A stretch of DNA of 64,000 nt from Rhodopila sp. (GCA_025355085.1 JANXLQ010000095.1:229-64228); one strand, 5' to 3'; counted from the stretch's first letter, positions 1 to 64,000 are shown. The notes: generated from the letters alone by a model not told the origin. Program-made: numbers and translations.

Positions 1-2033
1 ACATCCGGACTCATTTCGCCATCATACTCGAAATCGACCTTGCGCTCATCGAGTATCTTGACCGCATCCCGCATCGGGGCCGCCCGCTGATCCAACGGAT
101 CGCCGAATGTCGCGTGCGACAACAACGCCACGCGCGGCTCGTGCCCAAGATGTCGTGCCGCAGCCGCGGCGCCGATGGCGATATCGGCCAATTGCGTCGC
201 ATCCGGGCGGAAATGCACCAGCGAGTCTGCCAGGAAGATGGTCTTGCCGCGCATCCCGACCAACAACGTCAGCCCGAACGGAATGCCGCCTTTTGCCGGC
301 CCGATCGCATGGCGGATATCTTGCAGGCAAACCGAGGCGGAGCGGGTCAGTCCGGTGACCATCGCGTCGGCATCGCCGGTCGCGACCATGCAGGCGGCGA
401 AGACGTTTCGGTCCTGATTGACCATCCGCTGCACATCGCGCCGCAGATGCCCTTGGCGCTGCAATCGGTTGTAAAGGAATTCAACATATTTGCTGTTGTC
501 GCTCGACAGCCGAGCATTGTGGATCTCAATGCCGTCAGTTCCGCCAAGCCCGAGACCGTCGAGCGTGGCCAACACGCGATCCTCGCGCCCGATCAGAATT
601 GGGCGTCCGTAGCCGGCGTTGCGGTAGGCGACCGCAGCCCGCACCACCTGGGCTTCCTCACCTTCGGCGAACACGACGCGGCGCGGGCTTTCGCGCACCA
701 TCTCCATCGTCGCGTCCAGCGCATCGGCCGTCGGATCGAGGCGGCCGGAAAGACCACGCACATAACGACGCATGTCCTCGATGGGCTTGCGCGCGACACC
801 GGAATCCATCGCCGCCTGCGCCACCGCCGGTGAGACACGCGCGATTAGACGCGGATCGAAAGCGTTGGGAATGATATATTCCGGCCCAAACGCAAGGCGG
901 CGTCCGATTGACGCTGAGTGGACCTCATCGGGCACGTCTTCACGGGCCAGCTTGGCCAATGCATGGGCCGCGGCGATCTTCATCGCGTCGTTGATCGTGC
1001 TGGCGCGAACGTCCAAAGCGCCACGAAAAATAAACGGAAAGCCGAGGACGTTGTTGACCTGATTGGGGTAGTCGCTGCGTCCGGTCGCGATGATGGCGTT
1101 CGGACTGGCGGCCCGCGCCTCCTCCGGGGTGATTTCCGGGTTAGGGTTGGCCATGGCGAAGATGATTGGCTTGTCGGCCATCGACGCGACCATGGCCCCG
1201 GTCAGCGCGCCTTTCACCGAGAGGCCGAAGAAAGCGTCGGCCCCCTCCATCGCTTCGCTCAGTGTGCGCGCCTTGGTGTTGGCGGCATGCGCCGATTTCC
1301 ACTGGTTCATGCCTTCGGTGCGGCCCTGATAGACGACACCCTTAGTGTCGCACAGGATCACATGCTGCGGCCGAACGCCCATCGCCTTGAGCAATTCGAC
1401 GCAGGCAATCGCCGCCGAACCGGCACCGTTGACCACCAGTTTGGTATCGCGCAACTCCCGGCCGGTCAGGTGGCAGGCGTTGATCAGGCCAGCGGCGGAA
1501 ACGATCGCCGTGCCATGTTGGTCGTCATGGAAAACCGGGATGTCCATCAGTTCGCGCAGGCGCTGCTCGATAACGAAGCACTCTGGCGCTTTGATGTCTT
1601 CGAGATTGATTCCGCCGAAGCTTGGTCCGAGGAACCGAACGGCGTTGATGAATTCCTCAATATCTTCGGTGCCGATCTCGAGATCGATCCCATCGACATC
1701 GGCAAAACGTTTGAAGAGGGCGACTTTACCCTCCATGACCGGCTTGGACGCCAGCGCACCCAAATTGCCCAGCCCCAGAACAGCCGTGCCGTTCGTGATG
1801 ACGGCGACCATGTTGCCTTTGGTCGTGTACTCGTATGCCAGAGCAGGATTACGAGCAATCGCGAGGCACGGGGCCGCTACACCCGGGGAATAGGCCATCG
1901 AAAGATCGCGCGCCGTGGCGATAGGCTTGCTGATCCGGGTTTCGAGTTTGCCCGGACGGCCCATGGCATGCATGGCCAAACTCTCTTCGTCGGAAACCCG
2001 CGCCGTACGCGTGTCGATTGCCGTGTCGGCCAT
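1..2033 (-). CDS. maeB: NADP-dependent malic enzyme, C-terminus beyond the left edge
   Basis: My own translation of the minus strand from ATG 2033-2031 reads [86 protein letters not shown]. These are malic enzyme signatures. The ORF runs off the window, so it is absent from the supplied track. Confidence 0.85.
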
Positions 2034-2168
2034 GGCCGGACTCCCCCTTTGATTGGCCAGCATCCTATCGGATGCTACGCTTCTCACCACGGTCTTGCGC
2101 CGCAACTTACGAAAAGAGCGATGTTCAGGCATGGCGAGAGAGGGTGCTTCTATGGCAGAAAGCACCCA

Positions 2169-4025
2169 ATGAGCAATCGGTTCGATGTTATAGTTGTAGG
2201 CGGCGGTCACGCAGGGTGCGAGGCAGCCGCCGCGTCCTCTCGGATGGGCGCCAAGACCCTGCTGCTGACCCACGATCTGGCCAAGATCGGAGAGATGTCG
2301 TGCAACCCGTCAATTGGTGGAATCGGCAAAGGCCATCTGGTGCGGGAGATCGACGCACTCGACGGCCTGATGGGGCGAACCGCCGACGCGGCCGGCATCC
2401 ATTTCAAAGTCCTCAACCGGAGCAAAGGTCCAGCCGTGCGCGGCCCGCGTGCGCAGGCGGATCGCTCGCTTTACCGGCGGGCGATGCAGACCTTCCTGGC
2501 GGAAACCCCCAATCTCACGCTTCAGGCTGGCGCCGCCGACGATCTGGAGGTGGATCGCGACGGGCGCATCGTCGCTGTGATCTGCTCAGGCGGTCAGCGG
2601 ATCGGCTGCGGCGCGGTCGTGCTGACTGCCGGGACGTTCCTGCGAGGCATTATCCATATAGGTGACCGTCAAACCCCGGCCGGGCGGATGGGGGAAGCCC
2701 CGTCGGTCGGCCTGGCGCAAACGCTTTCTCGTTTCGGCCTGCCGCTCGGCCGGCTGAAGACCGGCACGCCTCCACGGCTGGACCGGCGTACGATCGACTG
2801 GGACAGTCTGCGCGCCGACCCCGGCGACGATGAACCCCAGCCGTTCAGTACCCTGACGTCCCGTCTCCTGAACCGGCAGATCGACTGCCGGGTGACCGGA
2901 ACGACTGAGGCAACGCACGCGGTCATTCGCGAGAACATCCACAAATCGCCCGTCTATTCCGGCCAGATCGCTGGACGCGGGCCGCGTTACTGCCCGTCGA
3001 TCGAGGACAAGATCGTCCGGTTCAGCGGCAAGGATCGCCACAATATTTTTCTGGAGCCGGAAGGTCTGGACGATCCGACCGTGTATCCCAACGGCATCTC
3101 CACCAGCCTGCCGGAGGACGTTCAGCAGGCGATCCTGAAGACAATCCCGGGTCTGGAACACGCCCGCATGATCCGTCCAGGTTACGCCGTCGAGTACGAT
3201 TACGTCGATCCCCGCGCTTTAACGCGCAGCCTGGAATTGCGGGCGATGCCCGGTTTGTTCCTCGCTGGCCAGATCAACGGCACGACAGGATACGAGGAAG
3301 CCGCCGCGCAGGGCGTACTGGCGGGGATCAACGCCGCTCGGCTGACCGGCGGCCAGACTCCTGTTTGGCTTGACCGGACGGACTCCTATCTCGGTGTGAT
3401 GGTGGACGACCTGACGACGCAGGGTGTCGCCGAACCGTATCGGATGTTCACGTCGCGGGCCGAATTCCGCCTTAGTCTGCGGGCGGACAACGCCGACCTC
3501 CGGCTGACCGGCAAAGGTATGGAGTGGGGTTGTGTCGGAAGCGTCCGGCAGGCCGCGTTTACCGCACACCGGATCGCGCTTGCGGACGCAATGGACCGTG
3601 CCCGGCAGGAAGGGTTGCCCGCAACGGCGATGAGTCGTCTCGGCATCGTTCCCCCCTCCGACGGACGCTGGAGGCCGGTCCTGGATCTGGCCGGCAATGA
3701 CAGTGTCGCCTGGCCTGTATTGTGCGCGGCATTCCCGTGGCTGGCCGAACTACCGGCGCGAACCGCGGAACAGCTACGCACCGACGCGCGCTATGCGGGC
3801 TACCTGCACCGGCAACAGGCTGAAGTCCGCATGAGCCGGCGAGAAGACGGCGTGGACCTGGGCGGCATATTGTTCGAGGAAATCGGCAGTCTTTCGAACG
3901 AAATCCGAGAGAAGCTGAACAATATCCGCCCGGAATCGCTTGGTGCGGCTGCACGTATTCAAGGCATGACACCGGCTGCGCTGGCCTCGATCGCCGCTTT
4001 CGTCCGCAAGCGCGTGGCGGCGTAG
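2169..4025 (+). CDS. mnmG: tRNA uridine-5-carboxymethylaminomethyl modification enzyme MnmG/GidA
   Basis: The internal ATG at 2169 of ORF 918..4025 gives [20 protein letters not shown] (FAD fold), then [23 protein letters not shown] and the [12 protein letters not shown] motifs. Length is 618 aa. Confidence 0.95.
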
Positions 4026-4032
4026 AGACGCA

Positions 4033-6768
4033 GTGGACAGCGTTTCGAACCCGCCCGTTTTAAAGGGAATATCCGCCGTGGGGGGCATATCCGCCGTGGG
4101 GGAAATGTCCCCCGTGGGAGCAATGTCCCCCGTGGGAGCAATGTCCCCCGTGGGAGCAATGTCCCCCGTGGGGGCGACCCCTGCGATGGCGCAATGGTTC
4201 GCCTGCAAAGCCGATCACCCCGACGCGCTGCTGTTTTTCCGCATGGGCGACTTCTACGAATTGTTCTTTGCCGATGCCGAAGCCGCCGCCGCCGCCCTGG
4301 ATATCGCCCTGTCCCACCGTGGCGAACACGGCGGACGCCCGATCCCGATGTGCGGCGTTCCCCACCACGCATCGGACGTCTATCTCGCCCGGCTGATCCG
4401 CCGTGGCTTCCGCGTCGCCATCGTCGAGCAGATGGAAGATCCGAAAAACCGCGTCGGCAAACTGCCGATCAAGCGGGCGGTTGTCCGCATCATCACCCCC
4501 GGCACGATCACCGAAGAGTCCCTACTGGAAGCCGGCAGGCCCAATCTGCTGATGGCCCTGGCATGGGATAAGGATGGCCTCGGTGCCGCCTGGGTGGATG
4601 TATCCACTGGTTTATTTGAAACCACAGCCATCGCGGCATCCGAACTTCCCGCACTTCTCGGCCGGTTGGAACCGGTTGAACTTCTGGCTCCGGAGTCGCT
4701 CGATCTCGGCGAATGGTCGTCTAACCGGTCCCCCGAAACCGTGCCATCCACACCGCTGGTCGCAAGGCGGCGGCTGGCCGAGACATTCGGCACGGTCAGC
4801 CTGGACGCATTCGGCTCTTTCACCGACGGCGAGGCAGTCGCCGCCGCAATGGCGGTGGACTACATCCGCAGCACTCAGTCGGGCGCCCTGCCCCGGCTCG
4901 GCCGTCCAGAACCAAGAGGCCAGACCGGCGCATTGCTCATGGATGCGGCGACACGCGCCAGCCTGGAAATCCTCCGGTCCAGAGATGGCGGAACCCAGCA
5001 CACTTTATTCGCGGCAATCCAGCGGACATTGACCGCAGCCGGGGCGCGCCTGCTGGCGGCATGGCTCTCCGCACCTCTTACCGATCTGGCTGCGATCACC
5101 GCCCGTCAGGATGCCTGGTCCTGGTGTGTCGCCAATCAGGACGCCACCAACCAACTACGCGCAATCCTTCGCACCGCCCCCGACATGGCTCGGGCACTTG
5201 GGCGGTTGTCGCTAAATCGCGGAACACCACGCGACCTCGCAGCCATTCGCGATGGATTGAAAGCCGCATTCGCCGCAGCCGGGTTGCTTCAGCCACCGCT
5301 GCCAAATGCCCTGGCCGATGCAGGGGCTGCCATCCCCTCCGGCTCTTTACTGGCGGCAGAACTGGCGCGGGCGCTGTCCGACCCGGTGCCGGCACGCCTG
5401 GAAGACGGCGGCGCAATCCGTACCGGTTACGATGGAGAACTCGACGCCCATCGTACTCTGCGCGACGAGAGCCGTCAGGTCATTGCCAAACTACAACTCG
5501 ATTTCGCGCAGCGTTTCGGTGTCGCCAGCCTCAAGATCAAGCACCACATGCAACTCGGTTACATCATTGAGGCGCCTGCCATCGCGGTAGAGGGACTACG
5601 GAGCTTTCCCGAACTGACCCTGCGTCAGGGAATGGCGAACGGTGCGCGCTTCACAACGCCCGAACTATCCGAACTGGATCAAAAAATACGCGAAGCCGCC
5701 GAGAAGGCGACCGCGCGGGAGCGGCTGGTATTCGCCCATTTGGTCCGAGACATACTGACGCATGCAGACTCACTGGCCGCTTGTGCAGGCGCGCTGGCTT
5801 TCCTGGATGCGACCCAATCCGCTGCAAAGCTGGCGCAAAGCGGTACCTGGGTGCGGCCAACGCTGACCGCTTCGGAAGAATATTGTATCGAATCCGGGCG
5901 GCATCCGGTGGTGGAGAGCGCCCTGGCCAGCCACGCCGCGTTCGTGCCCAATCGCTGCGACCTGTCCCCCGGCCAGCGCGTCATGCTGCTGACAGGCCCG
6001 AATATGGCGGGAAAATCGACATTCTTACGTCAGAATGCACTATTTGTCGTGCTCGCGCAGGCCGGATTACCGCTTCCGGCTGAGTCCGCCGTTCTGGGGA
6101 TCGTGGACAGGCTTTTCAGCCGGGTTGGCGCCGCTGACGACCTGGCGCGCGGACGATCGACCTTCATGGTGGAGATGACCGAAACCGCCGCCATCCTACA
6201 CCAGGCAGGTCCGAAGTCGCTGGTGGTCGTAGATGAAATAGGCCGCGGTACATCCACGTTGGATGGCTTGGCAATCGCCTGGGCAGTATTAGAGTCTTTA
6301 CATTCGGCCATACGCTGCCGCACCATCTTTGCCACACATTTCCATGAACTGGCGGAATTGGCGGACCGCCTGCCAAGGCTCAAACCGCATACGATGCGCG
6401 TCAAAGAATGGAAGGGTACGGTCGTGTTTCTACACGAAGTTGCCGAGGGTGCGGCCGGACGTTCATGGGGCGTTCATGTCGCCGAACTGGCCGGGGTCCC
6501 GGCCCCCGTCGTCAAGCGAGCCGCTTCGCTAATGGCGGCTATGGAAAAGCACGGCGGCCCGCTGGGCAAATCCGCCTCGCTTCAGGCATTGCCGCTTTTC
6601 GCCGCCACGGCGGAACCGGATGAACCCATTCTACCTGCGGTTGATTTTTTGCCCCTATGCGACGCTTTGAACGAAATCGACCCAAATAATATGTCCCCCA
6701 AACAGGCTCTTGACGTCTTATATCGTCTGAAAGCACTTGTGCCGGGTTGCGCGGATGGGGTCACATAG
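4033..6768 (+). CDS. mutS: DNA mismatch repair protein MutS with a repeat-containing N-terminal extension
   Basis: TPAMAQWFACKADHPDALLFFRMGDFYELFF is the MutS N-terminal mismatch-binding signature. GPNMAGKSTFLRQ is Walker A, and DEIGRGTST is also present. The start is uncertain: GTG 4033 or one of the ATGs inside the repeat. Confidence 0.9.
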   Translation: MDSVSNPPVLKGISAVGGISAVGEMSPVGAMSPVGAMSPVGAMSPVGATPAMAQWFACKADHPDALLFFRMGDFYELFFADAEAAAAALDIALSHRGEHGGRPIPMCGVPHHASDVYLARLIRRGFRVAIVEQMEDPKNRVGKLPIKRAVVRIITPGTITEESLLEAGRPNLLMALAWDKDGLGAAWVDVSTGLFETTAIAASELPALLGRLEPVELLAPESLDLGEWSSNRSPETVPSTPLVARRRLAETFGTVSLDAFGSFTDGEAVAAAMAVDYIRSTQSGALPRLGRPEPRGQTGALLMDAATRASLEILRSRDGGTQHTLFAAIQRTLTAAGARLLAAWLSAPLTDLAAITARQDAWSWCVANQDATNQLRAILRTAPDMARALGRLSLNRGTPRDLAAIRDGLKAAFAAAGLLQPPLPNALADAGAAIPSGSLLAAELARALSDPVPARLEDGGAIRTGYDGELDAHRTLRDESRQVIAKLQLDFAQRFGVASLKIKHHMQLGYIIEAPAIAVEGLRSFPELTLRQGMANGARFTTPELSELDQKIREAAEKATARERLVFAHLVRDILTHADSLAACAGALAFLDATQSAAKLAQSGTWVRPTLTASEEYCIESGRHPVVESALASHAAFVPNRCDLSPGQRVMLLTGPNMAGKSTFLRQNALFVVLAQAGLPLPAESAVLGIVDRLFSRVGAADDLARGRSTFMVEMTETAAILHQAGPKSLVVVDEIGRGTSTLDGLAIAWAVLESLHSAIRCRTIFATHFHELAELADRLPRLKPHTMRVKEWKGTVVFLHEVAEGAAGRSWGVHVAELAGVPAPVVKRAASLMAAMEKHGGPLGKSASLQALPLFAATAEPDEPILPAVDFLPLCDALNEIDPNNMSPKQALDVLYRLKALVPGCADGVT
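4069..4176. repeat. 18-bp tandem repeat x6, in frame within the mutS 5' end
   Basis: Units atatccgccgtggggggc, atatccgccgtgggggaa, atgtcccccgtgggagca x3 (perfect) and atgtcccccgtgggggcg. They encode ISAVGG, ISAVGE and MSPVGA x4. Confidence 0.9.
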
Positions 6769-9598
6769 TACGATCAAAGCAATGTTAACTCCCATCCCCT
6801 TGCCACGTGCCCCAGAAGCCGCGGCGTCGCTCCTCTCCGATGCCCTCGCAGCCATTGCGCAGGAGAGCGGGTCGATTTCGCGAGACGCCGCCGTTGGTGC
6901 TTTCCGGCGTCATTTGGCTCGCATACAAGCGTATGTTCAGCATGCCTTCGAGCATGAGCAGATCACCGGCCTTCAAGCCGCTCGGCTTCTAGGCGCCCTG
7001 ATCGATGGTGTTGTCGCGGCCCTCTTTGAACACGCCACGACAAAGGCCGATCTGGGGCTGGCCGAGAACCTCGGTATTGCTGCGACCGGCGGCTACGGCC
7101 GAGGCGTTCTGGCCCCGTTCAGCGACATCGACCTGCTGTTTTTGACGGCCGAGGAACCGACGCCGGAAACGCTCCGGGTCGTCGAGTATATGCTGTACTT
7201 TCTCTGGGACCTTGGCTTGAAGGTCGGCCATGCGACCCGGTCCATCGGCGATTGCCTGATCGAGGGCAGCAAGGATACCACTATCCGCACCGCGCTGCTC
7301 GATGCGCGCTTCCTGACCGGCGACAACACCTTGTTTGGGGAGTTCCACCGCCGGTTCCGGGCGACCTGCAAGGAAGCGGGCGCCGCCGACTATATCGCGG
7401 CAAAGCAGACCGAACGCTCGTTGCGCCACCGGCGGTATGGCGACAGCCCATTCGTTGTCGAGCCGAACGTAAAAGAGGGCCGTGGCGGTCTGCGCGATCT
7501 GCAAACTCTCTACTGGATCGCCCGCTATGTCTTCGACACCCAGACGATGGGTGAACTCGCCGATCTCGGCGGCATATTAACGCAACAGGAAGCCCGCCAC
7601 GGCCGACGTGCCTGGGAGTTCCTGTGGACCGTCCGCTTCCATCTGCATTACGTAGCGGGGCGCGCGGAAGAACGGCTGACATTCGATTTGCAGCCAGTCG
7701 TCGGCGCCCGAATGGGATACACTCGTCACGGCCGCCAGGACGGCGTTGAACGATTCATGCGCCATTATTTCCTGACCGCGCGGGAAATCGCCCGCCTCAC
7801 CCGCATACTTGAGCCGGCCATTTTGCGGTCGGCCCTGGGTCCACCGGCACTCGAGGCCGAAACCGACGACGCGCTGTTGGCTGCCGGCTTTGTTCTCGCG
7901 GAAGGCAAATTAATGCCGATCGCCGGCCGGGATTTCAACGTCGAGCCAATTCAGATGCTACGGATATTGCAGATTGCCCGCGATCGGGTCCTGGAATTGC
8001 ATCCGCTTGCCATCCGCTCCTTCATCCAGAATGAACGCCGAGCGGTATCGCTGCGCGGTGATCCGAAGGCCGCTGCGGTGTTTATGGATCTGCTGTGCGG
8101 CAAGGAGTCCGATCGTCACCGGCCGGGCGGACAACATCCAGACGGCGCCCGGTGGCTCAGTATCCTCAACGAGACGGGCTTTTTTGGCCGCTATCTTCCG
8201 GACTGGGCTCGTATCGTCGGTCAGATGCAGTTCGATACGTACCACATCTTCACCGTCGATGAACACACTATCGAAGCCGTCCGAGTCCTCAACACCCTTG
8301 AACGGGGTGAACTTGCCGATGTCGCCCCGATCGCGTCGGAACTGGTGGGCAACGTCCAGTCGCGCCGTTCGCTCTACCTTGCAATGCTACTGCATGACAT
8401 CGCTAAAGGCCGGGGCGGCGATCATTCGGCCCTTGGCGCCGAAGTCGCCCTGGAGGTCGGCCCGGCGCTGGGCATGACCGACGAAGAAACCGAGACGGTT
8501 TCCTGGCTGGTTCTGCACCACCTGCTGCTGAGTGCAACAGCCTTCAAGCGCGATATCGACGACCCCAAGACAATCCTGGATATCGCTGATACAATCCAAT
8601 CGCCTGAGCGTTTGCGCTTGCTGCTTATCCTGACAGTTGCCGACATGCGGGCTGTGTCGAGCAAGGTTTGGAACGGTTGGAAAGCGACCCTCCTGCGGGA
8701 GCTGTACTCACGCGTCGCTGAAGTGCTGGCCGGCGGTCTTGCCACGGCCGAACGCGATGTGCGTGTCGCCCGCGCCAAATCAGCCGTCGGCACGCTGTTG
8801 AGCGATTGGACTCCGGAAGAACTCGACCACTTTTCCACGCTCGGGTATGCTGGATACTGGTTGTCCTTCGATCCTGAAACCCATGCGCGGCATGCCGTTC
8901 TCATCCGGGATGCGGAACATCGTAAAGCCCCTCTTACTATCGATACTCAACCACTTCCTGCGCGGGCGGTGACCGAGGTGACTGTCTATTGCGCCGACTA
9001 TGCCGGGTTGTTCAGTAAGATATCCGGCGCGCTGGCCGTTGCCGGAGCCTCGATCGTCGATGCCCGCATCCATACGATGACGAATGGTATGGCCCTGGAT
9101 ACGTTCTGGATTCAGGACACTGCTGGTGGGGCGTTCGAAGCCCCCCATCGGCTTGCCCGCCTCTCGGTCTTGATCGAGCAAGCGCTTTCCGGCCGGTTGC
9201 GACTGCCCACCGAGATCAGGCGAATTTCCAAGATACTGCTGGGCCGGCGGATGCAGGCGATCCATGTTCCGCCGCGAGTCGTCGTTGACAATCACGCATC
9301 GAACACCCACACGGTGCTGGAGGTCAACGGTCGCGATCGCCCTGGACTTCTACACGACGTAACCGCTGCCATCAGCGAACAAGGCGTGCAGATCGCCTCG
9401 GCCCATGTGACGACCTACGGCGTTCGGGCGGTTGACGTTTTCTACGTTAAGGACGTGTTTGGTCTGAAGATTGAAAATGAACGAAAACTTGGTCAGCTTC
9501 GTGAGGCGTTGCTTTTAGCTTTGAAAAATCCCGACGACGTGCCGGCGCCCGCCGAAGTTTCCCCCGTTCGCAAGTTGCGCAAAGCCGTTGCCGAATAA
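6755..9598 (+). CDS. glnD: bifunctional [protein-PII] uridylyltransferase/uridylyl-removing enzyme
   Basis: About 950 aa with a nucleotidyltransferase N-terminus (GGYGRGVLAPFSDIDLLFL), an HD domain (LLHDIAKGRGGDHSALG) and two C-terminal ACT-like regions. Alternative starts are at 6737 (GTG) and 6782 (ATG). Confidence 0.9.
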   Translation: MGSHSTIKAMLTPIPLPRAPEAAASLLSDALAAIAQESGSISRDAAVGAFRRHLARIQAYVQHAFEHEQITGLQAARLLGALIDGVVAALFEHATTKADLGLAENLGIAATGGYGRGVLAPFSDIDLLFLTAEEPTPETLRVVEYMLYFLWDLGLKVGHATRSIGDCLIEGSKDTTIRTALLDARFLTGDNTLFGEFHRRFRATCKEAGAADYIAAKQTERSLRHRRYGDSPFVVEPNVKEGRGGLRDLQTLYWIARYVFDTQTMGELADLGGILTQQEARHGRRAWEFLWTVRFHLHYVAGRAEERLTFDLQPVVGARMGYTRHGRQDGVERFMRHYFLTAREIARLTRILEPAILRSALGPPALEAETDDALLAAGFVLAEGKLMPIAGRDFNVEPIQMLRILQIARDRVLELHPLAIRSFIQNERRAVSLRGDPKAAAVFMDLLCGKESDRHRPGGQHPDGARWLSILNETGFFGRYLPDWARIVGQMQFDTYHIFTVDEHTIEAVRVLNTLERGELADVAPIASELVGNVQSRRSLYLAMLLHDIAKGRGGDHSALGAEVALEVGPALGMTDEETETVSWLVLHHLLLSATAFKRDIDDPKTILDIADTIQSPERLRLLLILTVADMRAVSSKVWNGWKATLLRELYSRVAEVLAGGLATAERDVRVARAKSAVGTLLSDWTPEELDHFSTLGYAGYWLSFDPETHARHAVLIRDAEHRKAPLTIDTQPLPARAVTEVTVYCADYAGLFSKISGALAVAGASIVDARIHTMTNGMALDTFWIQDTAGGAFEAPHRLARLSVLIEQALSGRLRLPTEIRRISKILLGRRMQAIHVPPRVVVDNHASNTHTVLEVNGRDRPGLLHDVTAAISEQGVQIASAHVTTYGVRAVDVFYVKDVFGLKIENERKLGQLREALLLALKNPDDVPAPAEVSPVRKLRKAVAE

Positions 9599-9637
9599 AC
9601 CAATTAGATCAACGGCTCTATGTCCTATTCCGTCACA

Positions 9638-9665
9638 GTCATGGTGGGCGAAGGCCTGCCATGAC
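9638..9665. terminator. Hairpin after glnD, a single unit of the REP-like palindrome family
   Basis: gtcATGGTGGGCgaagGCCTGCCATgac. It has the same stem/GAAG-loop design as the copies at 13498 and 16568. Confidence 0.4.
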
Positions 9666-9843
9666 GAGAAGGGGCCGAACGGTCAAAACATTGGGCTGGT
9701 GGTATTACGTCCCAGTTTACCGCACAGCACGCGATCCTGATTAGACAGGTATCGAGCATTCCGCTCCGGTTAGCGTCTGGAATGCACCGGATGGAGGATG
9801 GCCGGAGTTGATAGAACCTTTCTATGCTCGCCCTTGGAGGCGA

Positions 9844-10395
9844 ATGATTTCCTTTGCGCTAAGCCTCGGTGTTGGGTTGGCTGCGTTTGGTTCGCAGGCG
9901 GCAACGCCAAATAGGCCAGCCAGAATGCCGCTGCTGCCTCCGGTCGCCTCCGCCTGCGTATCGTCGCCGTTCGGGCCGCGTATCCTGCCAAATCGGCCGC
10001 TGGCCGGGACATTTCACAATGGGATCGATCTACCTGCGGAGATCGGCAGCCCGGTGGTCGCGGTCGCCCCGGGGACTATCATCCGGATTCAACGGCATGG
10101 CATCGGAGGTCTGGAAATGTTAATCCAGCACGATGGATTTGTCGGCATTTACAGCCATCTCGGCCTCATCGCGCCGGTTCTGGCGGAGGGAGGCAGGCAT
10201 ATTTACGGAGGCGAGAAAATAGGCGTCGTTGGCCGCACCGGCCTGACCTACGGCCCTCATTTGTATTTCGGAATGCTTGTCAACGGCCAGTCGGTCGATC
10301 CCGTACCTTATCTGAATCTAGTTCCCTGTGGCGACCGCCCATCCACCCAGATGGACTTGCGCACTCGCCCAACCCGAGTTTTCAGCCAGCGCTGA
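9844..10395 (+). CDS. M23 family metallopeptidase, secreted
   Basis: Signal-like MISFALSLGVGLAAFGSQA, then HNGIDLPAEIGSPVVAVAPG and GRTGLTYGPHLYFG, which are M23/LytM motifs. Confidence 0.8.
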   Translation: MISFALSLGVGLAAFGSQAATPNRPARMPLLPPVASACVSSPFGPRILPNRPLAGTFHNGIDLPAEIGSPVVAVAPGTIIRIQRHGIGGLEMLIQHDGFVGIYSHLGLIAPVLAEGGRHIYGGEKIGVVGRTGLTYGPHLYFGMLVNGQSVDPVPYLNLVPCGDRPSTQMDLRTRPTRVFSQR

Positions 10396-10396
10396 A

Positions 10397-10441
10397 TCAT
10401 CCGGGGTTGGGTCGTCCGGGGTTGGGTCGTCCGGGGTTGGG
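10397..10441. repeat. 15-bp tandem repeat x3 in a convergent intergenic spacer
   Basis: tcatccggggttggg, tcgtccggggttggg, tcgtccggggttggg. It lies between the stop codons of the M23 peptidase and the hemY-like gene. Confidence 0.85.
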
Positions 10442-10449
10442 GCGCCGGG

Positions 10450-11736
10450 TCAGTTCATGATTACGGGCAAGCCAGATGATGCCCGAACACCGGCAACCCA
10501 TTGCACGGTCCCAACGTTGCCGCACGAAGCGCACTTTGGCTGCCAGACCGCGCTGTCCGCATGGCAATGCGAACACTGCCAATGTGGATCGGGATCTGCG
10601 GACGCGGCTCGGCGAAGCGCATCGCGCTGGGCAAGCCGCCCGACCTCGGTATCTCCGCGTTCTTGCTCCTCAATCTCTGCAAGAAGCAGGCACTGGCGGC
10701 GTTGATTCAGACCTTCGCGCTCCATGATCTCGATCTGATGCCGAGCCTCACCGGTCAGGCCGGCATTGAGGGCGACTTGGGCCAGGAGAAGCCGGCTTTC
10801 CGGATGGCCGGGATTTCCAGCGATCAGGCGTTTGGCTGACTGGGCACGGGCCAACGCGTTCGATTCCGGAGCAAGAACGAAGGTCGCGAGGTCAGGGTGC
10901 GGTGCGCGCTTCCAGGTATTGGCGATGCAAGCGCGGGCGCGCTTTTCATATCCACCGATCCGCAAACGGCGCGCATAGGCGAGAGCGGCCGGTGCGAACG
11001 CGGGGTCTTGTTTCCAGGCTTGCTTCGCATAAGCCAATGCCTTGGAAGCATCAGGTTCCGCTTCGGCAGCCGCCACATAGTAGGCTGGCCGATGCGGATC
11101 GGGTCCGGCCAAATCAAGCGCTTCGGCCCAGTTGTCTGTGCGTAGGGCCAGTTCGGCTCGCTGCTGACGCAGCCAAATTGTGCCGGGATGGGCGGTTTCC
11201 GCCTCCTTCGCGATAACCAACGCCTCCGCCCAGTCGCTGCGATCGACGGCCTGACGCAACAGGCCGCGAAGTCCCAGAAACCGAGCGTCCTTTTGCTTTG
11301 TCAGTGCCTGAAACGCTTCCTGCGCCTCATCTTCACGTCCAGATAACCGTGCCGCCTCGGCCACCAGGAGCAAGGTTTGCGGCGATTCCCCCAGGAGGTT
11401 GCGTGCGCGGCGGGCTTCTTTTCGCGCCGCCCCCTGCTCTCCGGCTGCTAACGCAACAAGGACGCGTGTGACTGCTTTTTCCCCAAGAGCGAGGCGGTGC
11501 CGACTGCGCCACCCTGCCCCGGCACGCGGTATCGCCCACACGGCACGCAGGGTGCGGAGAACGATAGACAGTGCCACGAACAGCGCTACCAGCATCAAAA
11601 TCGCGAATGGCGCCGACGTGTCGATCGATATCGAGCCCACAGATGCGACGACATGACCGGGAATGCCCGCCAGCAGCCAGCCTGCTGCGATAATGGCGCC
11701 GCCAGCCAACAGGAAGAGAATGACCTTCAGCATCAC
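10450..11736 (-). CDS. HemY-like TPR membrane protein with a C-terminal zinc ribbon
   Basis: Two N-terminal TM segments, TPR-like Ala/Leu-rich repeats, and a C-terminal CSHCHADSAVWQPKCASCG. It sits downstream of hemD and the Mic60-like gene, as in other alphaproteobacteria. Confidence 0.7.
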   Translation of the reverse strand: MMLKVILFLLAGGAIIAAGWLLAGIPGHVVASVGSISIDTSAPFAILMLVALFVALSIVLRTLRAVWAIPRAGAGWRSRHRLALGEKAVTRVLVALAAGEQGAARKEARRARNLLGESPQTLLLVAEAARLSGREDEAQEAFQALTKQKDARFLGLRGLLRQAVDRSDWAEALVIAKEAETAHPGTIWLRQQRAELALRTDNWAEALDLAGPDPHRPAYYVAAAEAEPDASKALAYAKQAWKQDPAFAPAALAYARRLRIGGYEKRARACIANTWKRAPHPDLATFVLAPESNALARAQSAKRLIAGNPGHPESRLLLAQVALNAGLTGEARHQIEIMEREGLNQRRQCLLLAEIEEQERGDTEVGRLAQRDALRRAASADPDPHWQCSHCHADSAVWQPKCASCGNVGTVQWVAGVRASSGLPVIMN

Positions 11737-12662
11737 GCTTGATCAGCCATATCGGCCAGTGCCGACCGCGCGGTCAGCAGAGCTTTCGCGTCCGCCAGCC
11801 AACCGGCGATGGCCTGCCCGGGTTGCCCCTTCAGTCGCTCAACCGACGCAACCGCACCGGCAAGATCGCCAGCATCGAGCGCCACTTGCGCCTGATTTAA
11901 GATGATCGTTGTGGGATTGCCCACAACGATTTCGTCGCCTCGGCGGATGGTGACGAGGCCCTGCGCCCGATCCCATACGCGATCGAGAAACGGTGCCTCG
12001 CTATTGTCCGGCTGCTTTGTGGCCAGGGCGGCTTGCTCCGCTGCGGGAAAGCGAAGGCGAAGCTGTGTCTCGGTGGGTGGTGCGGTGTGAGCGTACCGCG
12101 TAAGTGCTGCCGGCGCGTTTGGCAGATCGCCGATAGGCCGGCCCGAAGCGAGTGCGAAGGACGCTTCTTGCAGCTTGGCGATGCGATTCAAACGCTTGCT
12201 AACGACGGCAAGACTATTGGCATTCTCCTCTGCGGCAGTCACCCGGCTGGTCAATGCATCGAGCTGTCGTTTGCCTGCGTCGATACCGGCCTGGTCCCGC
12301 CCCGAAAGCGCTTCGATGCGGCCGGACAATGTGTCCATCCGGCTGGCAAGCTGGGTTTGATCTGCCATCCGGGCATCAAGGGCATCAAGGCGGGCCGTGA
12401 TTTTTCCAACGTCCTGAGTCGGATGCTGCTCCAAGCGGCTAATACGCCCATCGATATCCGACAGGCGTTGTTCTACCGCCTGCATAGCCGGCGATTCGCC
12501 CGATGTATTCGGGTACTGCCAACCGTAGAATATGGCACCCGCGAGCAGCAGGAACCCGAGGCCATAGAGCCATGGACCCAGATTCCGGCGAGGCGGGGCC
12601 TGCGGCACGGCGATGGGTCCGGATGTTTCGTCCGGCGCGGGCAAAAGAGGTTGTTCAGTCAT
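11733..12662 (-). CDS. Mitofilin (Mic60)-like / HemX-like membrane-anchored coiled-coil protein
   Basis: One TM segment (WLYGLGFLLLAGAIFYGW), a long coiled-coil region, and a conserved C-terminal domain (GDLAGAVASVERLKGQ..AGWLADAKALLTARSAL). Located between hemD and the hemY-like gene, with 4-nt overlaps to both. Confidence 0.6.
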   Translation of the reverse strand: MTEQPLLPAPDETSGPIAVPQAPPRRNLGPWLYGLGFLLLAGAIFYGWQYPNTSGESPAMQAVEQRLSDIDGRISRLEQHPTQDVGKITARLDALDARMADQTQLASRMDTLSGRIEALSGRDQAGIDAGKRQLDALTSRVTAAEENANSLAVVSKRLNRIAKLQEASFALASGRPIGDLPNAPAALTRYAHTAPPTETQLRLRFPAAEQAALATKQPDNSEAPFLDRVWDRAQGLVTIRRGDEIVVGNPTTIILNQAQVALDAGDLAGAVASVERLKGQPGQAIAGWLADAKALLTARSALADMADQA

Positions 12663-13351
12663 TTCAGCAGCACCAGCATCGCATCATGGTTTGGCTTCGC
12701 GGCGATGCCGATGCATCGCCAGGGGAGAGCTCTTAATGGCACGGCAGCCGCTTCGCTGATAGACACCGCTTCGACATCGCGAACGGCATTCCCCAGGCCT
12801 GCAGCCTCTATTAGATGCACAAAATGGCGAGAGGTTTCTCCGGAGAAGAACATCGCCGCGCTCAGCACACCATTACGCAGGCCGGTCGCAGCGGCTGTTG
12901 GCAGCACTGGGGTACAAACCGTCCAATACGCGACGCGGCGGACGACACGGAAGCCCCGCAGCCGGAGAGCGCTGGCGATAGCGCCACCTTGCCCTTGGCC
13001 GGTTGGCAAAAACAACGCGCCATCTGCGGGGGACATCGTGTCCGCCACCAGTTTCGCCAACGCTTCGGCGTCTCCGTCCGCGTTGAGGACATTGTTGAAA
13101 CCAGTCTCGGCCGCCCGGCGAGCGGTTGCGGTTCCGACCGCGAAGACAGGCAGATCGTAAAGAGACGACGCACAGGCGGGGACGGCGTTCCGACTGGTCA
13201 GCAGGGTCGCCGCCACATGATTTGGGGCACGCAGATCCCTGCCAACAATGGACAAAACGGGTGCAACGACTGGAAAAAAGCCGGACGCGGTCAGGCGTGC
13301 GGCGGTTTCGGTGGCGCCGGGTTCGGGTCTTGTGATCAAAACGCGCTTCAA
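12659..13351 (-). CDS. hemD: uroporphyrinogen-III synthase
   Basis: MKRVLITRPEPGATETAARL, about 230 aa, in heme-cluster context. Confidence 0.8.
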   Translation of the reverse strand: MKRVLITRPEPGATETAARLTASGFFPVVAPVLSIVGRDLRAPNHVAATLLTSRNAVPACASSLYDLPVFAVGTATARRAAETGFNNVLNADGDAEALAKLVADTMSPADGALFLPTGQGQGGAIASALRLRGFRVVRRVAYWTVCTPVLPTAAATGLRNGVLSAAMFFSGETSRHFVHLIEAAGLGNAVRDVEAVSISEAAAVPLRALPWRCIGIAAKPNHDAMLVLLK

Positions 13352-13445
13352 AAGGTAACTCTTGTCAAAGAGGCTCCGGTCGATGATGTGTGGCGTTAAC
13401 AGGGTGCGTCGTTACCCTATTTTCGGGCGTGTCGCCACTAAGACA

Positions 13446-13637
13446 GAAAACAGGCAGCCGTTCTCATTTTGGCAAAGCGGCGATGGTGTCTCCTGTCGTC
13501 ATGGTGCGCGAAGGCGCGCCATCCACGGTTTTTGGCGTTTCGGACCAGCAAAGACGTGGATGGCGCGCCTTTGCGCACCATGACGAGGAACATGATCGCG
13601 GCCGCGAACACTAAAATGAGAACCGCTGGAAAACAGG
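13446..13637. mobile_element. MITE-like element carrying a REP-type double palindrome
   Basis: A 9-bp direct repeat gaaaacagg (13446-13454 and 13629-13637) flanks 16-bp inverted ends cagccgttctcatttt (13455-13470) and aaaatgagaaccgctg (13613-13628), matching 15/16. The internal cores gtcatggtgcgcgaaggcgcgccatccacg (13498-13527) and cgtggatggcgcgcctttgcgcaccatgac (13555-13584) are mutual reverse complements. Confidence 0.6.
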
Positions 13638-13695
13638 TAGCCGTGTGCGCGGGCCAGGACATCGGCCTGACCAGGACATCGGCTTGAGAGGTACA

Positions 13696-14748
13696 ATGAA
13701 GCCGATTCTCGGGATCGAGACGTCTTGCGATGAGACCGCTGCCGCGGTCGTCGATGCCAACGGGCGGATTCTGTCCGAGGCCGTGCTGAGCCAGCTTGCC
13801 GAACACGCACCGTTTGGCGGCGTTGTTCCGGAAATCGCTGCACGGTCGCATCTTCGATACCTACCGGAACAGGTGCGTCAAACAATGGCCAAGGCCGGGC
13901 TTGAATTTGCCGGTCTGGGCGGTGTCGCCGCCACGTCCGGTCCGGGATTGATTGGCGGGCTGATTGTTGGCAGCCAGTTTGCCAAAGGTATCGCGATCGC
14001 CAACGGACTGCCCTTCGTCGCGGTGAATCATCTGGAAGCGCATGCCCTGACCGCTCGGTTGCCTGGTTTGGCCGAGGGCGGCGCGCCTTTTCCATACCTG
14101 TTGTTCCTGCTGTCTGGCGGCCACTCCCAGTGCATCGCGGTGACAGGCGTTGGGCAGCACATTCGATTGGGTGGGACCGTCGATGATGCGGCGGGCGAGG
14201 CGTTCGACAAGGTGGCGAAGCTTTTAAGGCTCGATTGGCCGGGTGGGCCGGCCCTGGAAAAAATTGCCGTGGAGGGCGATCCGGCAAGTCACAAATTTCC
14301 GCGCCCCATGATCCGCAGACCTGGCTGCGACCTGAGTTTCTCCGGGTTGAAGACAGCCGTGGCGCAAACGGTGATGCGAATGGGGTCAGATCTGACCCAT
14401 GCACAGTGCGCGGATATCGCGGCAAGTTTCCAACGCGCCGTCGTGGACGTTCTGTCCGATCGGGCCGCCCATGCAATGGAGATGATGCGGGAACGATTTC
14501 CGGCAGCGAACCTGCTGGTTGTCGCAGGCGGCGTGGCGTCGAATACGCCGATCAGGACCGCTTTGGCCGCCGCCGCCATTGCACGCGGGTTCCGGCTGGT
14601 AGCGCCCCCGATCCGGCTCTGCTCGGACAATGCCGTCATGGTCGCCTGGGCTGGCGTCGAGCGATTGCAGCTAGGCTGGAGCGACGGCCTGGATACCAAT
14701 GCCCGGCCGCGTTGGCCACTCGACACGTTGGAAGCGGTTCCGTCATGA
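13696..14748 (+). CDS. tsaD: tRNA N6-adenosine threonylcarbamoyltransferase
   Basis: MKPILGIETSCDETAAAVV, VNHLEAHAL, and GG(V)ASN near the C-terminus. Start is ATG 13696 inside ORF 13645..14748. Confidence 0.92.
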   Translation: MKPILGIETSCDETAAAVVDANGRILSEAVLSQLAEHAPFGGVVPEIAARSHLRYLPEQVRQTMAKAGLEFAGLGGVAATSGPGLIGGLIVGSQFAKGIAIANGLPFVAVNHLEAHALTARLPGLAEGGAPFPYLLFLLSGGHSQCIAVTGVGQHIRLGGTVDDAAGEAFDKVAKLLRLDWPGGPALEKIAVEGDPASHKFPRPMIRRPGCDLSFSGLKTAVAQTVMRMGSDLTHAQCADIAASFQRAVVDVLSDRAAHAMEMMRERFPAANLLVVAGGVASNTPIRTALAAAAIARGFRLVAPPIRLCSDNAVMVAWAGVERLQLGWSDGLDTNARPRWPLDTLEAVPS

Positions 14749-15563
14749 ATTACCGCCACGCCTATCACGCCGGCAATTTCGCCGACTGCTTCAAACATGC
14801 GCTGCTGCTGGCCCTGCTCGACTCTTTGGGCCGCAAACCGGCACCCTATTTCGTCCTGGATACGCATGCCGGCGCCGGGTTTTACGACCTTGATGCCGAA
14901 ACCGCACAACGCACTGCCGAAGCCGAGAGCGGGATCAAACGCCTGTTGGAAAATCCCCGGCCAGAGCTGCGCCGCTATCTCGGGCTGGTAGAGCAACTCG
15001 GGCTGTATCCTGGCTCTCCGGCGTTGATCCGAGCGGTGTTGCGCGAAAAGGACCGTTTGGCGTGCTGCGAACTGCACCCGGAAGATGCGGCAACCCTGCG
15101 GCGGCGGTTTCGCCGCGACCCGCAAGTGGATATGCATGAACGATCCGGCTGGGAAGCGATGGGTGCCCTGCTGCCGCCAAAAGAAAAGCGAGGGCTGGTT
15201 TTCATCGATCCGCCGTTCGAGGCGCGTGACGAGTTCCATACCCTCACGGGTGGTTTGTGCCGCGCCCACAGCCGGTTCAGCCACGGTATTTTTGCCGCCT
15301 GGTATCCGATCAAGCAAATGGCCGCCGTCAGAAGCTTTCATGCAAACATGGCCTCCTCCGGCATCCGCGACATCGTCGCTGTCGAACTTCATCTCCGGGA
15401 CACGACCGATCCTGATCGGCTCAACGGATGCGGTCTTTTGGTGATCAATCCGCCATACCAATTCGAGGATTCTGCGAATACCCTGGCCGACGCAGTATTG
15501 GAATCGCTGGGCGAGAGCGAACCCGGCGCGGAAACAACCGTGATAAGGTTAGCGGATGAGTAA
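14745..15563 (+). CDS. rlmJ: 23S rRNA (adenine2030-N6)-methyltransferase
   Basis: MNYRHAYHAGNFADCFKH signature and the DPPF motif (FIDPPFE). ATGA overlap with the tsaD stop. Confidence 0.85.
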   Translation: MNYRHAYHAGNFADCFKHALLLALLDSLGRKPAPYFVLDTHAGAGFYDLDAETAQRTAEAESGIKRLLENPRPELRRYLGLVEQLGLYPGSPALIRAVLREKDRLACCELHPEDAATLRRRFRRDPQVDMHERSGWEAMGALLPPKEKRGLVFIDPPFEARDEFHTLTGGLCRAHSRFSHGIFAAWYPIKQMAAVRSFHANMASSGIRDIVAVELHLRDTTDPDRLNGCGLLVINPPYQFEDSANTLADAVLESLGESEPGAETTVIRLADE

Positions 15564-16518
15564 AATAACGGTTGTTGGCGCAGGTGCCTGGGGAACTGCG
15601 CTGGCGCTTCAGGCTGCCAGGGCCGGGCATAGAGTCGCGCTGGTGGCTCGGGATGCAGCTTCCGCGTCCGCGATCGATGCCCGCCGTGAGAGTCACAGGT
15701 TGCCGGGCGTTCGTCTGCCGGACATGATCGAACTCCGTCACGATATTCCGGATGATTCCGATGTTCTGCTGTGGGTGGTTCCGACGCAGCACCTGCGTTC
15801 GTCGCTGGCCCGCCTGCCCGCGGCCGACAGCGCCATCGTTGTCTGCGCCAAAGGTGTCGAGGCGAATACGCATCTACTGCCGCTTGAGGTGGTTCAAAGC
15901 GTCTCGGCTGCCCGTTCGCTCGCCGTCCTGACCGGTCCGAACTTCGCGCACGAGATAGCAGCGGGCCTGCCAGCGGCGGCGGTCGTGGCAAGCACCGATG
16001 CCCGGCTTCGCGAGCAGGTCCGGACGCTGTTGGGAACGAACACCTTCCGCTTGTACGGCAATGATGACCCGATCGGCGCCCAGCTTGGGGGGGCGGCGAA
16101 GAACGTCATCGCCATTGCTGCCGGCGCGGTCATGGGTGCGGGTTTGGGTGAGAACGCCCGCGCCGCCCTGGTGACACGCGGACTTAGCGAGCTTTGCCGT
16201 CTCGCGACAGCTCTCGGCGGACGGGCAGAAACGGTTATGGGATTATCGGGCCTGGGGGATTTGTTGCTTACCTGCACCGGACAGTCGAGCCGGAACTTCA
16301 GCTTAGGGCACGCGCTTGGCCGGGGGGAAGGTTTGGCACACATACTTGCCAACCGGTCCGCGGTAACCGAAGGCGTTCCCACCGCCGCCGCGCTGGTGGC
16401 CCGGGCGGGCGACGTCGAACTGCCGATTTGCCGCGCTGTGGCGGACCTGTTGGCCGGCGTGAAAACGCTCGATCAGTCAATCGCCGAACTTCTATCGCGC
16501 CCGCAGCGGGATGAGTAA
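15556..16518 (+). CDS. gpsA: NAD(P)H-dependent glycerol-3-phosphate dehydrogenase
   Basis: KITVVGAGAWGTALA Rossmann motif, LTGPNFAHEIA and GAAKNVIAIAAG. Confidence 0.92.
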   Translation: MSKITVVGAGAWGTALALQAARAGHRVALVARDAASASAIDARRESHRLPGVRLPDMIELRHDIPDDSDVLLWVVPTQHLRSSLARLPAADSAIVVCAKGVEANTHLLPLEVVQSVSAARSLAVLTGPNFAHEIAAGLPAAAVVASTDARLREQVRTLLGTNTFRLYGNDDPIGAQLGGAAKNVIAIAAGAVMGAGLGENARAALVTRGLSELCRLATALGGRAETVMGLSGLGDLLLTCTGQSSRNFSLGHALGRGEGLAHILANRSAVTEGVPTAAALVARAGDVELPICRAVADLLAGVKTLDQSIAELLSRPQRDE

Positions 16519-16523
16519 GACGC

Positions 16524-16937
16524 CAGCCGTTTTCATTATGGCGTTTGGTGCCGCAAATGCCTCTCCCGTCATGGCGGACGAAGGCCCGCCATCCACGTCT
16601 TTTCTGGGGCCGAACGTTGAAAGGCGTGGATGGCGGGCCTTTCAGGCTGTGCGGAAACTCCCTTCCAAATTTGCGTTGGAGGATATTTTTCTTTGCCATG
16701 CCCCTGTCGTTGCGACGTCACAATCCTGTAATGGAAGGAGAAGGCCTACCATCTGCGCCTTTTCCGGGCCGGGACAGCAAGGCGTGGATGGCGGGCCTTC
16801 GCCCGCCATGACGGAGAGGAGCCGCCGGAAAAAACCATTCTCCGCCAAAAGCGTGGGCGAAAGTTTTCACACAGTCTGCTTCGCCCGCCATGACAGTGGG
16901 ATCGACCGACGCCACTTTGGCAAAACGAAAACTGCTG
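16524..16937. repeat. Composite cluster of REP/MITE-like palindromic units
   Basis: The left end cagccgttttcattat (16524-16539) resembles the 13455 end. The right end aaaacgaaaactgctg (16922-16937) matches the 13613 end at 13/16. Cores are at 16568-16597 (gtcatggcggacgaaggcccgccatccacg), 16625-16642, 16739-16756 (degenerate), 16782-16811 (cgtggatggcgggccttcgcccgccatgac) and 16879-16894 (half unit). Confidence 0.6.
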
Positions 16938-16968
16938 GCAAGAACTGCATACCCAACCTGGACCGGTC

Positions 16969-18561
16969 ATGCTGAGAGGTATTCTGACCGTCGGCGGCTG
17001 GACGCTTATCAGCCGTATCCTGGGTTTCGGACGAGACATGCTGATCGCAGCCCTGATCGGGACCGGCCCAATCGCCGACGCGTTCTTCATAGCCTTAAAA
17101 CTCCCCAACCTGTTCCGGAGACTTTTCGGGGAGGGCGCCTTCAACGCGGCGTTCATCCCCGCATTCTCCGGGCTGCTGCACACGGAAGGCCCCGGCGCCG
17201 CCAAGCAATTCGCGCAGGAAGCGTTCGCGGTCATGGCCTTCTGGCTCGGGATCATGACGATCCTGGGTGAAGTCTTCATGCCGCAACTGATGGTGGTCCT
17301 CGCACCCGGGTTTGCCGGGGATCCGGAAAAATTCGCTCTGGCGGTCAGCCTGTCCAGGATCACGTTTCCCTACCTTGTGCTGATCTGTCTGGCCGCTCTG
17401 GTCTCCGGCGTCCTGAACGGCCTGGAGAAATTCACCGCCGCATCCGCGTCTTACGTGCTGTTCAACATTATCTCGATTGCCTGCATGCTCTGGATGACAC
17501 CGTATGTCCCGACCGTCGGTCATGCCCTGTCCTGGGGAGTCACCATCTCCGGTGTTGCCCAGCTTGGCCTGCTGATGATGGCGGTTCGACGCGGGGGCAT
17601 GGCTCTACAGATCCCGCGACCCAGGATGACGCCGCAAATGCGTCTGCTGATGCGCCGGATGGCGCCGGGGCTGGTCGGTGCGGGCGTGACGCAACTCAAT
17701 CTGACCGTTGACGTGATCATCGCCAGCCTGCTGCCGCCCGGCACCGTATCGGTGCTGTATTTTGCCGACCGGGTGCAGCAATTGCCGCTGGGTGTGATTG
17801 GCACGGCGGTTGGAACAGCTTTGTTGCCGCTGCTATCCCGGCAGGTCCGGGCGGGCGAGGCAACTGCTGCGATCGGCACGCTTAACCGAGCGATTGAGTA
17901 TGGGCTGTTCCTGACGCTTCCGGCTGCGCTGGCGCTGATCGTCTGTGCCAATCCGATCATGCTCGTGCTGTTCGGACGAGGCGCGTTCAGCATGGAGAGT
18001 GTGCTGCTGTCCTCACAATCGCTTGCGGCGTACGCGATCGGACTGCCGGCGTTCGTGTTGGTGAAAGTGCTCGCGCCGGCGTTCTTTGCCCGTGGCGACA
18101 CCAGCATGCCGGTTAAGATCGGTGTTTCGAGTGTGGTGCTGAACCTGGTCTTGAATTTGGCCTTCATGGTGCCGCTCGCACATGTCGGACCCGCGCTGGC
18201 GACCAGCATCGCCGCCATCTGCAATGTGGCCGGCCTGGGGTATGTGCTTATTCGCCGTGGGCATTTCGTGCCCGATCGGCAACTTCGGCGCCGCTGCCTG
18301 GGTATGATAGGGGCGTCCGTCGCGATGGCCGGGGTTCTGTGGGGCTTGCGGGTTCTGCTTTTCGAAACCCCACCGGCACATGGGTGGTTGCGTCTGGCAT
18401 CACTCGGGGGATTGGTCGGGGCGGGCATGTTGGCGTATGCCATCGCGGCCTCCCTGCTCGGTGCCTACGATCTAAGAGATATCGGCCGCATGATGTCGCG
18501 CCGTCGCTTGCGCGCCGAGGCCGGATCGGTCATCAGTTCGCCCCCAACGACAGAGACTTGA
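16969..18561 (+). CDS. murJ: lipid II flippase MurJ/MviN
   Basis: [50 protein letters not shown]. Multi-TM, 530 aa. Confidence 0.92.
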
Positions 18562-18566
18562 TCGGT

Positions 18567-19574
18567 ATGCAGCGCGTTTTCTCAGGCATTCAACCGTCCG
18601 GCATCCCCACTTTAGGGAATTACCTCGGTGCCATTCGCAACTGGGTCACGCTTCAGGACAACCACGCGTGTCTGTGGTGCGTGGTGGACCTGCACGCGAT
18701 CACGGCGTGGCAGGACCCGGCGGCCCTGCGTCAACAATCGCTGGAGATGGCGGCAACCCTGCTGGCCTGCGGCGTCGATCCGGTGAACCACATTCTGTTC
18801 CTGCAATCGGGCGTCCGCGCCCATGCGCAACTCGCCTGGATTTTTAATTGCGTGGCGCGGCTTGGCTGGCTCAATCGCATGACACAGTTCAAGGACAAAG
18901 CGGGCAAGGATCGCGAGAACGCGTCGGCCGGCCTGTACGTCTATCCGAATCTGATGGCTGCGGACATTCATGCCTACCATGCGACGCGGGTGCCGGTCGG
19001 AGACGATCAACGTCAGCACCTGGAACTCGCGAACGACATCGCCCAGAAATTCAACCACGATTACGGCGTCGATTTTTTTCCGAACATCGAGCCGGTGATC
19101 CTCGGTCCGGCCGCGCGTGTGATGAGCCTGCGGGACGGCACGAAGAAGATGTCGAAATCCGACCCGTCCGATCAGAGCCGCATCAACCTGAACGATGACG
19201 CCGACACAATCGCGCTTAAGATCCGGCGCGCTAAAACAGACCCGATGCCGTTACCGTCCGAGGTCGAAGGTCTGACCGGCCGGCCCGAGGCCAGGAACCT
19301 CGTCGGGATTTACGCTGCCCTGACGGACACGGATCACGCATCGGTGCTGCAGGAACATGGCGGCCAAGGGTTCGGCCCGTTTAAGAATGCCCTGGCCGAT
19401 CTACTGGTCCAGAAACTGGCGCCGATTTCGGCGGAGACAAACCGCCTGCTCAACGACCAGGAGGCGCTGATCGATCTGCTTCGATCCGGCGCCGAACGAG
19501 CCGCCGCCATTGCTGAACCGATTGTCAGTGAGGCCGAACGGCTGGTTGGATTTGTCGGCCTCCGCCGAGGCTGA
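18567..19574 (+). CDS. trpS: tryptophan--tRNA ligase
   Basis: [19 protein letters not shown] (HIGH-region equivalent) and KKMSKS. Start is ATG 18567 inside ORF 18339..19574. Confidence 0.93.
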
Positions 19575-19581
19575 CAAATCC
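19548..19581. terminator. Hairpin spanning the trpS stop; likely bidirectional terminator between trpS and the lpoA-like gene
   Basis: ggatttgtcggcctc-cgcc-gaggctgacaaatcc, a 15-bp stem with one mismatch. Confidence 0.5.
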
Positions 19582-19599
19582 AACGGGTTCGGGCGGCGA

Positions 19600-20862
19600 C
19601 TAAAAACCGGCGGCGCCGGCCGATTGCGGCGCGGGATCGATCAATTCCGGTCCGGCGCGTTCGATCCTGAACACTGCCAACCCGCGCCTGACCTGCCCAT
19701 CCGGCAGCAGGAGGAACCATCCATCGGTTCCCACGAAACCGCCGGGTTGGGTCAGTATCCCGAAGTCGCTGCCCCTCGGCCCTAGAATCACCCTTGCCAC
19801 TGAAGCCGCGTCAAAGGCCAGGTCCGCGAGTGGCGTTGGCGGGACGCCGTACTTCGCGGTGTAGTCGCGTTCGAACTCGCTTCGGGTGCTGCTGTCGGGG
19901 GCTGCATACCACGCACCTTTTACTGAGGCGGAACCTGTCGCTGGGTCGGCCCAGAGAGCGGGTCCGACGATCTGAACAACGGAACGATCCACGTCGTAAT
20001 ATGGCAGGACGGCAGCGATTTCCTGCAGTGCGTCACCCGTGTCGGCAAGCAGCAGAATGTTGAAAGGCGGCGGTGGAATGGGGGTCTTCACCAATTCCTG
20101 CGCCTCTCGGCGTCCGTCTGCCGTCCCTAACGCCCGAGCGGCCTTTACCCTGGCATCGATTGGCCCGCGCCGATTGGCGTAATCCGATAAATCGCGAGTG
20201 GACTGAGTAATCGCGGCCATGCCCGGGGGATGCATCCGAATGGCCGGTGCCGACAGACCGGCCGCCATAGTCTCTTTCGTGAGAGCGTTGGCCATGGCCC
20301 GGCCAAAATCGGAGTCCGGGAGTAAACCCGCGAACTGCGTTTTCCCTTGCGCCTGGGCTGAGACAACGAGACGCCTGATTTGCTGATCCGGTGAAACGCC
20401 AAGCGGCCATATTCCGGGTTGAGATTGAGACGCGTCGTTGGTGAACGCCAAAACCGGGATACCAGCCGCACGCGCGATCGGCGCGACCGCTGTGGTTTCA
20501 GCCGATGTCAGGGGGCCCAGAAGCAGAGTATTCCGGTTTGCGATCGCGGTTTGAGCTGCCGTGGCCGCACCCGCCGCTGTTCCGCCGGTGTCCAGTACAT
20601 CCAGCGATACGGCAGGGTCATTTTGAAGTGCGAGCTGGGCCGCCTGTAGAAGGACCTGGCCAAAACCGGCCCGCGGACCAGTCAGCGGCAGCAGGATCGC
20701 AGCGGACTGGCGCGTATGCCCCTGGCTGGGTGCGATTGGACCTAGCGACGTTGGCCCATTCGATCCAAATTGCTGACCTGCTCCGTACCGTCCGGAAGAT
20801 TGCCCACCGCAGCCCGATACCGCCAGGGCGCAGATAAGGATAATGTATGACCGTTGCCGCAT
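19600..20862 (-). CDS. LpoA-like penicillin-binding protein activator / type-1 periplasmic binding fold lipoprotein
   Basis: Lipobox MRQRSYIILICALAVSGCGG, and LivK-like ILLPLTGPRAGFGQ..LGPLTSAETTAV..GIPVLAFTND. It is divergent from rsmI, as yraM(lpoA)/yraL(rsmI) are in E. coli. Start chosen at ATG 20862. Confidence 0.6.
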   Translation of the reverse strand: MRQRSYIILICALAVSGCGGQSSGRYGAGQQFGSNGPTSLGPIAPSQGHTRQSAAILLPLTGPRAGFGQVLLQAAQLALQNDPAVSLDVLDTGGTAAGAATAAQTAIANRNTLLLGPLTSAETTAVAPIARAAGIPVLAFTNDASQSQPGIWPLGVSPDQQIRRLVVSAQAQGKTQFAGLLPDSDFGRAMANALTKETMAAGLSAPAIRMHPPGMAAITQSTRDLSDYANRRGPIDARVKAARALGTADGRREAQELVKTPIPPPPFNILLLADTGDALQEIAAVLPYYDVDRSVVQIVGPALWADPATGSASVKGAWYAAPDSSTRSEFERDYTAKYGVPPTPLADLAFDAASVARVILGPRGSDFGILTQPGGFVGTDGWFLLLPDGQVRRGLAVFRIERAGPELIDPAPQSAGAAGF

Positions 20863-21740
20863 CGGCTGCGTCTCCCGATGACCTGCGGGACGGCCAGTCC
20901 GCCCCACTCCATGGCCTTGTGCTTGTTTCCACGCCAATCGGCAACCTGGGGGATATCTCCACGCGTGCTCGGATTGCGTTGAGCGGTTGCGACCTGATCC
21001 TGTGCGAAGATACCCGCCGAACCGGGCGGCTGCTTGCTGCGATGGATATCCACACCCGGACCGAACCTCTGCACGAGCATAATGAGGACGCCCGGATTGG
21101 GTCCGTGGTGGCAAAGTTGCAGGGTAACCAAACGATTGCACTGGTATCCGACGCGGGTACACCGCTGGTTTCGGACCCCGGCTATCGCCTGGTACGGGCG
21201 GTGATCGAGGCTGGCCTGCCGGTGACCGCGATTCCCGGGCCGAACGCGGCGGTCACTGCACTCATTCTGTCCGGGCTACCGCCGCTGCCGTTCATGTTCC
21301 TCGGGTTCCCGCCAGCAAAGCAGGCCGCCCGGCGCGCCGCCTTCAGCAGTTTACGCGCCGCGGAGCGTGCTGGGCTGTCAACCACCTTTATTTGGTATGA
21401 GGCACCGCACCGGCTGCTGGAAACCTTAGAGGATCTTCAGGCCGTGTTTGGAGACCGATCCGCTGCGGTCGCGCGCGAGTTGACCAAGTATTATGAAACG
21501 GTGCAGCGCGGAAACGTGAGCGTCCTCACTGCGTTGTTTACCCGGGAACCGGCCCGCGGCGAGATCACCGTGCTGATCGGGCCACCTGAGACCGACGACC
21601 CCGAGGATCTCGATGGCCGATTGCGGGCCGCTCTGGCCACTCAGACGGTAAAGGACGCTGCGGCACTTGTGAGCACGGCAACCGGTTTGCCGCGCAAGAT
21701 TGTCTATGCACGGGCGTTACAAATTCACAGCGAGGGTTGA
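20847..21740 (+). CDS. rsmI: 16S rRNA (cytidine1402-2'-O)-methyltransferase
   Basis: LVLVSTPIGNLGDISTRARIALSGCDLILCEDTRRTGRLL and SDAGTPLVSDPGYRLV. Confidence 0.9.
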   Translation: MTVAASAASPDDLRDGQSAPLHGLVLVSTPIGNLGDISTRARIALSGCDLILCEDTRRTGRLLAAMDIHTRTEPLHEHNEDARIGSVVAKLQGNQTIALVSDAGTPLVSDPGYRLVRAVIEAGLPVTAIPGPNAAVTALILSGLPPLPFMFLGFPPAKQAARRAAFSSLRAAERAGLSTTFIWYEAPHRLLETLEDLQAVFGDRSAAVARELTKYYETVQRGNVSVLTALFTREPARGEITVLIGPPETDDPEDLDGRLRAALATQTVKDAAALVSTATGLPRKIVYARALQIHSEG

Positions 21741-22879
21741 CCCGGCAACCCGGAAAGTTGTTCGACGGCCCACTCGGCTGCCTCGGCTACGATAGGATCG
21801 GGGTCGCTCCGAAGTGCGTCGGCCGAGGGACGCAGGGCCGAATCGCGGGAATTTCCGATTGCGATCAGGACGTTTCTGATGAAACGATTTCGTCCGATGC
21901 GTTTGATCGGTGAGCCGGAAAACATCGTCCGGAAACTGCTGTCATCCAATGCGGCCAGCGCCTGTAGCCGAGGTGCGTTCAGGTCTTCCCGGCCGATGAG
22001 CTGTTCGTGCGAAGTCGGCTGGGCGAACTTGTTCCAGGGACACACCGCGAGGCAGTCGTCGCAGCCATAAATCCGGTTGCCGATCGCCTTCCGGAATTCG
22101 TGGGGAATGCCCCCCTTGTGCTCAATAGTCAGATAGGAAATGCAGCGGGTCGCGTCGAGTTGATATGGAGCCGGGAAAGCCTTGGTCGGGCAAATATCGA
22201 GGCAGCGCGAACACGACCCACAGTGGCCGGCCGTCGCTTCCTCCGCTTCGAGTTCCAGGGTCGTGTAGATTTCCCCCAGCAGAAGCCAGGAGCCATGGGT
22301 GCGCGACACGAGATTGGTGTGCTTTCCCTGCCACCCAAGACCGCCGCTTTGCGCCAGCGGCTTTTCCATGACCGGGGCGGTGTCCACGAAGACCTTCACC
22401 TCACACGGAAAGCGCGACACCACAAACTGGGCCAGGTGTTTCAACCGGCCCTTGATCAGGTCGTGGTAATCGCGGTTCCTGGCGTAAACCGATATGGCGC
22501 CGTTGCTTGCCTGAGAGGTTATTGCGAGTGGGTCGTCCGAGGGTGCGTAGGATAATCCCACGACGATTGCGCTTCGCGCGCCGGGCCAGAGAGACTGTGG
22601 ATGACTTCTTTGCTCCGACCGTTCTGCCAGCCAACCCATGTCGCCGTGATAGCCGGCCTGGATAAATTGGGTTAGCCGCTCACGCGATTCGGGACCAAGG
22701 CTTGCCCGGCAGAAACCGACCGCATCGAAGCCTACCCGTAAAGCGTGTTCACGGATCTGCTGCCTGGGATCAATCCGCCGGCTGGCCGGCCGCACTGCAG
22801 GGGTGTCCTCGGTCAAGGTTCTTCCTGTCTCAACCGCGGCCGCGATACGGAGGGACGTCTTGCGACGGAACCCAAACAT
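21725..22879 (-). CDS. queG: tRNA epoxyqueuosine(34) reductase
   Basis: Two 4Fe-4S motifs ([16 protein letters not shown] and [13 protein letters not shown]) and a C-terminal HEAT-like tail. Confidence 0.9.
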
Positions 22880-23288
22880 CCACCGGGGCGTTCGCTGTCT
22901 GCCAAAACACGTCTATCGGGATACCGCCTCTTGGATACCAGTACGCACCGATGCGCAGCCACACCGGGTTTAATAGCGTAACCAGTTTGCCGGCGATCTC
23001 CATCGTGCATGCCTCATGAAAGGCCCCGTGATTTCTGTACGATGCCATGAGCAGTTTGAATGACTTACTTTCGACGATCCAGTTTTCAGGAATATAATCT
23101 ATCATCATGTGGGCGAAATCAGGCTGACCTGTCAGGGGACAGAGCGAGGTAAACTCCGGACAGGTCAGCCGGACGACGTAATGCTTGCCGGCGGCGGGAT
23201 TGGCCACACGCTCCAACACCGCCGCATCAGGGTTGGTGGGGGGCGCTACGTGTTGCCCGAGCAGGGTGAGGTGTTCGTAGTCGGTCAT
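22830..23288 (-). CDS. queF: NADPH-dependent 7-cyano-7-deazaguanine reductase
   Basis: [17 protein letters not shown] and [20 protein letters not shown] (QueF motif). Start is ATG 23288 in an ATGA overlap with the tgt stop. Confidence 0.88.
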
Positions 23289-24418
23289 GGGGATTTCTCC
23301 TGCGTCGTCCATCCGGCCCGCACCGCAGCGGCATATTCGGATAATTGGCCGGCCTTTACAGCAGCGCGAATGCCACGCATCAGCGATTGGTAATAGGCCA
23401 AATTATGCCAGGTAAGAAGCATCGGACCGAGCATTTCACCGGCGCGAAACAGATGGTGCAGGTAGGCTCTGCTGTGTCTGGTGCAGGCTGGGCACTCGCA
23501 TCCCGGGTCGAGCGGCCCCGGGTCGGCGGCAAATTGGGCGTTGCGTATGTTGTGGACCCCATTTGCGGTGTAGGCGCGGGCGGTTCGCCCTGCCCGTGTC
23601 GGGATCACACAATCGAACATGTCGATACCACGAGCAACTGCTTTTAGAATGTCGTCCGGTGTTCCTACCCCCATCAGGTATCGCGGCGCATCTGGCGGTA
23701 GATGGGGCACGGTTACATCGAGGGTTTCCAGCATGGCCGCCTGGCCTTCGCCAACGGCCAGTCCGCCGACCGCGTAGCCGTCGAAACCTATATTTTTCAA
23801 TGCACTGACCGACCGCAGGCGCAGGTCTGGATAAATGCTTCCCTGGACGATTCCGAACAGGCCATATCCCGGCCGGGGGCGAAAAGCCTGCTTCGACAGA
23901 TCGGCCCAACGCATCGACATCTCCATCGATGAGGCCGCGCTGTCGTAGGTCGCAGGGAAAGCGGTACACTCATCCAGGACCATGGTGATGGTGGAGTCGA
24001 ACTTGTCCTGTAGTTCCATGCAAATCGCCGGCGTGAGACGGTGACGGCTGCCATCGATGTGCGATTGGAAGGTAACACCGTCCCGATCCAGCTTCCGCAG
24101 AGCGGACAGCGACATCACCTGAAAGCCACCCGAATCGGTCAGGATGGGGCCTGGCCAGTCCATAAAGCGGTGAAGCCCCCCCAATGCCGCGATCCGATCG
24201 GCACCGGGGCGCAACATCAGATGATAGGTGTTACCCAGGATGCACTGGCCGCCGGTTGCCCGAACGGCATCGGCAGTCATGGCCTTAACGGTCCCGGCCG
24301 TTCCGACGGCCATGAAGGCGGGGGTATCGAGCGGCCCGTGGGCGGTGTGGAGAACGCCGGTTCGGGCCAAACCGTCGGTGGCCACCGGGTGGAAGCTAAA
24401 GGCATCGGTGATGTTCAT
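23285..24418 (-). CDS. tgt: queuine tRNA-ribosyltransferase
   Basis: [29 protein letters not shown], and the zinc site CECPAC..H. Start chosen at ATG 24418 (MNITDAFSF). Confidence 0.93.
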
Positions 24419-24833
24419 GGGCTGTGGGTAAAGCGGAGCCACCGCCGCTGACAAGGCCATATCTTGAGCGCATCGCGCGGCCTGTCGAGAAATTTTGCTA
24501 AAATAGGAAAAAAGGCTTGACCAAACACCCCAAATCGGACTATGCTTCGCTGTATGATCCGGGGTTTGCGAGCGACGCACCCACGGACTTGCCGCTTCGA
24601 CGGTTTTAGCAGATTTGGCGCCGCGTCAGTGATACGGGCGCTGGACACATTTATTCACTCTAAATGACAGTGATCCTATCAAAAAGTCAATTTTTTTCAG
24701 AGGTCGGACACGAGCCGATCTTCGAGGCTGGGCAGAAGAAGCACTTAAAGATACCGGTTATTATCCGGCTATTCATCATCGTCATCTCATAACAGAGTTA
24801 GAGGGTCTATCTAACGGCAACTACGATCGATTA

Positions 24834-26063
24834 ATGATCTTGATGCCGCCAGGGTCTGCCAAGTCAACCTATGCCTCGGTTATCTTTCCCGCGTGGTGGT
24901 TTTCACAGCATCCTCATTCTTCGGTCATCAGTGCATCGCATTCTTTGAGTCTGGCGACGCATTTTAGCCGCCGCCTGCGTGGGTTAATCGAGGAAAAGAA
25001 AAATTATCTCGGGTTTACCGTCGCAAAAAAGCAACGGGCTATCGATAGTTGGTCCACAAGCGATGGCAGCGATTACCTCGCAGTCGGCGTTCGCGGGGCT
25101 ATCACGGGCCGTAGAGCAGACCTGATCATAATAGACGATCCAATCCGGTCGCAGGCCGACGCCGAAAGTCCCCGGCAGCGGGAGCATGTCTGGGAGTGGT
25201 TCAAGTCGGACGTTACGACCCGCCTGAAGCCGCACGGCCGAGTGGTTTTGATTATGACGCGCTGGCACCCGGACGACCTTGGCGGACAATTGCTGGAACG
25301 GGCGAAGGCCGAATGGCGGGTCGTGCGTCTGCCGGCACTGGCTGAACCCGACGACCCCATCGGTCGCCCACCGGGTTCGGCTCTTTGGCCCGAGTGGGAG
25401 GATCGCGAGGCTTTGCTGCGAAAGCGGGAGCTTATCGGCGAACGAGCGTGGTCGGCGCTGTTTCAGCAAATACCGCTACCTGCGGGCGGGCGGCTCTTTC
25501 TGGTCGATCGCGTAGCGGTTGTCGAACCCGTTACTGCCATGGACAACTTAGTCCGTGCCTGGGATCTGGCGGCCACTAATTTGAATGGCCGGAATGATCC
25601 GGACTGGACGGTTGGTATCAAGCTGCGGCGCGACGACACGGGCCGATATCTGATTGTCGATGTGGTCCGCATCCGCGGAACGCCGCACGAGGTCGAGGCG
25701 CTTATTGTTACCACCGCCCAAAAGGACGGTGCCAAGGTTATCGTGGCTATTCCGGAAGATCCTGGCCAAGCCGGTAAAAGCCAAATGTCGTACCTGACGC
25801 GACAATTGGCGGGATTTCATGTGATTGCCGCACGGGAGACCGGTTCGAAAGCGACCAGGGCAATGCCGCTGGCATCCCAGGTGGAGGCCGGCAATGTTTC
25901 CATTGCGAGGGCCGGCTGGAACCGGGCGTTAATCGACGAAATGCGTGACTTTCCCTGGGGAAAAAAAGACGACCAGGTGGACGCTTTGGTCAGGGCGTTT
26001 ACCACCCTGACAACGCGGCCGCGCCCACCGAGTTCGATTTCCATGTCGTTCCTCAGCCGTTGA
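24834..26063 (+). CDS. terminase large subunit; N-terminal part in a different frame or lacking a start (see findings)
   Basis: P-loop LMILMPPGSAKST, Walker B-like LIIIDDP, and nuclease-half motifs (WDLA.., DDQVDA). The same frame is open back to 24633 without a start codon. Confidence 0.8.
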   Translation: MILMPPGSAKSTYASVIFPAWWFSQHPHSSVISASHSLSLATHFSRRLRGLIEEKKNYLGFTVAKKQRAIDSWSTSDGSDYLAVGVRGAITGRRADLIIIDDPIRSQADAESPRQREHVWEWFKSDVTTRLKPHGRVVLIMTRWHPDDLGGQLLERAKAEWRVVRLPALAEPDDPIGRPPGSALWPEWEDREALLRKRELIGERAWSALFQQIPLPAGGRLFLVDRVAVVEPVTAMDNLVRAWDLAATNLNGRNDPDWTVGIKLRRDDTGRYLIVDVVRIRGTPHEVEALIVTTAQKDGAKVIVAIPEDPGQAGKSQMSYLTRQLAGFHVIAARETGSKATRAMPLASQVEAGNVSIARAGWNRALIDEMRDFPWGKKDDQVDALVRAFTTLTTRPRPPSSISMSFLSR

Positions 26064-26082
26064 ATTCAAAGTTTGGAAATAT

Positions 26083-27507
26083 ATGTTCGATACTTTGTAC
26101 GATTTGATTCCGCGTGACAGTGACTACCCTGACAGAGTGCGAAAACTAACTATACTGAACCGCGTGCTGGATGGTACACTGTACGATACCCTCCCCTACC
26201 ATTTTCACGAGGAACGCACCGAGGCCGGCGAATACATTCCCCTTCGCCAACGGCGTCCCAGCGTCAGATATCCGCTGTGCCGCATTGTCGTGGAGGATAG
26301 TGTTTCACTGCTTTTTAGCGAAGGTCATTTTCCGACGATCGATAGTCCGGATCGGGCTGTGCGGGCGGCCTTCGCGAATATCGCGAAGGAAACACGACTG
26401 AATCTGACTATGACCGACGCCGCGATGCGCGGTGCCATCGGATCGGTTGCGCTGCTTTTGCGGGTTCTGCAGGGGCGGATATTCGTCGATGTACTCGACA
26501 CCATTTATCTGACGCCCACCTGGGATCCCCAGGCACCGGACACGCTTGCCCGAGTGGATGAGCGCTACAAGGTCTCTGGTGCCGATCTTCGCAGGAACGG
26601 TTACGACATCGACGATCCGGGCGGTCAATATTGGTTTGCCCGAAGTTGGGACACGGAAAGCGAGACCTGGTTTCTGCCGACCCCCATCGGCAGCCCGTTC
26701 CCACCGGCGATCGACAGCGCCCGTTCGGTTTCCCATAGGCTTGGCGCCGTTCCCATCGTGTGGATTCGCAATTTGCCCGGCCTGTCCACGACCGGCGACA
26801 TTGCCGACGGGGCTTGTACATTCTCTGCCGCCATGCATTCTCAGGTCGAGATAGACTATCAACTCAGTCAGTTGGGGCGGGGTTTGAAATACAGCAGCGA
26901 TCCTACGTTGCTGCTGAAGGACCCAGCCCTTCCAGACGGTGCGCTGATCAGGGGCGCTGGTAACGCACTCGTCGTTTCCGAAAAAGGCGATGCCCGGCTT
27001 TTAGAAATCGGTGGCACGGCTTCCGCCGCCGTGATCGAGTATGTGCGTACTTTGCGCGAATTGGCGTTGGAAAGCATCCACGGCAATCGTGCAAGCCCGG
27101 AGCGCGTAACTGCCGCGCATTCAGGCCGAGCGCTGGAGTTGTTGAATCAAGGGTTGATTTGGCTGGCTGACAATTTACGGACCAGTTACGGCGAATCCGG
27201 GCTGTTGCAGCTTACCCGGCTGATTGTTCGAGCATCGCAAGTCTATACTATTATGGTCTTCGGCCAAGAGATTGCGCCTTTGAGTCCTGTGGCCCCGATA
27301 AGTTTGAAGTGGCCGCGCTGGTATCCGACCACAGCGGATGACCGGCAGAAAGACGTCCAATCACTTACCACATTGGTTACCACGGGATGCATCAGTCGCG
27401 AGACCGCACTTAAAGTCATTGCAGGCTGTTATGACCTTGAATTTGTCGAAGATGGAATAACTTCGGCCACCCTTGACAATACATCACGAGATCAAAATGA
27501 TTCATGA
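26083..27507 (+). CDS. putative portal protein
   Basis: 474 aa ORF immediately after terL and before the scaffold and coat genes. Assigned by position and size only. Confidence 0.6.
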   Translation: MFDTLYDLIPRDSDYPDRVRKLTILNRVLDGTLYDTLPYHFHEERTEAGEYIPLRQRRPSVRYPLCRIVVEDSVSLLFSEGHFPTIDSPDRAVRAAFANIAKETRLNLTMTDAAMRGAIGSVALLLRVLQGRIFVDVLDTIYLTPTWDPQAPDTLARVDERYKVSGADLRRNGYDIDDPGGQYWFARSWDTESETWFLPTPIGSPFPPAIDSARSVSHRLGAVPIVWIRNLPGLSTTGDIADGACTFSAAMHSQVEIDYQLSQLGRGLKYSSDPTLLLKDPALPDGALIRGAGNALVVSEKGDARLLEIGGTASAAVIEYVRTLRELALESIHGNRASPERVTAAHSGRALELLNQGLIWLADNLRTSYGESGLLQLTRLIVRASQVYTIMVFGQEIAPLSPVAPISLKWPRWYPTTADDRQKDVQSLTTLVTTGCISRETALKVIAGCYDLEFVEDGITSATLDNTSRDQNDS

Positions 27508-27880
27508 ATCAACCGACGTAGAATTCACGCCGTCCGAAGGCGGGTCTGACGAGATCGCACAGTTGCGTTCCGACTTCCAGGCACGTCTCGTTGCTGCCGA
27601 TCTCCGCACCGAGGCCGTCAGGGCCGGTATCGTCGATCTCGATGGGTTGAAACTGATCGATATTTCTTCTGTGCGCCTGGGCGACGATGACAAAGTTGTC
27701 GGTGCCCGCAAGATCATTGACGAACTCCGGCGGAACAAACCCTGGCTGTTTCCGGGTGTCTCATCTTCCAGCCCGGCCCTGGCCCCCGCGTCTCAACCAG
27801 TGCGCCAGAAAACGGCACTTGAGATGTCCGACGAAGAATACATCGTGGCCCGCGCGGCGATAACCAAACGTCATTACTGA
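27497..27880 (+). CDS. putative scaffolding protein
   Basis: 127 aa, acidic and helical. DLDGLKLIDISSVRLGDDDKVVGARKIIDELRRNKPWLF resembles the GP20-type scaffold pattern. It lies between portal and coat. Confidence 0.5.
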   Translation: MIHESTDVEFTPSEGGSDEIAQLRSDFQARLVAADLRTEAVRAGIVDLDGLKLIDISSVRLGDDDKVVGARKIIDELRRNKPWLFPGVSSSSPALAPASQPVRQKTALEMSDEEYIVARAAITKRHY

Positions 27881-27926
27881 TCATCTCCCTTACCGACACC
27901 AATTTCGTATTTAGATAGGATCCTTA

Positions 27927-29249
27927 ATGGCCATCCAGAATTTTCCTGCCGCGCTTCAGCCGATCATCCAGGGCGGCTTTCTCGAACGAGAGTTCCAGCA
28001 GGCGCTGCGCTCCAAGCTCGGCTATCGGGCCTGTGCCGATCGGGTGGATGTCGCGGTGGGTATCGGTGAAACACTGACCAAGACCCGGGCCGGTCTTAAG
28101 CCCGCTGTGACTGTGCCGCTGGCACCGTCCGCGAACACAAATTTCGACAATGGATTGACGCCGACGACCTGGGGCGTCGAACAATATACGCTATCGATGA
28201 ACCTCTATGCCGCGACGACCGACCTGAACGTGGTCATCGAACGGGTCGCTATCGCGTCGCAATTTATTCAAAACGCCTATGTCAACGGCGAACAGGCCGC
28301 ACGCAGCCTGGATGAACTGGGCCGGAATGCCCTGTTCGCTTCCTATATGGGCGGTAACACGCGCGTTCGAACGACACTGGGCAGTGCGGCTCCGATCCTT
28401 GCTGTCGATGACGTCCGCGGATTTCAGATTGTTTTCGTCAACGGGGTGCAGCAGCCGGTTACCAGCAGCACACCGATGACGGTCACCATCGGTGCCAACG
28501 TCTATACGGTCGTTTCAGTTGCAGTCGATTCTGCCAATGTCTCCACCGCGCCCAATGGCCTGTCCGGCATTCTCACCCTTTCCGGTAACGTATCTGTATC
28601 GGACGGAACGGCGGGCAATACCGTGATCGCGGCGAATGGATCAACCATCGTGCGGCCGTCCCAGCGTGGCAATACATCGCTGATCACGGCATCCGACACG
28701 CTTACCATGGGTAACCTTCTGGACGCGGTTGCAAAGCTTCGCTTGAATGCAGTTCCGGAAATCGACGGCGCCTATAATTGTTATCTCGATCCAGTGTCCT
28801 CGCGCCAGTTGTTCGCCGATCCGGATTTCAAGCAGTTGTTCCAAGGAGCCACTTCGGCCAACCAGGTGTTCAAGAAGGGAATGACGAACGATTTTCTTGG
28901 CCTCCGGTTTGTCCCGACGACAGAGGCGTTTGTGCAGCCACATCCGACGCTGCCGGGGTTGATGGTTCGCCGTCCGGTGATTTGCGGCAAAGGCGCCCTG
29001 GTGGAGGGCGATTTCGCCGGCATGGCGGCAAGAGATATCGCCCCGGCCGATTCGATCGTCACGATGGTGGACGGAGTCGCCATGGTCACCCGTGAAGCGA
29101 TCGATCGCCTACAGCAGATCATTGCGCAGTCCTGGTATTGGATTGGCGGATTCTGTGCCCCATCCGACACGACAACGAATTCGACGACGGTCCCAACCGC
29201 AACGAACGCCACCTACAAGCGAGCGGTTATCCTGGAACACGTCGGCTAG
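27927..29249 (+). CDS. putative major capsid (coat) protein
   Basis: 440 aa ORF after the scaffold gene. A size comparable to coat proteins with an insertion domain. Assigned by position. Confidence 0.55.
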   Translation: MAIQNFPAALQPIIQGGFLEREFQQALRSKLGYRACADRVDVAVGIGETLTKTRAGLKPAVTVPLAPSANTNFDNGLTPTTWGVEQYTLSMNLYAATTDLNVVIERVAIASQFIQNAYVNGEQAARSLDELGRNALFASYMGGNTRVRTTLGSAAPILAVDDVRGFQIVFVNGVQQPVTSSTPMTVTIGANVYTVVSVAVDSANVSTAPNGLSGILTLSGNVSVSDGTAGNTVIAANGSTIVRPSQRGNTSLITASDTLTMGNLLDAVAKLRLNAVPEIDGAYNCYLDPVSSRQLFADPDFKQLFQGATSANQVFKKGMTNDFLGLRFVPTTEAFVQPHPTLPGLMVRRPVICGKGALVEGDFAGMAARDIAPADSIVTMVDGVAMVTREAIDRLQQIIAQSWYWIGGFCAPSDTTTNSTTVPTATNATYKRAVILEHVG

Positions 29250-29273
29250 TAACAAAATAAAGGCAAAATCGCT

Positions 29274-29582
29274 ATGCCGCTAGGTTCGGTAAGCCCATTT
29301 CGTCCCACCGGTACGGTCAGCGTATCGGTGGGCACTGTCTCCGCGAATACGCCGTTATCAGGTGGTGGTGATTCGGTCGTCGTTACCAACAGCAGCAACT
29401 CCTTGGCGTATGTCCGATTCGGATCGGATCCCACCGTCGCGGCAACCACGGCGGACATGCCGATCCTGGCAACCAGCCGTCTGATCCTTGCGGTGAACAG
29501 TTTGATTACTTATGTGGCCGTCATCTCCCCTTCTGGAACCGGCCTAGTTCTGTTCAGCCGCGGCGATGGATCGTTCGTTTGA
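29274..29582 (+). CDS. hypothetical head-associated protein
   Basis: 102 aa beta-rich ORF downstream of the coat gene. No recognisable motif. Confidence 0.3.
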   Translation: MPLGSVSPFRPTGTVSVSVGTVSANTPLSGGGDSVVVTNSSNSLAYVRFGSDPTVAATTADMPILATSRLILAVNSLITYVAVISPSGTGLVLFSRGDGSFV

Positions 29583-29959
29583 GTCTGCTATCCGACGCCG
29601 AAAAGGTGGACATCCGTCGGTTTTGCGGATACCCGGCTTATGGAGCCGCCCCAGCCGGGATGCAATCGTGGCGCTTCTTTCAATCCTATGGATTGCTTGA
29701 ATTTCGCATCAACAATCTTTCAGACTCCGAAATTGCCATCACGCGCCGATATCTTGGGTCGCTGACATCTCTGGAGTTGGCGATTCCCGCAACCTCCGAA
29801 AATCTAGACACCGATCAGGCTTCGATGTGGACGCGGAACAAGGATGAACTGAGGGATCGCATGCGCCTGTTCAATGATTGGCGGCGCAGACTGTGCGGAT
29901 TCCTCGGAATTGCGGCAGGTCCGGACGTCGCAGGTGGCACCACGATGTTGGTTGTGTAA
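29579..29959 (+). CDS. hypothetical head-completion/connector protein
   Basis: 126 aa. TTGA start/stop overlap with the preceding ORF. Assigned by position only. Confidence 0.3.
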   Translation: MSLLSDAEKVDIRRFCGYPAYGAAPAGMQSWRFFQSYGLLEFRINNLSDSEIAITRRYLGSLTSLELAIPATSENLDTDQASMWTRNKDELRDRMRLFNDWRRRLCGFLGIAAGPDVAGGTTMLVV

Positions 29960-29962
29960 ACT

Positions 29963-30607
29963 ATGAACGGCCTGAAGCTACAAGATCGCTTGTATTTGGG
30001 CTTGGGACGAGCCGCCCGGTATGCCGGGCGGTCTGCCGATGCTTTTCGTCCTAACGGCCCCTTCGCCCCTCTGGACCCGATAAATAGATTTTTAAGGTTG
30101 CCTGCGACGTTTGTGTCGGCAAAAGGCAACGAGGCACGGACGATCATTTTTGGGGAGGCGCTCTGCCAGGGTATCTTCGATGGCAGTTATACGCGCGTTG
30201 GTGACTACCTCGTTATGTCAACCGGAACTTTTTTCGTGGCGTCTCAATATCCCCTGCTGCCGATCCTATGCGTCCGCACTAACCGAACAATCTCCGTTTC
30301 TCGACCGAATATGCAAAGCGCCACCGCCACAAATCCTTATGGTGGTTACACGCCGGTCAATTCAACGGTTGTCATGACCGGATGGCCCGCCAGCGTTCTG
30401 GGAGAAAATCGTTCGAGTGCGTCGGACGCCAAACTTCCCGGCGATCAGGCGGTTCCATATTGGGCTGTACTTTTGCCGGCGCCTAAAGGGATTATATTAT
30501 CACCCGGAGACATTATCACCGACGATTTGGGCCGGACGGCCGTGATCTCGGGATCGGAATTAAGCGACCTGGGCTGGCGCATCGATGCCAAAATGGCGAC
30601 GACATAA
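29963..30607 (+). CDS. hypothetical neck/virion protein
   Basis: 214 aa ORF, 3-nt gap to the previous ORF. No motif recognised. Confidence 0.3.
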   Translation: MNGLKLQDRLYLGLGRAARYAGRSADAFRPNGPFAPLDPINRFLRLPATFVSAKGNEARTIIFGEALCQGIFDGSYTRVGDYLVMSTGTFFVASQYPLLPILCVRTNRTISVSRPNMQSATATNPYGGYTPVNSTVVMTGWPASVLGENRSSASDAKLPGDQAVPYWAVLLPAPKGIILSPGDIITDDLGRTAVISGSELSDLGWRIDAKMATT

Positions 30608-31417
30608 ATGGCCGATATTTCTGACGTCGAAAACGCATTGGCAGGCACAATAACATCGATACTATATCCCTCCGGTTCATCGCAATCCAGTATCGTTGGA
30701 GTGTTGTGCCGCGTTTATCGTGGCTGGCCCAATGCGGCAACACTGAATTCAGATTTAAGTGCCGCCGTGGTGAACGTAACGGTCGTTACCGATGGCGATA
30801 CGGGCCATGTTACCACCCGATATCTTCAGGAATGGCATACTAAAAGCGCCCAACCTGGAACGACAGTGAGTGCGGCCGCGACAACCATCACAATATCGGG
30901 GAACCCGGCCGCCGGCGATGTCGTTGGCGCATTGATCGACGGTATGACTTACGTCTATCGCATTAAGGGCCGGGATATGCCCGGTTCGATAGCTTCCAAT
31001 CTCTGTCATTTAATTCAGGCCGATCGGCTGGCAACCACACACGGTAACCGGTTATCCATTCCGGGTGCCGCCGCGATCACGGTTAGGGTAGTGCGCGATA
31101 GCTCCACATCCTTCGAAAGCCGCCGTCAAGAAAAAGATCTTCGGATCATATGTTGGTGCCCTAACCCGCCAGTTCGGGACGCTGTTGCTGCGGCGATCGA
31201 TTCTGCTATCGACCGAATAAGCTTTCTGCCGCTGGCTGACGACACGACTGCGCGCGTCATCTACCGGAACACGGCCAGCTATGACCAGGCGCAAAATGCG
31301 TTACTATATCGCCGGGATATTGTTTACACGATGGAATATCCCACCGTGACGAACATTCTGCAGCCGTCGTTGTTGTTCGGGGCCTCCGAGTTAAACGGCA
31401 ACATTATATATGGTTAG
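30608..31417 (+). CDS. hypothetical neck / tail-terminator-position protein
   Basis: 269 aa ORF starting directly at the previous stop (taaatg). Assigned by position only. Confidence 0.3.
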   Translation: MADISDVENALAGTITSILYPSGSSQSSIVGVLCRVYRGWPNAATLNSDLSAAVVNVTVVTDGDTGHVTTRYLQEWHTKSAQPGTTVSAAATTITISGNPAAGDVVGALIDGMTYVYRIKGRDMPGSIASNLCHLIQADRLATTHGNRLSIPGAAAITVRVVRDSSTSFESRRQEKDLRIICWCPNPPVRDAVAAAIDSAIDRISFLPLADDTTARVIYRNTASYDQAQNALLYRRDIVYTMEYPTVTNILQPSLLFGASELNGNIIYG

Positions 31418-31426
31418 GTTTTTATC

Positions 31427-31576
31427 ATGGTTCAACATCTGGTTGTTTTGAAACCGTTCCTCGATTTTGTGCGCGGCGACGTAATAACCGAGGCCGAGAA
31501 AATTCGCCAAATCCTCGATACGGAATACAGGAAATTCATTACTAAGGTCGCGCTGCCCAATGCGCCGAAAGGTTAG
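31427..31576 (+). CDS. small hypothetical protein (49 aa) upstream of the sheath gene
   Basis: My own translation is MVQHLVVLKPFLDFVRGDVITEAEKIRQILDTEYRKFITKVALPNAPKG. It fills the gap between ORFs and is below the track size cutoff. Confidence 0.3.
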   Translation: MVQHLVVLKPFLDFVRGDVITEAEKIRQILDTEYRKFITKVALPNAPKG

Positions 31577-31581
31577 TAAAA

Positions 31582-33144
31582 ATGCCAATCGCACAGCAAG
31601 GTAGCGTCAACACAACATCCCTGATCGTACCAGACCTGTATGTTCAGATCGTCCCACCCCAGAATTTAGTACTAAACGGTGTACCCACCAACGTCGTCGG
31701 TGTGGTTGGAACCGCCTCTTGGGGGCCGGTGGACGAGCCGGCGATCGTTGGCTCGATGGCCGATTACGCCCAGGTGTTCGGTTCCATCGTGCCACGGAAG
31801 TACGATCTCGGCACCCAGGTTGCCACAGCGGTGCAACAGGGTGCCCAAAGCTTTCGTTGCGTTCGGGTGACAGATGGTACCGATGCCGCCGCCCATGCCG
31901 TTGTACCCGGCACAAACGCCAGTTTCGCAGCCGCCTACACCGGGTCACTGGGCAACAGCATCACCCTTTCGCTCGGAGCCGGGTCGCAGCCTAATACCTG
32001 GAAGTTGTCAGTCCTTCTGCCCGGTTTCGCACCGGAGGTGTACGACGGACTGGGCGGCAACGGCGCCGCTTTCTGGACCGGCCTGGCCGCAGCCGTCAAC
32101 ACCGGCATGGGACCGCAACGTGGGCCGTCCGCGCTGGTCGTGGCAAGCACAGGCGGCAGCACCGCCTCCCCGGCACGGTTCTCCTTAGGCTTGGGTTCTT
32201 CGAGCGCCGGAGCAGATGGAGCGTTAGCCGTGGGAAGCGCCCAACTGATCGGCGCAGACGTCCCGACGCGCAATGGCCTGTATGCTTTGCGCGGACAAGG
32301 GTGTGGCATCGCGCTGTTGGCGGATTGTGCCGATCCAACGACATGGACGATCCAGGCACGCTTTGGGTTGCAGGAGGGCATCTACATGATCCTTACCACC
32401 CCAGCGGGCGATACGATCGCAAATGCCGTCGCATCCATTGCAGCCGCCGGGTTAGACAGTTATTCGGCAAAATTAATGTTCGGCGATTGGCTATGGTGGT
32501 CTGATCAAGTCAATAATACTGTCCGCCTTGTCTCACCGCAAGGTTTTACAGCCGGGCGGCTTGCAAATCTATCACCCGAGCAGTCTAGTCTCAACAAACA
32601 GATCTATGGTATTATTGGAAGTCAGAGAACAGGTACCCCCGGCTCCGGGCAAAACACCGCCTATTCATCCGCGGATCTCAGCGCGTTGCTTGGGGCTGGT
32701 ATCGACGTGATCTGCAATCCTCAGCCGGCTGGTTCGTTTTGGGGTGTTCGCGGGGGACGAAATACCTCCTCGGTTCAGGCGACGAATGGCGATGACTATA
32801 CCAGATTAACCAACTATATCGCCGAAACCCTCGCAGCCGGTATGGGCCAGTATGTGGGTCAGGTCATCAACAGCAATCTGTTCAACCGTATAAGATCTAC
32901 GCAACTGTCGTTCCTGAACAATATGCTGGGTCAAGGGTTGCTTGGCAGCACCGATGGATCTCTTCCTTTCAGCGTTATTTGCGATACCAGCAATAACCCG
33001 CCTTCCCGAACCGGCCTGGGATACGTGCAGTCCGATGCCCAGGTGCAATATCAGGCGATCAACGAGCGGTTTATCGTTAATGTCGAAGGAGGACAAACCG
33101 TCCAGGTTTCTCGGCAGACCCTACCCAACGGCCAGGTAAATTAG
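31582..33144 (+). CDS. contractile tail sheath protein
   Basis: The N-terminus LIVPDLYVQIVPPQ..GVPTNVVGVVGTASWGPVDEPAIVGSMADYAQVFG is the typical sheath pattern. 520 aa, followed by a tube gene. Confidence 0.85.
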   Translation: MPIAQQGSVNTTSLIVPDLYVQIVPPQNLVLNGVPTNVVGVVGTASWGPVDEPAIVGSMADYAQVFGSIVPRKYDLGTQVATAVQQGAQSFRCVRVTDGTDAAAHAVVPGTNASFAAAYTGSLGNSITLSLGAGSQPNTWKLSVLLPGFAPEVYDGLGGNGAAFWTGLAAAVNTGMGPQRGPSALVVASTGGSTASPARFSLGLGSSSAGADGALAVGSAQLIGADVPTRNGLYALRGQGCGIALLADCADPTTWTIQARFGLQEGIYMILTTPAGDTIANAVASIAAAGLDSYSAKLMFGDWLWWSDQVNNTVRLVSPQGFTAGRLANLSPEQSSLNKQIYGIIGSQRTGTPGSGQNTAYSSADLSALLGAGIDVICNPQPAGSFWGVRGGRNTSSVQATNGDDYTRLTNYIAETLAAGMGQYVGQVINSNLFNRIRSTQLSFLNNMLGQGLLGSTDGSLPFSVICDTSNNPPSRTGLGYVQSDAQVQYQAINERFIVNVEGGQTVQVSRQTLPNGQVN

Positions 33145-33155
33145 GAGATAATGTA

Positions 33156-33584
33156 GTGGGTTTGACTTCATTCTCAATCGGCCGGGATACCCAACTGGTC
33201 GTGATGGGACCCGGCGGGCGGATCGATATCAGTCACGTCACGGCCTTCGAAAGCCGTCAGCTCACCAGTCCGATTCGCATCAGCCGGCTTGACGGCAAGC
33301 AACTGGGTGCCGAACTCCCTAAGGGCTGGGAGGGAAGCTTCGAGGCAGAGCGGGGAACGTCGGCACTAGACGATTTCATTTCCTCTCTGGAGCAGGCATA
33401 TTATAACGGCGCCGGTGCCCAAACGGGCACCATGTATCAGTACATAACGGAAACCGACGGTTCGGTATCGACCTATCAATTCGACGAGGTTGCATTCAAA
33501 CTCGCCAGTGCCGGAAGCTGGAAAGGTGATTCCAGCGTGAAGCAGAAACTTGAATTCTATGCCACGCGGAAGCGGCGAATTTGA
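33156..33584 (+). CDS. tail tube protein
   Basis: 142 aa ORF directly after the sheath gene. GTG start. Confidence 0.7.
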   Translation: MGLTSFSIGRDTQLVVMGPGGRIDISHVTAFESRQLTSPIRISRLDGKQLGAELPKGWEGSFEAERGTSALDDFISSLEQAYYNGAGAQTGTMYQYITETDGSVSTYQFDEVAFKLASAGSWKGDSSVKQKLEFYATRKRRI

Positions 33585-33943
33585 TGACCCCTTCGCAAAC
33601 AATCCTGCGCGACGCAGCGAAGGTCCTGACTGCCGTTGACCAGACAGGGCGGCGCCTGTCGCTTCGTCGCCTGACGGCACTCGATACACTGCGGCTCTTT
33701 AAGGCCGCGGGGCCGGTATTGTCCCAAAACGAACCTTGGTTATCCATGGCAGGATTGGCATTTTCAGTTCTTGAAATCGACGGGGTGCCCCAACCAGGTC
33801 CCGCGACCGAAGCCCAGATCGAAGCGCTTATCGATCGGTTGGGGGACGCCGGGCTGGCCGCAATCGCCGATACCATTATGGAAGAACCCTCGGAAACGAA
33901 TGTTGGCCCTGAAGTGGGAAACTTGCCAGGCACCCCGTCCTGA
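33584..33943 (+). CDS. tail assembly chaperone, zero-frame product
   Basis: 119 aa ORF between the tube and tape-measure genes. It contains the slippery site near its 3' end. Confidence 0.7.
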   Translation: MTPSQTILRDAAKVLTAVDQTGRRLSLRRLTALDTLRLFKAAGPVLSQNEPWLSMAGLAFSVLEIDGVPQPGPATEAQIEALIDRLGDAGLAAIADTIMEEPSETNVGPEVGNLPGTPS

Positions 33944-34098
33944 TCGATTGCCTTTATCTTATTCGAAACGGGGTGCCTTACGACGTCGCTTTTTCTCTTT
34001 CGGCAATCGAAAGAGCTGCCTACGTTATTGCCTTCGGTAATTTAGAAGGTCACAGCTTCGATTGGTCTATGGGCGAATGGACAAAATCTATTGGTTGA
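33584..34098 (+). CDS. tail assembly chaperone, -1 frameshift product (join 33584..33922,33922..34098)
   Basis: The -1 frame is open from 33913 to TGA 34096-34098. It encodes ..GKLARHPVLIDCLYLIRNGVPYDVAFSLSAIERAAYVIAFGNLEGHSFDWSMGEWTKSIG. Confidence 0.6.
33916..33977 (+). promoter_or_regulatory. Programmed -1 ribosomal frameshift signal
   Basis: Slippery heptamer G GGA AAC (33916-33922, in the zero frame), a 6-nt spacer, then a 10-bp stem ggcaccccgt (33929-33938) / acggggtgcc (33968-33977). Confidence 0.7.
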
Positions 34099-35020
34099 TA
34101 TTGGGCGCGGACTGGCGAGAAACACGCAGCCCACCAGGGTGTCGCACATGACCAAAATCGCCGCGGCTAATGCCAAACGGATTGCTTGGTCTTTGAGTTT
34201 ACAGCAGATTATGGATTTTCCAAAACATTTTCTGGCGCCAACAGCTTTCGCCTCATCCCGTCGTCGAATGCACGGCTTGAAACCGGATGCTGAGGGTTCT
34301 ACCGTTTCCCCACGCTATGTAATGACTTTTCAGGAAGCGAAGTCTCGCGGCACAGGACAATCGCCAACGCAGGGTTGGCAAAGACCCACCCCACCGGCGA
34401 GTTTCGTGGCTCGGGCAGAGGTTCGGAACTTACGTTCTGAGAACTTTACCGGGAGCCTAAGCAGAGCGATAGGCTGGAGATCTGATATTTCCTCCGCGCC
34501 ATCCTCAAAACCAATCAAGCCAATTGTGGTTTATAACAGGCAATCAAGAGCGCCCAATAGATTGCCCGAAATAGCAAACCGGCCCATCAGGAGTATGCAC
34601 GCAGCCCCCGGTAGCGCACTGGCTCCGCAACATATTCTTTCCGATGGGCCGGAAATGCGTTCTAATGCTCGATTGCGCACCGGCAATCCAGGGTTGGAGA
34701 CCGCTCAAAACTCCAACCTAGGGAACACGACCGAGCAAGATGTGTGGCAGACGGCCGGATCATTGCCCGCCGAATTTCGCGGGTCAGAGTCTAGCCTGGC
34801 GCGAGAGTCCTCGGATTCTTCCGAAGGTTCCAGCAGCGAACGGGGCATTAGCGGCGCCCAAAAAAGCCAACCCACCGTTACAATGTTGCACATTGACGGG
34901 GCCGTACTTGGCAGGTGGGCGATCCAACATCTGGAACGCGCATTAGGACGACCCACCTCCGGCATGACCGGGGTGGACCCAAGAGCCACGGTAGCGCGGA
35001 GCCGCGTTGCGCCGTTCTGA
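34091..35020 (+). CDS. putative tape measure protein, unusually short and low-complexity
   Basis: Its position after the chaperone pair is that of a tape measure. The C-terminus is TVTMLHIDGAVLGRWAIQHLERALGR. TTG start at 34091, or ATG at 34148. Confidence 0.45.
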   Translation: MVDIGRGLARNTQPTRVSHMTKIAAANAKRIAWSLSLQQIMDFPKHFLAPTAFASSRRRMHGLKPDAEGSTVSPRYVMTFQEAKSRGTGQSPTQGWQRPTPPASFVARAEVRNLRSENFTGSLSRAIGWRSDISSAPSSKPIKPIVVYNRQSRAPNRLPEIANRPIRSMHAAPGSALAPQHILSDGPEMRSNARLRTGNPGLETAQNSNLGNTTEQDVWQTAGSLPAEFRGSESSLARESSDSSEGSSSERGISGAQKSQPTVTMLHIDGAVLGRWAIQHLERALGRPTSGMTGVDPRATVARSRVAPF

Positions 35021-35072
35021 TTGATCAGCGCCTTGGGGCGAGAGTCACCCATTTATGGAAGTAACCTGACCT

Positions 35073-35807
35073 TTGAAGGATTCTCCTATCCAGATCGGAT
35101 CGATTGATCTGCAGGATTTTGAAGTCCCTTCCTCGATTCGATTTGGGGGACGGCACAGGCTTGCAGTCCATATACTTTCCAATGGCAAAAGGGCCGTTGA
35201 GCGTCTTGGTCCCGAGGACGGTGAAATTGTATTTTCGGGCACTTTTTCTGGGCCTAACGCCGAATCGCGGGTTAAATTATTCGACAATCTCCGCTTATCG
35301 GGCGAAATGGTGTGGCTGACCTGGGCCTCGTTCCGGCGCAGAGTAGTCGTCAAGAGTTTCGCCGCAAATTACCACAGTCCCTGGTGGATTCCTTATCACA
35401 TCGTCTGTACTGTTGTGCATCAATCGGGGCTGGCATCGGCAATAACTTCCGCCCTGGAGGCCCAGATATCCGCCGATTTCGGCAACGCCTTGTCGGCCGC
35501 CGCCGGGTCCGGGCTTGAATTTACGGCTTTACAAAAATCTCTTTCGGGCCAGAACGCCTTGGTCACTGGCACCTCAGATCAAATGCAGTTACTTGCCGCT
35601 GTTGGGGGATATCTCGATGCTCTGGATCTTGAAATTGCCGCGCAATCTGCCAAGCTGATCAACTCGCCAGCCTCGCACGCTCATCGGGATACAAACATCG
35701 AGGCGTTCGCGACCATCGTTGAACGGGCGGGATCTCTGGCTTTCGCTGTCGCTACCAGATCTTATATTGGGCGGATCGGCACGCATTTAAATCGCGTAGG
35801 GAACTGA
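35073..35807 (+). CDS. tail/baseplate protein, Mu gp43 (DNA-circulation N-terminal domain)-like
   Basis: FEVPSSIRFGGRHRLAVHILSNGKRAVERLGPEDGEIVFSGTFSG resembles that domain pattern. It occupies the slot after the tape measure. Confidence 0.4.
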   Translation: MKDSPIQIGSIDLQDFEVPSSIRFGGRHRLAVHILSNGKRAVERLGPEDGEIVFSGTFSGPNAESRVKLFDNLRLSGEMVWLTWASFRRRVVVKSFAANYHSPWWIPYHIVCTVVHQSGLASAITSALEAQISADFGNALSAAAGSGLEFTALQKSLSGQNALVTGTSDQMQLLAAVGGYLDALDLEIAAQSAKLINSPASHAHRDTNIEAFATIVERAGSLAFAVATRSYIGRIGTHLNRVGN

Positions 35808-35808
35808 A

Positions 35809-35994
35809 ATGAAGATTGTCACGGTGGTCGGTGGTAGTTTGTATCAGGTAGCAGCAGAACAACTCGGGTCTGCATTACAGTGGATAAATATCGCCAAATT
35901 AAACAACCTGGTCGATCCCTTTCTGTCGGGTCAGACACGATTGCTCATTCCGCCATTCTCCTCGTCATTTTCCGACGGAATCGGCCCACAGTAG
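35809..35994 (+). CDS. tail protein X-like (LysM-type, P2 gpX analogue)
   Basis: 61 aa. GGSLYQVAAEQLGSALQWINIAKLNNL..LSGQTRLLIP has a LysM-like layout. Confidence 0.6.
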   Translation: MKIVTVVGGSLYQVAAEQLGSALQWINIAKLNNLVDPFLSGQTRLLIPPFSSSFSDGIGPQ

Positions 35995-37032
35995 ATGGAT
36001 AGATTCGCAACGGGCGGTGCCGGCCTTTCTATCGTCATCAACGGCGTCCAGGTGCAGGGGCTAATGCATGCGTCGATCACGACAACGAATTGCTTTTCGG
36101 CGGATTCTTTCGCTCTGACCTTGGCCATCGGCCAACCGCCCTTAGGCGACATAGACTTCTGGGGAGCGATTTCCGTTGCGTATGTGGAAATATTTTCCGG
36201 CACGCTTAGTGATATGACGTCCCGGGTCCTGATAACGGGCATGGCGGATTCAGTGCTAATCGACCCAATACTTGGCACCATAGCGATCGAAGGCAGAGAT
36301 CTTTCCGCGTCAATGATCGATTCTTACCGGCAGCAGGATTTCGTAAACCAAACGGCTGCGGAGGTGGTGGCAACTATTGCCCAATACCACGGACTTGGTG
36401 CCGCGGTCGAGCCGACAGCGGGCAGCGTCGGACGCTATTATGGTGACGGTTACACGAGACTTTCGCTTGGCCGGTTCTCCCGTCTTCGCTCTGACTGGGA
36501 TATGGTTGTTCAGCTTGCACGGGAAAATAGTTTTGATGTTTATGTCTTGGGAACGACGTTATTTTTTTTACCCTCCGCCAGAGCGCCTAACACCCCGGTT
36601 CCTCTTGCCGTCGGTGACGTTCAGCGCGTGAGAATTGAACGTCGCTTGTCTATTGCTCCTAACACCACGGCCCGGGTCCAATCCTGGAACTCCCAGAGTA
36701 TGGCAACGTACGACAGTGGGAATCCCGCTGTTAGTAACGGTTCTGAGCAGTTCCCGAGTACACCGGGAAACCAGGCATTTCTATTTTCCGCGTCCAATAT
36801 GACATCGCAGCAGGTCACTGACGCAGCGAACCGATATACTGCGGAGTTAACTCGCCTGGAAAAGACGCTGCACATTGATATGCCATGGGATTTTACGCTT
36901 AACCCGCGAACGCCTATTTTACTATATGGAACCTACTCCGTTTTGGATGCAACGTATAAGATTGACAGCATAGAGCGGCATTATAATTCCAAGTCTGGAT
37001 CTATCCAGATCATTCGCGCAGCCGCCTTCTGA
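35995..37032 (+). CDS. baseplate hub / late control D-like protein (P2 gpD, Mu gp44 analogue)
   Basis: 345 aa, located between the gpX-like and gpV-like genes. Confidence 0.55.
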   Translation: MDRFATGGAGLSIVINGVQVQGLMHASITTTNCFSADSFALTLAIGQPPLGDIDFWGAISVAYVEIFSGTLSDMTSRVLITGMADSVLIDPILGTIAIEGRDLSASMIDSYRQQDFVNQTAAEVVATIAQYHGLGAAVEPTAGSVGRYYGDGYTRLSLGRFSRLRSDWDMVVQLARENSFDVYVLGTTLFFLPSARAPNTPVPLAVGDVQRVRIERRLSIAPNTTARVQSWNSQSMATYDSGNPAVSNGSEQFPSTPGNQAFLFSASNMTSQQVTDAANRYTAELTRLEKTLHIDMPWDFTLNPRTPILLYGTYSVLDATYKIDSIERHYNSKSGSIQIIRAAAF

Positions 37033-37074
37033 TATGACAGGTAGGCCGATGAACGCATTTCCGGGCGAGGCCCC

Positions 37075-37596
37075 ATGACCGATCGATTATCGAATGCCAT
37101 AAGAGGCCACGCCGCCAGTTTGGATCAATCGGCTGGTCAGATTAAATTTGGCACCATAACATCCGTTAATTACGACGATTCCACCGCCCGCCTAATTATC
37201 CAACCTGACGGCGTTCTGTCAGGTTGGTTGCCGGTATTGTCCCCGTGGGTTGGGGACGGTTGGGGAATGATCTGTCCACCCAGTCCAGGAGATCAGGTTC
37301 TTTTCGTGCCACAGGAAGGTGATATCGAACAGGGCGTGATCATTGGGCGCAGTTTTTCAAACAAGCAACGGCCGCCTGCCGCGCCGGACGGCGAATTTTG
37401 GCTTGTACACAAAACCGGAAGTTTTCTTAAGCTATGCAACGACGGCACGATCCAAATCAGTGGCGACCTACATGTCCGTGGCGACGTGTATGATCGGCAC
37501 GGATCAATCGCGGATCTCCGTGCGCATTACAATTCCCATACCCATCAGGTTCCTCCTCATCAAATTACCGGGGCGCCCTCGCTTTTGGACGAGTAA
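37075..37596 (+). CDS. baseplate assembly protein V / central spike
   Basis: GTITSVNYDDSTARLIIQPDGVLSGWLPVLSPWVGDGWGMICPPSPGDQVLFVPQEGDIEQGVIIG is the gpV OB-fold pattern. Confidence 0.75.
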   Translation: MTDRLSNAIRGHAASLDQSAGQIKFGTITSVNYDDSTARLIIQPDGVLSGWLPVLSPWVGDGWGMICPPSPGDQVLFVPQEGDIEQGVIIGRSFSNKQRPPAAPDGEFWLVHKTGSFLKLCNDGTIQISGDLHVRGDVYDRHGSIADLRAHYNSHTHQVPPHQITGAPSLLDE

Positions 37597-37598
37597 AT

Positions 37599-37979
37599 AT
37601 GTTCGACATTTTTCATGAATGGGGATGCGACCTCAGCGTTGGCAGTAGTGGAGACCTCGCTTTGGCGTTCGGCTCAGACGCGGTTAGCCAGCGCGTGGTA
37701 CGGCGCCTTCTAACAAATCCTCGCGGATACGTTTGGAATCTTGACTATGGGGGGGGATTAGCTCATTTCGTCGGTACGCCCGCCGCGTCCTCTAATGTAG
37801 AGGCTGTTGTGAACGCGCAATTGGCCATGGAATCCGCGATCCCACAGGACATTGCCCCGCGTGTCAGCGTCAGTGTTGTGAATGCTGCCGACGGGTATGT
37901 GGTCGCCGATATTATTTATGCCGATCCATTTTCGGCCCAGCCGGTTGCCCTTAGCGTCACTGCGGGCCGACCGGCATGA
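37599..37979 (+). CDS. baseplate wedge protein, gp25/GPW-like
   Basis: 126 aa with GDLALAFGSDAVSQRVVRRLLTNPRGYVWNLDYGGGL. It precedes the J-like gene with an ATGA overlap. Confidence 0.55.
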   Translation: MFDIFHEWGCDLSVGSSGDLALAFGSDAVSQRVVRRLLTNPRGYVWNLDYGGGLAHFVGTPAASSNVEAVVNAQLAMESAIPQDIAPRVSVSVVNAADGYVVADIIYADPFSAQPVALSVTAGRPA

Positions 37980-39109
37980 AGCTTAACCTCAAGGGATTCT
38001 CCCAGCTTGTTCAGGACATGGGGGCGACCCTTCAGAGTTCCGGAACTACTCTCGTAGATATATCGGTTGGATCCGTGGTTCGCGCGATATTTGAAGCAAA
38101 CGCTTCAGTTGTTCTTTGGATGCAGTGGCTGGTGCTTCAAGTCCTGCAATCAACCCGAGCCGCGACATCACGAGGATCCGATCTGGATTCGTGGATGTTG
38201 GATTTTGGCCAAACCCGCCTTCCGGCTGTTCCGTCCACAGGTATCGTTAGATTTTCTCGCTTTTCTGCGAATCTTCCAGCTAAAATTCCATTAGGAACCG
38301 TGGTTAAGACCGCCGATGGCGCTTTAAGTTTTGCGGTCACGGAAGATGCTGACCTTTCGATCTGGCAACATGCTGCCTCGGGTTATGTTTTACCGAGCGG
38401 TGTGGTCTCCGGGGAACTACCTGTGGTTTGCACGGTTGGCGGATCGGTGGGCAATGTTTTGGCTGGTTCGATCGATGTGATAGCGTCTTCCCTTCCCGGC
38501 ATCGATTTAGTTCGCAACACCAGTGCGCTAACAAATGGAACCAACTCGGAAGACGACGCCGCATTCCGCAATCGATTTCAGAATTATCTGGCGAGCCTTT
38601 CCAAGGCTACGCTGACCGCTGTGTTGCATGCGACGGCCAACGTCCGCCAAGGTCTGGATGTCGTGATCGAAGAAAATGTTTCTGCCGACGGTGCCGCACA
38701 AATTGGCTCGTTTGCCGTAATCGTCGATGATGGCACCGGCTTTCCGTCATCCGATCTTTTATCCAGTATTGCCAGCGCGGTCGATTCCGTACGCCCTATC
38801 GGAACCAGATTCTCCGTGTCCGCGCCCCGGGTGCAGGTCGTCAATGTGTCGTTGACAGCTAGCCTAACATCGGGAATCGGCAATGCTGAATCTGCTGCCA
38901 GCATCGAAAATCACATAAGGTCTTACCTTAACAGTCTGCACATCGGACACGGCGCGTCGATGACGCGTGTCGCTCAGCATGCTTACCTGGCTGACAATGT
39001 CGATAATATCACGGCAGTTCAGTTGAATGGCGGGTTAGCGGACATCGTAGGCGCGCCTGCCGCCGTCATTAAAGCGGGCCAAATCGTGGTGACAACCCAT
39101 GACGGGTGA
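37976..39109 (+). CDS. baseplate J-like protein
   Basis: 377 aa. The N-terminus FSQLVQDM..LVDISVGSVVRAIFEANA..ATSRGSDLDSWMLDFGQTRLPA is typical of the Baseplate_J family. Confidence 0.75.
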   Translation: MKLNLKGFSQLVQDMGATLQSSGTTLVDISVGSVVRAIFEANASVVLWMQWLVLQVLQSTRAATSRGSDLDSWMLDFGQTRLPAVPSTGIVRFSRFSANLPAKIPLGTVVKTADGALSFAVTEDADLSIWQHAASGYVLPSGVVSGELPVVCTVGGSVGNVLAGSIDVIASSLPGIDLVRNTSALTNGTNSEDDAAFRNRFQNYLASLSKATLTAVLHATANVRQGLDVVIEENVSADGAAQIGSFAVIVDDGTGFPSSDLLSSIASAVDSVRPIGTRFSVSAPRVQVVNVSLTASLTSGIGNAESAASIENHIRSYLNSLHIGHGASMTRVAQHAYLADNVDNITAVQLNGGLADIVGAPAAVIKAGQIVVTTHDG

Positions 39110-39782
39110 TTTGGCGGATATCCTCTCTCGACTTTCGGCGGTTCTGCCTGAACGTTGGTTCGCCGAACGTAGTCCCAACCTGGAGGCACTTCTGCGATGC
39201 CTCGCAACGCCGTGGGCGTGGCTTTACAGCTTAATCGACTATGTTATCGCGCAAACGCGGATGCAGACCGCTACGGACCAATGGCTCGATCTGATCGCGC
39301 ACGATTACTTTGGTGCAGGTCTAGGTCGTAAAAACAACGAGTCCGATTCTTCCTATCGTGCTCGTATCCAGGGAAAATTACTTCAGGGCGCAGGCACCCG
39401 CACGGCAGTGTCATCAGGATTGACTTATCTGACGGGAACTAAGCCACGTATATTTGAACCGGCGAATTGCATGGATACAGGTTCGTACGGTGCTGCAACC
39501 GGGTCTCCTAATATGCCAGGTTCAGGCTTGGCTTATGGAGTGACCGGCGGTTGGGGCAACCTCAATCTTCCGTTTCAATTTTTCGTTTCAACTGCACATC
39601 CGGCGACGCAAGGAGTGGCCGGGTTAGCGGGTTATGGCACGTCGAGCGGCGGGTATGGCGAAGGTCCAATCAGCTACGTCGATCTCACCGCCCTCCCCGG
39701 ACATGTGACGGATCAAGACATCCAGTTAACGCTTCGTAGCCTCTTGCCGGTCAACGCGGTCGCATGGCTCCGGATTCATTAA
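39099..39782 (+). CDS. baseplate/tail protein, Mu gp48 (DUF2313) / P2 gpI-like
   Basis: 227 aa after the J-like gene, with TATDQWLDLIAHDYFG..SYRARIQ. Confidence 0.55.
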   Translation: MTGDLADILSRLSAVLPERWFAERSPNLEALLRCLATPWAWLYSLIDYVIAQTRMQTATDQWLDLIAHDYFGAGLGRKNNESDSSYRARIQGKLLQGAGTRTAVSSGLTYLTGTKPRIFEPANCMDTGSYGAATGSPNMPGSGLAYGVTGGWGNLNLPFQFFVSTAHPATQGVAGLAGYGTSSGGYGEGPISYVDLTALPGHVTDQDIQLTLRSLLPVNAVAWLRIH

Positions 39783-39809
39783 ATTTATCTGAAGGCGGGG
39801 AAATCCCAT

Positions 39810-41063
39810 ATGGATCGCAACATCGTTTATCCAAGCAGCATTCCGCTTGACACCGACCTCCTCTCCATAAACCGTAACATGATGATCGGCCTCGGCTTTC
39901 TCGCTCAAGCTGTGCTTGGGGCAGGCCCAGCCGTCGATGGATTGGTATGTCAGCCTACCAATCCTGCCTCCATGAATGTGACGATCGGGCCGGGCAGCAT
40001 TACCCAATTGGGTCCAATCGATGTCCTACCCTATGGCTCGATCCCGGCGGACTCCAACGAACTTATAATCAAGATGGGGATCAACACCGGGTCAACCAGC
40101 TTTAGTCTAACGGCACCCGCGAGTGTCGGACAGTCGATCAATTATCTGATTCAGGGTTCTTTTCAAGAGGCCGACGCGACCCCGGTTGTTCTTCCATACT
40201 ATAACGCCAACAATCCGGCGCAGTCGTTCAATGGCCCGTCCAATTCCGGCTCGGCACAAAATACCGTTCGCACCCAACGGGTCCAGTTGCAGATCAAGCC
40301 TGGAGCGCCCGGGAACACGGGAAGCCAAACAACACCTTCGGCAGACAGCAGTTGGCTTCCTCTATATTCCATTACAGTATCATTTGGTCAAACGGCTGTG
40401 ACCGCGGCCAACATCGCGGTCGTTCCGACCGCTCCGTTTTTAACCTGGAAACTGCCATCACTTCGCCCGGGCTTTGGCTCCGGCGTGCAAAGCTTCGTCG
40501 CTGGTGGAAATTTTGTGGTGCCGGCAGGGGTGTCCCAGGTCGAAGTAGAGATTTGGGGCGCCGGGGCGGGCAGCTATGCTTCCGTTCCGGGTTTACCAAG
40601 TGGCGGAGGTGCAGGTGGCGGATATGCCCGAAAATTGGCCGGCGGTCTTATACCTGGTCAATCCGTGCAAGTGACGGTTGGCATCGGAGGGGCAGCCGGC
40701 ACTACCGGAGGGACGGCTGCCGGCGCCGGTGGAACCTCTAATTTCGGTCAGTTTGTAAGTGCTAGTGGGGGGAGTTTGAACTATCTCGCGACCACCTCTG
40801 CACCTGGAAATGGCGCAACCCCACCAGGGATCGGTGTTGGCGGCGATGTGAATTTTGCCGGGTCGGCGGGTCAGGCAGGCATCTACAATCAGGGCGGAAT
40901 GGGCGGTGCATCCCCAATTGGGGGTGCCCAAAACAGCGGGACCACAGGGAACACAGGTAGTTTCCCGGGCGGAGGCGCGGCGGGGGCCGGCACGGGCGGC
41001 ACGGGCAATACGGCTTTCAATGGTGCGGCCGGTGGCGGCGGCCTGGTGGTGGTGCGTTGGTAG
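39810..41063 (+). CDS. tail fibre protein with a C-terminal glycine-rich domain
   Basis: The N-terminus VYPSSIPLDTDLLSINRNMMIGLGFLAQAVLG is a common fibre N-terminal pattern. The C-terminal ~175 aa is Gly-rich and ends GGGLVVVRW. Confidence 0.65.
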   Translation: MDRNIVYPSSIPLDTDLLSINRNMMIGLGFLAQAVLGAGPAVDGLVCQPTNPASMNVTIGPGSITQLGPIDVLPYGSIPADSNELIIKMGINTGSTSFSLTAPASVGQSINYLIQGSFQEADATPVVLPYYNANNPAQSFNGPSNSGSAQNTVRTQRVQLQIKPGAPGNTGSQTTPSADSSWLPLYSITVSFGQTAVTAANIAVVPTAPFLTWKLPSLRPGFGSGVQSFVAGGNFVVPAGVSQVEVEIWGAGAGSYASVPGLPSGGGAGGGYARKLAGGLIPGQSVQVTVGIGGAAGTTGGTAAGAGGTSNFGQFVSASGGSLNYLATTSAPGNGATPPGIGVGGDVNFAGSAGQAGIYNQGGMGGASPIGGAQNSGTTGNTGSFPGGGAAGAGTGGTGNTAFNGAAGGGGLVVVRW

Positions 41064-41217
41064 CCAAAGCCTTACCGCACGCCTTCCAACCGCCTGCCGG
41101 TTGCAAAGGGCTTTAGGCTCCACAACTTGCCGGGCCGGGAATGCCAGGTTCTGGATACGGAGTTCTTTTTCCGAAGACACCCCATTCCTTATACGTTTTA
41201 TTTGGAAAGAAATATGT

Positions 41218-41703
41218 ATGTCCGTAACCGTCACCCATGTCTGGAAACCAAGTAATGCCAGATTAGTAACTGTTGATTCCTTTATTCCCGTGCCGCGGGG
41301 TGCAACGGCATTGGCGCCCCATCCGCTGAACTGGCCAGCCAAGGACCCCGGCGATATCCTGGATTATATTTTGGATATCGCTCCCGCGATCGTGGGTAAC
41401 GACGGCGACGGGATTGCGACCCTGGACGTGAGTATAACGCCGTCCAGTCCCGGGGATCTGACGCTTCAAAGTGCGACAGCGGACGGAAGCCGGATCATAT
41501 TATGGCTTTCCGGGGGCCAACCCGATACTATATACACGATTGGTTGTGCAGTAACCACCGTGAACGGCCGTTCGCTGCAAAGAAGCGTTCTGCTACCCGT
41601 TCTTCTCCTGTCCGTCCCATTGGTTCCGGCGAACGCGCTGTTGACGGCTGCGGGCGTAGTCCTAACAGACCAGAATGGAAATCCGGTCCTGTCGGCCAAT
41701 TGA
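41218..41703 (+). CDS. hypothetical fibre-associated protein
   Basis: 161 aa from ATG 41218. The upstream part of ORF 40855..41703 overlaps the fibre gene out of frame. It contains LNWPAKDPGDILDYILD. Confidence 0.35.
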   Translation: MSVTVTHVWKPSNARLVTVDSFIPVPRGATALAPHPLNWPAKDPGDILDYILDIAPAIVGNDGDGIATLDVSITPSSPGDLTLQSATADGSRIILWLSGGQPDTIYTIGCAVTTVNGRSLQRSVLLPVLLLSVPLVPANALLTAAGVVLTDQNGNPVLSAN

Positions 41704-41802
41704 TAACAATTACTTCGCTACACAGTATTCTTCCAAGTAAAATTACCCATCATTAGGATCAGGCCCTTTTCGAGATCAGAGGGACCGGAGAATAAAATAT
41801 TC

Positions 41803-44800
41803 ATGCCCACGATTGACGAGCTTTCTCCCGCGACATCCGCGTCCGACACCGACGAATTTATTGTCACCCAATCCGGTATCGCTCGCAAGATTACACGCGC
41901 GCAGATATTGAATGGGGTTCAAACTCAATTGGCCGTGCCGGCAGGATCGTTGCTGGGCGGGGGGGGCACCGGGGTGGGTGCTCCGGTTGTCATAACGGTA
42001 GGTCAGAACCTCAGTTTCAATGGCTCCACTCTATCCGCCACCGCTGCGCCGTTCGTCGTTAATGCTCTGCCGCCGGGCAACGTTCCAGCGGCTGGCGATC
42101 TTATTTCGATGTCCCAGGCAGGAACCGGTGTAGCCGTAACGTATGGGCAACTCCTGAACGGGATCTCCGGTGTTCCAAACATCGACCTGTCGCAGGCCGT
42201 GGTGACACCAACCGGTTCCCATAGCGCCCAGACGCTGGGTCGATTGACCGCTAGTATGGTGCCGCTGTCGGGCGGCACTTTGACCGGTAGCTTAACGCTT
42301 GCGGGGGCGCCGGCCGCATCGGGGCAGGCAGCAAACAAGGCTTATGTAGATCAACAGCTTACCTCCAGGTTACCCCTTTCCGGGGGATCGATGTCCGGAA
42401 TGCTGACCCTTGCGGGATCACCTCAATTTCCCCTGGATTCAGCGACAAAAGCCTATGCCGACGCGATCGGCGCCAATCTTCTGGCAAATTCCGGAGGCTC
42501 CCTTTCGGGCCCTCTACTTCTCAGCGCGGACCCTACTGTTTCACTTCAGGCATCCACCAAACACTATTCTGATCTAAAACTGGCCCGCACCGGCGATACT
42601 TTATCAGGCATCCTGACCCTGGCCGGAGATCCTGTGGCGCCGTTCCAGGCAGCCACGAAAAATTACGTCGATGCACAGACTTCCGCGTACCTGCCTAAAA
42701 TCGGCGGGACTATGCTTGGAACACTGAGCCTGGCAACCGATCCTATCGCGAGTGCTCAGGCGGCAACCAAACAATACGTCGATCAGCGCATACTGCGTAC
42801 CGGCGACACGCTTACCGGCGCTCTCATTCTTGGGTCCGATCCTGTCGTGGCGCCACAGGCCTCCACAAAGAATTATGTGGACATCCAAACTGCCCGCTCG
42901 ATGATGCGCAACGGATCATCGATGACCGGTGCACTGTTGTTGACGTCCGATCCGGCCGTAGCACTGCAAGCAAGCACCAAACAATACGTCGATTTACGCC
43001 TAAGTCGAAACGGCGACACACTGACCGGGGCACTCTATCTTGCAGGCGACCCAACGGCTCCTTTGCAGGCGGCTACAAAACAATATATCGATACTCAATT
43101 CGCACATACGCTGACCGCCACTGGCGCGACATTTTCTGGTGCGGTTGTGCTGGCGGCAGATCCGGTCGCGGCAACGCAAGCGGCGACAAAGCAATATGTC
43201 GATGCCAGAATTTCGCGTAGCGGGGACACGCTGACTGGTTCCCTCATACTGGCGTCCGATCCGGTAGCAGCCTCCCAGGCCGCGACAAAGAGTTACGTCG
43301 ATATCCAATTTTCGTCCTCGTTGGCTCGTTCTGGCGGTAGCATGGTGGGGGCGCTGGCTCTCGCGGCGGACCCGAGCATTCCCGGGCAGGCCGCGACGAA
43401 ACGGTATGTGGATAGTCAGGTTGCCACTGCGTTGCCAAATACAGGCGGTTCGTTGACCGGCTTCTTGTCCCTTGCGACTGCACCAACGGCCGCGCCGCAC
43501 GCCGCCACGAAACAATACGTGGATGGGCAGGTGGCAACCGCATTGGCTCTGGCTGGAGGTGCCCTGACCGGAACGCTAACGCTTGCCGGCCCGCCCACCT
43601 TGCCTTTACAGGCAGCAACAAAGGCATACGTCGATGCCAATCCGGATCGCGCCGGGGTCATCAATATTACGATGCCCCCTTATAACGCAAAGCTCGATGG
43701 CATAACGGACGACACCGCTGCTTTCAAAGCCGCTTACCTGGCCGCTGCCGCCGGTTCCACGATCTACGTGCCTCATGGAACCACGGTGGTGCAACAACCA
43801 GGGACCTGGGGAATCGCCCTTACCAAACGGGTAAAGTGGAGTGTTGACGGCACGGTTCTATCCGATGGGACGCCTCTTGCCGCAGCCATTCCCACGGGGG
43901 GTGCCCCGGTTGCCTTCGTGTTGCCTGGCTTCGTTGCCGGCAATACGCCGTCGGGCCAGACCACGTCGCAAGGCGCGTCGCAGGCATCCGATTTTGCGGT
44001 CAACCAATCGTCCTACATCGTTAATCATAGCGGGGGAGCAAACGGGACGGTCATCACGAATGTCCGCGCCGATACGATTATCTACAGCAGCCCCGGCAAC
44101 TATGTTTGGGGAGGGCTGGACCGGTTGATCTGGGTGGGGACACAAACCCCCTCGGCCGCCACCCCGGCTCAACATGTGGGGCGCTACATCCAGACACTTC
44201 GGCAATCGGCAACGGCCGGATCTAATGGTCAGTTTCTACCGCAACCGCAACTCTGGGGTGCCTGTATCGAATACAGGGACACAACGGGGCAACCATCCAG
44301 CGTAACAAACGCATCCCTCACAATAGAGATGGACTGGTTTGGCAACGGGCTGGACGACGCCAACTCCCGGACCATCCAAAGCCTGGTGATCGGGCAACAC
44401 AACACAGCCGGCCCCCCCGTCGAGGTATCGAACATCATTGGGGTCTATCTTAGCGCGGGATCAGCCGGAAGCGCGAAAACAGTATTCGGCATCGGCGTCC
44501 CGTTTTCAAATGCGGTATTAGACTCTACTTACGCCCAGGCAATCAACAACGCGCCCGTTATTAAAATGTCGGCGGGGCAGGCGATCGCTTTTGAGGGAAC
44601 CAACAGCAACCGGCTGGCATATGACACTCCGTCTAATACACTGTGGTGGCATCAGGGTTCCTTATCTTATCCCGTCGGCAAGGGTATTTCGGTCGGCTGG
44701 GGGCAAGTATATTCAAGCTCCGTCACCATTCCAAATTACATATCGGGGCAAATCATTTTCCTGGTCGGCTCATCCGATTTTACCGTGACGTTGCCCGCCG

Positions 44801-45186
44801 CTAACACCGTTGCGGCCGGAACCGGATTCACATTCTCAGCAATCGGAAACTGTACAGTACATATCGTCCCGCACGGCAGTGACGAGATCCAATCCGGGCC
44901 AATTGTTCTCCACATCAACGACCGCTACCATATCATTTCGGATGGCGGCACATTTTGGCATGAGCTTTTTTGGACGAACACTGTTTCACCTCGGTTTTTG
45001 GGTCCAATCGTCTTGCCCTCCTATGCAGTGGGGGCGCTTCCAACGGGCGTAACAGCAGGCGCGAAGGCTTTCGCATCCAACGGAAGAAAGCCGGGAGAAG
45101 GGGCTGGTGCAGGAACTGGAGTCGAAGCCTTCTTCGATGGTCAGAGATGGATTTCTTCTTGTAGCGGCACCTCCGCCGCGTCATAG
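41803..45186 (+). CDS. large tail fibre/tailspike: repeat shaft plus pectate-lyase-like beta-helix domain
   Basis: 1127 aa. 13 copies of an ATKxYVD..(L)SGG(T)LTG.L.LA.DP repeat, then INITMPPYNAKLDGITDDTAAFKAAYLAAAAGSTIYVPHGT, the typical start of a right-handed beta-helix glycanase domain. Confidence 0.7.
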   Translation: MPTIDELSPATSASDTDEFIVTQSGIARKITRAQILNGVQTQLAVPAGSLLGGGGTGVGAPVVITVGQNLSFNGSTLSATAAPFVVNALPPGNVPAAGDLISMSQAGTGVAVTYGQLLNGISGVPNIDLSQAVVTPTGSHSAQTLGRLTASMVPLSGGTLTGSLTLAGAPAASGQAANKAYVDQQLTSRLPLSGGSMSGMLTLAGSPQFPLDSATKAYADAIGANLLANSGGSLSGPLLLSADPTVSLQASTKHYSDLKLARTGDTLSGILTLAGDPVAPFQAATKNYVDAQTSAYLPKIGGTMLGTLSLATDPIASAQAATKQYVDQRILRTGDTLTGALILGSDPVVAPQASTKNYVDIQTARSMMRNGSSMTGALLLTSDPAVALQASTKQYVDLRLSRNGDTLTGALYLAGDPTAPLQAATKQYIDTQFAHTLTATGATFSGAVVLAADPVAATQAATKQYVDARISRSGDTLTGSLILASDPVAASQAATKSYVDIQFSSSLARSGGSMVGALALAADPSIPGQAATKRYVDSQVATALPNTGGSLTGFLSLATAPTAAPHAATKQYVDGQVATALALAGGALTGTLTLAGPPTLPLQAATKAYVDANPDRAGVINITMPPYNAKLDGITDDTAAFKAAYLAAAAGSTIYVPHGTTVVQQPGTWGIALTKRVKWSVDGTVLSDGTPLAAAIPTGGAPVAFVLPGFVAGNTPSGQTTSQGASQASDFAVNQSSYIVNHSGGANGTVITNVRADTIIYSSPGNYVWGGLDRLIWVGTQTPSAATPAQHVGRYIQTLRQSATAGSNGQFLPQPQLWGACIEYRDTTGQPSSVTNASLTIEMDWFGNGLDDANSRTIQSLVIGQHNTAGPPVEVSNIIGVYLSAGSAGSAKTVFGIGVPFSNAVLDSTYAQAINNAPVIKMSAGQAIAFEGTNSNRLAYDTPSNTLWWHQGSLSYPVGKGISVGWGQVYSSSVTIPNYISGQIIFLVGSSDFTVTLPAANTVAAGTGFTFSAIGNCTVHIVPHGSDEIQSGPIVLHINDRYHIISDGGTFWHELFWTNTVSPRFLGPIVLPSYAVGALPTGVTAGAKAFASNGRKPGEGAGAGTGVEAFFDGQRWISSCSGTSAAS
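42262..43638 (+). repeat. 13 tandem coding repeats, period about 33-37 aa, in the fibre shaft
   Basis: The (A/S)TKxY(V/A/S)D motif recurs at residues ~178, 214, 251, 284, 321, 353, 391, 424, 461, 494, 531, 568 and 605. The copies are diverged at the DNA level. Confidence 0.8.
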
Positions 45187-45230
45187 CGGGATTACCGTCA
45201 TTGCGCCATCTTTTTGATTTGAGAGCATAA

Positions 45231-47096
45231 ATGCCAACTATTTCCCAACTGCCGGCGGCGAGTCCTGTCTCGGCAGCCGATGAGGTTCCGATCAGTCAGG
45301 CCGGCACAGCCCGAGCGACATCGGTTGGGGCACTGCTCGCCTCAATGCAACCTGCTATTATTGTGAAATCCCCATCTCTACTTGGAAGGACAAGTGTTGG
45401 GTCAGGGGGGCCGGAACAGGTCCATGTGGGCTTGGGCATGACGATATCAGGCGGAACGTTGGTTGCGGATGGGTTAGATCATGCGGCATTCCCGGCGATA
45501 CCAAATTTCACCGCAGGGTCCGATTTGGTGATTTCCAACCATGGCCATCCGATGCTCATGCCGGCATCCTTGCTGCGCGGACTATTCTCGGCGGGTCCGA
45601 ACGTCACCATCGATTCGAACGGCGTTATATCCGCGACGGCGGCGATTTCGACCGGCGGGACTGCCACTGCGGTAAGTTCCATAGGCGCACTGCCGGTCCT
45701 TATGTCCATGGCGTCGCAGGATCTGGTTGCTGTCAATCATGCTGGTTCGGACCGCGCAATCACCTACAGTAATCTGCTTGGCGGGGTGACAATCGATCAG
45801 GCCCAGGCTGCGGGGGCGGCAGGTGACACCGACACCATCTGGGTCGCACAAGGCAGCAATGTCATGACCGGTCAATCTTTTGGCGCAATATGGATTTGGA
45901 TAGCCGGCAAACTTCCAACCTATAAATCCCAGATCGTCGAAATTACAACCAACACGACACTTGATACGACAGTCCATAATGGGCGAATGCTCATTTGCAG
46001 CCAGCCCGTCACACTGACCTCCCTCACCAATAACATGGGAAGCGGGTTTTGTTGTACCGTCATCAATGCAAGTTCGGGAAACATCAATCTAAGCGCCGGC
46101 TTCATAAGCTCCAATGGCAGCTATCTTTTGGCGCCTTGGCAATCCGCGGCCCTGTCTTGTGTTACCTATTCAGGCGGAACGATTGCCTTTGCGGCCATGC
46201 CCGGGGTGAATTCGGTCACCTCGGCACCCGGCCAGGTGATCGGGCTCTCCGGTTCGAATACAACGTCCACCACAATCACCGTGTCTTGGCAGATACCGTC
46301 GAACGGCGGTGCCGTCACGTCCTACATCGTTCATTTTCGTCCAACCGGGTCAACAATTTGGACCAGCAGCGCACCGGTTATCAGTGCAACAACATATCCA
46401 ATTGCTGCTCTGCAAGCCTCCACAAGCTATGATATTTTTGTCGAAGCGCAGAATGCGAGTGGTCTAGGGGCCGCTTCCGCGGTTGTCGCCGTCGTGACGA
46501 TGAGCGCCGCATCGGCGGTACCTTTACAGATCAGCGGACTTACCGCGACACCGATTTCCAGCAGTATCGTTCAGCTAACTTGGTCCGCCCAGACCGGGGC
46601 GGCCGCAGCTACAAGCTTTACCGCCCAATATCGGGTGACTGGCTCCTCCGTTTGGGCATCTGTCACGGCTATCACGGGTGCCGTGCAAACCATTTCCGGG
46701 CTACAACCCTCCACAAGCTACGACTTCTCAGTGATTGGCATCAATTCGGCTGGTGCGGGTCCGGCATCGCCAACCATTACGACTGCCACGCCAGGTGCGT
46801 CGGGTTCGGTGAACTCGATTACCTGGAACGTCGCGCCCAGCGGGAGCTATATCCACGCAAGCGGGGCCATTGGGATCAATGCCCATGTTTCGCCAGCGAC
46901 ATCGCCAGTCCAATTTGGCTTTTCACTTTCATCCACGACACCGCCAACCAGTTGGACTACGGCTCAGCTTGTCAATACCGATCTCTGGGGTGCCTATGTG
47001 GCAACCCCAGCAACTGCGGGAGCGTGGTTCGCGTGGGCGGAAGGACTCGACGGCAGCGCTCCAACGGTCAGCCCCAGCTCCTTTGTGGTGCAATAG
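45231..47096 (+). CDS. second fibre / receptor-binding protein with two fibronectin type III domains
   Basis: The N-terminus MPTISQLPAASPVSAADEVPISQAG is paralogous to the 41803 N-terminus. FN3 units are TITVSWQIPSNGGAVTSYIVHFRPTGS..STSYDIFVEAQNASGLG and VQLTWSAQ..FTAQYRVTGSS..STSYDFSVIGINSAGAG. Confidence 0.6.
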   Translation: MPTISQLPAASPVSAADEVPISQAGTARATSVGALLASMQPAIIVKSPSLLGRTSVGSGGPEQVHVGLGMTISGGTLVADGLDHAAFPAIPNFTAGSDLVISNHGHPMLMPASLLRGLFSAGPNVTIDSNGVISATAAISTGGTATAVSSIGALPVLMSMASQDLVAVNHAGSDRAITYSNLLGGVTIDQAQAAGAAGDTDTIWVAQGSNVMTGQSFGAIWIWIAGKLPTYKSQIVEITTNTTLDTTVHNGRMLICSQPVTLTSLTNNMGSGFCCTVINASSGNINLSAGFISSNGSYLLAPWQSAALSCVTYSGGTIAFAAMPGVNSVTSAPGQVIGLSGSNTTSTTITVSWQIPSNGGAVTSYIVHFRPTGSTIWTSSAPVISATTYPIAALQASTSYDIFVEAQNASGLGAASAVVAVVTMSAASAVPLQISGLTATPISSSIVQLTWSAQTGAAAATSFTAQYRVTGSSVWASVTAITGAVQTISGLQPSTSYDFSVIGINSAGAGPASPTITTATPGASGSVNSITWNVAPSGSYIHASGAIGINAHVSPATSPVQFGFSLSSTTPPTSWTTAQLVNTDLWGAYVATPATAGAWFAWAEGLDGSAPTVSPSSFVVQ

Positions 47097-47099
47097 ATA

Positions 47100-49172
47100 A
47101 TGAGCCTTGTGTTCGTCCGGCCCGGTCACCCCATGGGGGTTGGCGGGAATTTTCTGGCACTTTACCAGCCCCTTACAACTGGGGCCACTTTGCCCGGGAC
47201 AGGGCAATCGCTGATCCAGGCCGTTTCCGGGACATCGGGCTGGTGGGACGCCAGTACTCCAGACGGTCTTCTCGGGCCGGGAAGCACGACCGCATCGGTG
47301 TGGAACGCGCCGGGTAGTGCGCTGATCGATCTGTCCGGAAACGGTCACAATCTTGTCCCGCTTCTTAGCCCGGCAAGTTCAAACCTGCCCCGGGGATCGC
47401 CGCATCTGTCGGGACTACTTGGCGGCGCGGGATACCCTGTGGGGTCTGCCGGTTTGCTGCAGCCGGCATTGGATCCCGCAGGTGGATGGCAATTGCCCGG
47501 ATCGACACCAAACGCCACGACGAGTTGGACATGGTATCTGGTTTGGTCGCGCCCCAACTGGCGGCAGGGTACCAGCTTCGACGCCAATCCGATCACTCTG
47601 CTCACGATGGGCTCCCGCGCGATCCTACAGGTGGACAGCAAGGGCGGCTCCAACAGGCTTGTGCTCTTTCCCGGTCCCGGCCAGGTCGTCGTTAATTCAA
47701 CCATGGCGCGGCGTCACACGCACTCCATCATCATTCGTTATTCACCGATATCGGGTGCCGGCCTCTGGCTCGATAACGTCCGTGTTGCAGAATCGATACA
47801 CTGGGCGCCAGCGCCCCTGTCCGGCCCGGTCGTTATATTGCACGATGGCACGTCGCTCGGCGCGGCCCAATGTTGGCTGCACGAGGCTGCGGAATGGAAC
47901 CGAGCACTGTCGGATGCGGAGGTCGCGTTGGTCGCGAGCTATGCGCAGCGTTGGGTTCGCGGGGCTCGCAAAGGGATATACTTCATCGTCAACGGACAGT
48001 CGAATGCCATCAACTATACTTTAAACGACGGCGCCGCCGCGCTGCTGGCGCGGGGCGTGGCCTGGCATCTGGGTGCATTGGCTTACAATGTATTGGCCAC
48101 CACCGGAAACGCAATGAATTTCACGATGCAGAGCGGCCACGGCATCTATGCGGGGGCAAGTTCGGGCTATCCAGGCAGTTTTGTAATGGACCCGGGAAAC
48201 GGATCAAATCCTGCGGGTTGGTCCTTGGGTGCGGACGGGCTGGCGGTGCAACAGGCCGTGGCCGGTCTTCCCGCCGAGGATGTAACGGATATCTGCGCGA
48301 TTATCTGGCCGTGGAACGAAACCGATAGTCTTCGTCAATACAACGAGGCCGCCACCTTTCAGGCCGCTGCACTTCGCTATTTGTCCCTGCTTCGCGCCAT
48401 GATCGGGGATACGAGCAATCGTATTCCACTGGTCTGGTGGAACGCCATACCGTACGGGTCCGCCGATGGGATCACGATGCACCGGCAAATCGTTCACGAC
48501 ATCGCATCGAACTCCGCGACAAACGTTGTCATCGGCAATCCTCAAACCAGTGACAGCAATCCTCGCGGTTCATCCTGGAACCCGACAACCGGCATTGCGA
48601 CCGGCGGAGACTCCGCACACCGAGACATCGCCGACAACCAGAGGTTTGCGATGCTGGCGGCCCCGGTCGTTGCCCGAACGCTTCTGGCCGGCAACTATGG
48701 AGACTCAATATCGGCCATACCCGATGCTGTACCGAAAGTCGGCGGCCCGTTCATCACACATGTCTATAGACAATCCAGCACCATATTGATTGTCACCGTC
48801 GTTCACGATGGCGGAAATGATCTAAGAGTGCCGCTGCAAGCCGCAGCCGGTCTCGGCTTCGCCGTGATGGATGGAGGCACCCCGGGTAGTGACGGACCAA
48901 TCGTCTCCGCGATTACCTGTCAACGCCTGGATGGCACTCATCTACAAATCGTTTTGGATAGCGCGCTGCAACACGCATCCGGTGCATGCCAATTGTTTTA
49001 CCCCTTTGGTTCGGTGCAAATTGGGCGCGGCAATGCGGTGACCGACAACTTCTCGGCAATGACCATGCCGACCGGCTGGAATATCCACAGCGACCTCGGA
49101 ACAAGTTGGAACCTCGACTGCCCGCTTGCTGCAACCTTCTCAGGGATACCCTTATCGGATTCGCCGACCTGA
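47100..49172 (+). CDS. LamG-like plus SGNH/sialate-O-acetylesterase-like protein (putative virion-associated glycan esterase)
   Basis: GIYFIVNGQSNAINY (GQSN nucleophile block) and GGDSAHRD (DxxH block). The N-terminal ~270 aa is lectin/LamG-like (weak call). Confidence 0.5.
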   Translation: MSLVFVRPGHPMGVGGNFLALYQPLTTGATLPGTGQSLIQAVSGTSGWWDASTPDGLLGPGSTTASVWNAPGSALIDLSGNGHNLVPLLSPASSNLPRGSPHLSGLLGGAGYPVGSAGLLQPALDPAGGWQLPGSTPNATTSWTWYLVWSRPNWRQGTSFDANPITLLTMGSRAILQVDSKGGSNRLVLFPGPGQVVVNSTMARRHTHSIIIRYSPISGAGLWLDNVRVAESIHWAPAPLSGPVVILHDGTSLGAAQCWLHEAAEWNRALSDAEVALVASYAQRWVRGARKGIYFIVNGQSNAINYTLNDGAAALLARGVAWHLGALAYNVLATTGNAMNFTMQSGHGIYAGASSGYPGSFVMDPGNGSNPAGWSLGADGLAVQQAVAGLPAEDVTDICAIIWPWNETDSLRQYNEAATFQAAALRYLSLLRAMIGDTSNRIPLVWWNAIPYGSADGITMHRQIVHDIASNSATNVVIGNPQTSDSNPRGSSWNPTTGIATGGDSAHRDIADNQRFAMLAAPVVARTLLAGNYGDSISAIPDAVPKVGGPFITHVYRQSSTILIVTVVHDGGNDLRVPLQAAAGLGFAVMDGGTPGSDGPIVSAITCQRLDGTHLQIVLDSALQHASGACQLFYPFGSVQIGRGNAVTDNFSAMTMPTGWNIHSDLGTSWNLDCPLAATFSGIPLSDSPT

Positions 49173-49189
49173 CCCGGCGTGGGGTCAGG
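49168..49189 (+). terminator. Hairpin at the end of the cassette
   Basis: cctgaccc-ggcgtg-gggtcagg overlaps the TGA at 49170-49172 and is followed by a T-containing tail (gcgtctttcacttt). Confidence 0.5.
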
Positions 49190-49260
49190 CAAGTCGCGTC
49201 TTTCACTTTAGGGCTATGTCGCCTACGCTGACATCATCCAAAAAACTAAAGGGATGACGT

Positions 49261-50913
49261 ATGCGAACCGCCGATGCCATCGTTGAAATCCTCAAGCGCG
49301 AGGGTGTATCCACACTTTTTTGCTTCCCAACGACACCGTTGATCGAAAATGCGGTCGCCGCTGGCATTCGCCCCATCATCTGCCGGCAAGAGCGGGTCGG
49401 CGTCGATATGGCCGACGGATTCGCTCGGGTCACCAACGGCAAGCCCCCCGGTGTTTTCATGATGCAATATGGGCCCGGCTCCGAAAACGCCTTTCCTGGC
49501 ATCGCCACGACTTATTCCGATAGCGTCCCGGTCTTGTTCCTGCCGCTGGCACACGCCCGCGACCAATCCCAGGTCTTCCCGACGTTCAGTTCCAACAGGA
49601 CCTACGCCTCGGTTACCAAGCAGGTCGAAGAAATCGTCGTTCCGCACGCGACGACCTCGGCGATGCGCCGGGCGTTTAATGCGTTGCGTAATGGTCGCCC
49701 AGGTCCGGTTATGGTCGAGGTTCCCCGCGATATCGTCGATCTCGACGCAGGTGAGGACGCAATGTCTTACCGGCCAATCCCGCCAACCATTTCCGCACCC
49801 AACCATCAGGATGTCGATGCGGCGGCAAAGCTTCTGCTCGCCGCCTCGCATCCCATGATCCTGGCCGGACAGGGCGTACTGTACGCCGAGGCGTCCGATG
49901 AACTGACCGAACTCGCGGACCTGCTTCAAGCCCCGGTCATGACGACGGTGGACGGAAAAAGCGCGTTCCCCGAGGACCATCCCTTGGCCCTTGGGTCTGG
50001 CGGCAATACGTTCAATGGGCCGGGCCGTTTGTTCCTGCACACGAAGACGGATCTGATTTTTGGAATCGGCTGCGGCTTTACCAAGCATCCTCTGACGACA
50101 CCGACGTTGCCCGCGAACGTGCCGATTATCCACGCGACGAACGATTCGCGGGATTTGCATAAGTCCTACCAGACCGAAGTGGCGCTGCTAGGAGACGCCA
50201 AGCTTACGCTGATATGCCTGATCGCCGCGGTCAAAGACCGTTTGGGCGGGAAGTTGCTCAACCGGTCTCCGGCAGCAGAGTTGGCGGCGGAACGGGAGGC
50301 GTGGCTGGCCCGTTGGCATGCGAAATTGAGTAGTTCGGAAACCCCGATGACGCCGTATCGTGTCATGTCGGAGTTCATTCGTGTGGTCGATCCGGCCGGA
50401 GCTATCGTGACTCACGATTCCGGCAGTCCCCGCGACCAACTGCTGCCGTTTTATCGGGCCACAAAGCCGCGTGGTTATTTGGGTTGGGGCAAATCGCATC
50501 AGCTTGGAACTGGGTTGGGCCTGATCATCGGGGCGAAGGTGGCCGCGCCGGACAAATTCTGCGTCAACTTCATGGGCGATGCGGCGTTCGGAATGACCGG
50601 CCTGGACCTTGAAACCGCCGTCCGTGCGGGCATTCCGAGCCTGACGATCGTGCTGAACAACAGCACCATGGCCATCGAAATTCCTCACATGAAGCTGTCG
50701 CACGAAAAGCATAAGGCGCGGGACCTTGGCGGCAGATACGCCGATCTTGCCAGGGATCTGGGTGCATGGTCAGAGCGTGTTGCCGATCCCGGCGACATCG
50801 CCAACGCCATCCTGCGTGCCAGACGGGCGACCGAGGACGGTCAGACAGCTTTGCTGGAGTTCATGACCAGCGCGGAGACAACCTTCTCCCACCGCAACGG
50901 CGGCGAAACGTAG
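49261..50913 (+). CDS. thiamine pyrophosphate-dependent enzyme (acetolactate synthase-like family)
   Basis: N-terminal TPP-Pyr domain (ADAIVEILKREGVSTLFCFP..GFARVTNGKPGVF) and a C-terminal GDAAFGMTG..NN TPP-binding motif. Confidence 0.8.
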   Translation: MRTADAIVEILKREGVSTLFCFPTTPLIENAVAAGIRPIICRQERVGVDMADGFARVTNGKPPGVFMMQYGPGSENAFPGIATTYSDSVPVLFLPLAHARDQSQVFPTFSSNRTYASVTKQVEEIVVPHATTSAMRRAFNALRNGRPGPVMVEVPRDIVDLDAGEDAMSYRPIPPTISAPNHQDVDAAAKLLLAASHPMILAGQGVLYAEASDELTELADLLQAPVMTTVDGKSAFPEDHPLALGSGGNTFNGPGRLFLHTKTDLIFGIGCGFTKHPLTTPTLPANVPIIHATNDSRDLHKSYQTEVALLGDAKLTLICLIAAVKDRLGGKLLNRSPAAELAAEREAWLARWHAKLSSSETPMTPYRVMSEFIRVVDPAGAIVTHDSGSPRDQLLPFYRATKPRGYLGWGKSHQLGTGLGLIIGAKVAAPDKFCVNFMGDAAFGMTGLDLETAVRAGIPSLTIVLNNSTMAIEIPHMKLSHEKHKARDLGGRYADLARDLGAWSERVADPGDIANAILRARRATEDGQTALLEFMTSAETTFSHRNGGET

Positions 50914-50919
50914 CAGCAC

Positions 50920-50950
50920 GATCATCCGAGATATAAAATCTCGGATGATC
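50920..50950. terminator. Bidirectional terminator hairpin
   Basis: gatcatccgagat-ataaa-atctcggatgatc, a perfect 13-bp stem between convergent genes. Confidence 0.6.
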
Positions 50951-50955
50951 CCGCT

Positions 50956-51414
50956 TTACCGCCGGTAAGGCAAAGGCAGCAGCGTCCTGATGGGTAGTTT
51001 GATCAGGACGCCGGCGTCCTTGACGATGATCGTTGCCTGGGGCGCGTGGTCCAGGATCATCTCCCGGCAGGCGCCACATGGGGCAACTACTGCGAGTTCG
51101 CGATTTTCTTCCTCGGGTTTCGGATGCCTGACGGCGACCGCCGTTTCGATCGTCCCGTCGCCGTCCAACACCGCCCGCCCAAAGGCAACCGCCTCGGCAC
51201 AAACAGATAATCGTCCGACCGTCGTCCCGATATGCAGGCCGGTCCAAATCCGGCCATCCCGAGAGCGAATCGCGGCTGCGACCATGTGCCAGAAGGGCCG
51301 GTAATGGACCTCCAGCACCGCGTTCGCCGCCGCGATCAGTTCATGGTCGCGGTCTGTCAGCACGACATCCGGCAGGATCGAATCATTCAGCCGCTTCGGC
51401 TTCTTCGTTGTCAT
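50956..51414 (-). CDS. cytidine/deoxycytidylate deaminase family protein
   Basis: Zinc motifs CAEAVAFG and PCGACRE. Start chosen at ATG 51414, which overlaps the recA 3' end; a later GTG is possible. Confidence 0.7.
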
Positions 51415-52480
51415 CGGGCGCGGCCAGCATCGTGTTCGCAATGACACCCGATTGATCTCGCACCTTCGCCTCGATGGCATCCGCGAGGGATTTGTGCTCG
51501 CGGAGGAACTGCTTTGCGTTCTCTCGCCCTTGACCGATGCGCTGACTGTCGTAGCTGAACCATGCACCGGACTTTTCCACGATTGCAGCCTTCACACCAA
51601 GATCGAGCAGCTCGCCGACCTTACTGATTCCCTCACCATACATGATGTCGAACTCAACCTGGCGGAATGGCGGCGCAAGCTTGTTTTTGACCACTTTGAC
51701 GCGGGTCTGGTTGCCGACGACCTCCTCACGCTCCTTGATCTGACCGATGCGGCGGATTTCCAACCGGACCGACGCATAGAACTTCAAGGCGTTACCGCCG
51801 GTCGTCGTCTCGGGATTGCCGAACATCACCCCGATCTTCATGCGAATCTGATTCAGGAAAATCAGCATGCAGTTGCTGCGGCTGACGCTACCGGTGATCT
51901 TGCGAAGTGCCTGGCTCATCAGCCTGGCATGCAAGCCCATGTGGCTGTCGCCCATCTCCCCTTCCAGTTCCGCGCGTGGCACCAGGGCGGCAACGCTGTC
52001 CACCACCAGAACGTCGATCGCGCCTGAACGGACCAACGTATCGGCGATTTCCAGTGCCTGTTCGCCGCAGTCCGGTTGACTGATCAACAGGTTATCTACG
52101 TCCACGCCCAGTTTGCGCGCATACGTCGGGTCCAGGGCATGTTCCGCATCGATGAACGCGCAGGTTCCGCCGCGTTTCTGGGCTTCCGCGATAGCGTGCA
52201 GCGCCAATGTGGTCTTGCCGGAGCTTTCCGGGCCATAAATCTCGACGATGCGACCGCGCGGCAACCCACCGATGCCGAGTGCTAAATCGAGCCCGAGTGA
52301 ACCCGAGGGGATCACTTCGTGTTGCTCATCTCCCGTTCGCGCACCCATGCGCATGATCGAACCCTTGCCGAAGGCCCGCTCTATTTGCGCCATCGCGGCG
52401 TCGAGTGCCTTATTTTTTTCCATTCCGCCCATTCCTAGGTTCGATATCACCGCAGGCTTTGTCGCAGGTTTTACACTCAT
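51383..52480 (-). CDS. recA: recombinase RecA
   Basis: [32 protein letters not shown] and IDAEHALDP. Confidence 0.97.
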
Positions 52481-52584
52481 AGGATGTCCATATACAACTT
52501 ATACGCGCGGGATATTATATCGGGCGATCCCGGTTTCCCGTCAATCTTTGTAATCACAATGTTCCGCGCCCATTCACAAAGCAA

Positions 52585-52599
52585 GAACTTTATGAGAAC
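52585..52599 (-). promoter_or_regulatory. Alphaproteobacterial LexA (SOS) box upstream of recA
   Basis: gaactttatgagaac equals GTTC-N7-GTTC on the recA strand, about 105 nt upstream of the start. A second, imperfect box gttccgcgcccattc lies at 52561-52575. Confidence 0.6.
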
Positions 52600-52761
52600 A
52601 ACCGCATGAAACTTTCAATCTGTCGCGCACATTCCTCTGCCCTGAAGAACTTGGCGAATAACCAACGCGAAGCATCATCTTTGCCGTCCGATTCGGGAAA
52701 GCCCGATTACGCAACCCGATGATCCAAAATCCCCGCCAGTCGCCCCGTTCGTGCTATCTTA

Positions 52762-53832
52762 TCATAAAATCGCTTGCCCCGTACCACGCAGGCGCCAAAC
52801 ATATGCGATTATCTCTGCTACCACCTTGAAGTGCTCGGCCGGAATTTCAGTGTCGAGATCAAGCAGGTGAAGCGCGCGCGCAAGCGGCGGGTTGGCAACG
52901 ATGGGCACCCCGTTGGCCGCTGCGACCTCGCGTATGCGGGCGGCAAGAGAGTCCGTCCCCTTGGCCACGATGCGAGGTGCCGGGTTATTCGTGCGATCAT
53001 ACGCAAGTGCGACAGCGTAATGCGTCGGATTGGTGACGATCACCGTTGCGGTCGGTACTTTCGACATCATGCGTTGGCGGGCCCGCATGACGCGAATGCG
53101 GCGAATGCGCGCCTTCATGTGGGGATTTCCGTCGGTATCTTTCATTTCGTCGCGGATATCTTGCTTGCTCATGCGCATATCCCGCATGTGGCGGAAGCGC
53201 ACCCACATCAGATCGATTGCCGCGATCAGGGCCTGCGTACACAGACCCGCGACAAACAGATGGGTCACCGGCCGGATAATCGCCGGCAGCAGCCGATGCG
53301 GGTCCTGCCAGGGCATACCGATCAGGCGCGGCCAGTCGCCCCTGACAGCGAACCACATCGATGCAATCAGCAATCCCAGCTTGCCCAGGGACTTAGCCAC
53401 CTCCACAAGGCCGTTGAAGCCGAACACCCGCTTCAGTCCGGCCATCGGGTTGACGCGCGAAACCTTCGGCTGAAGGCTTCCGAGGTGCAGAAGAAAATTG
53501 GTCTGCAGCAACACGGCCGCAGCTCCGGCGAGCATCGCACCGGCAAGAACCGGGGCGATCGCACCCAGCACCCTCAAAGCTGTTGATACAAGCTGGCTCG
53601 ATCCCAGCATGTAAGCCTCGCCTGTATGGGCGAGAAACGCGACCATATCCGGAAGCACACGCCGTACCATGGCCTGCGATTGATAAAGAAGAAGCATAAC
53701 CACGACCGCCATTGTGGCGAACGTCACCACCTCGCGCGATACCGCGACCTGCCCTTTCTCCCGTGCCTGGTCCAGGTGCCGAGATGTTGCAGCCTCGGTT
53801 CGGTCTTCGCTGGATTGGTCGCCCCCTGCCAT
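52762..53832 (-). CDS. flhB: flagellar type III export protein FlhB
   Basis: The NPTH autocleavage motif (VIVTNPTHYAVAL) and four TM segments. Confidence 0.93.
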   Translation of the reverse strand: MAGGDQSSEDRTEAATSRHLDQAREKGQVAVSREVVTFATMAVVVMLLLYQSQAMVRRVLPDMVAFLAHTGEAYMLGSSQLVSTALRVLGAIAPVLAGAMLAGAAAVLLQTNFLLHLGSLQPKVSRVNPMAGLKRVFGFNGLVEVAKSLGKLGLLIASMWFAVRGDWPRLIGMPWQDPHRLLPAIIRPVTHLFVAGLCTQALIAAIDLMWVRFRHMRDMRMSKQDIRDEMKDTDGNPHMKARIRRIRVMRARQRMMSKVPTATVIVTNPTHYAVALAYDRTNNPAPRIVAKGTDSLAARIREVAAANGVPIVANPPLARALHLLDLDTEIPAEHFKVVAEIIAYVWRLRGTGQAIL

Positions 53833-53835
53833 GGA

Positions 53836-54606
53836 TCAGCCGCCGCCCGGCAGGGTCATGAAAAACGATTGCGTGCTATCGCGCCACGCCAGAAGAATGG
53901 CACTCGCGGTCATCGTCAGCAAAGCAAGGCCGGTCATGATCTGCCCGGGCATGGACACGAAATAGATTTGCATGCGCGACGCGACCCGCGCGAGTTGACC
54001 CATTGCCAAATTCCAGGCAACGGCAAGCACCACGAAAGGTGACGCAAGTTGAAGTGCCAGACTGAACCCCTTGCCAACCGCTCGGATAGCAACCTCGGTA
54101 CTATCCGCGGCCGGTAGCATCTGGCCGGGGGGGATCAGTTCGAACAATCCAACCAAAGCGCCCAACGGAAGCCTGTACAGGCCGGTCAGCAAGATCAGGA
54201 CTGGCGCGGCCATCTCAAAAAGTTTTCCCAGCACACTGGATTGGGCGCCAAGTTCCGGATCTGGTTGAAGAACACTGGATAGGCCGATCAGATATCCGAT
54301 GAACTGCGCGCCGACCGGTAGCGCCAGGACAATCATCCGCGCGAGCCAGCCAAACCAAAGTCCCGTAATGACTTCGCCGGCGATCATCAGGCCCATGCTC
54401 AAACCCGCAGCCGGGACTGGCGGCATCATCGGCTGAAGTTCCGGCAGCAACAGCACCGTAATGCTCAGGGCCAGCCCGATCCTTACAACCCCCGGCGCGG
54501 TAGCCTCTCCAATGCCCGGCAGCAAGGCCATCGCCGCCCCTATCCTTGCCAGTACAAGCGCAAAGGCCGGTGCCCAATCCAACAATTCGGCAAGGAGTGG
54601 ATTCAT
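53836..54606 (-). CDS. fliR: flagellar export protein FliR
   Basis: 256 aa polytopic protein between fliQ and flhB. Confidence 0.9.
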   Translation of the reverse strand: MNPLLAELLDWAPAFALVLARIGAAMALLPGIGEATAPGVVRIGLALSITVLLLPELQPMMPPVPAAGLSMGLMIAGEVITGLWFGWLARMIVLALPVGAQFIGYLIGLSSVLQPDPELGAQSSVLGKLFEMAAPVLILLTGLYRLPLGALVGLFELIPPGQMLPAADSTEVAIRAVGKGFSLALQLASPFVVLAVAWNLAMGQLARVASRMQIYFVSMPGQIMTGLALLTMTASAILLAWRDSTQSFFMTLPGGG

Positions 54607-54875
54607 GATCCCCCGATCGCGACAATCCGGTCGAACACCCGATGCGAAAACCCGGATAGAGTCGCCGCCATAAAGGGGCCAAGCATCATAAGAGCGATGC
54701 CGATCGCCACGACTTTGGGCAGAAATGCCAACGTGGCCTCATTGATCTGGGTAATGGCCTGAACGAACGAAACCACAAGACCCACGACGAGAGCGACACC
54801 GAGAATCGGAAAACCAAGCTTCATCGTTACCATCAGCATGTCATGAATCACAGCCGCGACGTCGGTGTCGCTCAT
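54603..54875 (-). CDS. fliQ: flagellar export protein FliQ
   Basis: 90 aa with two TM segments and AITQINEATLAFLPK. Confidence 0.92.
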   Translation of the reverse strand: MSDTDVAAVIHDMLMVTMKLGFPILGVALVVGLVVSFVQAITQINEATLAFLPKVVAIGIALMMLGPFMAATLSGFSHRVFDRIVAIGGS

Positions 54876-54878
54876 GGT

Positions 54879-55190
54879 TCAGATCGGCATTTTCATGATG
54901 TCCTGGTAGGCCTGAACCACCCTGTCGCGAATGACCGTCGCAGTTTGCAATGTCATTTCAGCGTGCGATAATGCTGTAACCACATCCGTCAGATTACCGC
55001 CGCCGCCGATCGCCTTCATCGCTTGATCGTCAGCCGTGCGACCCGTTTGAACGGCCTGATCCAGCGCCTGAGTGACCGCCGCGCCAAAATGCTTCGATAC
55101 ATCCGCCGGCGCTCCGCCGCTACGGGCGGTCCTGCCATATGCCTCGGCCGCCGCCGAAGGCGTAATGACCATGGTCGGGATCGTCGTCAT
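54879..55190 (-). CDS. fliE: flagellar hook-basal body complex protein FliE
   Basis: 103 aa with a C-terminal LSHAEMTLQTATVIRDRVVQAYQDIMKMPI. Confidence 0.85.
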   Translation of the reverse strand: MTTIPTMVITPSAAAEAYGRTARSGGAPADVSKHFGAAVTQALDQAVQTGRTADDQAMKAIGGGGNLTDVVTALSHAEMTLQTATVIRDRVVQAYQDIMKMPI

Positions 55191-55600
55191 TTCAGAAGAT
55201 CGATCGTCTTGTTAAGCATGCCGCGTGTCGCCTGCATGACAGCCAGATTGGCGCTGTAGGATCTCTCCGCCTCCCGCATGTCCATAACTTCGATGAAACT
55301 GTTGACGTTCGGCAGTTTCACATAGCCCTGTGGGTTGGAGGCTGGGTTCGCGGGATCGTAGCGCAACGGCAAATCGCTGCCGTCAGTGCCAATATTTTTG
55401 ACTTGAACCGTTTGCACACCGGCTGCCCGGTCCATTGCACTTTCGAATGAGATCGTTTGCCGCCGATAGGGATCGGAACCCGGCGACGATCCCGTAGTGT
55501 CCTGATTGGCGATATTCTGGGCAATCACCCGCAATCGCGCGGTTTGCGCATCCATGCCGGTCGCCGACACATGCAGTGTCCGATTAAGGTCGCCTGCCAT
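55187..55600 (-). CDS. flgC: flagellar basal-body rod protein FlgC
   Basis: SATGMDAQTARLRVIAQNIAN and a C-terminal YSANLAVMQATRGMLNKTIDL. Confidence 0.92.
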   Translation of the reverse strand: MAGDLNRTLHVSATGMDAQTARLRVIAQNIANQDTTGSSPGSDPYRRQTISFESAMDRAAGVQTVQVKNIGTDGSDLPLRYDPANPASNPQGYVKLPNVNSFIEVMDMREAERSYSANLAVMQATRGMLNKTIDLLK

Positions 55601-55602
55601 GG

Positions 55603-55995
55603 CTAGCCCGACCGACCAAGAGCCATACTGAACATCCCCATGTATTTCTTCCAGATCGTGGTAACCAAGGCCTGCGTGGTTTCGGTATCGGCAACCTTCG
55701 TCAACTGTTGGTCCAGTGCCACGGTATTGCCGTCAAGCGCCCGCGCTTTCGCCGGATCGATGAGTAAAGACGACAGCCCGCCTGCTGCCGTTCCGGCCAA
55801 ATGGTTAGGCTGAGTCCTCGCCGGCTCGATCGCGCCAGTCCCTGACAAAATACGATCGAATGATTGGATATCGCGCGCTTGGAATGCAGGTGTATTGACG
55901 TTCGCGATATTCGCCGCCAACACGCCCTGCCGTTGGGCGGTCCAGGCAAGACGCTTTGCCGCTAGATCGAACAAGCCAATTTGGGAGGGGTCCAT
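55603..55995 (-). CDS. flgB: flagellar basal-body rod protein FlgB
   Basis: RQGVLAANIANVNTPAFQARD. Start is ATG 55995 inside ORF 55603..56226. Confidence 0.88.
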   Translation of the reverse strand: MDPSQIGLFDLAAKRLAWTAQRQGVLAANIANVNTPAFQARDIQSFDRILSGTGAIEPARTQPNHLAGTAAGGLSSLLIDPAKARALDGNTVALDQQLTKVADTETTQALVTTIWKKYMGMFSMALGRSG

Positions 55996-56018
55996 AACCC
56001 CAATCTGACGGAGAAAGG

Positions 56019-56057
56019 TTAACAAAAAGTTAAGAACCGGCATTAAGTATTTCTTAA
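56019..56057. promoter_or_regulatory. Two CtrA-type boxes (TTAA-N7-TTAA) in the flgB / fliO divergent promoter region
   Basis: ttaacaaaaagttaa (56019-56033) and ttaagtatttcttaa (56043-56057), both perfect. Confidence 0.5.
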
Positions 56058-56142
56058 CCCCCATACCCTCAAATAGCTGCATGCGAACCAATGCAGCTTC
56101 CTTACCATTACTGAAGGCGTCAGCCGCAAATCGGCCGGCCAG

Positions 56143-56397
56143 ATGACCGTGCAACCGATATTGCTGGTCATCGGCGCACTGCTCGGCGTCCTCGCGCTGA
56201 TCGGGGCAGCAACCCGGCTTTTCCAATTCAGCCTGTGGAGGTCACAGCCACGACCGGGGCGACTGCTGGTTTTGCGGGAATCCATTGCCCTGGACCCGCG
56301 CCGCCGCATTCATCTCGTGCAATGCGGCCAACGGCAGGTGGTACTGCTTACGGGTGGGGGACAGGACGTCGTGATCGGCTGGATGCAAGACCCATGA
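56143..56397 (+). CDS. fliO: flagellar biosynthesis protein FliO
   Basis: 84 aa with a single TM segment (ILLVIGALLGVLALIGAA). ATGA-coupled to fliP. Confidence 0.6.
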   Translation: MTVQPILLVIGALLGVLALIGAATRLFQFSLWRSQPRPGRLLVLRESIALDPRRRIHLVQCGQRQVVLLTGGGQDVVIGWMQDP

Positions 56398-57137
56398 GGG
56401 TTTTCCTGTGGATATTCCTAACCTTGATCGTTTTGATACCAGCCGCCGGGCATAGCCAGTCCGTCAACATCGATCTCGGCGCCCCCGGCCAGGCCGGCGC
56501 AACCGCTCGGATTGTCCAACTCACCGCCCTCGTCACCCTGTTGTCCCTGGCACCAAGCCTGCTGGTGATGACAACGGCATTTACGAGGATCGTGATTGTA
56601 TTGTCGCTGCTGCGCAGTGCGCTGAGTACCCAAGGCACCCCTCCCAACGTCATCCTGATCGGGTTGGCCCTGTTCCTGTCGTTCTTCGTCATGGAACCGG
56701 CAATGACCCAAGCCTGGACCGCCGGAATTCAGCCGATGACCGAAGGGCGCGTCACGGAAATCGAGGGACTGCGGCTTGCGGTGGAGCCATTTCACACCTT
56801 CATGGCTGACAACGTCCGAGACGACGATCTCAATTTTTTCCAGGACCTTGGCCATTTACCCCCGTCGCCAGACCAGGCGTCCATCTCATGGCGCGCCCTC
56901 GTGCCTGCGTTCATCGTCGGCGAGTTACGACGAGCCTTCGAAATGGGATTCCTACTCTTTCTGCCGTTCCTGATCATCGACGTTGTCGTCGCCAGCGTGC
57001 TGATGAGCCTCGGGATGATGATGCTTCCACCCAGCGCCGTCTCACTGCCCTTTAAGCTCATTTTCTTCGTACTGATCGATGGATGGCGTCTGGTCGCGGG
57101 TAGCCTCATTCAAAGCTTCGTTACCGGCGGAACATGA
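56394..57137 (+). CDS. fliP: flagellar export protein FliP
   Basis: Signal peptide, then LSLAPSLLVMTTAFTRIVIVLSLLRSALSTQGTPPN and FLLFLPFLIIDVVVASVLMSLGMMMLPP. Confidence 0.93.
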   Translation: MRVFLWIFLTLIVLIPAAGHSQSVNIDLGAPGQAGATARIVQLTALVTLLSLAPSLLVMTTAFTRIVIVLSLLRSALSTQGTPPNVILIGLALFLSFFVMEPAMTQAWTAGIQPMTEGRVTEIEGLRLAVEPFHTFMADNVRDDDLNFFQDLGHLPPSPDQASISWRALVPAFIVGELRRAFEMGFLLFLPFLIIDVVVASVLMSLGMMMLPPSAVSLPFKLIFFVLIDGWRLVAGSLIQSFVTGGT

Positions 57138-57204
57138 CCGGTTGTCAATCCATCGCGACAGGTGGCGGCGACGGTCGTCCAGGTGTCGCCAACTCATGAG
57201 AAAT

Positions 57205-57250
57205 CCTCCAAAAAGAGATTCCCAGTGTCCGGTAATCTCTTGTCTGGAGG
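57205..57250 (+). promoter_or_regulatory. 5'-UTR hairpin pairing the mscL Shine-Dalgarno with an upstream CCUCC
   Basis: cctcca(57205-10)..agagatt(57214-20)..aatctct(57234-40)..tggagg(57245-50). The GGAGG lies 10 nt before ATG 57261. Confidence 0.4.
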
Positions 57251-57260
57251 ACTCAACGAT

Positions 57261-57695
57261 ATGCTCTCGCCCAAAAGACCCACCTGGCTAACCGAGTTCC
57301 GCGACTTCATCATGCGCGGAAACGTGGTCGATCTGGCAGTCGGCGTCATCATCGGCGCGGCCTTCACCGGCGTCGTCGGCAGCTTGGTAAAAGATGTCTT
57401 CAATCCCCTGCTCGGTCTGCTCACCGGTGGCGTGGATTTCTCGAACGTCTTTTACTCACTCAACGGTCAGCATTACGTCACCCTTGCCGACGCTCAAAAA
57501 GCTGGCGCCGCAACCCTGAACGCCGGCTTGTTCATCAACGCGATTATCCAGTTCCTGATCGTCAGCTTCGCAATCTTCTGGATGGTCAAAGGCCTGTCGA
57601 AGCTGATTGTCGGAAAGGCGGCTGAACCAGCCGGCCCCACGAAATCCGAACTGCTGTTGGGTGAAATCCGCGACTTGCTCAAAGCGAAGGAATGA
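57261..57695 (+). CDS. mscL: large-conductance mechanosensitive channel
   Basis: [41 protein letters not shown]. Confidence 0.9.
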
Positions 57696-57699
57696 AACC

Positions 57700-57727
57700 G
57701 GTTTGGGTGGCATCGGCCACCCAAACC
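57700..57727. terminator. Bidirectional terminator hairpin
   Basis: ggtttgggtggc-atcg-gccacccaaacc, a perfect 12-bp stem between convergent mscL and the DUF1150 gene. Confidence 0.6.
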
Positions 57728-57735
57728 AACCGGCT

Positions 57736-58086
57736 TTAGTGAACCGAAAGCGCCAGCATCTCGTGCTGCATCACGGCCGCCAAAGCGACATCCCTGTTGC
57801 CTGCGACCGCCATCGGCGTGCCATCGGCAGCGTGAATCGCAAATCCTTGCACTCCATTCACCATCACCGGTTTAACATAGGCGATGTGCGAAACACCGAG
57901 GGCTGCAAGCTGCTGCTCCGATAAGTGCCGTACATCGAATGTAACAACCTCCTGAACGGGAGCGGCGACATCGGTCTGGTCATTTGAGTTCATGTTCATG
58001 GCTTCTGTACTCCTCATTTGCGACAGCCTTTCAAAAGCGCCGTCGATATCTTCCACGCGCGGGTCCATCGGACGCCGCTTCGTCAT
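57736..58086 (-). CDS. DUF1150-like small protein co-transcribed with hsp20
   Basis: C-terminal HIAYVKPVMVNGVQGFAIHAADGTPMAVAGNRDVALAAVMQHEM. 4-nt overlap with the hsp20 stop. The family was recalled from memory. Confidence 0.6.
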   Translation of the reverse strand: MTKRRPMDPRVEDIDGAFERLSQMRSTEAMNMNSNDQTDVAAPVQEVVTFDVRHLSEQQLAALGVSHIAYVKPVMVNGVQGFAIHAADGTPMAVAGNRDVALAAVMQHEMLALSVH

Positions 58087-58559
58087 TCCGCCTTGCTCTC
58101 CACTACGGTGCCCATTTCGGCCCCGTTCGGCCGCAAGGCCGTCGCCGACATATTGCGCGTGATCGGGATCGTCTTCACGCGAACCTCTGGCTGCGGCTTG
58201 GCGAGATCGATATGAAGCAGGCCATTATCCAGCCAGGCACCATTGACATCGATCCCCTCGGCCAACACAAACGAGCGTTGGAACTGCCGAGCGGCGATGC
58301 CGCGATGCAGAAACACCCGGCCCTGGCTGTCGTCGGTCTGCCGTCCCCGGATGACCAACTGATTGTCTTCCTGGGTGATCTGAAGATCGTCCATCGTAAA
58401 CCCCGCAACCGCAAGCGTAATGCGCAACCCGGTCGGGCTGATTTGCTCGATGTTATAGGGCGGGTATCCGTCCGAAGACGTTTTGGACGCACGTTCGAGA
58501 ATTTGCTCGAGGTGGTCGAATCCCAGAAATAGCGGCGACGTAAACATTCGGGTGGTCAT
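58083..58559 (-). CDS. Hsp20/alpha-crystallin family small heat-shock protein
   Basis: YPPYNIEQISPTGLRITLAVAGFTMDDLQITQEDNQLVIRG..GLLHIDL (IbpA-like). Confidence 0.9.
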   Translation of the reverse strand: MTTRMFTSPLFLGFDHLEQILERASKTSSDGYPPYNIEQISPTGLRITLAVAGFTMDDLQITQEDNQLVIRGRQTDDSQGRVFLHRGIAARQFQRSFVLAEGIDVNGAWLDNGLLHIDLAKPQPEVRVKTIPITRNMSATALRPNGAEMGTVVESKAE

Positions 58560-58719
58560 GGCCCCCTCCTACGAGCGAAGCGAATACCAGAACCCTGCTG
58601 AGGCATCCTGGCTTCAAAACATCTTGGCACCGTTGGGCCGACTTGCAAGGGGAATATAGTGTTCACCGTGACAGCCGGAGTTGATTGGCGCCCACCGCAC
58701 CGCTAGATGCAGCGGAACC

Positions 58720-59274
58720 ATGAGCAACAACACACATTCAACAGCGATTGGCTTACTGCCGATCCTGATCGCCCCGCATCAAATCCTGAAAACCCGCGCC
58801 CGTCCGGTGAAGCCGGCCGACTCCGACCTGATTCGCGACCTGATTCCGCGCATGTTCGCCACCATGTATGACGCCCCCGGCATCGGCTTGGCCGCCCCGC
58901 AAATCAGTCAAAGCGTGCGCCTTATCGTCATCGATCTGATGCCGAACGACAAGCGGCAGCCGTACAGCCTCATCAATCCCGAGATCATGCTGGCAAGCGA
59001 GGAATTGGCGATACGCGAGGAAGGTTGCCTGTCCCTGCCCGGCCAGTATGCGGAGATCAGCCGTCCTGCCCGCGTGAAGGTGCGTTATTGGGACGAAACC
59101 GGGGCGAAGCGGGAACTACAAGCCGATGGCCTGTTGGCGGCATGCCTGCAACACGAGATCGATCACCTGGACGGCGTGCTGTTCGTCGATCACCTGTCCG
59201 CGCTGAAGCGCAACATGATTATGCGCCGGCTCGCCAAGGAACAACGGGTTAAGCAAGACGAGCGGACCCGTTAG
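58720..59274 (+). CDS. def: peptide deformylase
   Basis: The three motifs GIGLAAPQ, EGCLSLPG and HEIDHLDG. Confidence 0.92.
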   Translation: MSNNTHSTAIGLLPILIAPHQILKTRARPVKPADSDLIRDLIPRMFATMYDAPGIGLAAPQISQSVRLIVIDLMPNDKRQPYSLINPEIMLASEELAIREEGCLSLPGQYAEISRPARVKVRYWDETGAKRELQADGLLAACLQHEIDHLDGVLFVDHLSALKRNMIMRRLAKEQRVKQDERTR

Positions 59275-59278
59275 CATC

Positions 59279-60187
59279 ATGCGTATCGCCTTCATGGGCA
59301 GTCCGGACTTCGCCGTGCCGGCCTTAAAAGCACTTTACGGCGCCGAGCATACAATTGTAGCGGTCTATTGCCAGCCGGCCCGGCCGGCCGGCCGCGGACA
59401 ATCGATCCGCCGATGCCCCGTCAATGTTGCCGCGGATGAACTCGGCTTGCCGGTTCATAGCCCGGCTCGTCTCAGAACAGACCTACAGGCACAAAGCGAC
59501 TTCGCCTCCCTCGATCTCGATGTAGCCGTCGTCGCGGCTTACGGCCTGATTCTACCCCAATCGATGCTGGATGCACCCAAACGAGGATGCCTGAACATCC
59601 ATGCGAGCCTGCTGCCCCGGTGGCGGGGTGCGGCGCCGATCCAGGCATCGATATACGCCGGTGATACTGAAACCGGCATTACCATCATGCAGATGGATGC
59701 CGGCCTTGATACCGGCCCCATGTTGCTGCGCAAAAGCGTGCCGATCACGCCAGAGACCACGACAGCGATCCTGCACGACGCTTTGGCGGCGATCGGTGCG
59801 GATTTGATCCTGCAAGCCGTCGCATCGACGCCTCCACCGGTCCGGCAGGCCGAAGCCGATGCAACCTACGCCCCTAAATTGTCCCGCGAGGATGGGCGGA
59901 TTGACTGGAGCAAGTCAGCCGTGGTCATCGACCGCCAAATTCGCGCCTTCGATCCATGGCCCGGCACGTTCACGACCCTGGCCGGCGTACCGTTGAAAAT
60001 CCTTGCGGCCCAACCCGCCGAAGGCTTCGGGCAACCGGGAACCGTGCTGGCTGCGAACCTGACCGTCGCCTGTGGGACCGGGGCAGTCAGGTTGACGAAA
60101 ATCCAGCTTCCCGGACGTGGAGCCTTAGAGGCCGATGCGTTTCTGCGAGGCCACGCCGTCTCACCCGGCACGGTTCTCGGACGATGA
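59279..60187 (+). CDS. fmt: methionyl-tRNA formyltransferase
   Basis: MRIAFMGSPDFAVPAL and NIHASLLPRWRGAAPIQ. Confidence 0.93.
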   Translation: MRIAFMGSPDFAVPALKALYGAEHTIVAVYCQPARPAGRGQSIRRCPVNVAADELGLPVHSPARLRTDLQAQSDFASLDLDVAVVAAYGLILPQSMLDAPKRGCLNIHASLLPRWRGAAPIQASIYAGDTETGITIMQMDAGLDTGPMLLRKSVPITPETTTAILHDALAAIGADLILQAVASTPPPVRQAEADATYAPKLSREDGRIDWSKSAVVIDRQIRAFDPWPGTFTTLAGVPLKILAAQPAEGFGQPGTVLAANLTVACGTGAVRLTKIQLPGRGALEADAFLRGHAVSPGTVLGR

Positions 60188-60984
60188 CTCGTTGGGCGCT
60201 GCTTCTGGAATACGATGGCACCCCATTCGTTGGCTGGCAGCGCCAGGTCAATGGTCTGTCGGTGCAGGCCGTGCTCGAACGGGCCGCCACCCATTTGAAC
60301 AGCGGCCAGCCGGTTGCAAGCGTGGCCGCCGGCCGAACCGATTCGGGAGTTCACGCCGAGGGTCAGGTCGCACACATGGACCTTCCCGACCGTCACAGTG
60401 CAAAATCGGTGCGGGAAGCATTGAATTACCACATGAAACCGCATCCCGTGGCCGTACTGAGCGCCGTAGTGGTGCCCGGGGACTGGAGTGCGCGCTTTTC
60501 CGCCGACCAGCGAGCGTACCGCTTCCGCATCCTCAACCGCAGGAGCCGTCCGGCATTGATGCGTGACCGGGTTTGGCATGTCCCTGCCCCGCTCGACACC
60601 GGCGCGATGCATACCGCTGCTCAACTCCTGGTCGGCCATCACGATTTCACATCCTTTCGCGCGGCCTCCTGCCAGGCCAGATCGCCGGTACGAACGTTGG
60701 AACGTTTGGACGTCACCCGGCGCGGCGACATAATCGAGATTGAAACCGAGGCGCGCAGCTTCCTTCATCATCAGGTGCGGAATTTCGTCGGCACTCTTAA
60801 ACTGGTGGGCGACGGAACCTGGCCGCTGGAGCGGGTGACAGCGGCGTTGGAGGCCAGGCACCGCGCCGCTGCCGGCCCGACCGCGCCGCCGGATGGTCTG
60901 ACCTTGATCCGCGTGGGCTACCCGGACGATCCATTTTCCGGGCAGACCCGGCCGAACTCAGAGGCTCAACGAAAAAGCCAGTGA
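60184..60984 (+). CDS. truA: tRNA pseudouridine(38-40) synthase
   Basis: WALLLEYDGTPFVGWQRQ and AAGRTDSGVHAEGQVAH. ATGA overlap with the fmt stop. Confidence 0.92.
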   Translation: MTRWALLLEYDGTPFVGWQRQVNGLSVQAVLERAATHLNSGQPVASVAAGRTDSGVHAEGQVAHMDLPDRHSAKSVREALNYHMKPHPVAVLSAVVVPGDWSARFSADQRAYRFRILNRRSRPALMRDRVWHVPAPLDTGAMHTAAQLLVGHHDFTSFRAASCQARSPVRTLERLDVTRRGDIIEIETEARSFLHHQVRNFVGTLKLVGDGTWPLERVTAALEARHRAAAGPTAPPDGLTLIRVGYPDDPFSGQTRPNSEAQRKSQ

Positions 60985-61524
60985 CGCCAGCAATATTCCG
61001 ATCGACTGATCCAACAGAACCAGCGACACAGCCGCCATCGGTCTCAGGCCCAACGTCAAACGCGTCGCATACCACTCCAACCACAGCGCCCAGCCAATGG
61101 TGACCAACTCACACGCTTGCGCGACGATCTCCGGAGCGCCGAGTGTTCCGGGAATGCCGCCAATGACCACGAGCAGGCCCTCGATCACATTGCACCAGTT
61201 CCATATCACGACGAACCGGCCCCACTGGTCCGCCCTGCCGATCAGCGGCGTCAACCGGTGGGTTAGCTCGACAAACACCAGCCACCCGACCACGAAGACG
61301 ATCACTTCCCGCCCGATCAGGTGAGCCGCATCCGCTGGTACTCCGGCGTCCACCCAGGACATCGATAAACGCCCGATCACCGCCGGCAAACACAGTGCGA
61401 TCGCCCAGAAGCTGCGCGCGATTGTTTTCTGATCGCCCCGCACCAGCACGACACCGTCAGCGTTGCCGCCCGCCAGCCGCAATGCGGCATGAAGTCCGGA
61501 TGTCACGGCTAACACCAAACTCAT
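60958..61524 (-). CDS. hypothetical polytopic membrane protein (paralogue B)
   Basis: 188 aa with about 5 TM segments. It shares ADG.., W(G/T)RF..(I/A).NWC..I and W..W...R..LGL with the upstream ORF. Confidence 0.5.
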   Translation of the reverse strand: MSLVLAVTSGLHAALRLAGGNADGVVLVRGDQKTIARSFWAIALCLPAVIGRLSMSWVDAGVPADAAHLIGREVIVFVVGWLVFVELTHRLTPLIGRADQWGRFVVIWNWCNVIEGLLVVIGGIPGTLGAPEIVAQACELVTIGWALWLEWYATRLTLGLRPMAAVSLVLLDQSIGILLASLAFSLSL

Positions 61525-62090
61525 CCCAGACGGTCAGCCAGGAAACGGGGTCCCATGACGGTAAGGACGGTCCCAAAGTTAACCACCAGAACGAGCACCC
61601 CGGCCCGAAATCCGGACAGACCCAGTGCGTTGCGCGCCAAAAACCAATGCAACCATATTCCGTAAAGCCCGAGACATCCTATCCAAACGCTGCCGGCCGT
61701 TCTTTCATTCAGGCCGAGGGCGATGGCCAGACTCAGTGGAATCAAAAGCAGGCAGGCAAGGACCGGCAGTATCCACTCGCACCAGTTGAAGGCCGTGGCG
61801 AAACGCGTCCAAAATTCTTCCCGCTTCCACAGGCGGGCCAGTTCATAGGACACGACCGCCGGGGTCAGCAGGGCGCACAGCATCATCGCCAAATCGGTCA
61901 ACGCCTGCCGTGGCCCATCCGAATAAATCGCGGTGACCGCCCCGACCAACGGAAAGGCAACCAGCGGGGCGAGGCTGGACAGATAGGCCCGGGCGCTGGA
62001 GCCAAATAATCCAATGCCATCGGCTCGCCCTCGGGCGATGCGCATAATCCCCACTATGACGCTTTTCCGCGCAACTCCGTCCTGACTCAT
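61521..62090 (-). CDS. hypothetical polytopic membrane protein (paralogue A)
   Basis: 189 aa from ATG 62090 (ATGA overlap with the dapE stop). ATGA overlap with paralogue B at 61521-61524. Confidence 0.5.
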   Translation of the reverse strand: MSQDGVARKSVIVGIMRIARGRADGIGLFGSSARAYLSSLAPLVAFPLVGAVTAIYSDGPRQALTDLAMMLCALLTPAVVSYELARLWKREEFWTRFATAFNWCEWILPVLACLLLIPLSLAIALGLNERTAGSVWIGCLGLYGIWLHWFLARNALGLSGFRAGVLVLVVNFGTVLTVMGPRFLADRLG

Positions 62091-63214
62091 GCCAGGAAGG
62101 CCGCGAGAATATCCCGATATATCCGCGCGAGCTCTCGCAATTCCGCCACCGGCACGCATTCGTCGGTCTGATGCATCGTCGCGCCAACCAACCCGAACTC
62201 CGCGACCGGACAGTAATTGGCGATGAAGCGCGCGTCGGACGTTCCGCCGCCGGTGTCCAGTTTGGGATCGATCCCGGTGGCGCCCTTGATCGCATTCCGC
62301 AGAATATCGACGAATGGGCCGGGTTTGGTGACGAACGACTCGCCGCTGATCGAAGACTCCAGGTCGAACCGATCCGCATACCGCGCGAGCGTTGCCCGCA
62401 CCCAGGCGGTCAACGACGCACCACTGTGTCCATCGTTAAACCGGATATTCAGTGCCGCTCGGGCAGACGCGGGTATGACGTTTGTGGCCCCGTTCCCCAC
62501 ATCGATGCTGACCACCTGTAGCGACGACGGTTCGAACCAGTCCGTGCCGGCGTCCACAGGCGCCGATGTCAATGCATCCAACGCCCGAATCAGACGATGG
62601 ATCGGATTGTCGGCGCGATGAGGGTATGCCACATGGCCTTGTGTGCCATGCAACTCGATCTTCATGTTGACGCTGCCGCGCCGGCCGATCTTGACCATGT
62701 CGCCCAGCTTCACCGGGCAGGTTGGCTCTCCCACCAGACAGAAATCCGGGACCTGATCGTTGGCGCGCATCCACTCCAACACCTTCACGGTGCCGTCGGT
62801 CGCCGGGCCTTCCTCGTCTCCGGTAATCAGGAAACTGATTGATCCCTTCAGCGCCCCATGCTCCAGATGTTGCGCCACACCGGAGACGAAAGCAGCAATC
62901 GCACCCTTCATGTCGCAGGCGCCACGCCCGTAAAGCACACCTTCGCGCACCTCGCCGCCGAACGGATCGGTGCGCCAATTCGCGGCCCCCACCGGCACGA
63001 CGTCGGTATGGCCGGCGAAACAGATGTGCGGAGCGCCGGTGCCCAGGCGGGCAAAGATGTTTTCGATCTCACCAAACCGCAGGCGATGGACCGTAAAACC
63101 CAGCCGGCTCAGCATACCGGTCAGCGCAGCTTGTGCGCCACCGTCAGCCGGGGTTACCGAGGCGCAGCGTATCAGTAGCTGCGCCAACGGCAGGGGGTCG
63201 AGAAAATCGCTCAA
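62087..63214 (-). CDS. dapE: succinyl-diaminopimelate desuccinylase
   Basis: [35 protein letters not shown] and LITGDEEG. Start proposed at TTG 63214, overlapping the dapD stop. Confidence 0.9.
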
Positions 63215-64000
63215 TCGCGCAACAACTCGTTGATGGAGGTCTTGGCGCGCGTCTGGGCGTCCACGATCTTCACGATGACCGCGCAATACAGCGACGGACC
63301 CGGCGATCCATCCGGTAACGGCTTACCCGGCAAGGAGCCCGGCACAACCACAGAATAGGCAGGCACCCGGCCCATGAAGATTTCGCCCGTGGCGCGATCG
63401 ATGATTTTGGTGGAGGCGCCGATAAACACCCCCATCGACAGCACACTGCCACGTTCGACGATAACGCCCTCGGCGACTTCAGATCGCGCGCCGACGAAGC
63501 AATCGTCTTCGATGATCACCGGATTGGCCTGCAACGGCTCCAACACACCGCCGATGCCAACCCCGCCGGACAAATGGCAGTTGGCGCCGATCTGGGCGCA
63601 GCTTCCCACCGTTGCCCAGGTATCCACCATCGTGTTCTGCCCAACGCGGGCACCCACATTAACGAAGCTCGGCATCAAGACCGCACCCGGCGCGATGAAC
63701 GCGGAGCGGCGCACGACAGCGCCAGGAACAGCGCGGAATCCAGCTTCCTTGAAGCGGTTTTCACCCCAACCGGCGAATTTCATCGGCACTTTGTCCCACA
63801 CCGGCGCGCCACCGGGTCCTTCCATCGGTCCCGAGTCGTTCAGGCGGAACGACATCAGCACGGCCTTCTTGAGCCACTGATGGACCTGCCATCCGGAGTC
63901 ACCTTTTTCGGCAACACGCACGGTACCCTTGTCCAAGGCATCGAGAGCGGCCTCTACCGCATCGCGCGCCTCGCCTTTGGTCGAAGAGGATAGAGTGTCC
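63211..64000 (-). CDS. dapD: 2,3,4,5-tetrahydropyridine-2,6-dicarboxylate N-succinyltransferase, N-terminus beyond the right edge
   Basis: Hexapeptide-repeat region [51 protein letters not shown]. The frame stays open to the window end. Confidence 0.92.

Follow-up and report, generated by a model that had tools for sequence, protein, structure and literature searches.

A head and contractile-tail gene cassette inherited at the tgt locus of Acetobacteraceae is a strong candidate for a contractile-tailed relative of gene transfer agents

Introduction

Gene transfer agents (GTAs) and related viriforms, including RcGTA, BaGTA and BhGTA/VSH-1, are encoded by chromosome-fixed, phage-derived head-and-tail gene clusters that lack integration and replication functions, are inherited vertically under purifying selection and co-diverge with host genes. 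RcGTA is siphovirus-like, with lysis functions encoded outside the cluster, and a small capacity is a classic GTA criterion. By definition, GTA particles are made under host regulation, package essentially random host DNA in a head too small for their own genes, and transfer it to recipients. PBSX of Bacillus, a ≈25-28 kb cluster of head and contractile-tail genes conserved within its lineage, likewise cannot propagate, and keeps its own repressor, terS and holin/endolysin genes. R-type tailocins and extracellular contractile injection systems share a contractile sheath and tube on a gpV/W/J/I-type baseplate and are devoid of capsid, portal, scaffold and terminase genes; the absence of capsid, portal and terminase genes is an established feature of the described R-type tailocins. 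BaGTA and BhGTA particles have been described with non-contractile tails (Kogay et al. 2022, PMC9662315).

Among phages, Raharianne (Ralstonia) and phiKX1 (Komagataeibacter) are temperate myoviruses with genomes of 46-53 kb that carry terS, lysis, replication and recombination genes and an integrase or transposase. The integrase-less Acetobacter 'phage' phiAO1 (LC644971), whose 34-kb record has interspersed host genes, yields mitomycin-induced contractile particles with a 43-nm head and a 47-nm tail (PMC8566455). Here we analyze a 64-kb stretch of Rhodopila sp. DNA (64,000 nucleotides, hereafter the window) and compare its head and contractile-tail gene cassette with these systems.

Results

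Gene content and genomic setting

We find that the cassette spans 24.6-49.2 kb of the window (24.5 kb) and comprises ≈27 genes, all on the + strand in PHROG and Pfam scans, which encode TerL, portal, scaffold, coat, neck, sheath, tube, chaperone, a tape-measure derivative, baseplate and fibres. The same-strand structural block proposed in the initial annotation is thus borne out, and the HMM searches that it called for identify TerL, portal, scaffold, major head protein, sheath, baseplate and fibres; its count of 25 ORFs rises to ≈27, one addition being a 49-aa ORF. The features are as follows.

24517-24546, + strand: sigma-70-like promoter, TTGACC, 18 nt, TATGCT (consensus scan)
24678-26063, + strand: large terminase TerL (phrog_38 at 6e-100; Terminase_6N/6C)
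26083-27507, + strand: portal protein (phrog_145; 52% identical to Raharianne gp25)
27473-27880, + strand: scaffolding protein, first ATG at 27497 (weak phrog_194 match)
27927-29249, + strand: major capsid (coat) protein (phrog_1357; DUF4043 in source databases)
29274-29582, 29579-29959, 29963-30607 and 30608-31417, + strand: head-completion/neck genes g5-g8 (phrog_14539, phrog_14605 and phrog_13532, at 1e-39 to 1e-58)
31427-31576, + strand: 49-aa ORF, also called in orthologous loci
31582-33144, + strand: tail sheath (phrog_23 at 8e-46)
33156-33584, + strand: tail tube (phrog_12993 at 3e-40)
33581-34098, + strand: tail assembly chaperone, programmed -1 frameshift (slippery heptamer GGGAAAC at 33916-33922)
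34148-35020, + strand: tape-measure derivative, 290 aa, with conserved ends and a hypervariable middle
35073-39782, + strand: Mu/P2-type baseplate module (phrog_21362, 52, 6142, 975, 6 and 26379)
from 35073, + strand: g14 and g15, first in the baseplate module; one single protein in Raharianne (gp42)
35995-37032, + strand: gpD-like hub
37075-37596, + strand: gpV spike
37599-37979, + strand: gpW-like protein
37976-39109, + strand: gpJ
39099-39782, + strand: gpI
39810-49172, + strand: fibre and receptor-binding module, five proteins
39810-41063, + strand: Gly-rich fibre
41215-41703, + strand: Gp77-like adaptor
41803-45186, + strand: 1127-aa repeat fibre with a weak pectate-lyase-like segment
45231-47096, + strand: protein with two fn3 domains
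47100-49172, + strand: 690-aa protein, predicted ConA-like lectin fold
49168-49189, + strand: 8-bp GC-rich hairpin, possible terminator

Both flanks are core genes, murJ, trpS, rsmI, queG, queF and tgt on the left and a TPP enzyme gene, cdd, recA and flagellar export genes on the right. The cassette has a GC content of 56.3%, compared to 62.0% in the left flank and 60.0% in the right, a deficit of 3-6 points that is common to the whole lineage. PHROG and Pfam scans match no integrase, repressor, replication, terS or lysis family among the window's cassette genes, and with NCBIfam included they reveal no genes for autonomous replication, integration or lysogeny, as in GTAs; the modules that adjoin the structural genes of an intact temperate myovirus (integrase/transposase, immunity, replication, terS, lysis) are absent here. 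The window contains no tRNA and no Rfam match, and the two cassette ends have no repeat of ≥9 nt in common, whether direct or inverted. On all of these points, the core-gene flanks, the lower-GC block, the missing modules and the lack of a tRNA target or convincing flanking direct repeats, the initial annotation stands. It was also right that a prohead protease is absent, but this is not a loss, since the related true phages lack one too: Raharianne, phiKX1 and the cassette all have a scaffold gene and no annotated protease.

The cassette is colinear with Raharianne and phiKX1 from the portal to the first fibre, with protein identities of 28-61% and 22-53%, respectively. It differs from both in its type of TerL, in a 290-aa tape-measure derivative and in the absence of all non-structural modules. 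phiAO1 comes from the same bacterial family, and shares with the cassette the Gp77-like adaptor and part of the large fibre, but its coat (DUF2184) and tail genes are different and not orthologous.

Distribution, descent and selection

Coat relatives of 83-95% identity fall into more than 120 clusters, and only one of these departs from a length of 440 aa; across the Acetobacteraceae they are 74-95% identical and nearly all of this length. A coat relative is encoded by 330 stretches in a species-representative genome collection. The best 80 of these, 74-89% identical, represent at least 80 Acetobacteraceae species genomes, with labels that are almost all Acetobacteraceae, Rhodopila or unclassified proteobacteria and with Rhodopila globiformis DSM 161 and Acidisphaera rubrifaciens as cultured carriers. 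No genome occurs twice among these 80 loci, which fits one copy per genome.

Synteny at tgt, which had been suggested as a check, is found in 22 species-level loci among the best 80: these share the left context murJ-trpS-rsmI-queG-queF-tgt followed by terL (tgt-type loci). In all four tgt-type genomes checked, the right end runs from the last cassette gene through (TPP enzyme) cdd and recA to flagellar genes, and nearly every cassette gene has a single full-length match in tgt-type loci. Overall, we count at least five chromosomal contexts for the cassette. Its first gene is terL in every one, and outside the tgt context the genes upstream of it are ordinary cellular ones. No integrase, transposase, att repeat or replication gene is present at or beside any examined copy.

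Synonymous sites are saturated among the tgt-type loci (pS 0.7-0.8), and yet dN/dS across the cassette is 0.04-0.15, compared to 0.06-0.09 in the flanks. Against the closest species it is 0.02-0.18, except for the poorly alignable tape-measure derivative at 0.39. Conspecific relatives (97% nucleotide identity) have no stops or frameshifts in the cassette, and within-species pN/pS is 0.03 for the coat, 0.05 for the sheath, 0 for the tube and 0.15 for terL. The dN/dS well below 1 that the initial annotation proposed as a test thus holds for each gene, both between distant loci and within the species. Distances in the cassette track those in the flanks (Mantel r=0.83, p=1e-4; most nearest neighbours coincide), with flanking genes physically linked to the cassette as host markers, so that this co-divergence shows long residence at the locus and not congruence with the whole genome. 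Vertical inheritance and purifying selection, as known from GTAs, characterize the cassette as measured against these linked flanks.

We find no close relatives inside a complete prophage, which the initial annotation had named as evidence for a plain remnant, in IMG/VR, by tblastn or in the other insertion contexts. Of 512 relatives in IMG/VR, none of the best 80 exceeds 28 kb, and the longer contigs place the coat gene ≈3 kb from one end. When the non-structural ORFs of Raharianne and phiKX1 are all searched by tblastn against 168 related loci, nothing matches. A lysis cassette is kept in a sister lineage; a search with its GH108 endolysin gives no match on a tgt-type chromosome in the top 120. 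The absence of lysis functions from the cluster is a trait that this lineage has in common with RcGTA. One metagenome contig apparently keeps only the last cassette gene and an endolysin, and thus losses of the cassette do occur.

Cassette boundaries

The promoter is preceded by an A-tract (AGGAAAAAAGG) and followed by a variable leader, and its motif, TAGGAAAAAAGGCTTGACCAAAC, occurs once in the window and is kept in ≈19 of 21 tgt-type loci. It carries neither a CtrA box nor a LexA box, the only LexA box being a perfect one at nearby recA; the cassette differs in these respects from GTAs and from SOS-induced PBSX, respectively. There is no ORF between promoter and terL, and no receiver-domain gene beside terL in the window, whereas a divergent receiver-domain gene adjoins terL in the sister lineage. 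At the 3' end, the hairpin that had been placed directly after the last ORF is present but shares bases with the last stop codon. Folding of the 98 nt around it gives z = -3.4; no T-run follows, and a terminator scan is negative.

Terminase and head genes

The conserved coding sequence of TerL begins at an ATC codon at 24678, while the first ATG is at 24834; the 52 intervening in-frame codons are conserved coding sequence with no canonical start codon. In these codons pN/pS is 0.36 in frame, compared to 1.2-1.8 out of frame. The terL frame, read initially as broken, is therefore open, and the start, cited as a sign of decay, is common to the whole lineage: a canonical start for the conserved N-terminus is missing in the window and in several relatives, which points to a lineage-wide feature rather than decay. 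In the window's own lineage this segment has acquired three non-synonymous and no synonymous changes, and since a canonical start is also missing, TerL may be poorly made or N-terminally truncated there. TerL carries Walker A, Walker B-like and nuclease-like motif strings, and the nearest phage TerL is that of phiAO1 (45% identity).

The coat, portal and terL genes rank with the most constrained in the cassette. Coat, the most conserved gene of all (dN/dS 0.03-0.045), shares the lowest values with sheath and tube (0.04-0.05), and the portal has a value of 0.06. The coat protein is 61% identical to that of Raharianne and is 440 aa long, compared to 442 aa in a 46-kb phage; since the two lengths are equivalent, nothing about the coat points to a reduced head, and capacity may be no lower than the size of the cluster. 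The scaffold gene occupies the position of Raharianne gp26, with a weak Phage_scaffold match in one orthologue (L088), and the neck genes are colinear with Raharianne gp31-33.

Tail, baseplate and fibres

The frameshifted chaperone of the initial annotation is upheld, but not the ORF at 33771-34040 given as its extension: the true -1 extension runs from the heptamer at 33916-33922 to 34098. Its peptide is conserved in 70 related loci, and the heptamer GGGAAAC is found in 56 of 69 loci.

The tape-measure derivative aligns across loci in a ≈45-aa C-terminal stretch and a short N-terminal motif, which flank a hypervariable, disordered middle rich in S, P, R and A. On visual comparison, the C-terminal motif looks similar to the one in gp41, the 636-aa tape measure of Raharianne (742 aa in phiKX1). 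The ORF is open in nearly all loci, at 290-336 aa in tgt-type loci, with no stops and a pN/pS of 0.35 within species. Its odd form had also been taken as decay, and these data argue instead for a form shared by the whole lineage.

Baseplate orthologues match Phage_base_V, Baseplate_J and UCP028438. The fibre genes diverge more than the core genes; homologues of the 690-aa protein are 675-695 aa long and 55-80% identical, and its AlphaFold2 model (pLDDT 65) resembles lectin and receptor-binding folds, with a weak match to a phage tailspike as well.

Discussion

The cassette is probably a domesticated derivative of a Raharianne/phiKX1-type myovirus, inherited vertically in the Acetobacteraceae and selected as a unit for a complete particle. 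Vertical inheritance and an intactness kept by selection across many Acetobacteraceae species mark it as a strong candidate for a GTA relative with a contractile tail, of a type not yet described. It differs from the known GTAs in its independent myovirus origin, contractile tail and Mu/P2-type baseplate, in the absence of a TerS gene from the locus and in a coat of full-size-phage length. Judged by gene content, it is not an RcGTA-type element (Rhodogtaviriformidae, with siphovirus-like g1-g15 homologues that include the small terminase g1), because a sheath, tube and Mu/P2-type baseplate are present and no ORF lies between promoter and terL.

Of the two branches offered initially, a retained particle locus or a recently decayed prophage, only the former survives. 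Neutral decay of a prophage inactivated only recently and stripped of its other modules would explain the GC deficit, the terL N-terminus without a canonical start codon, the short and odd tape measure, the missing lysis genes and terS, and the contig that apparently lacks head and tail genes. The GC deficit, terL start and tape-measure form, however, are common to the lineage, and the genes are intact at one locus in 22 species despite saturated synonymous sites, with dN/dS of 0.04-0.15, within-species pN/pS down to 0-0.05 and no stops or frameshifts; at such divergence, neutral decay would have wrecked ≈27 ORFs many times over. Given synteny at tgt, low dN/dS, intact ORFs and no complete-phage relatives, we reject this explanation as having next to no probability. 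It is only slightly less improbable that the contractile tail alone serves as a bacteriocin, with vestigial head genes. The Mu/P2-type baseplate, the several fibre or lectin-like proteins and the faster divergence of the fibre genes would suit such a weapon, but the cassette has all four of the capsid, portal, scaffold and terminase genes that tailocins lack, coat constraint matches that of sheath and tube, and scaffold and neck genes are likewise kept. Because head genes are among the most constrained of the cassette, the tailocin half of the original 'GTA-like or tailocin-like' proposal is not supported, while the GTA-like half is consistent with the data.

A selfish, horizontally spreading module of structural genes, reliant on a helper or on functions supplied from elsewhere, would account for the multiple insertion contexts, always starting at terL, for the persistent GC deficit, for the sister lineage with its own lysis cassette and adjacent receiver-domain gene, and for the classification of the cassette as viral by IMG/VR pipelines. 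We consider this unlikely: mobility and replication genes and att repeats are missing at and beside every examined copy, cassette and flanks co-diverge in the tgt-type group with most nearest neighbours in agreement, and the best 80 loci fit one copy each. A more serious contender, though still doubtful, is a killing particle of the PBSX type, a DNA-filled contractile bacteriocin that packages host DNA with no productive delivery. PBSX has the same architecture, a head and contractile-tail cluster kept by its lineage (cf. PMC8347963), and like the cassette it is conserved and does not propagate, with packaging of host DNA expected by analogy; the elaborate, fast-evolving fibre and lectin module and the mitomycin C induction of related phiAO1 particles point the same way. 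The cassette nevertheless belongs to an unrelated host phylum, has unrelated genes and lacks in the window the repressor, terS and lysis genes of PBSX, a lysis cassette being present only in the sister lineage, and its promoter has no LexA box even though nearby recA has a perfect one. The sequence holds nothing to tell killing from transfer.

A domesticated, DNA-packaging contractile particle, GTA- or PBSX-like, is the best reading of the locus. The integrase-less phiAO1 element, found in this bacterial family and giving mitomycin-induced contractile particles, sets a precedent. Following transcription from the conserved promoter upstream of terL, scaffold, coat and portal would build a procapsid with no protease, apparently just as in the parental phage lineage, and TerL would fill the head without a locus-encoded TerS. 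The cargo would most likely be host DNA, as there is no specificity subunit. Neck proteins would connect the head to a sheath-and-tube tail assembled on the Mu/P2-type baseplate with the aid of the -1 frameshift chaperone and the tape-measure derivative, and fibres with lectin-like or depolymerase-like domains would bind surface glycans. Because it encodes nothing for replication, integration or lysogeny, and in this lineage nothing for lysis either, the cassette cannot multiply as a virus, and would therefore work like a GTA or a PBSX-type particle. Gene content, synteny, vertical descent and purifying selection are demonstrated by the analysis; by inference, particles would be produced, would package DNA and would benefit the host through gene transfer or killing.

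In favour of this reading, the assembly machinery is kept, in that the -1 frameshift site is conserved together with its extension and the TerL motif strings are present.

A head and contractile-tail gene set within housekeeping DNA

We find in the cassette a head and contractile-tail gene cluster that the Acetobacteraceae inherit vertically and that selection maintains; its working would resemble that of a GTA or of PBSX-type particles. About 27 genes make up an unbroken plus-strand series at ~24.6-49.2 kb of the window, with names from PHROG and Pfam scans.

Features of the cassette (genes on the plus strand)
24517-24546: sigma-70-like promoter (TTGACC, 18 nt, TATGCT) with an upstream A-tract
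First ATG at 24834: TerL (phrog_38 at 6e-100; Terminase_6N/6C)
Portal and scaffold; 27927-29249: major head protein (coat)
Four head-completion/neck proteins, including g8 at 30608-31417
31427-31576: 49-aa ORF
Sheath
Tube position: 142-aa protein (phrog_12993, a family without annotated function)
34148-35020: tape-measure derivative
Baseplate proteins of the gpD, gpV, gpW, gpJ and gpI types (baseplate start, g14, at 35073)
Glycine-rich fibre and Gp77-like fibre adaptor
1127-aa repeat fibre containing a weak pectate-lyase-like segment
Protein with two fn3 domains
47100-49172: 690-aa protein, last gene, no family match
49168-49189: GC-rich hairpin overlapping the last stop codon

The 49-aa ORF was absent from the initial annotation, which also listed a prohead protease among the missing genes; the related true phages likewise have none annotated. 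The initial annotation spoke of fibre or glycan-acting proteins, and glycan-acting is plausible for the 690-aa protein, with the model supporting folds of the binding type alone: an AlphaFold model of moderate quality (pLDDT 65, pTM 0.63) matches concanavalin-like lectin and receptor-binding folds in structure comparison and, weakly over its full length, a phage tailspike. PDB sequence searches with TerL, the 1127-aa fibre and the 690-aa protein return nothing significant.

Housekeeping genes make up both flanks: mnmG, mutS, glnD, gpsA, murJ, trpS, rsmI, queG, queF and tgt to the left, and genes for a TPP enzyme, cdd, recA and flagellar export to the right. The window contains no detectable tRNA gene and no match to an Rfam family, and att sites can be rejected, the two cassette ends having no repeat of 9 nt or longer in common. 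The GC content of the cassette is 56.3%, compared with 62.0% and 60.0% for the flanks; this deficit persists, at a mean of 3.5 points, across 20 tgt-type loci (relatives in which the cassette adjoins tgt, as in the window) and is therefore no mark of recent arrival. Given that synonymous sites are saturated between species, the deficit is maintained and is not a residue of recent acquisition.

Synteny, selection and vertical descent

For the coat protein there are over 120 clusters at 83-95% identity; with one exception they are exactly 440 aa long, and they are assigned, where the sources give a name, to Rhodopila sp. An exact-sequence lookup finds no record identical to the window's protein. 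A scan of one genome per GTDB species reveals 330 stretches encoding a coat relative, the best 80 of which are 74-89% identical. Nearly all of these 80 carry the label Acetobacteraceae, Rhodopila or unclassified proteobacteria; among them are two cultured strains, Rhodopila globiformis DSM 161 and Acidisphaera rubrifaciens HS-AP3. With all window proteins as tblastn queries, a single gene order is seen throughout from terL to gpJ.

The initial annotation left two branches, a recently decayed prophage or a host-retained particle locus, and named synteny at tgt and dN/dS well below 1 as checks. The left context of the window (murJ, trpS, rsmI, queG, queF, tgt, terL) recurs in 22 genomes, and in the four tgt-type genomes checked the right end reads last gene, optional TPP enzyme, cdd, recA, flagellar genes. 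Essentially every gene is represented by one full-length match in the tgt-type group. Between tgt-type species, with synonymous sites saturated in cassette and flanks alike (pS 0.7-0.8), cassette dN/dS ranges from 0.04 to 0.15, with coat at 0.045, sheath at 0.043, tube at 0.045, portal at 0.059 and terL at 0.066, and flank dN/dS (trpS, rsmI, queG, queF, tgt) from 0.06 to 0.09. Comparison with the closest other species (loci L088 and L089) gives 0.02-0.18 for the cassette, excepting the poorly alignable tape-measure derivative at 0.39. Three conspecific contigs at 97% nucleotide identity (pS 0.03-0.13) afford an unsaturated, within-species comparison: they contain no stop or frame-breaking indel. 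Here pN/pS is 0 for tube, 0.03 for both coat and gpV, 0.05 for sheath, 0.08 for portal and 0.15 for terL; it climbs to 0.35-0.5 in the tape-measure derivative, g8, g14 and gpW, and spans 0.02-0.21 in the flanks. A Mantel test (r=0.83, p=1e-4) shows that amino-acid distances of cassette and flank genes are correlated, and most loci have the same nearest neighbour in both.

These genes, intact across the syntenic loci, together with the low dN/dS and pN/pS, the co-divergence and the persistent GC deficit, exclude a recently decayed remnant, and it is the host-retained branch that stands, now with retention under selection and vertical descent; its GTA- or PBSX-like working would follow by inference. 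A tail-only, tailocin function is excluded because the head genes are the most constrained, and identification as an RcGTA-type element or as an intact prophage is likewise rejected. The cassette has the genomic and evolutionary features of a viriform, and particles, random packaging and transfer would be predicted of it.

Public gene calls in the long-read metagenome contigs L002 and L003 give a portal of 359 aa and sheaths of 462 and 288 aa. Despite such shortened calls, tblastn matches are near full-length in nearly all tgt-type loci, and the calls may reflect long-read indel errors rather than real decay.

Elsewhere the cassette occupies at least four further contexts, always with terL first and with ordinary cellular genes as neighbours. 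One group of 25 genomes has, next to terL, a divergently transcribed gene for a single-domain response regulator; further upstream come a DUF6065 protein, a regulator that on inspection of its sequence is SARP-type and, in a subgroup only, DnaQ; other contexts feature a MacAB-type ABC transporter, MlaD/PqiA, phenol hydroxylase plus esterase, or a Zn-dependent alcohol dehydrogenase. This amounts to at least five unrelated neighbourhoods across Acetobacteraceae lineages (loci L020, L021, L024 and L065, the 25-locus group, and the window), and no integrase or transposase lies beside the cassette in any of them. A Tgt-based check of site occupancy in metagenomes yields one close relative with upstream DNA, which is occupied by the cassette; more distant Tgt loci are without it, but synteny is likewise absent there.

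Relation to temperate myoviruses and phage-like contigs

The nearest true temperate myoviruses, Raharianne of Ralstonia and phiKX1 of Komagataeibacter, are colinear with the cassette from portal to first fibre (Raharianne: coat 61%, sheath 54%, portal 52% identity; phiKX1: coat 51%). Unlike the cassette, both are complete 46-53-kb phages with an integrase or transposase, terS, tape measures of 636-742 aa, and genes for lysis, replication and recombination. tblastn with all their non-structural ORFs against 168 related loci finds nothing at E 1e-6 or better, and megablast of the cassette against GenBank phages finds no match. TerL is of a type different from that of these two phages; its nearest phage relative, at 45% identity, is that of the Acetobacter element phiAO1.

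A survey of acetic acid bacteria described mitomycin-induced myovirus-like particles, including those of the integrase-less phiAO1, which have a 43-nm head and a 47-nm tail; in the 34-kb phiAO1 record host genes are interspersed (PMC8566455). What phiAO1 has in common with the cassette is limited to TerL, the Gp77-like adaptor and a portion of the large fibre. We note that the 34.1-kb phiAO1 record (LC644971.1, our locus L252) is without an integrase and places sorbosone dehydrogenase, peroxiredoxin, SOD, catalase and MutT among the structural genes, and that 43-nm heads look too small for 34 kb; phiAO1 could be a further domesticated or GTA-like element within the Acetobacteraceae. It shows that particles of such a kind are made in Acetobacteraceae, while itself not being this cassette.

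Relatives are found in 512 IMG/VR contigs; the best 80 of these are 76-87% identical and all at most 28 kb long, and the longer among them have the coat gene ~3 kb from one end, so that the provirus calls coincide with the cassette. A 2025 Sphagnum virome study reported phage-like contigs common to all samples that align to Acetobacteraceae genomes, with flanking metabolic genes and gpV/W/J motifs, and suggested degraded prophages (PMC12142844); these contigs may be this cassette. Our literature search found no paper describing it. A paper on viriform classification describes the tails of BaGTA and BhGTA as non-contractile (PMC9662315).

An unusual terminase start and tape measure

The terL frame, previously taken to be broken, is not: upstream of the first ATG at 24834, 52 in-frame codons beginning at 24678 are conserved coding sequence, with pN/pS of 0.36 in frame versus 1.2-1.8 out of frame and with invariant Leu positions encoded by up to six different codons. 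No ATG, GTG or TTG occurs in frame within these codons of the window (24678-24833). Outside the tgt group, an ATG is present at most loci ~62 codons ahead of the Walker A region; this ATG is gone from tgt-type loci, often with a stop just upstream. Some close relatives (L088, L002) have GTG or TTG starts; other close relatives and the window have no such start. Codon -52, where conservation begins, is Ile (ATC or ATT) in 17 of 21 loci. A leader ORF or frameshift feeding the N-terminus can be rejected, as the tgt-type loci show no conservation of any ORF, ATG or slippery site upstream. This selected N-terminus, devoid of a start codon and in itself a mechanistic puzzle, suggests non-canonical initiation, the most economical reading of the sequence, or some unknown mechanism. 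The same kind of segment is seen in loci L003-L005, L023, L089, L253 and L254. In the window's own lineage it has accumulated three non-synonymous and no synonymous changes and has 65% likeness to the consensus, compared with 84% for the TerL body; constraint on it may be relaxed there.

The frameshifted chaperone described initially holds up as a frameshift, with its product corrected to a -1 frame entered at GGGAAAC (33916-33922) and ending at 34098. Conservation of the extension peptide covers 70 related loci, and 56 of 69 loci carry the heptamer. At the tape-measure position, the ORF is open in nearly all loci, at 290-336 aa in tgt-type loci and up to ~530 aa elsewhere. Its C-terminal ~45 aa are strongly conserved and by eye resemble the Raharianne tape-measure C-terminus, and non-tgt loci also keep a phage-like N-terminal motif (MIEAYEIG...). 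The middle is S/P/R/A-rich, low in complexity, unalignable even between related species and presumably disordered; phage-like ends around a hypervariable middle are also seen at this position in loci L055, L039, L078 and L066. The derivative evolves fast within species (pN/pS 0.35) with no interruption, and because the frameshift chaperone is conserved it probably still functions in tail assembly. Any consequence for tail length is speculation, and a tape measure of conserved ends and disordered middle is a further mechanistic puzzle.

Possible function and significance

A more far-reaching joint reading, which we put forward tentatively and think somewhat less probable than its negation, would make the cassette the founder of a new viriform family with a domestication of its own, and the first GTA-like particle to have a contractile tail, fixed in a large part of the Acetobacteraceae. 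It would package host DNA without TerS, its tape-measure helical core would have been replaced by a fast-evolving disordered linker, and its terminase would be made from a non-canonical start, perhaps throttling production. Few cases are known to us in which a phage was independently domesticated into a head-full particle (RcGTA, BaGTA, VSH-1, Dd1, VTA, PBSX-like), and the Acetobacteraceae include abundant bacteria of peat, soil and acid environments as well as vinegar bacteria. If true, a family-wide, selection-maintained myovirus-type cluster would add a new lineage and a new morphotype to domesticated particles, would bear on gene flow or interference competition in Acetobacteraceae communities, and would explain the recurrence of such "viral" contigs in every Sphagnum metagenome (PMC12142844) and in IMG/VR (512 contigs). 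Cultured carriers, R. globiformis DSM 161 and A. rubrifaciens HS-AP3, make the hypothesis directly testable.

Promoter, candidate regulator and release genes

The sigma-70-like promoter is unique in the window and conserved in ~19 of 21 tgt-type loci. Its leader folds no better than shuffled sequence (z = -0.4) and has no Rfam match. No LexA or CtrA box lies near this promoter, which speaks against SOS or CtrA control; the nearby recA has a perfect alphaproteobacterial LexA box (GTTC-N7-GTTC, 52585-52599), and the flagellar region has two adjacent CtrA-type boxes (TTAA-N7-TTAA, 56019-56057; 0.1 expected by chance). The receiver gene of the 25-genome group is a candidate host-type regulator of the cassette, with no equivalent in the window; examples, on the minus strand and often with a small lipoprotein-like ORF, are L055:5309-5914, L078:5442-5984 and L041:5811-6389.

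In this sister group, genes for an 86-aa membrane protein and a GH108 endolysin, with three small ORFs, come directly after the last cassette gene (L085:12105-13677) and look like a lysis cassette. The TPP enzyme or cdd occupies this position in the tgt-type lineage; the window has no homologue of the putative lysis genes, and the top 120 GH108 matches include none elsewhere on tgt-type chromosomes. On a 120,880-bp contig of JGI 3300050821, a DUF6065 gene and a 160-aa gene on the minus strand lie upstream of a homologue of the 690-aa last gene and the GH108 endolysin beside it; dnaE2/imuB follow, and the locus has no head or tail genes. This arrangement is either a cassette deletion derivative or a sign that lysis genes and last gene form one unit.
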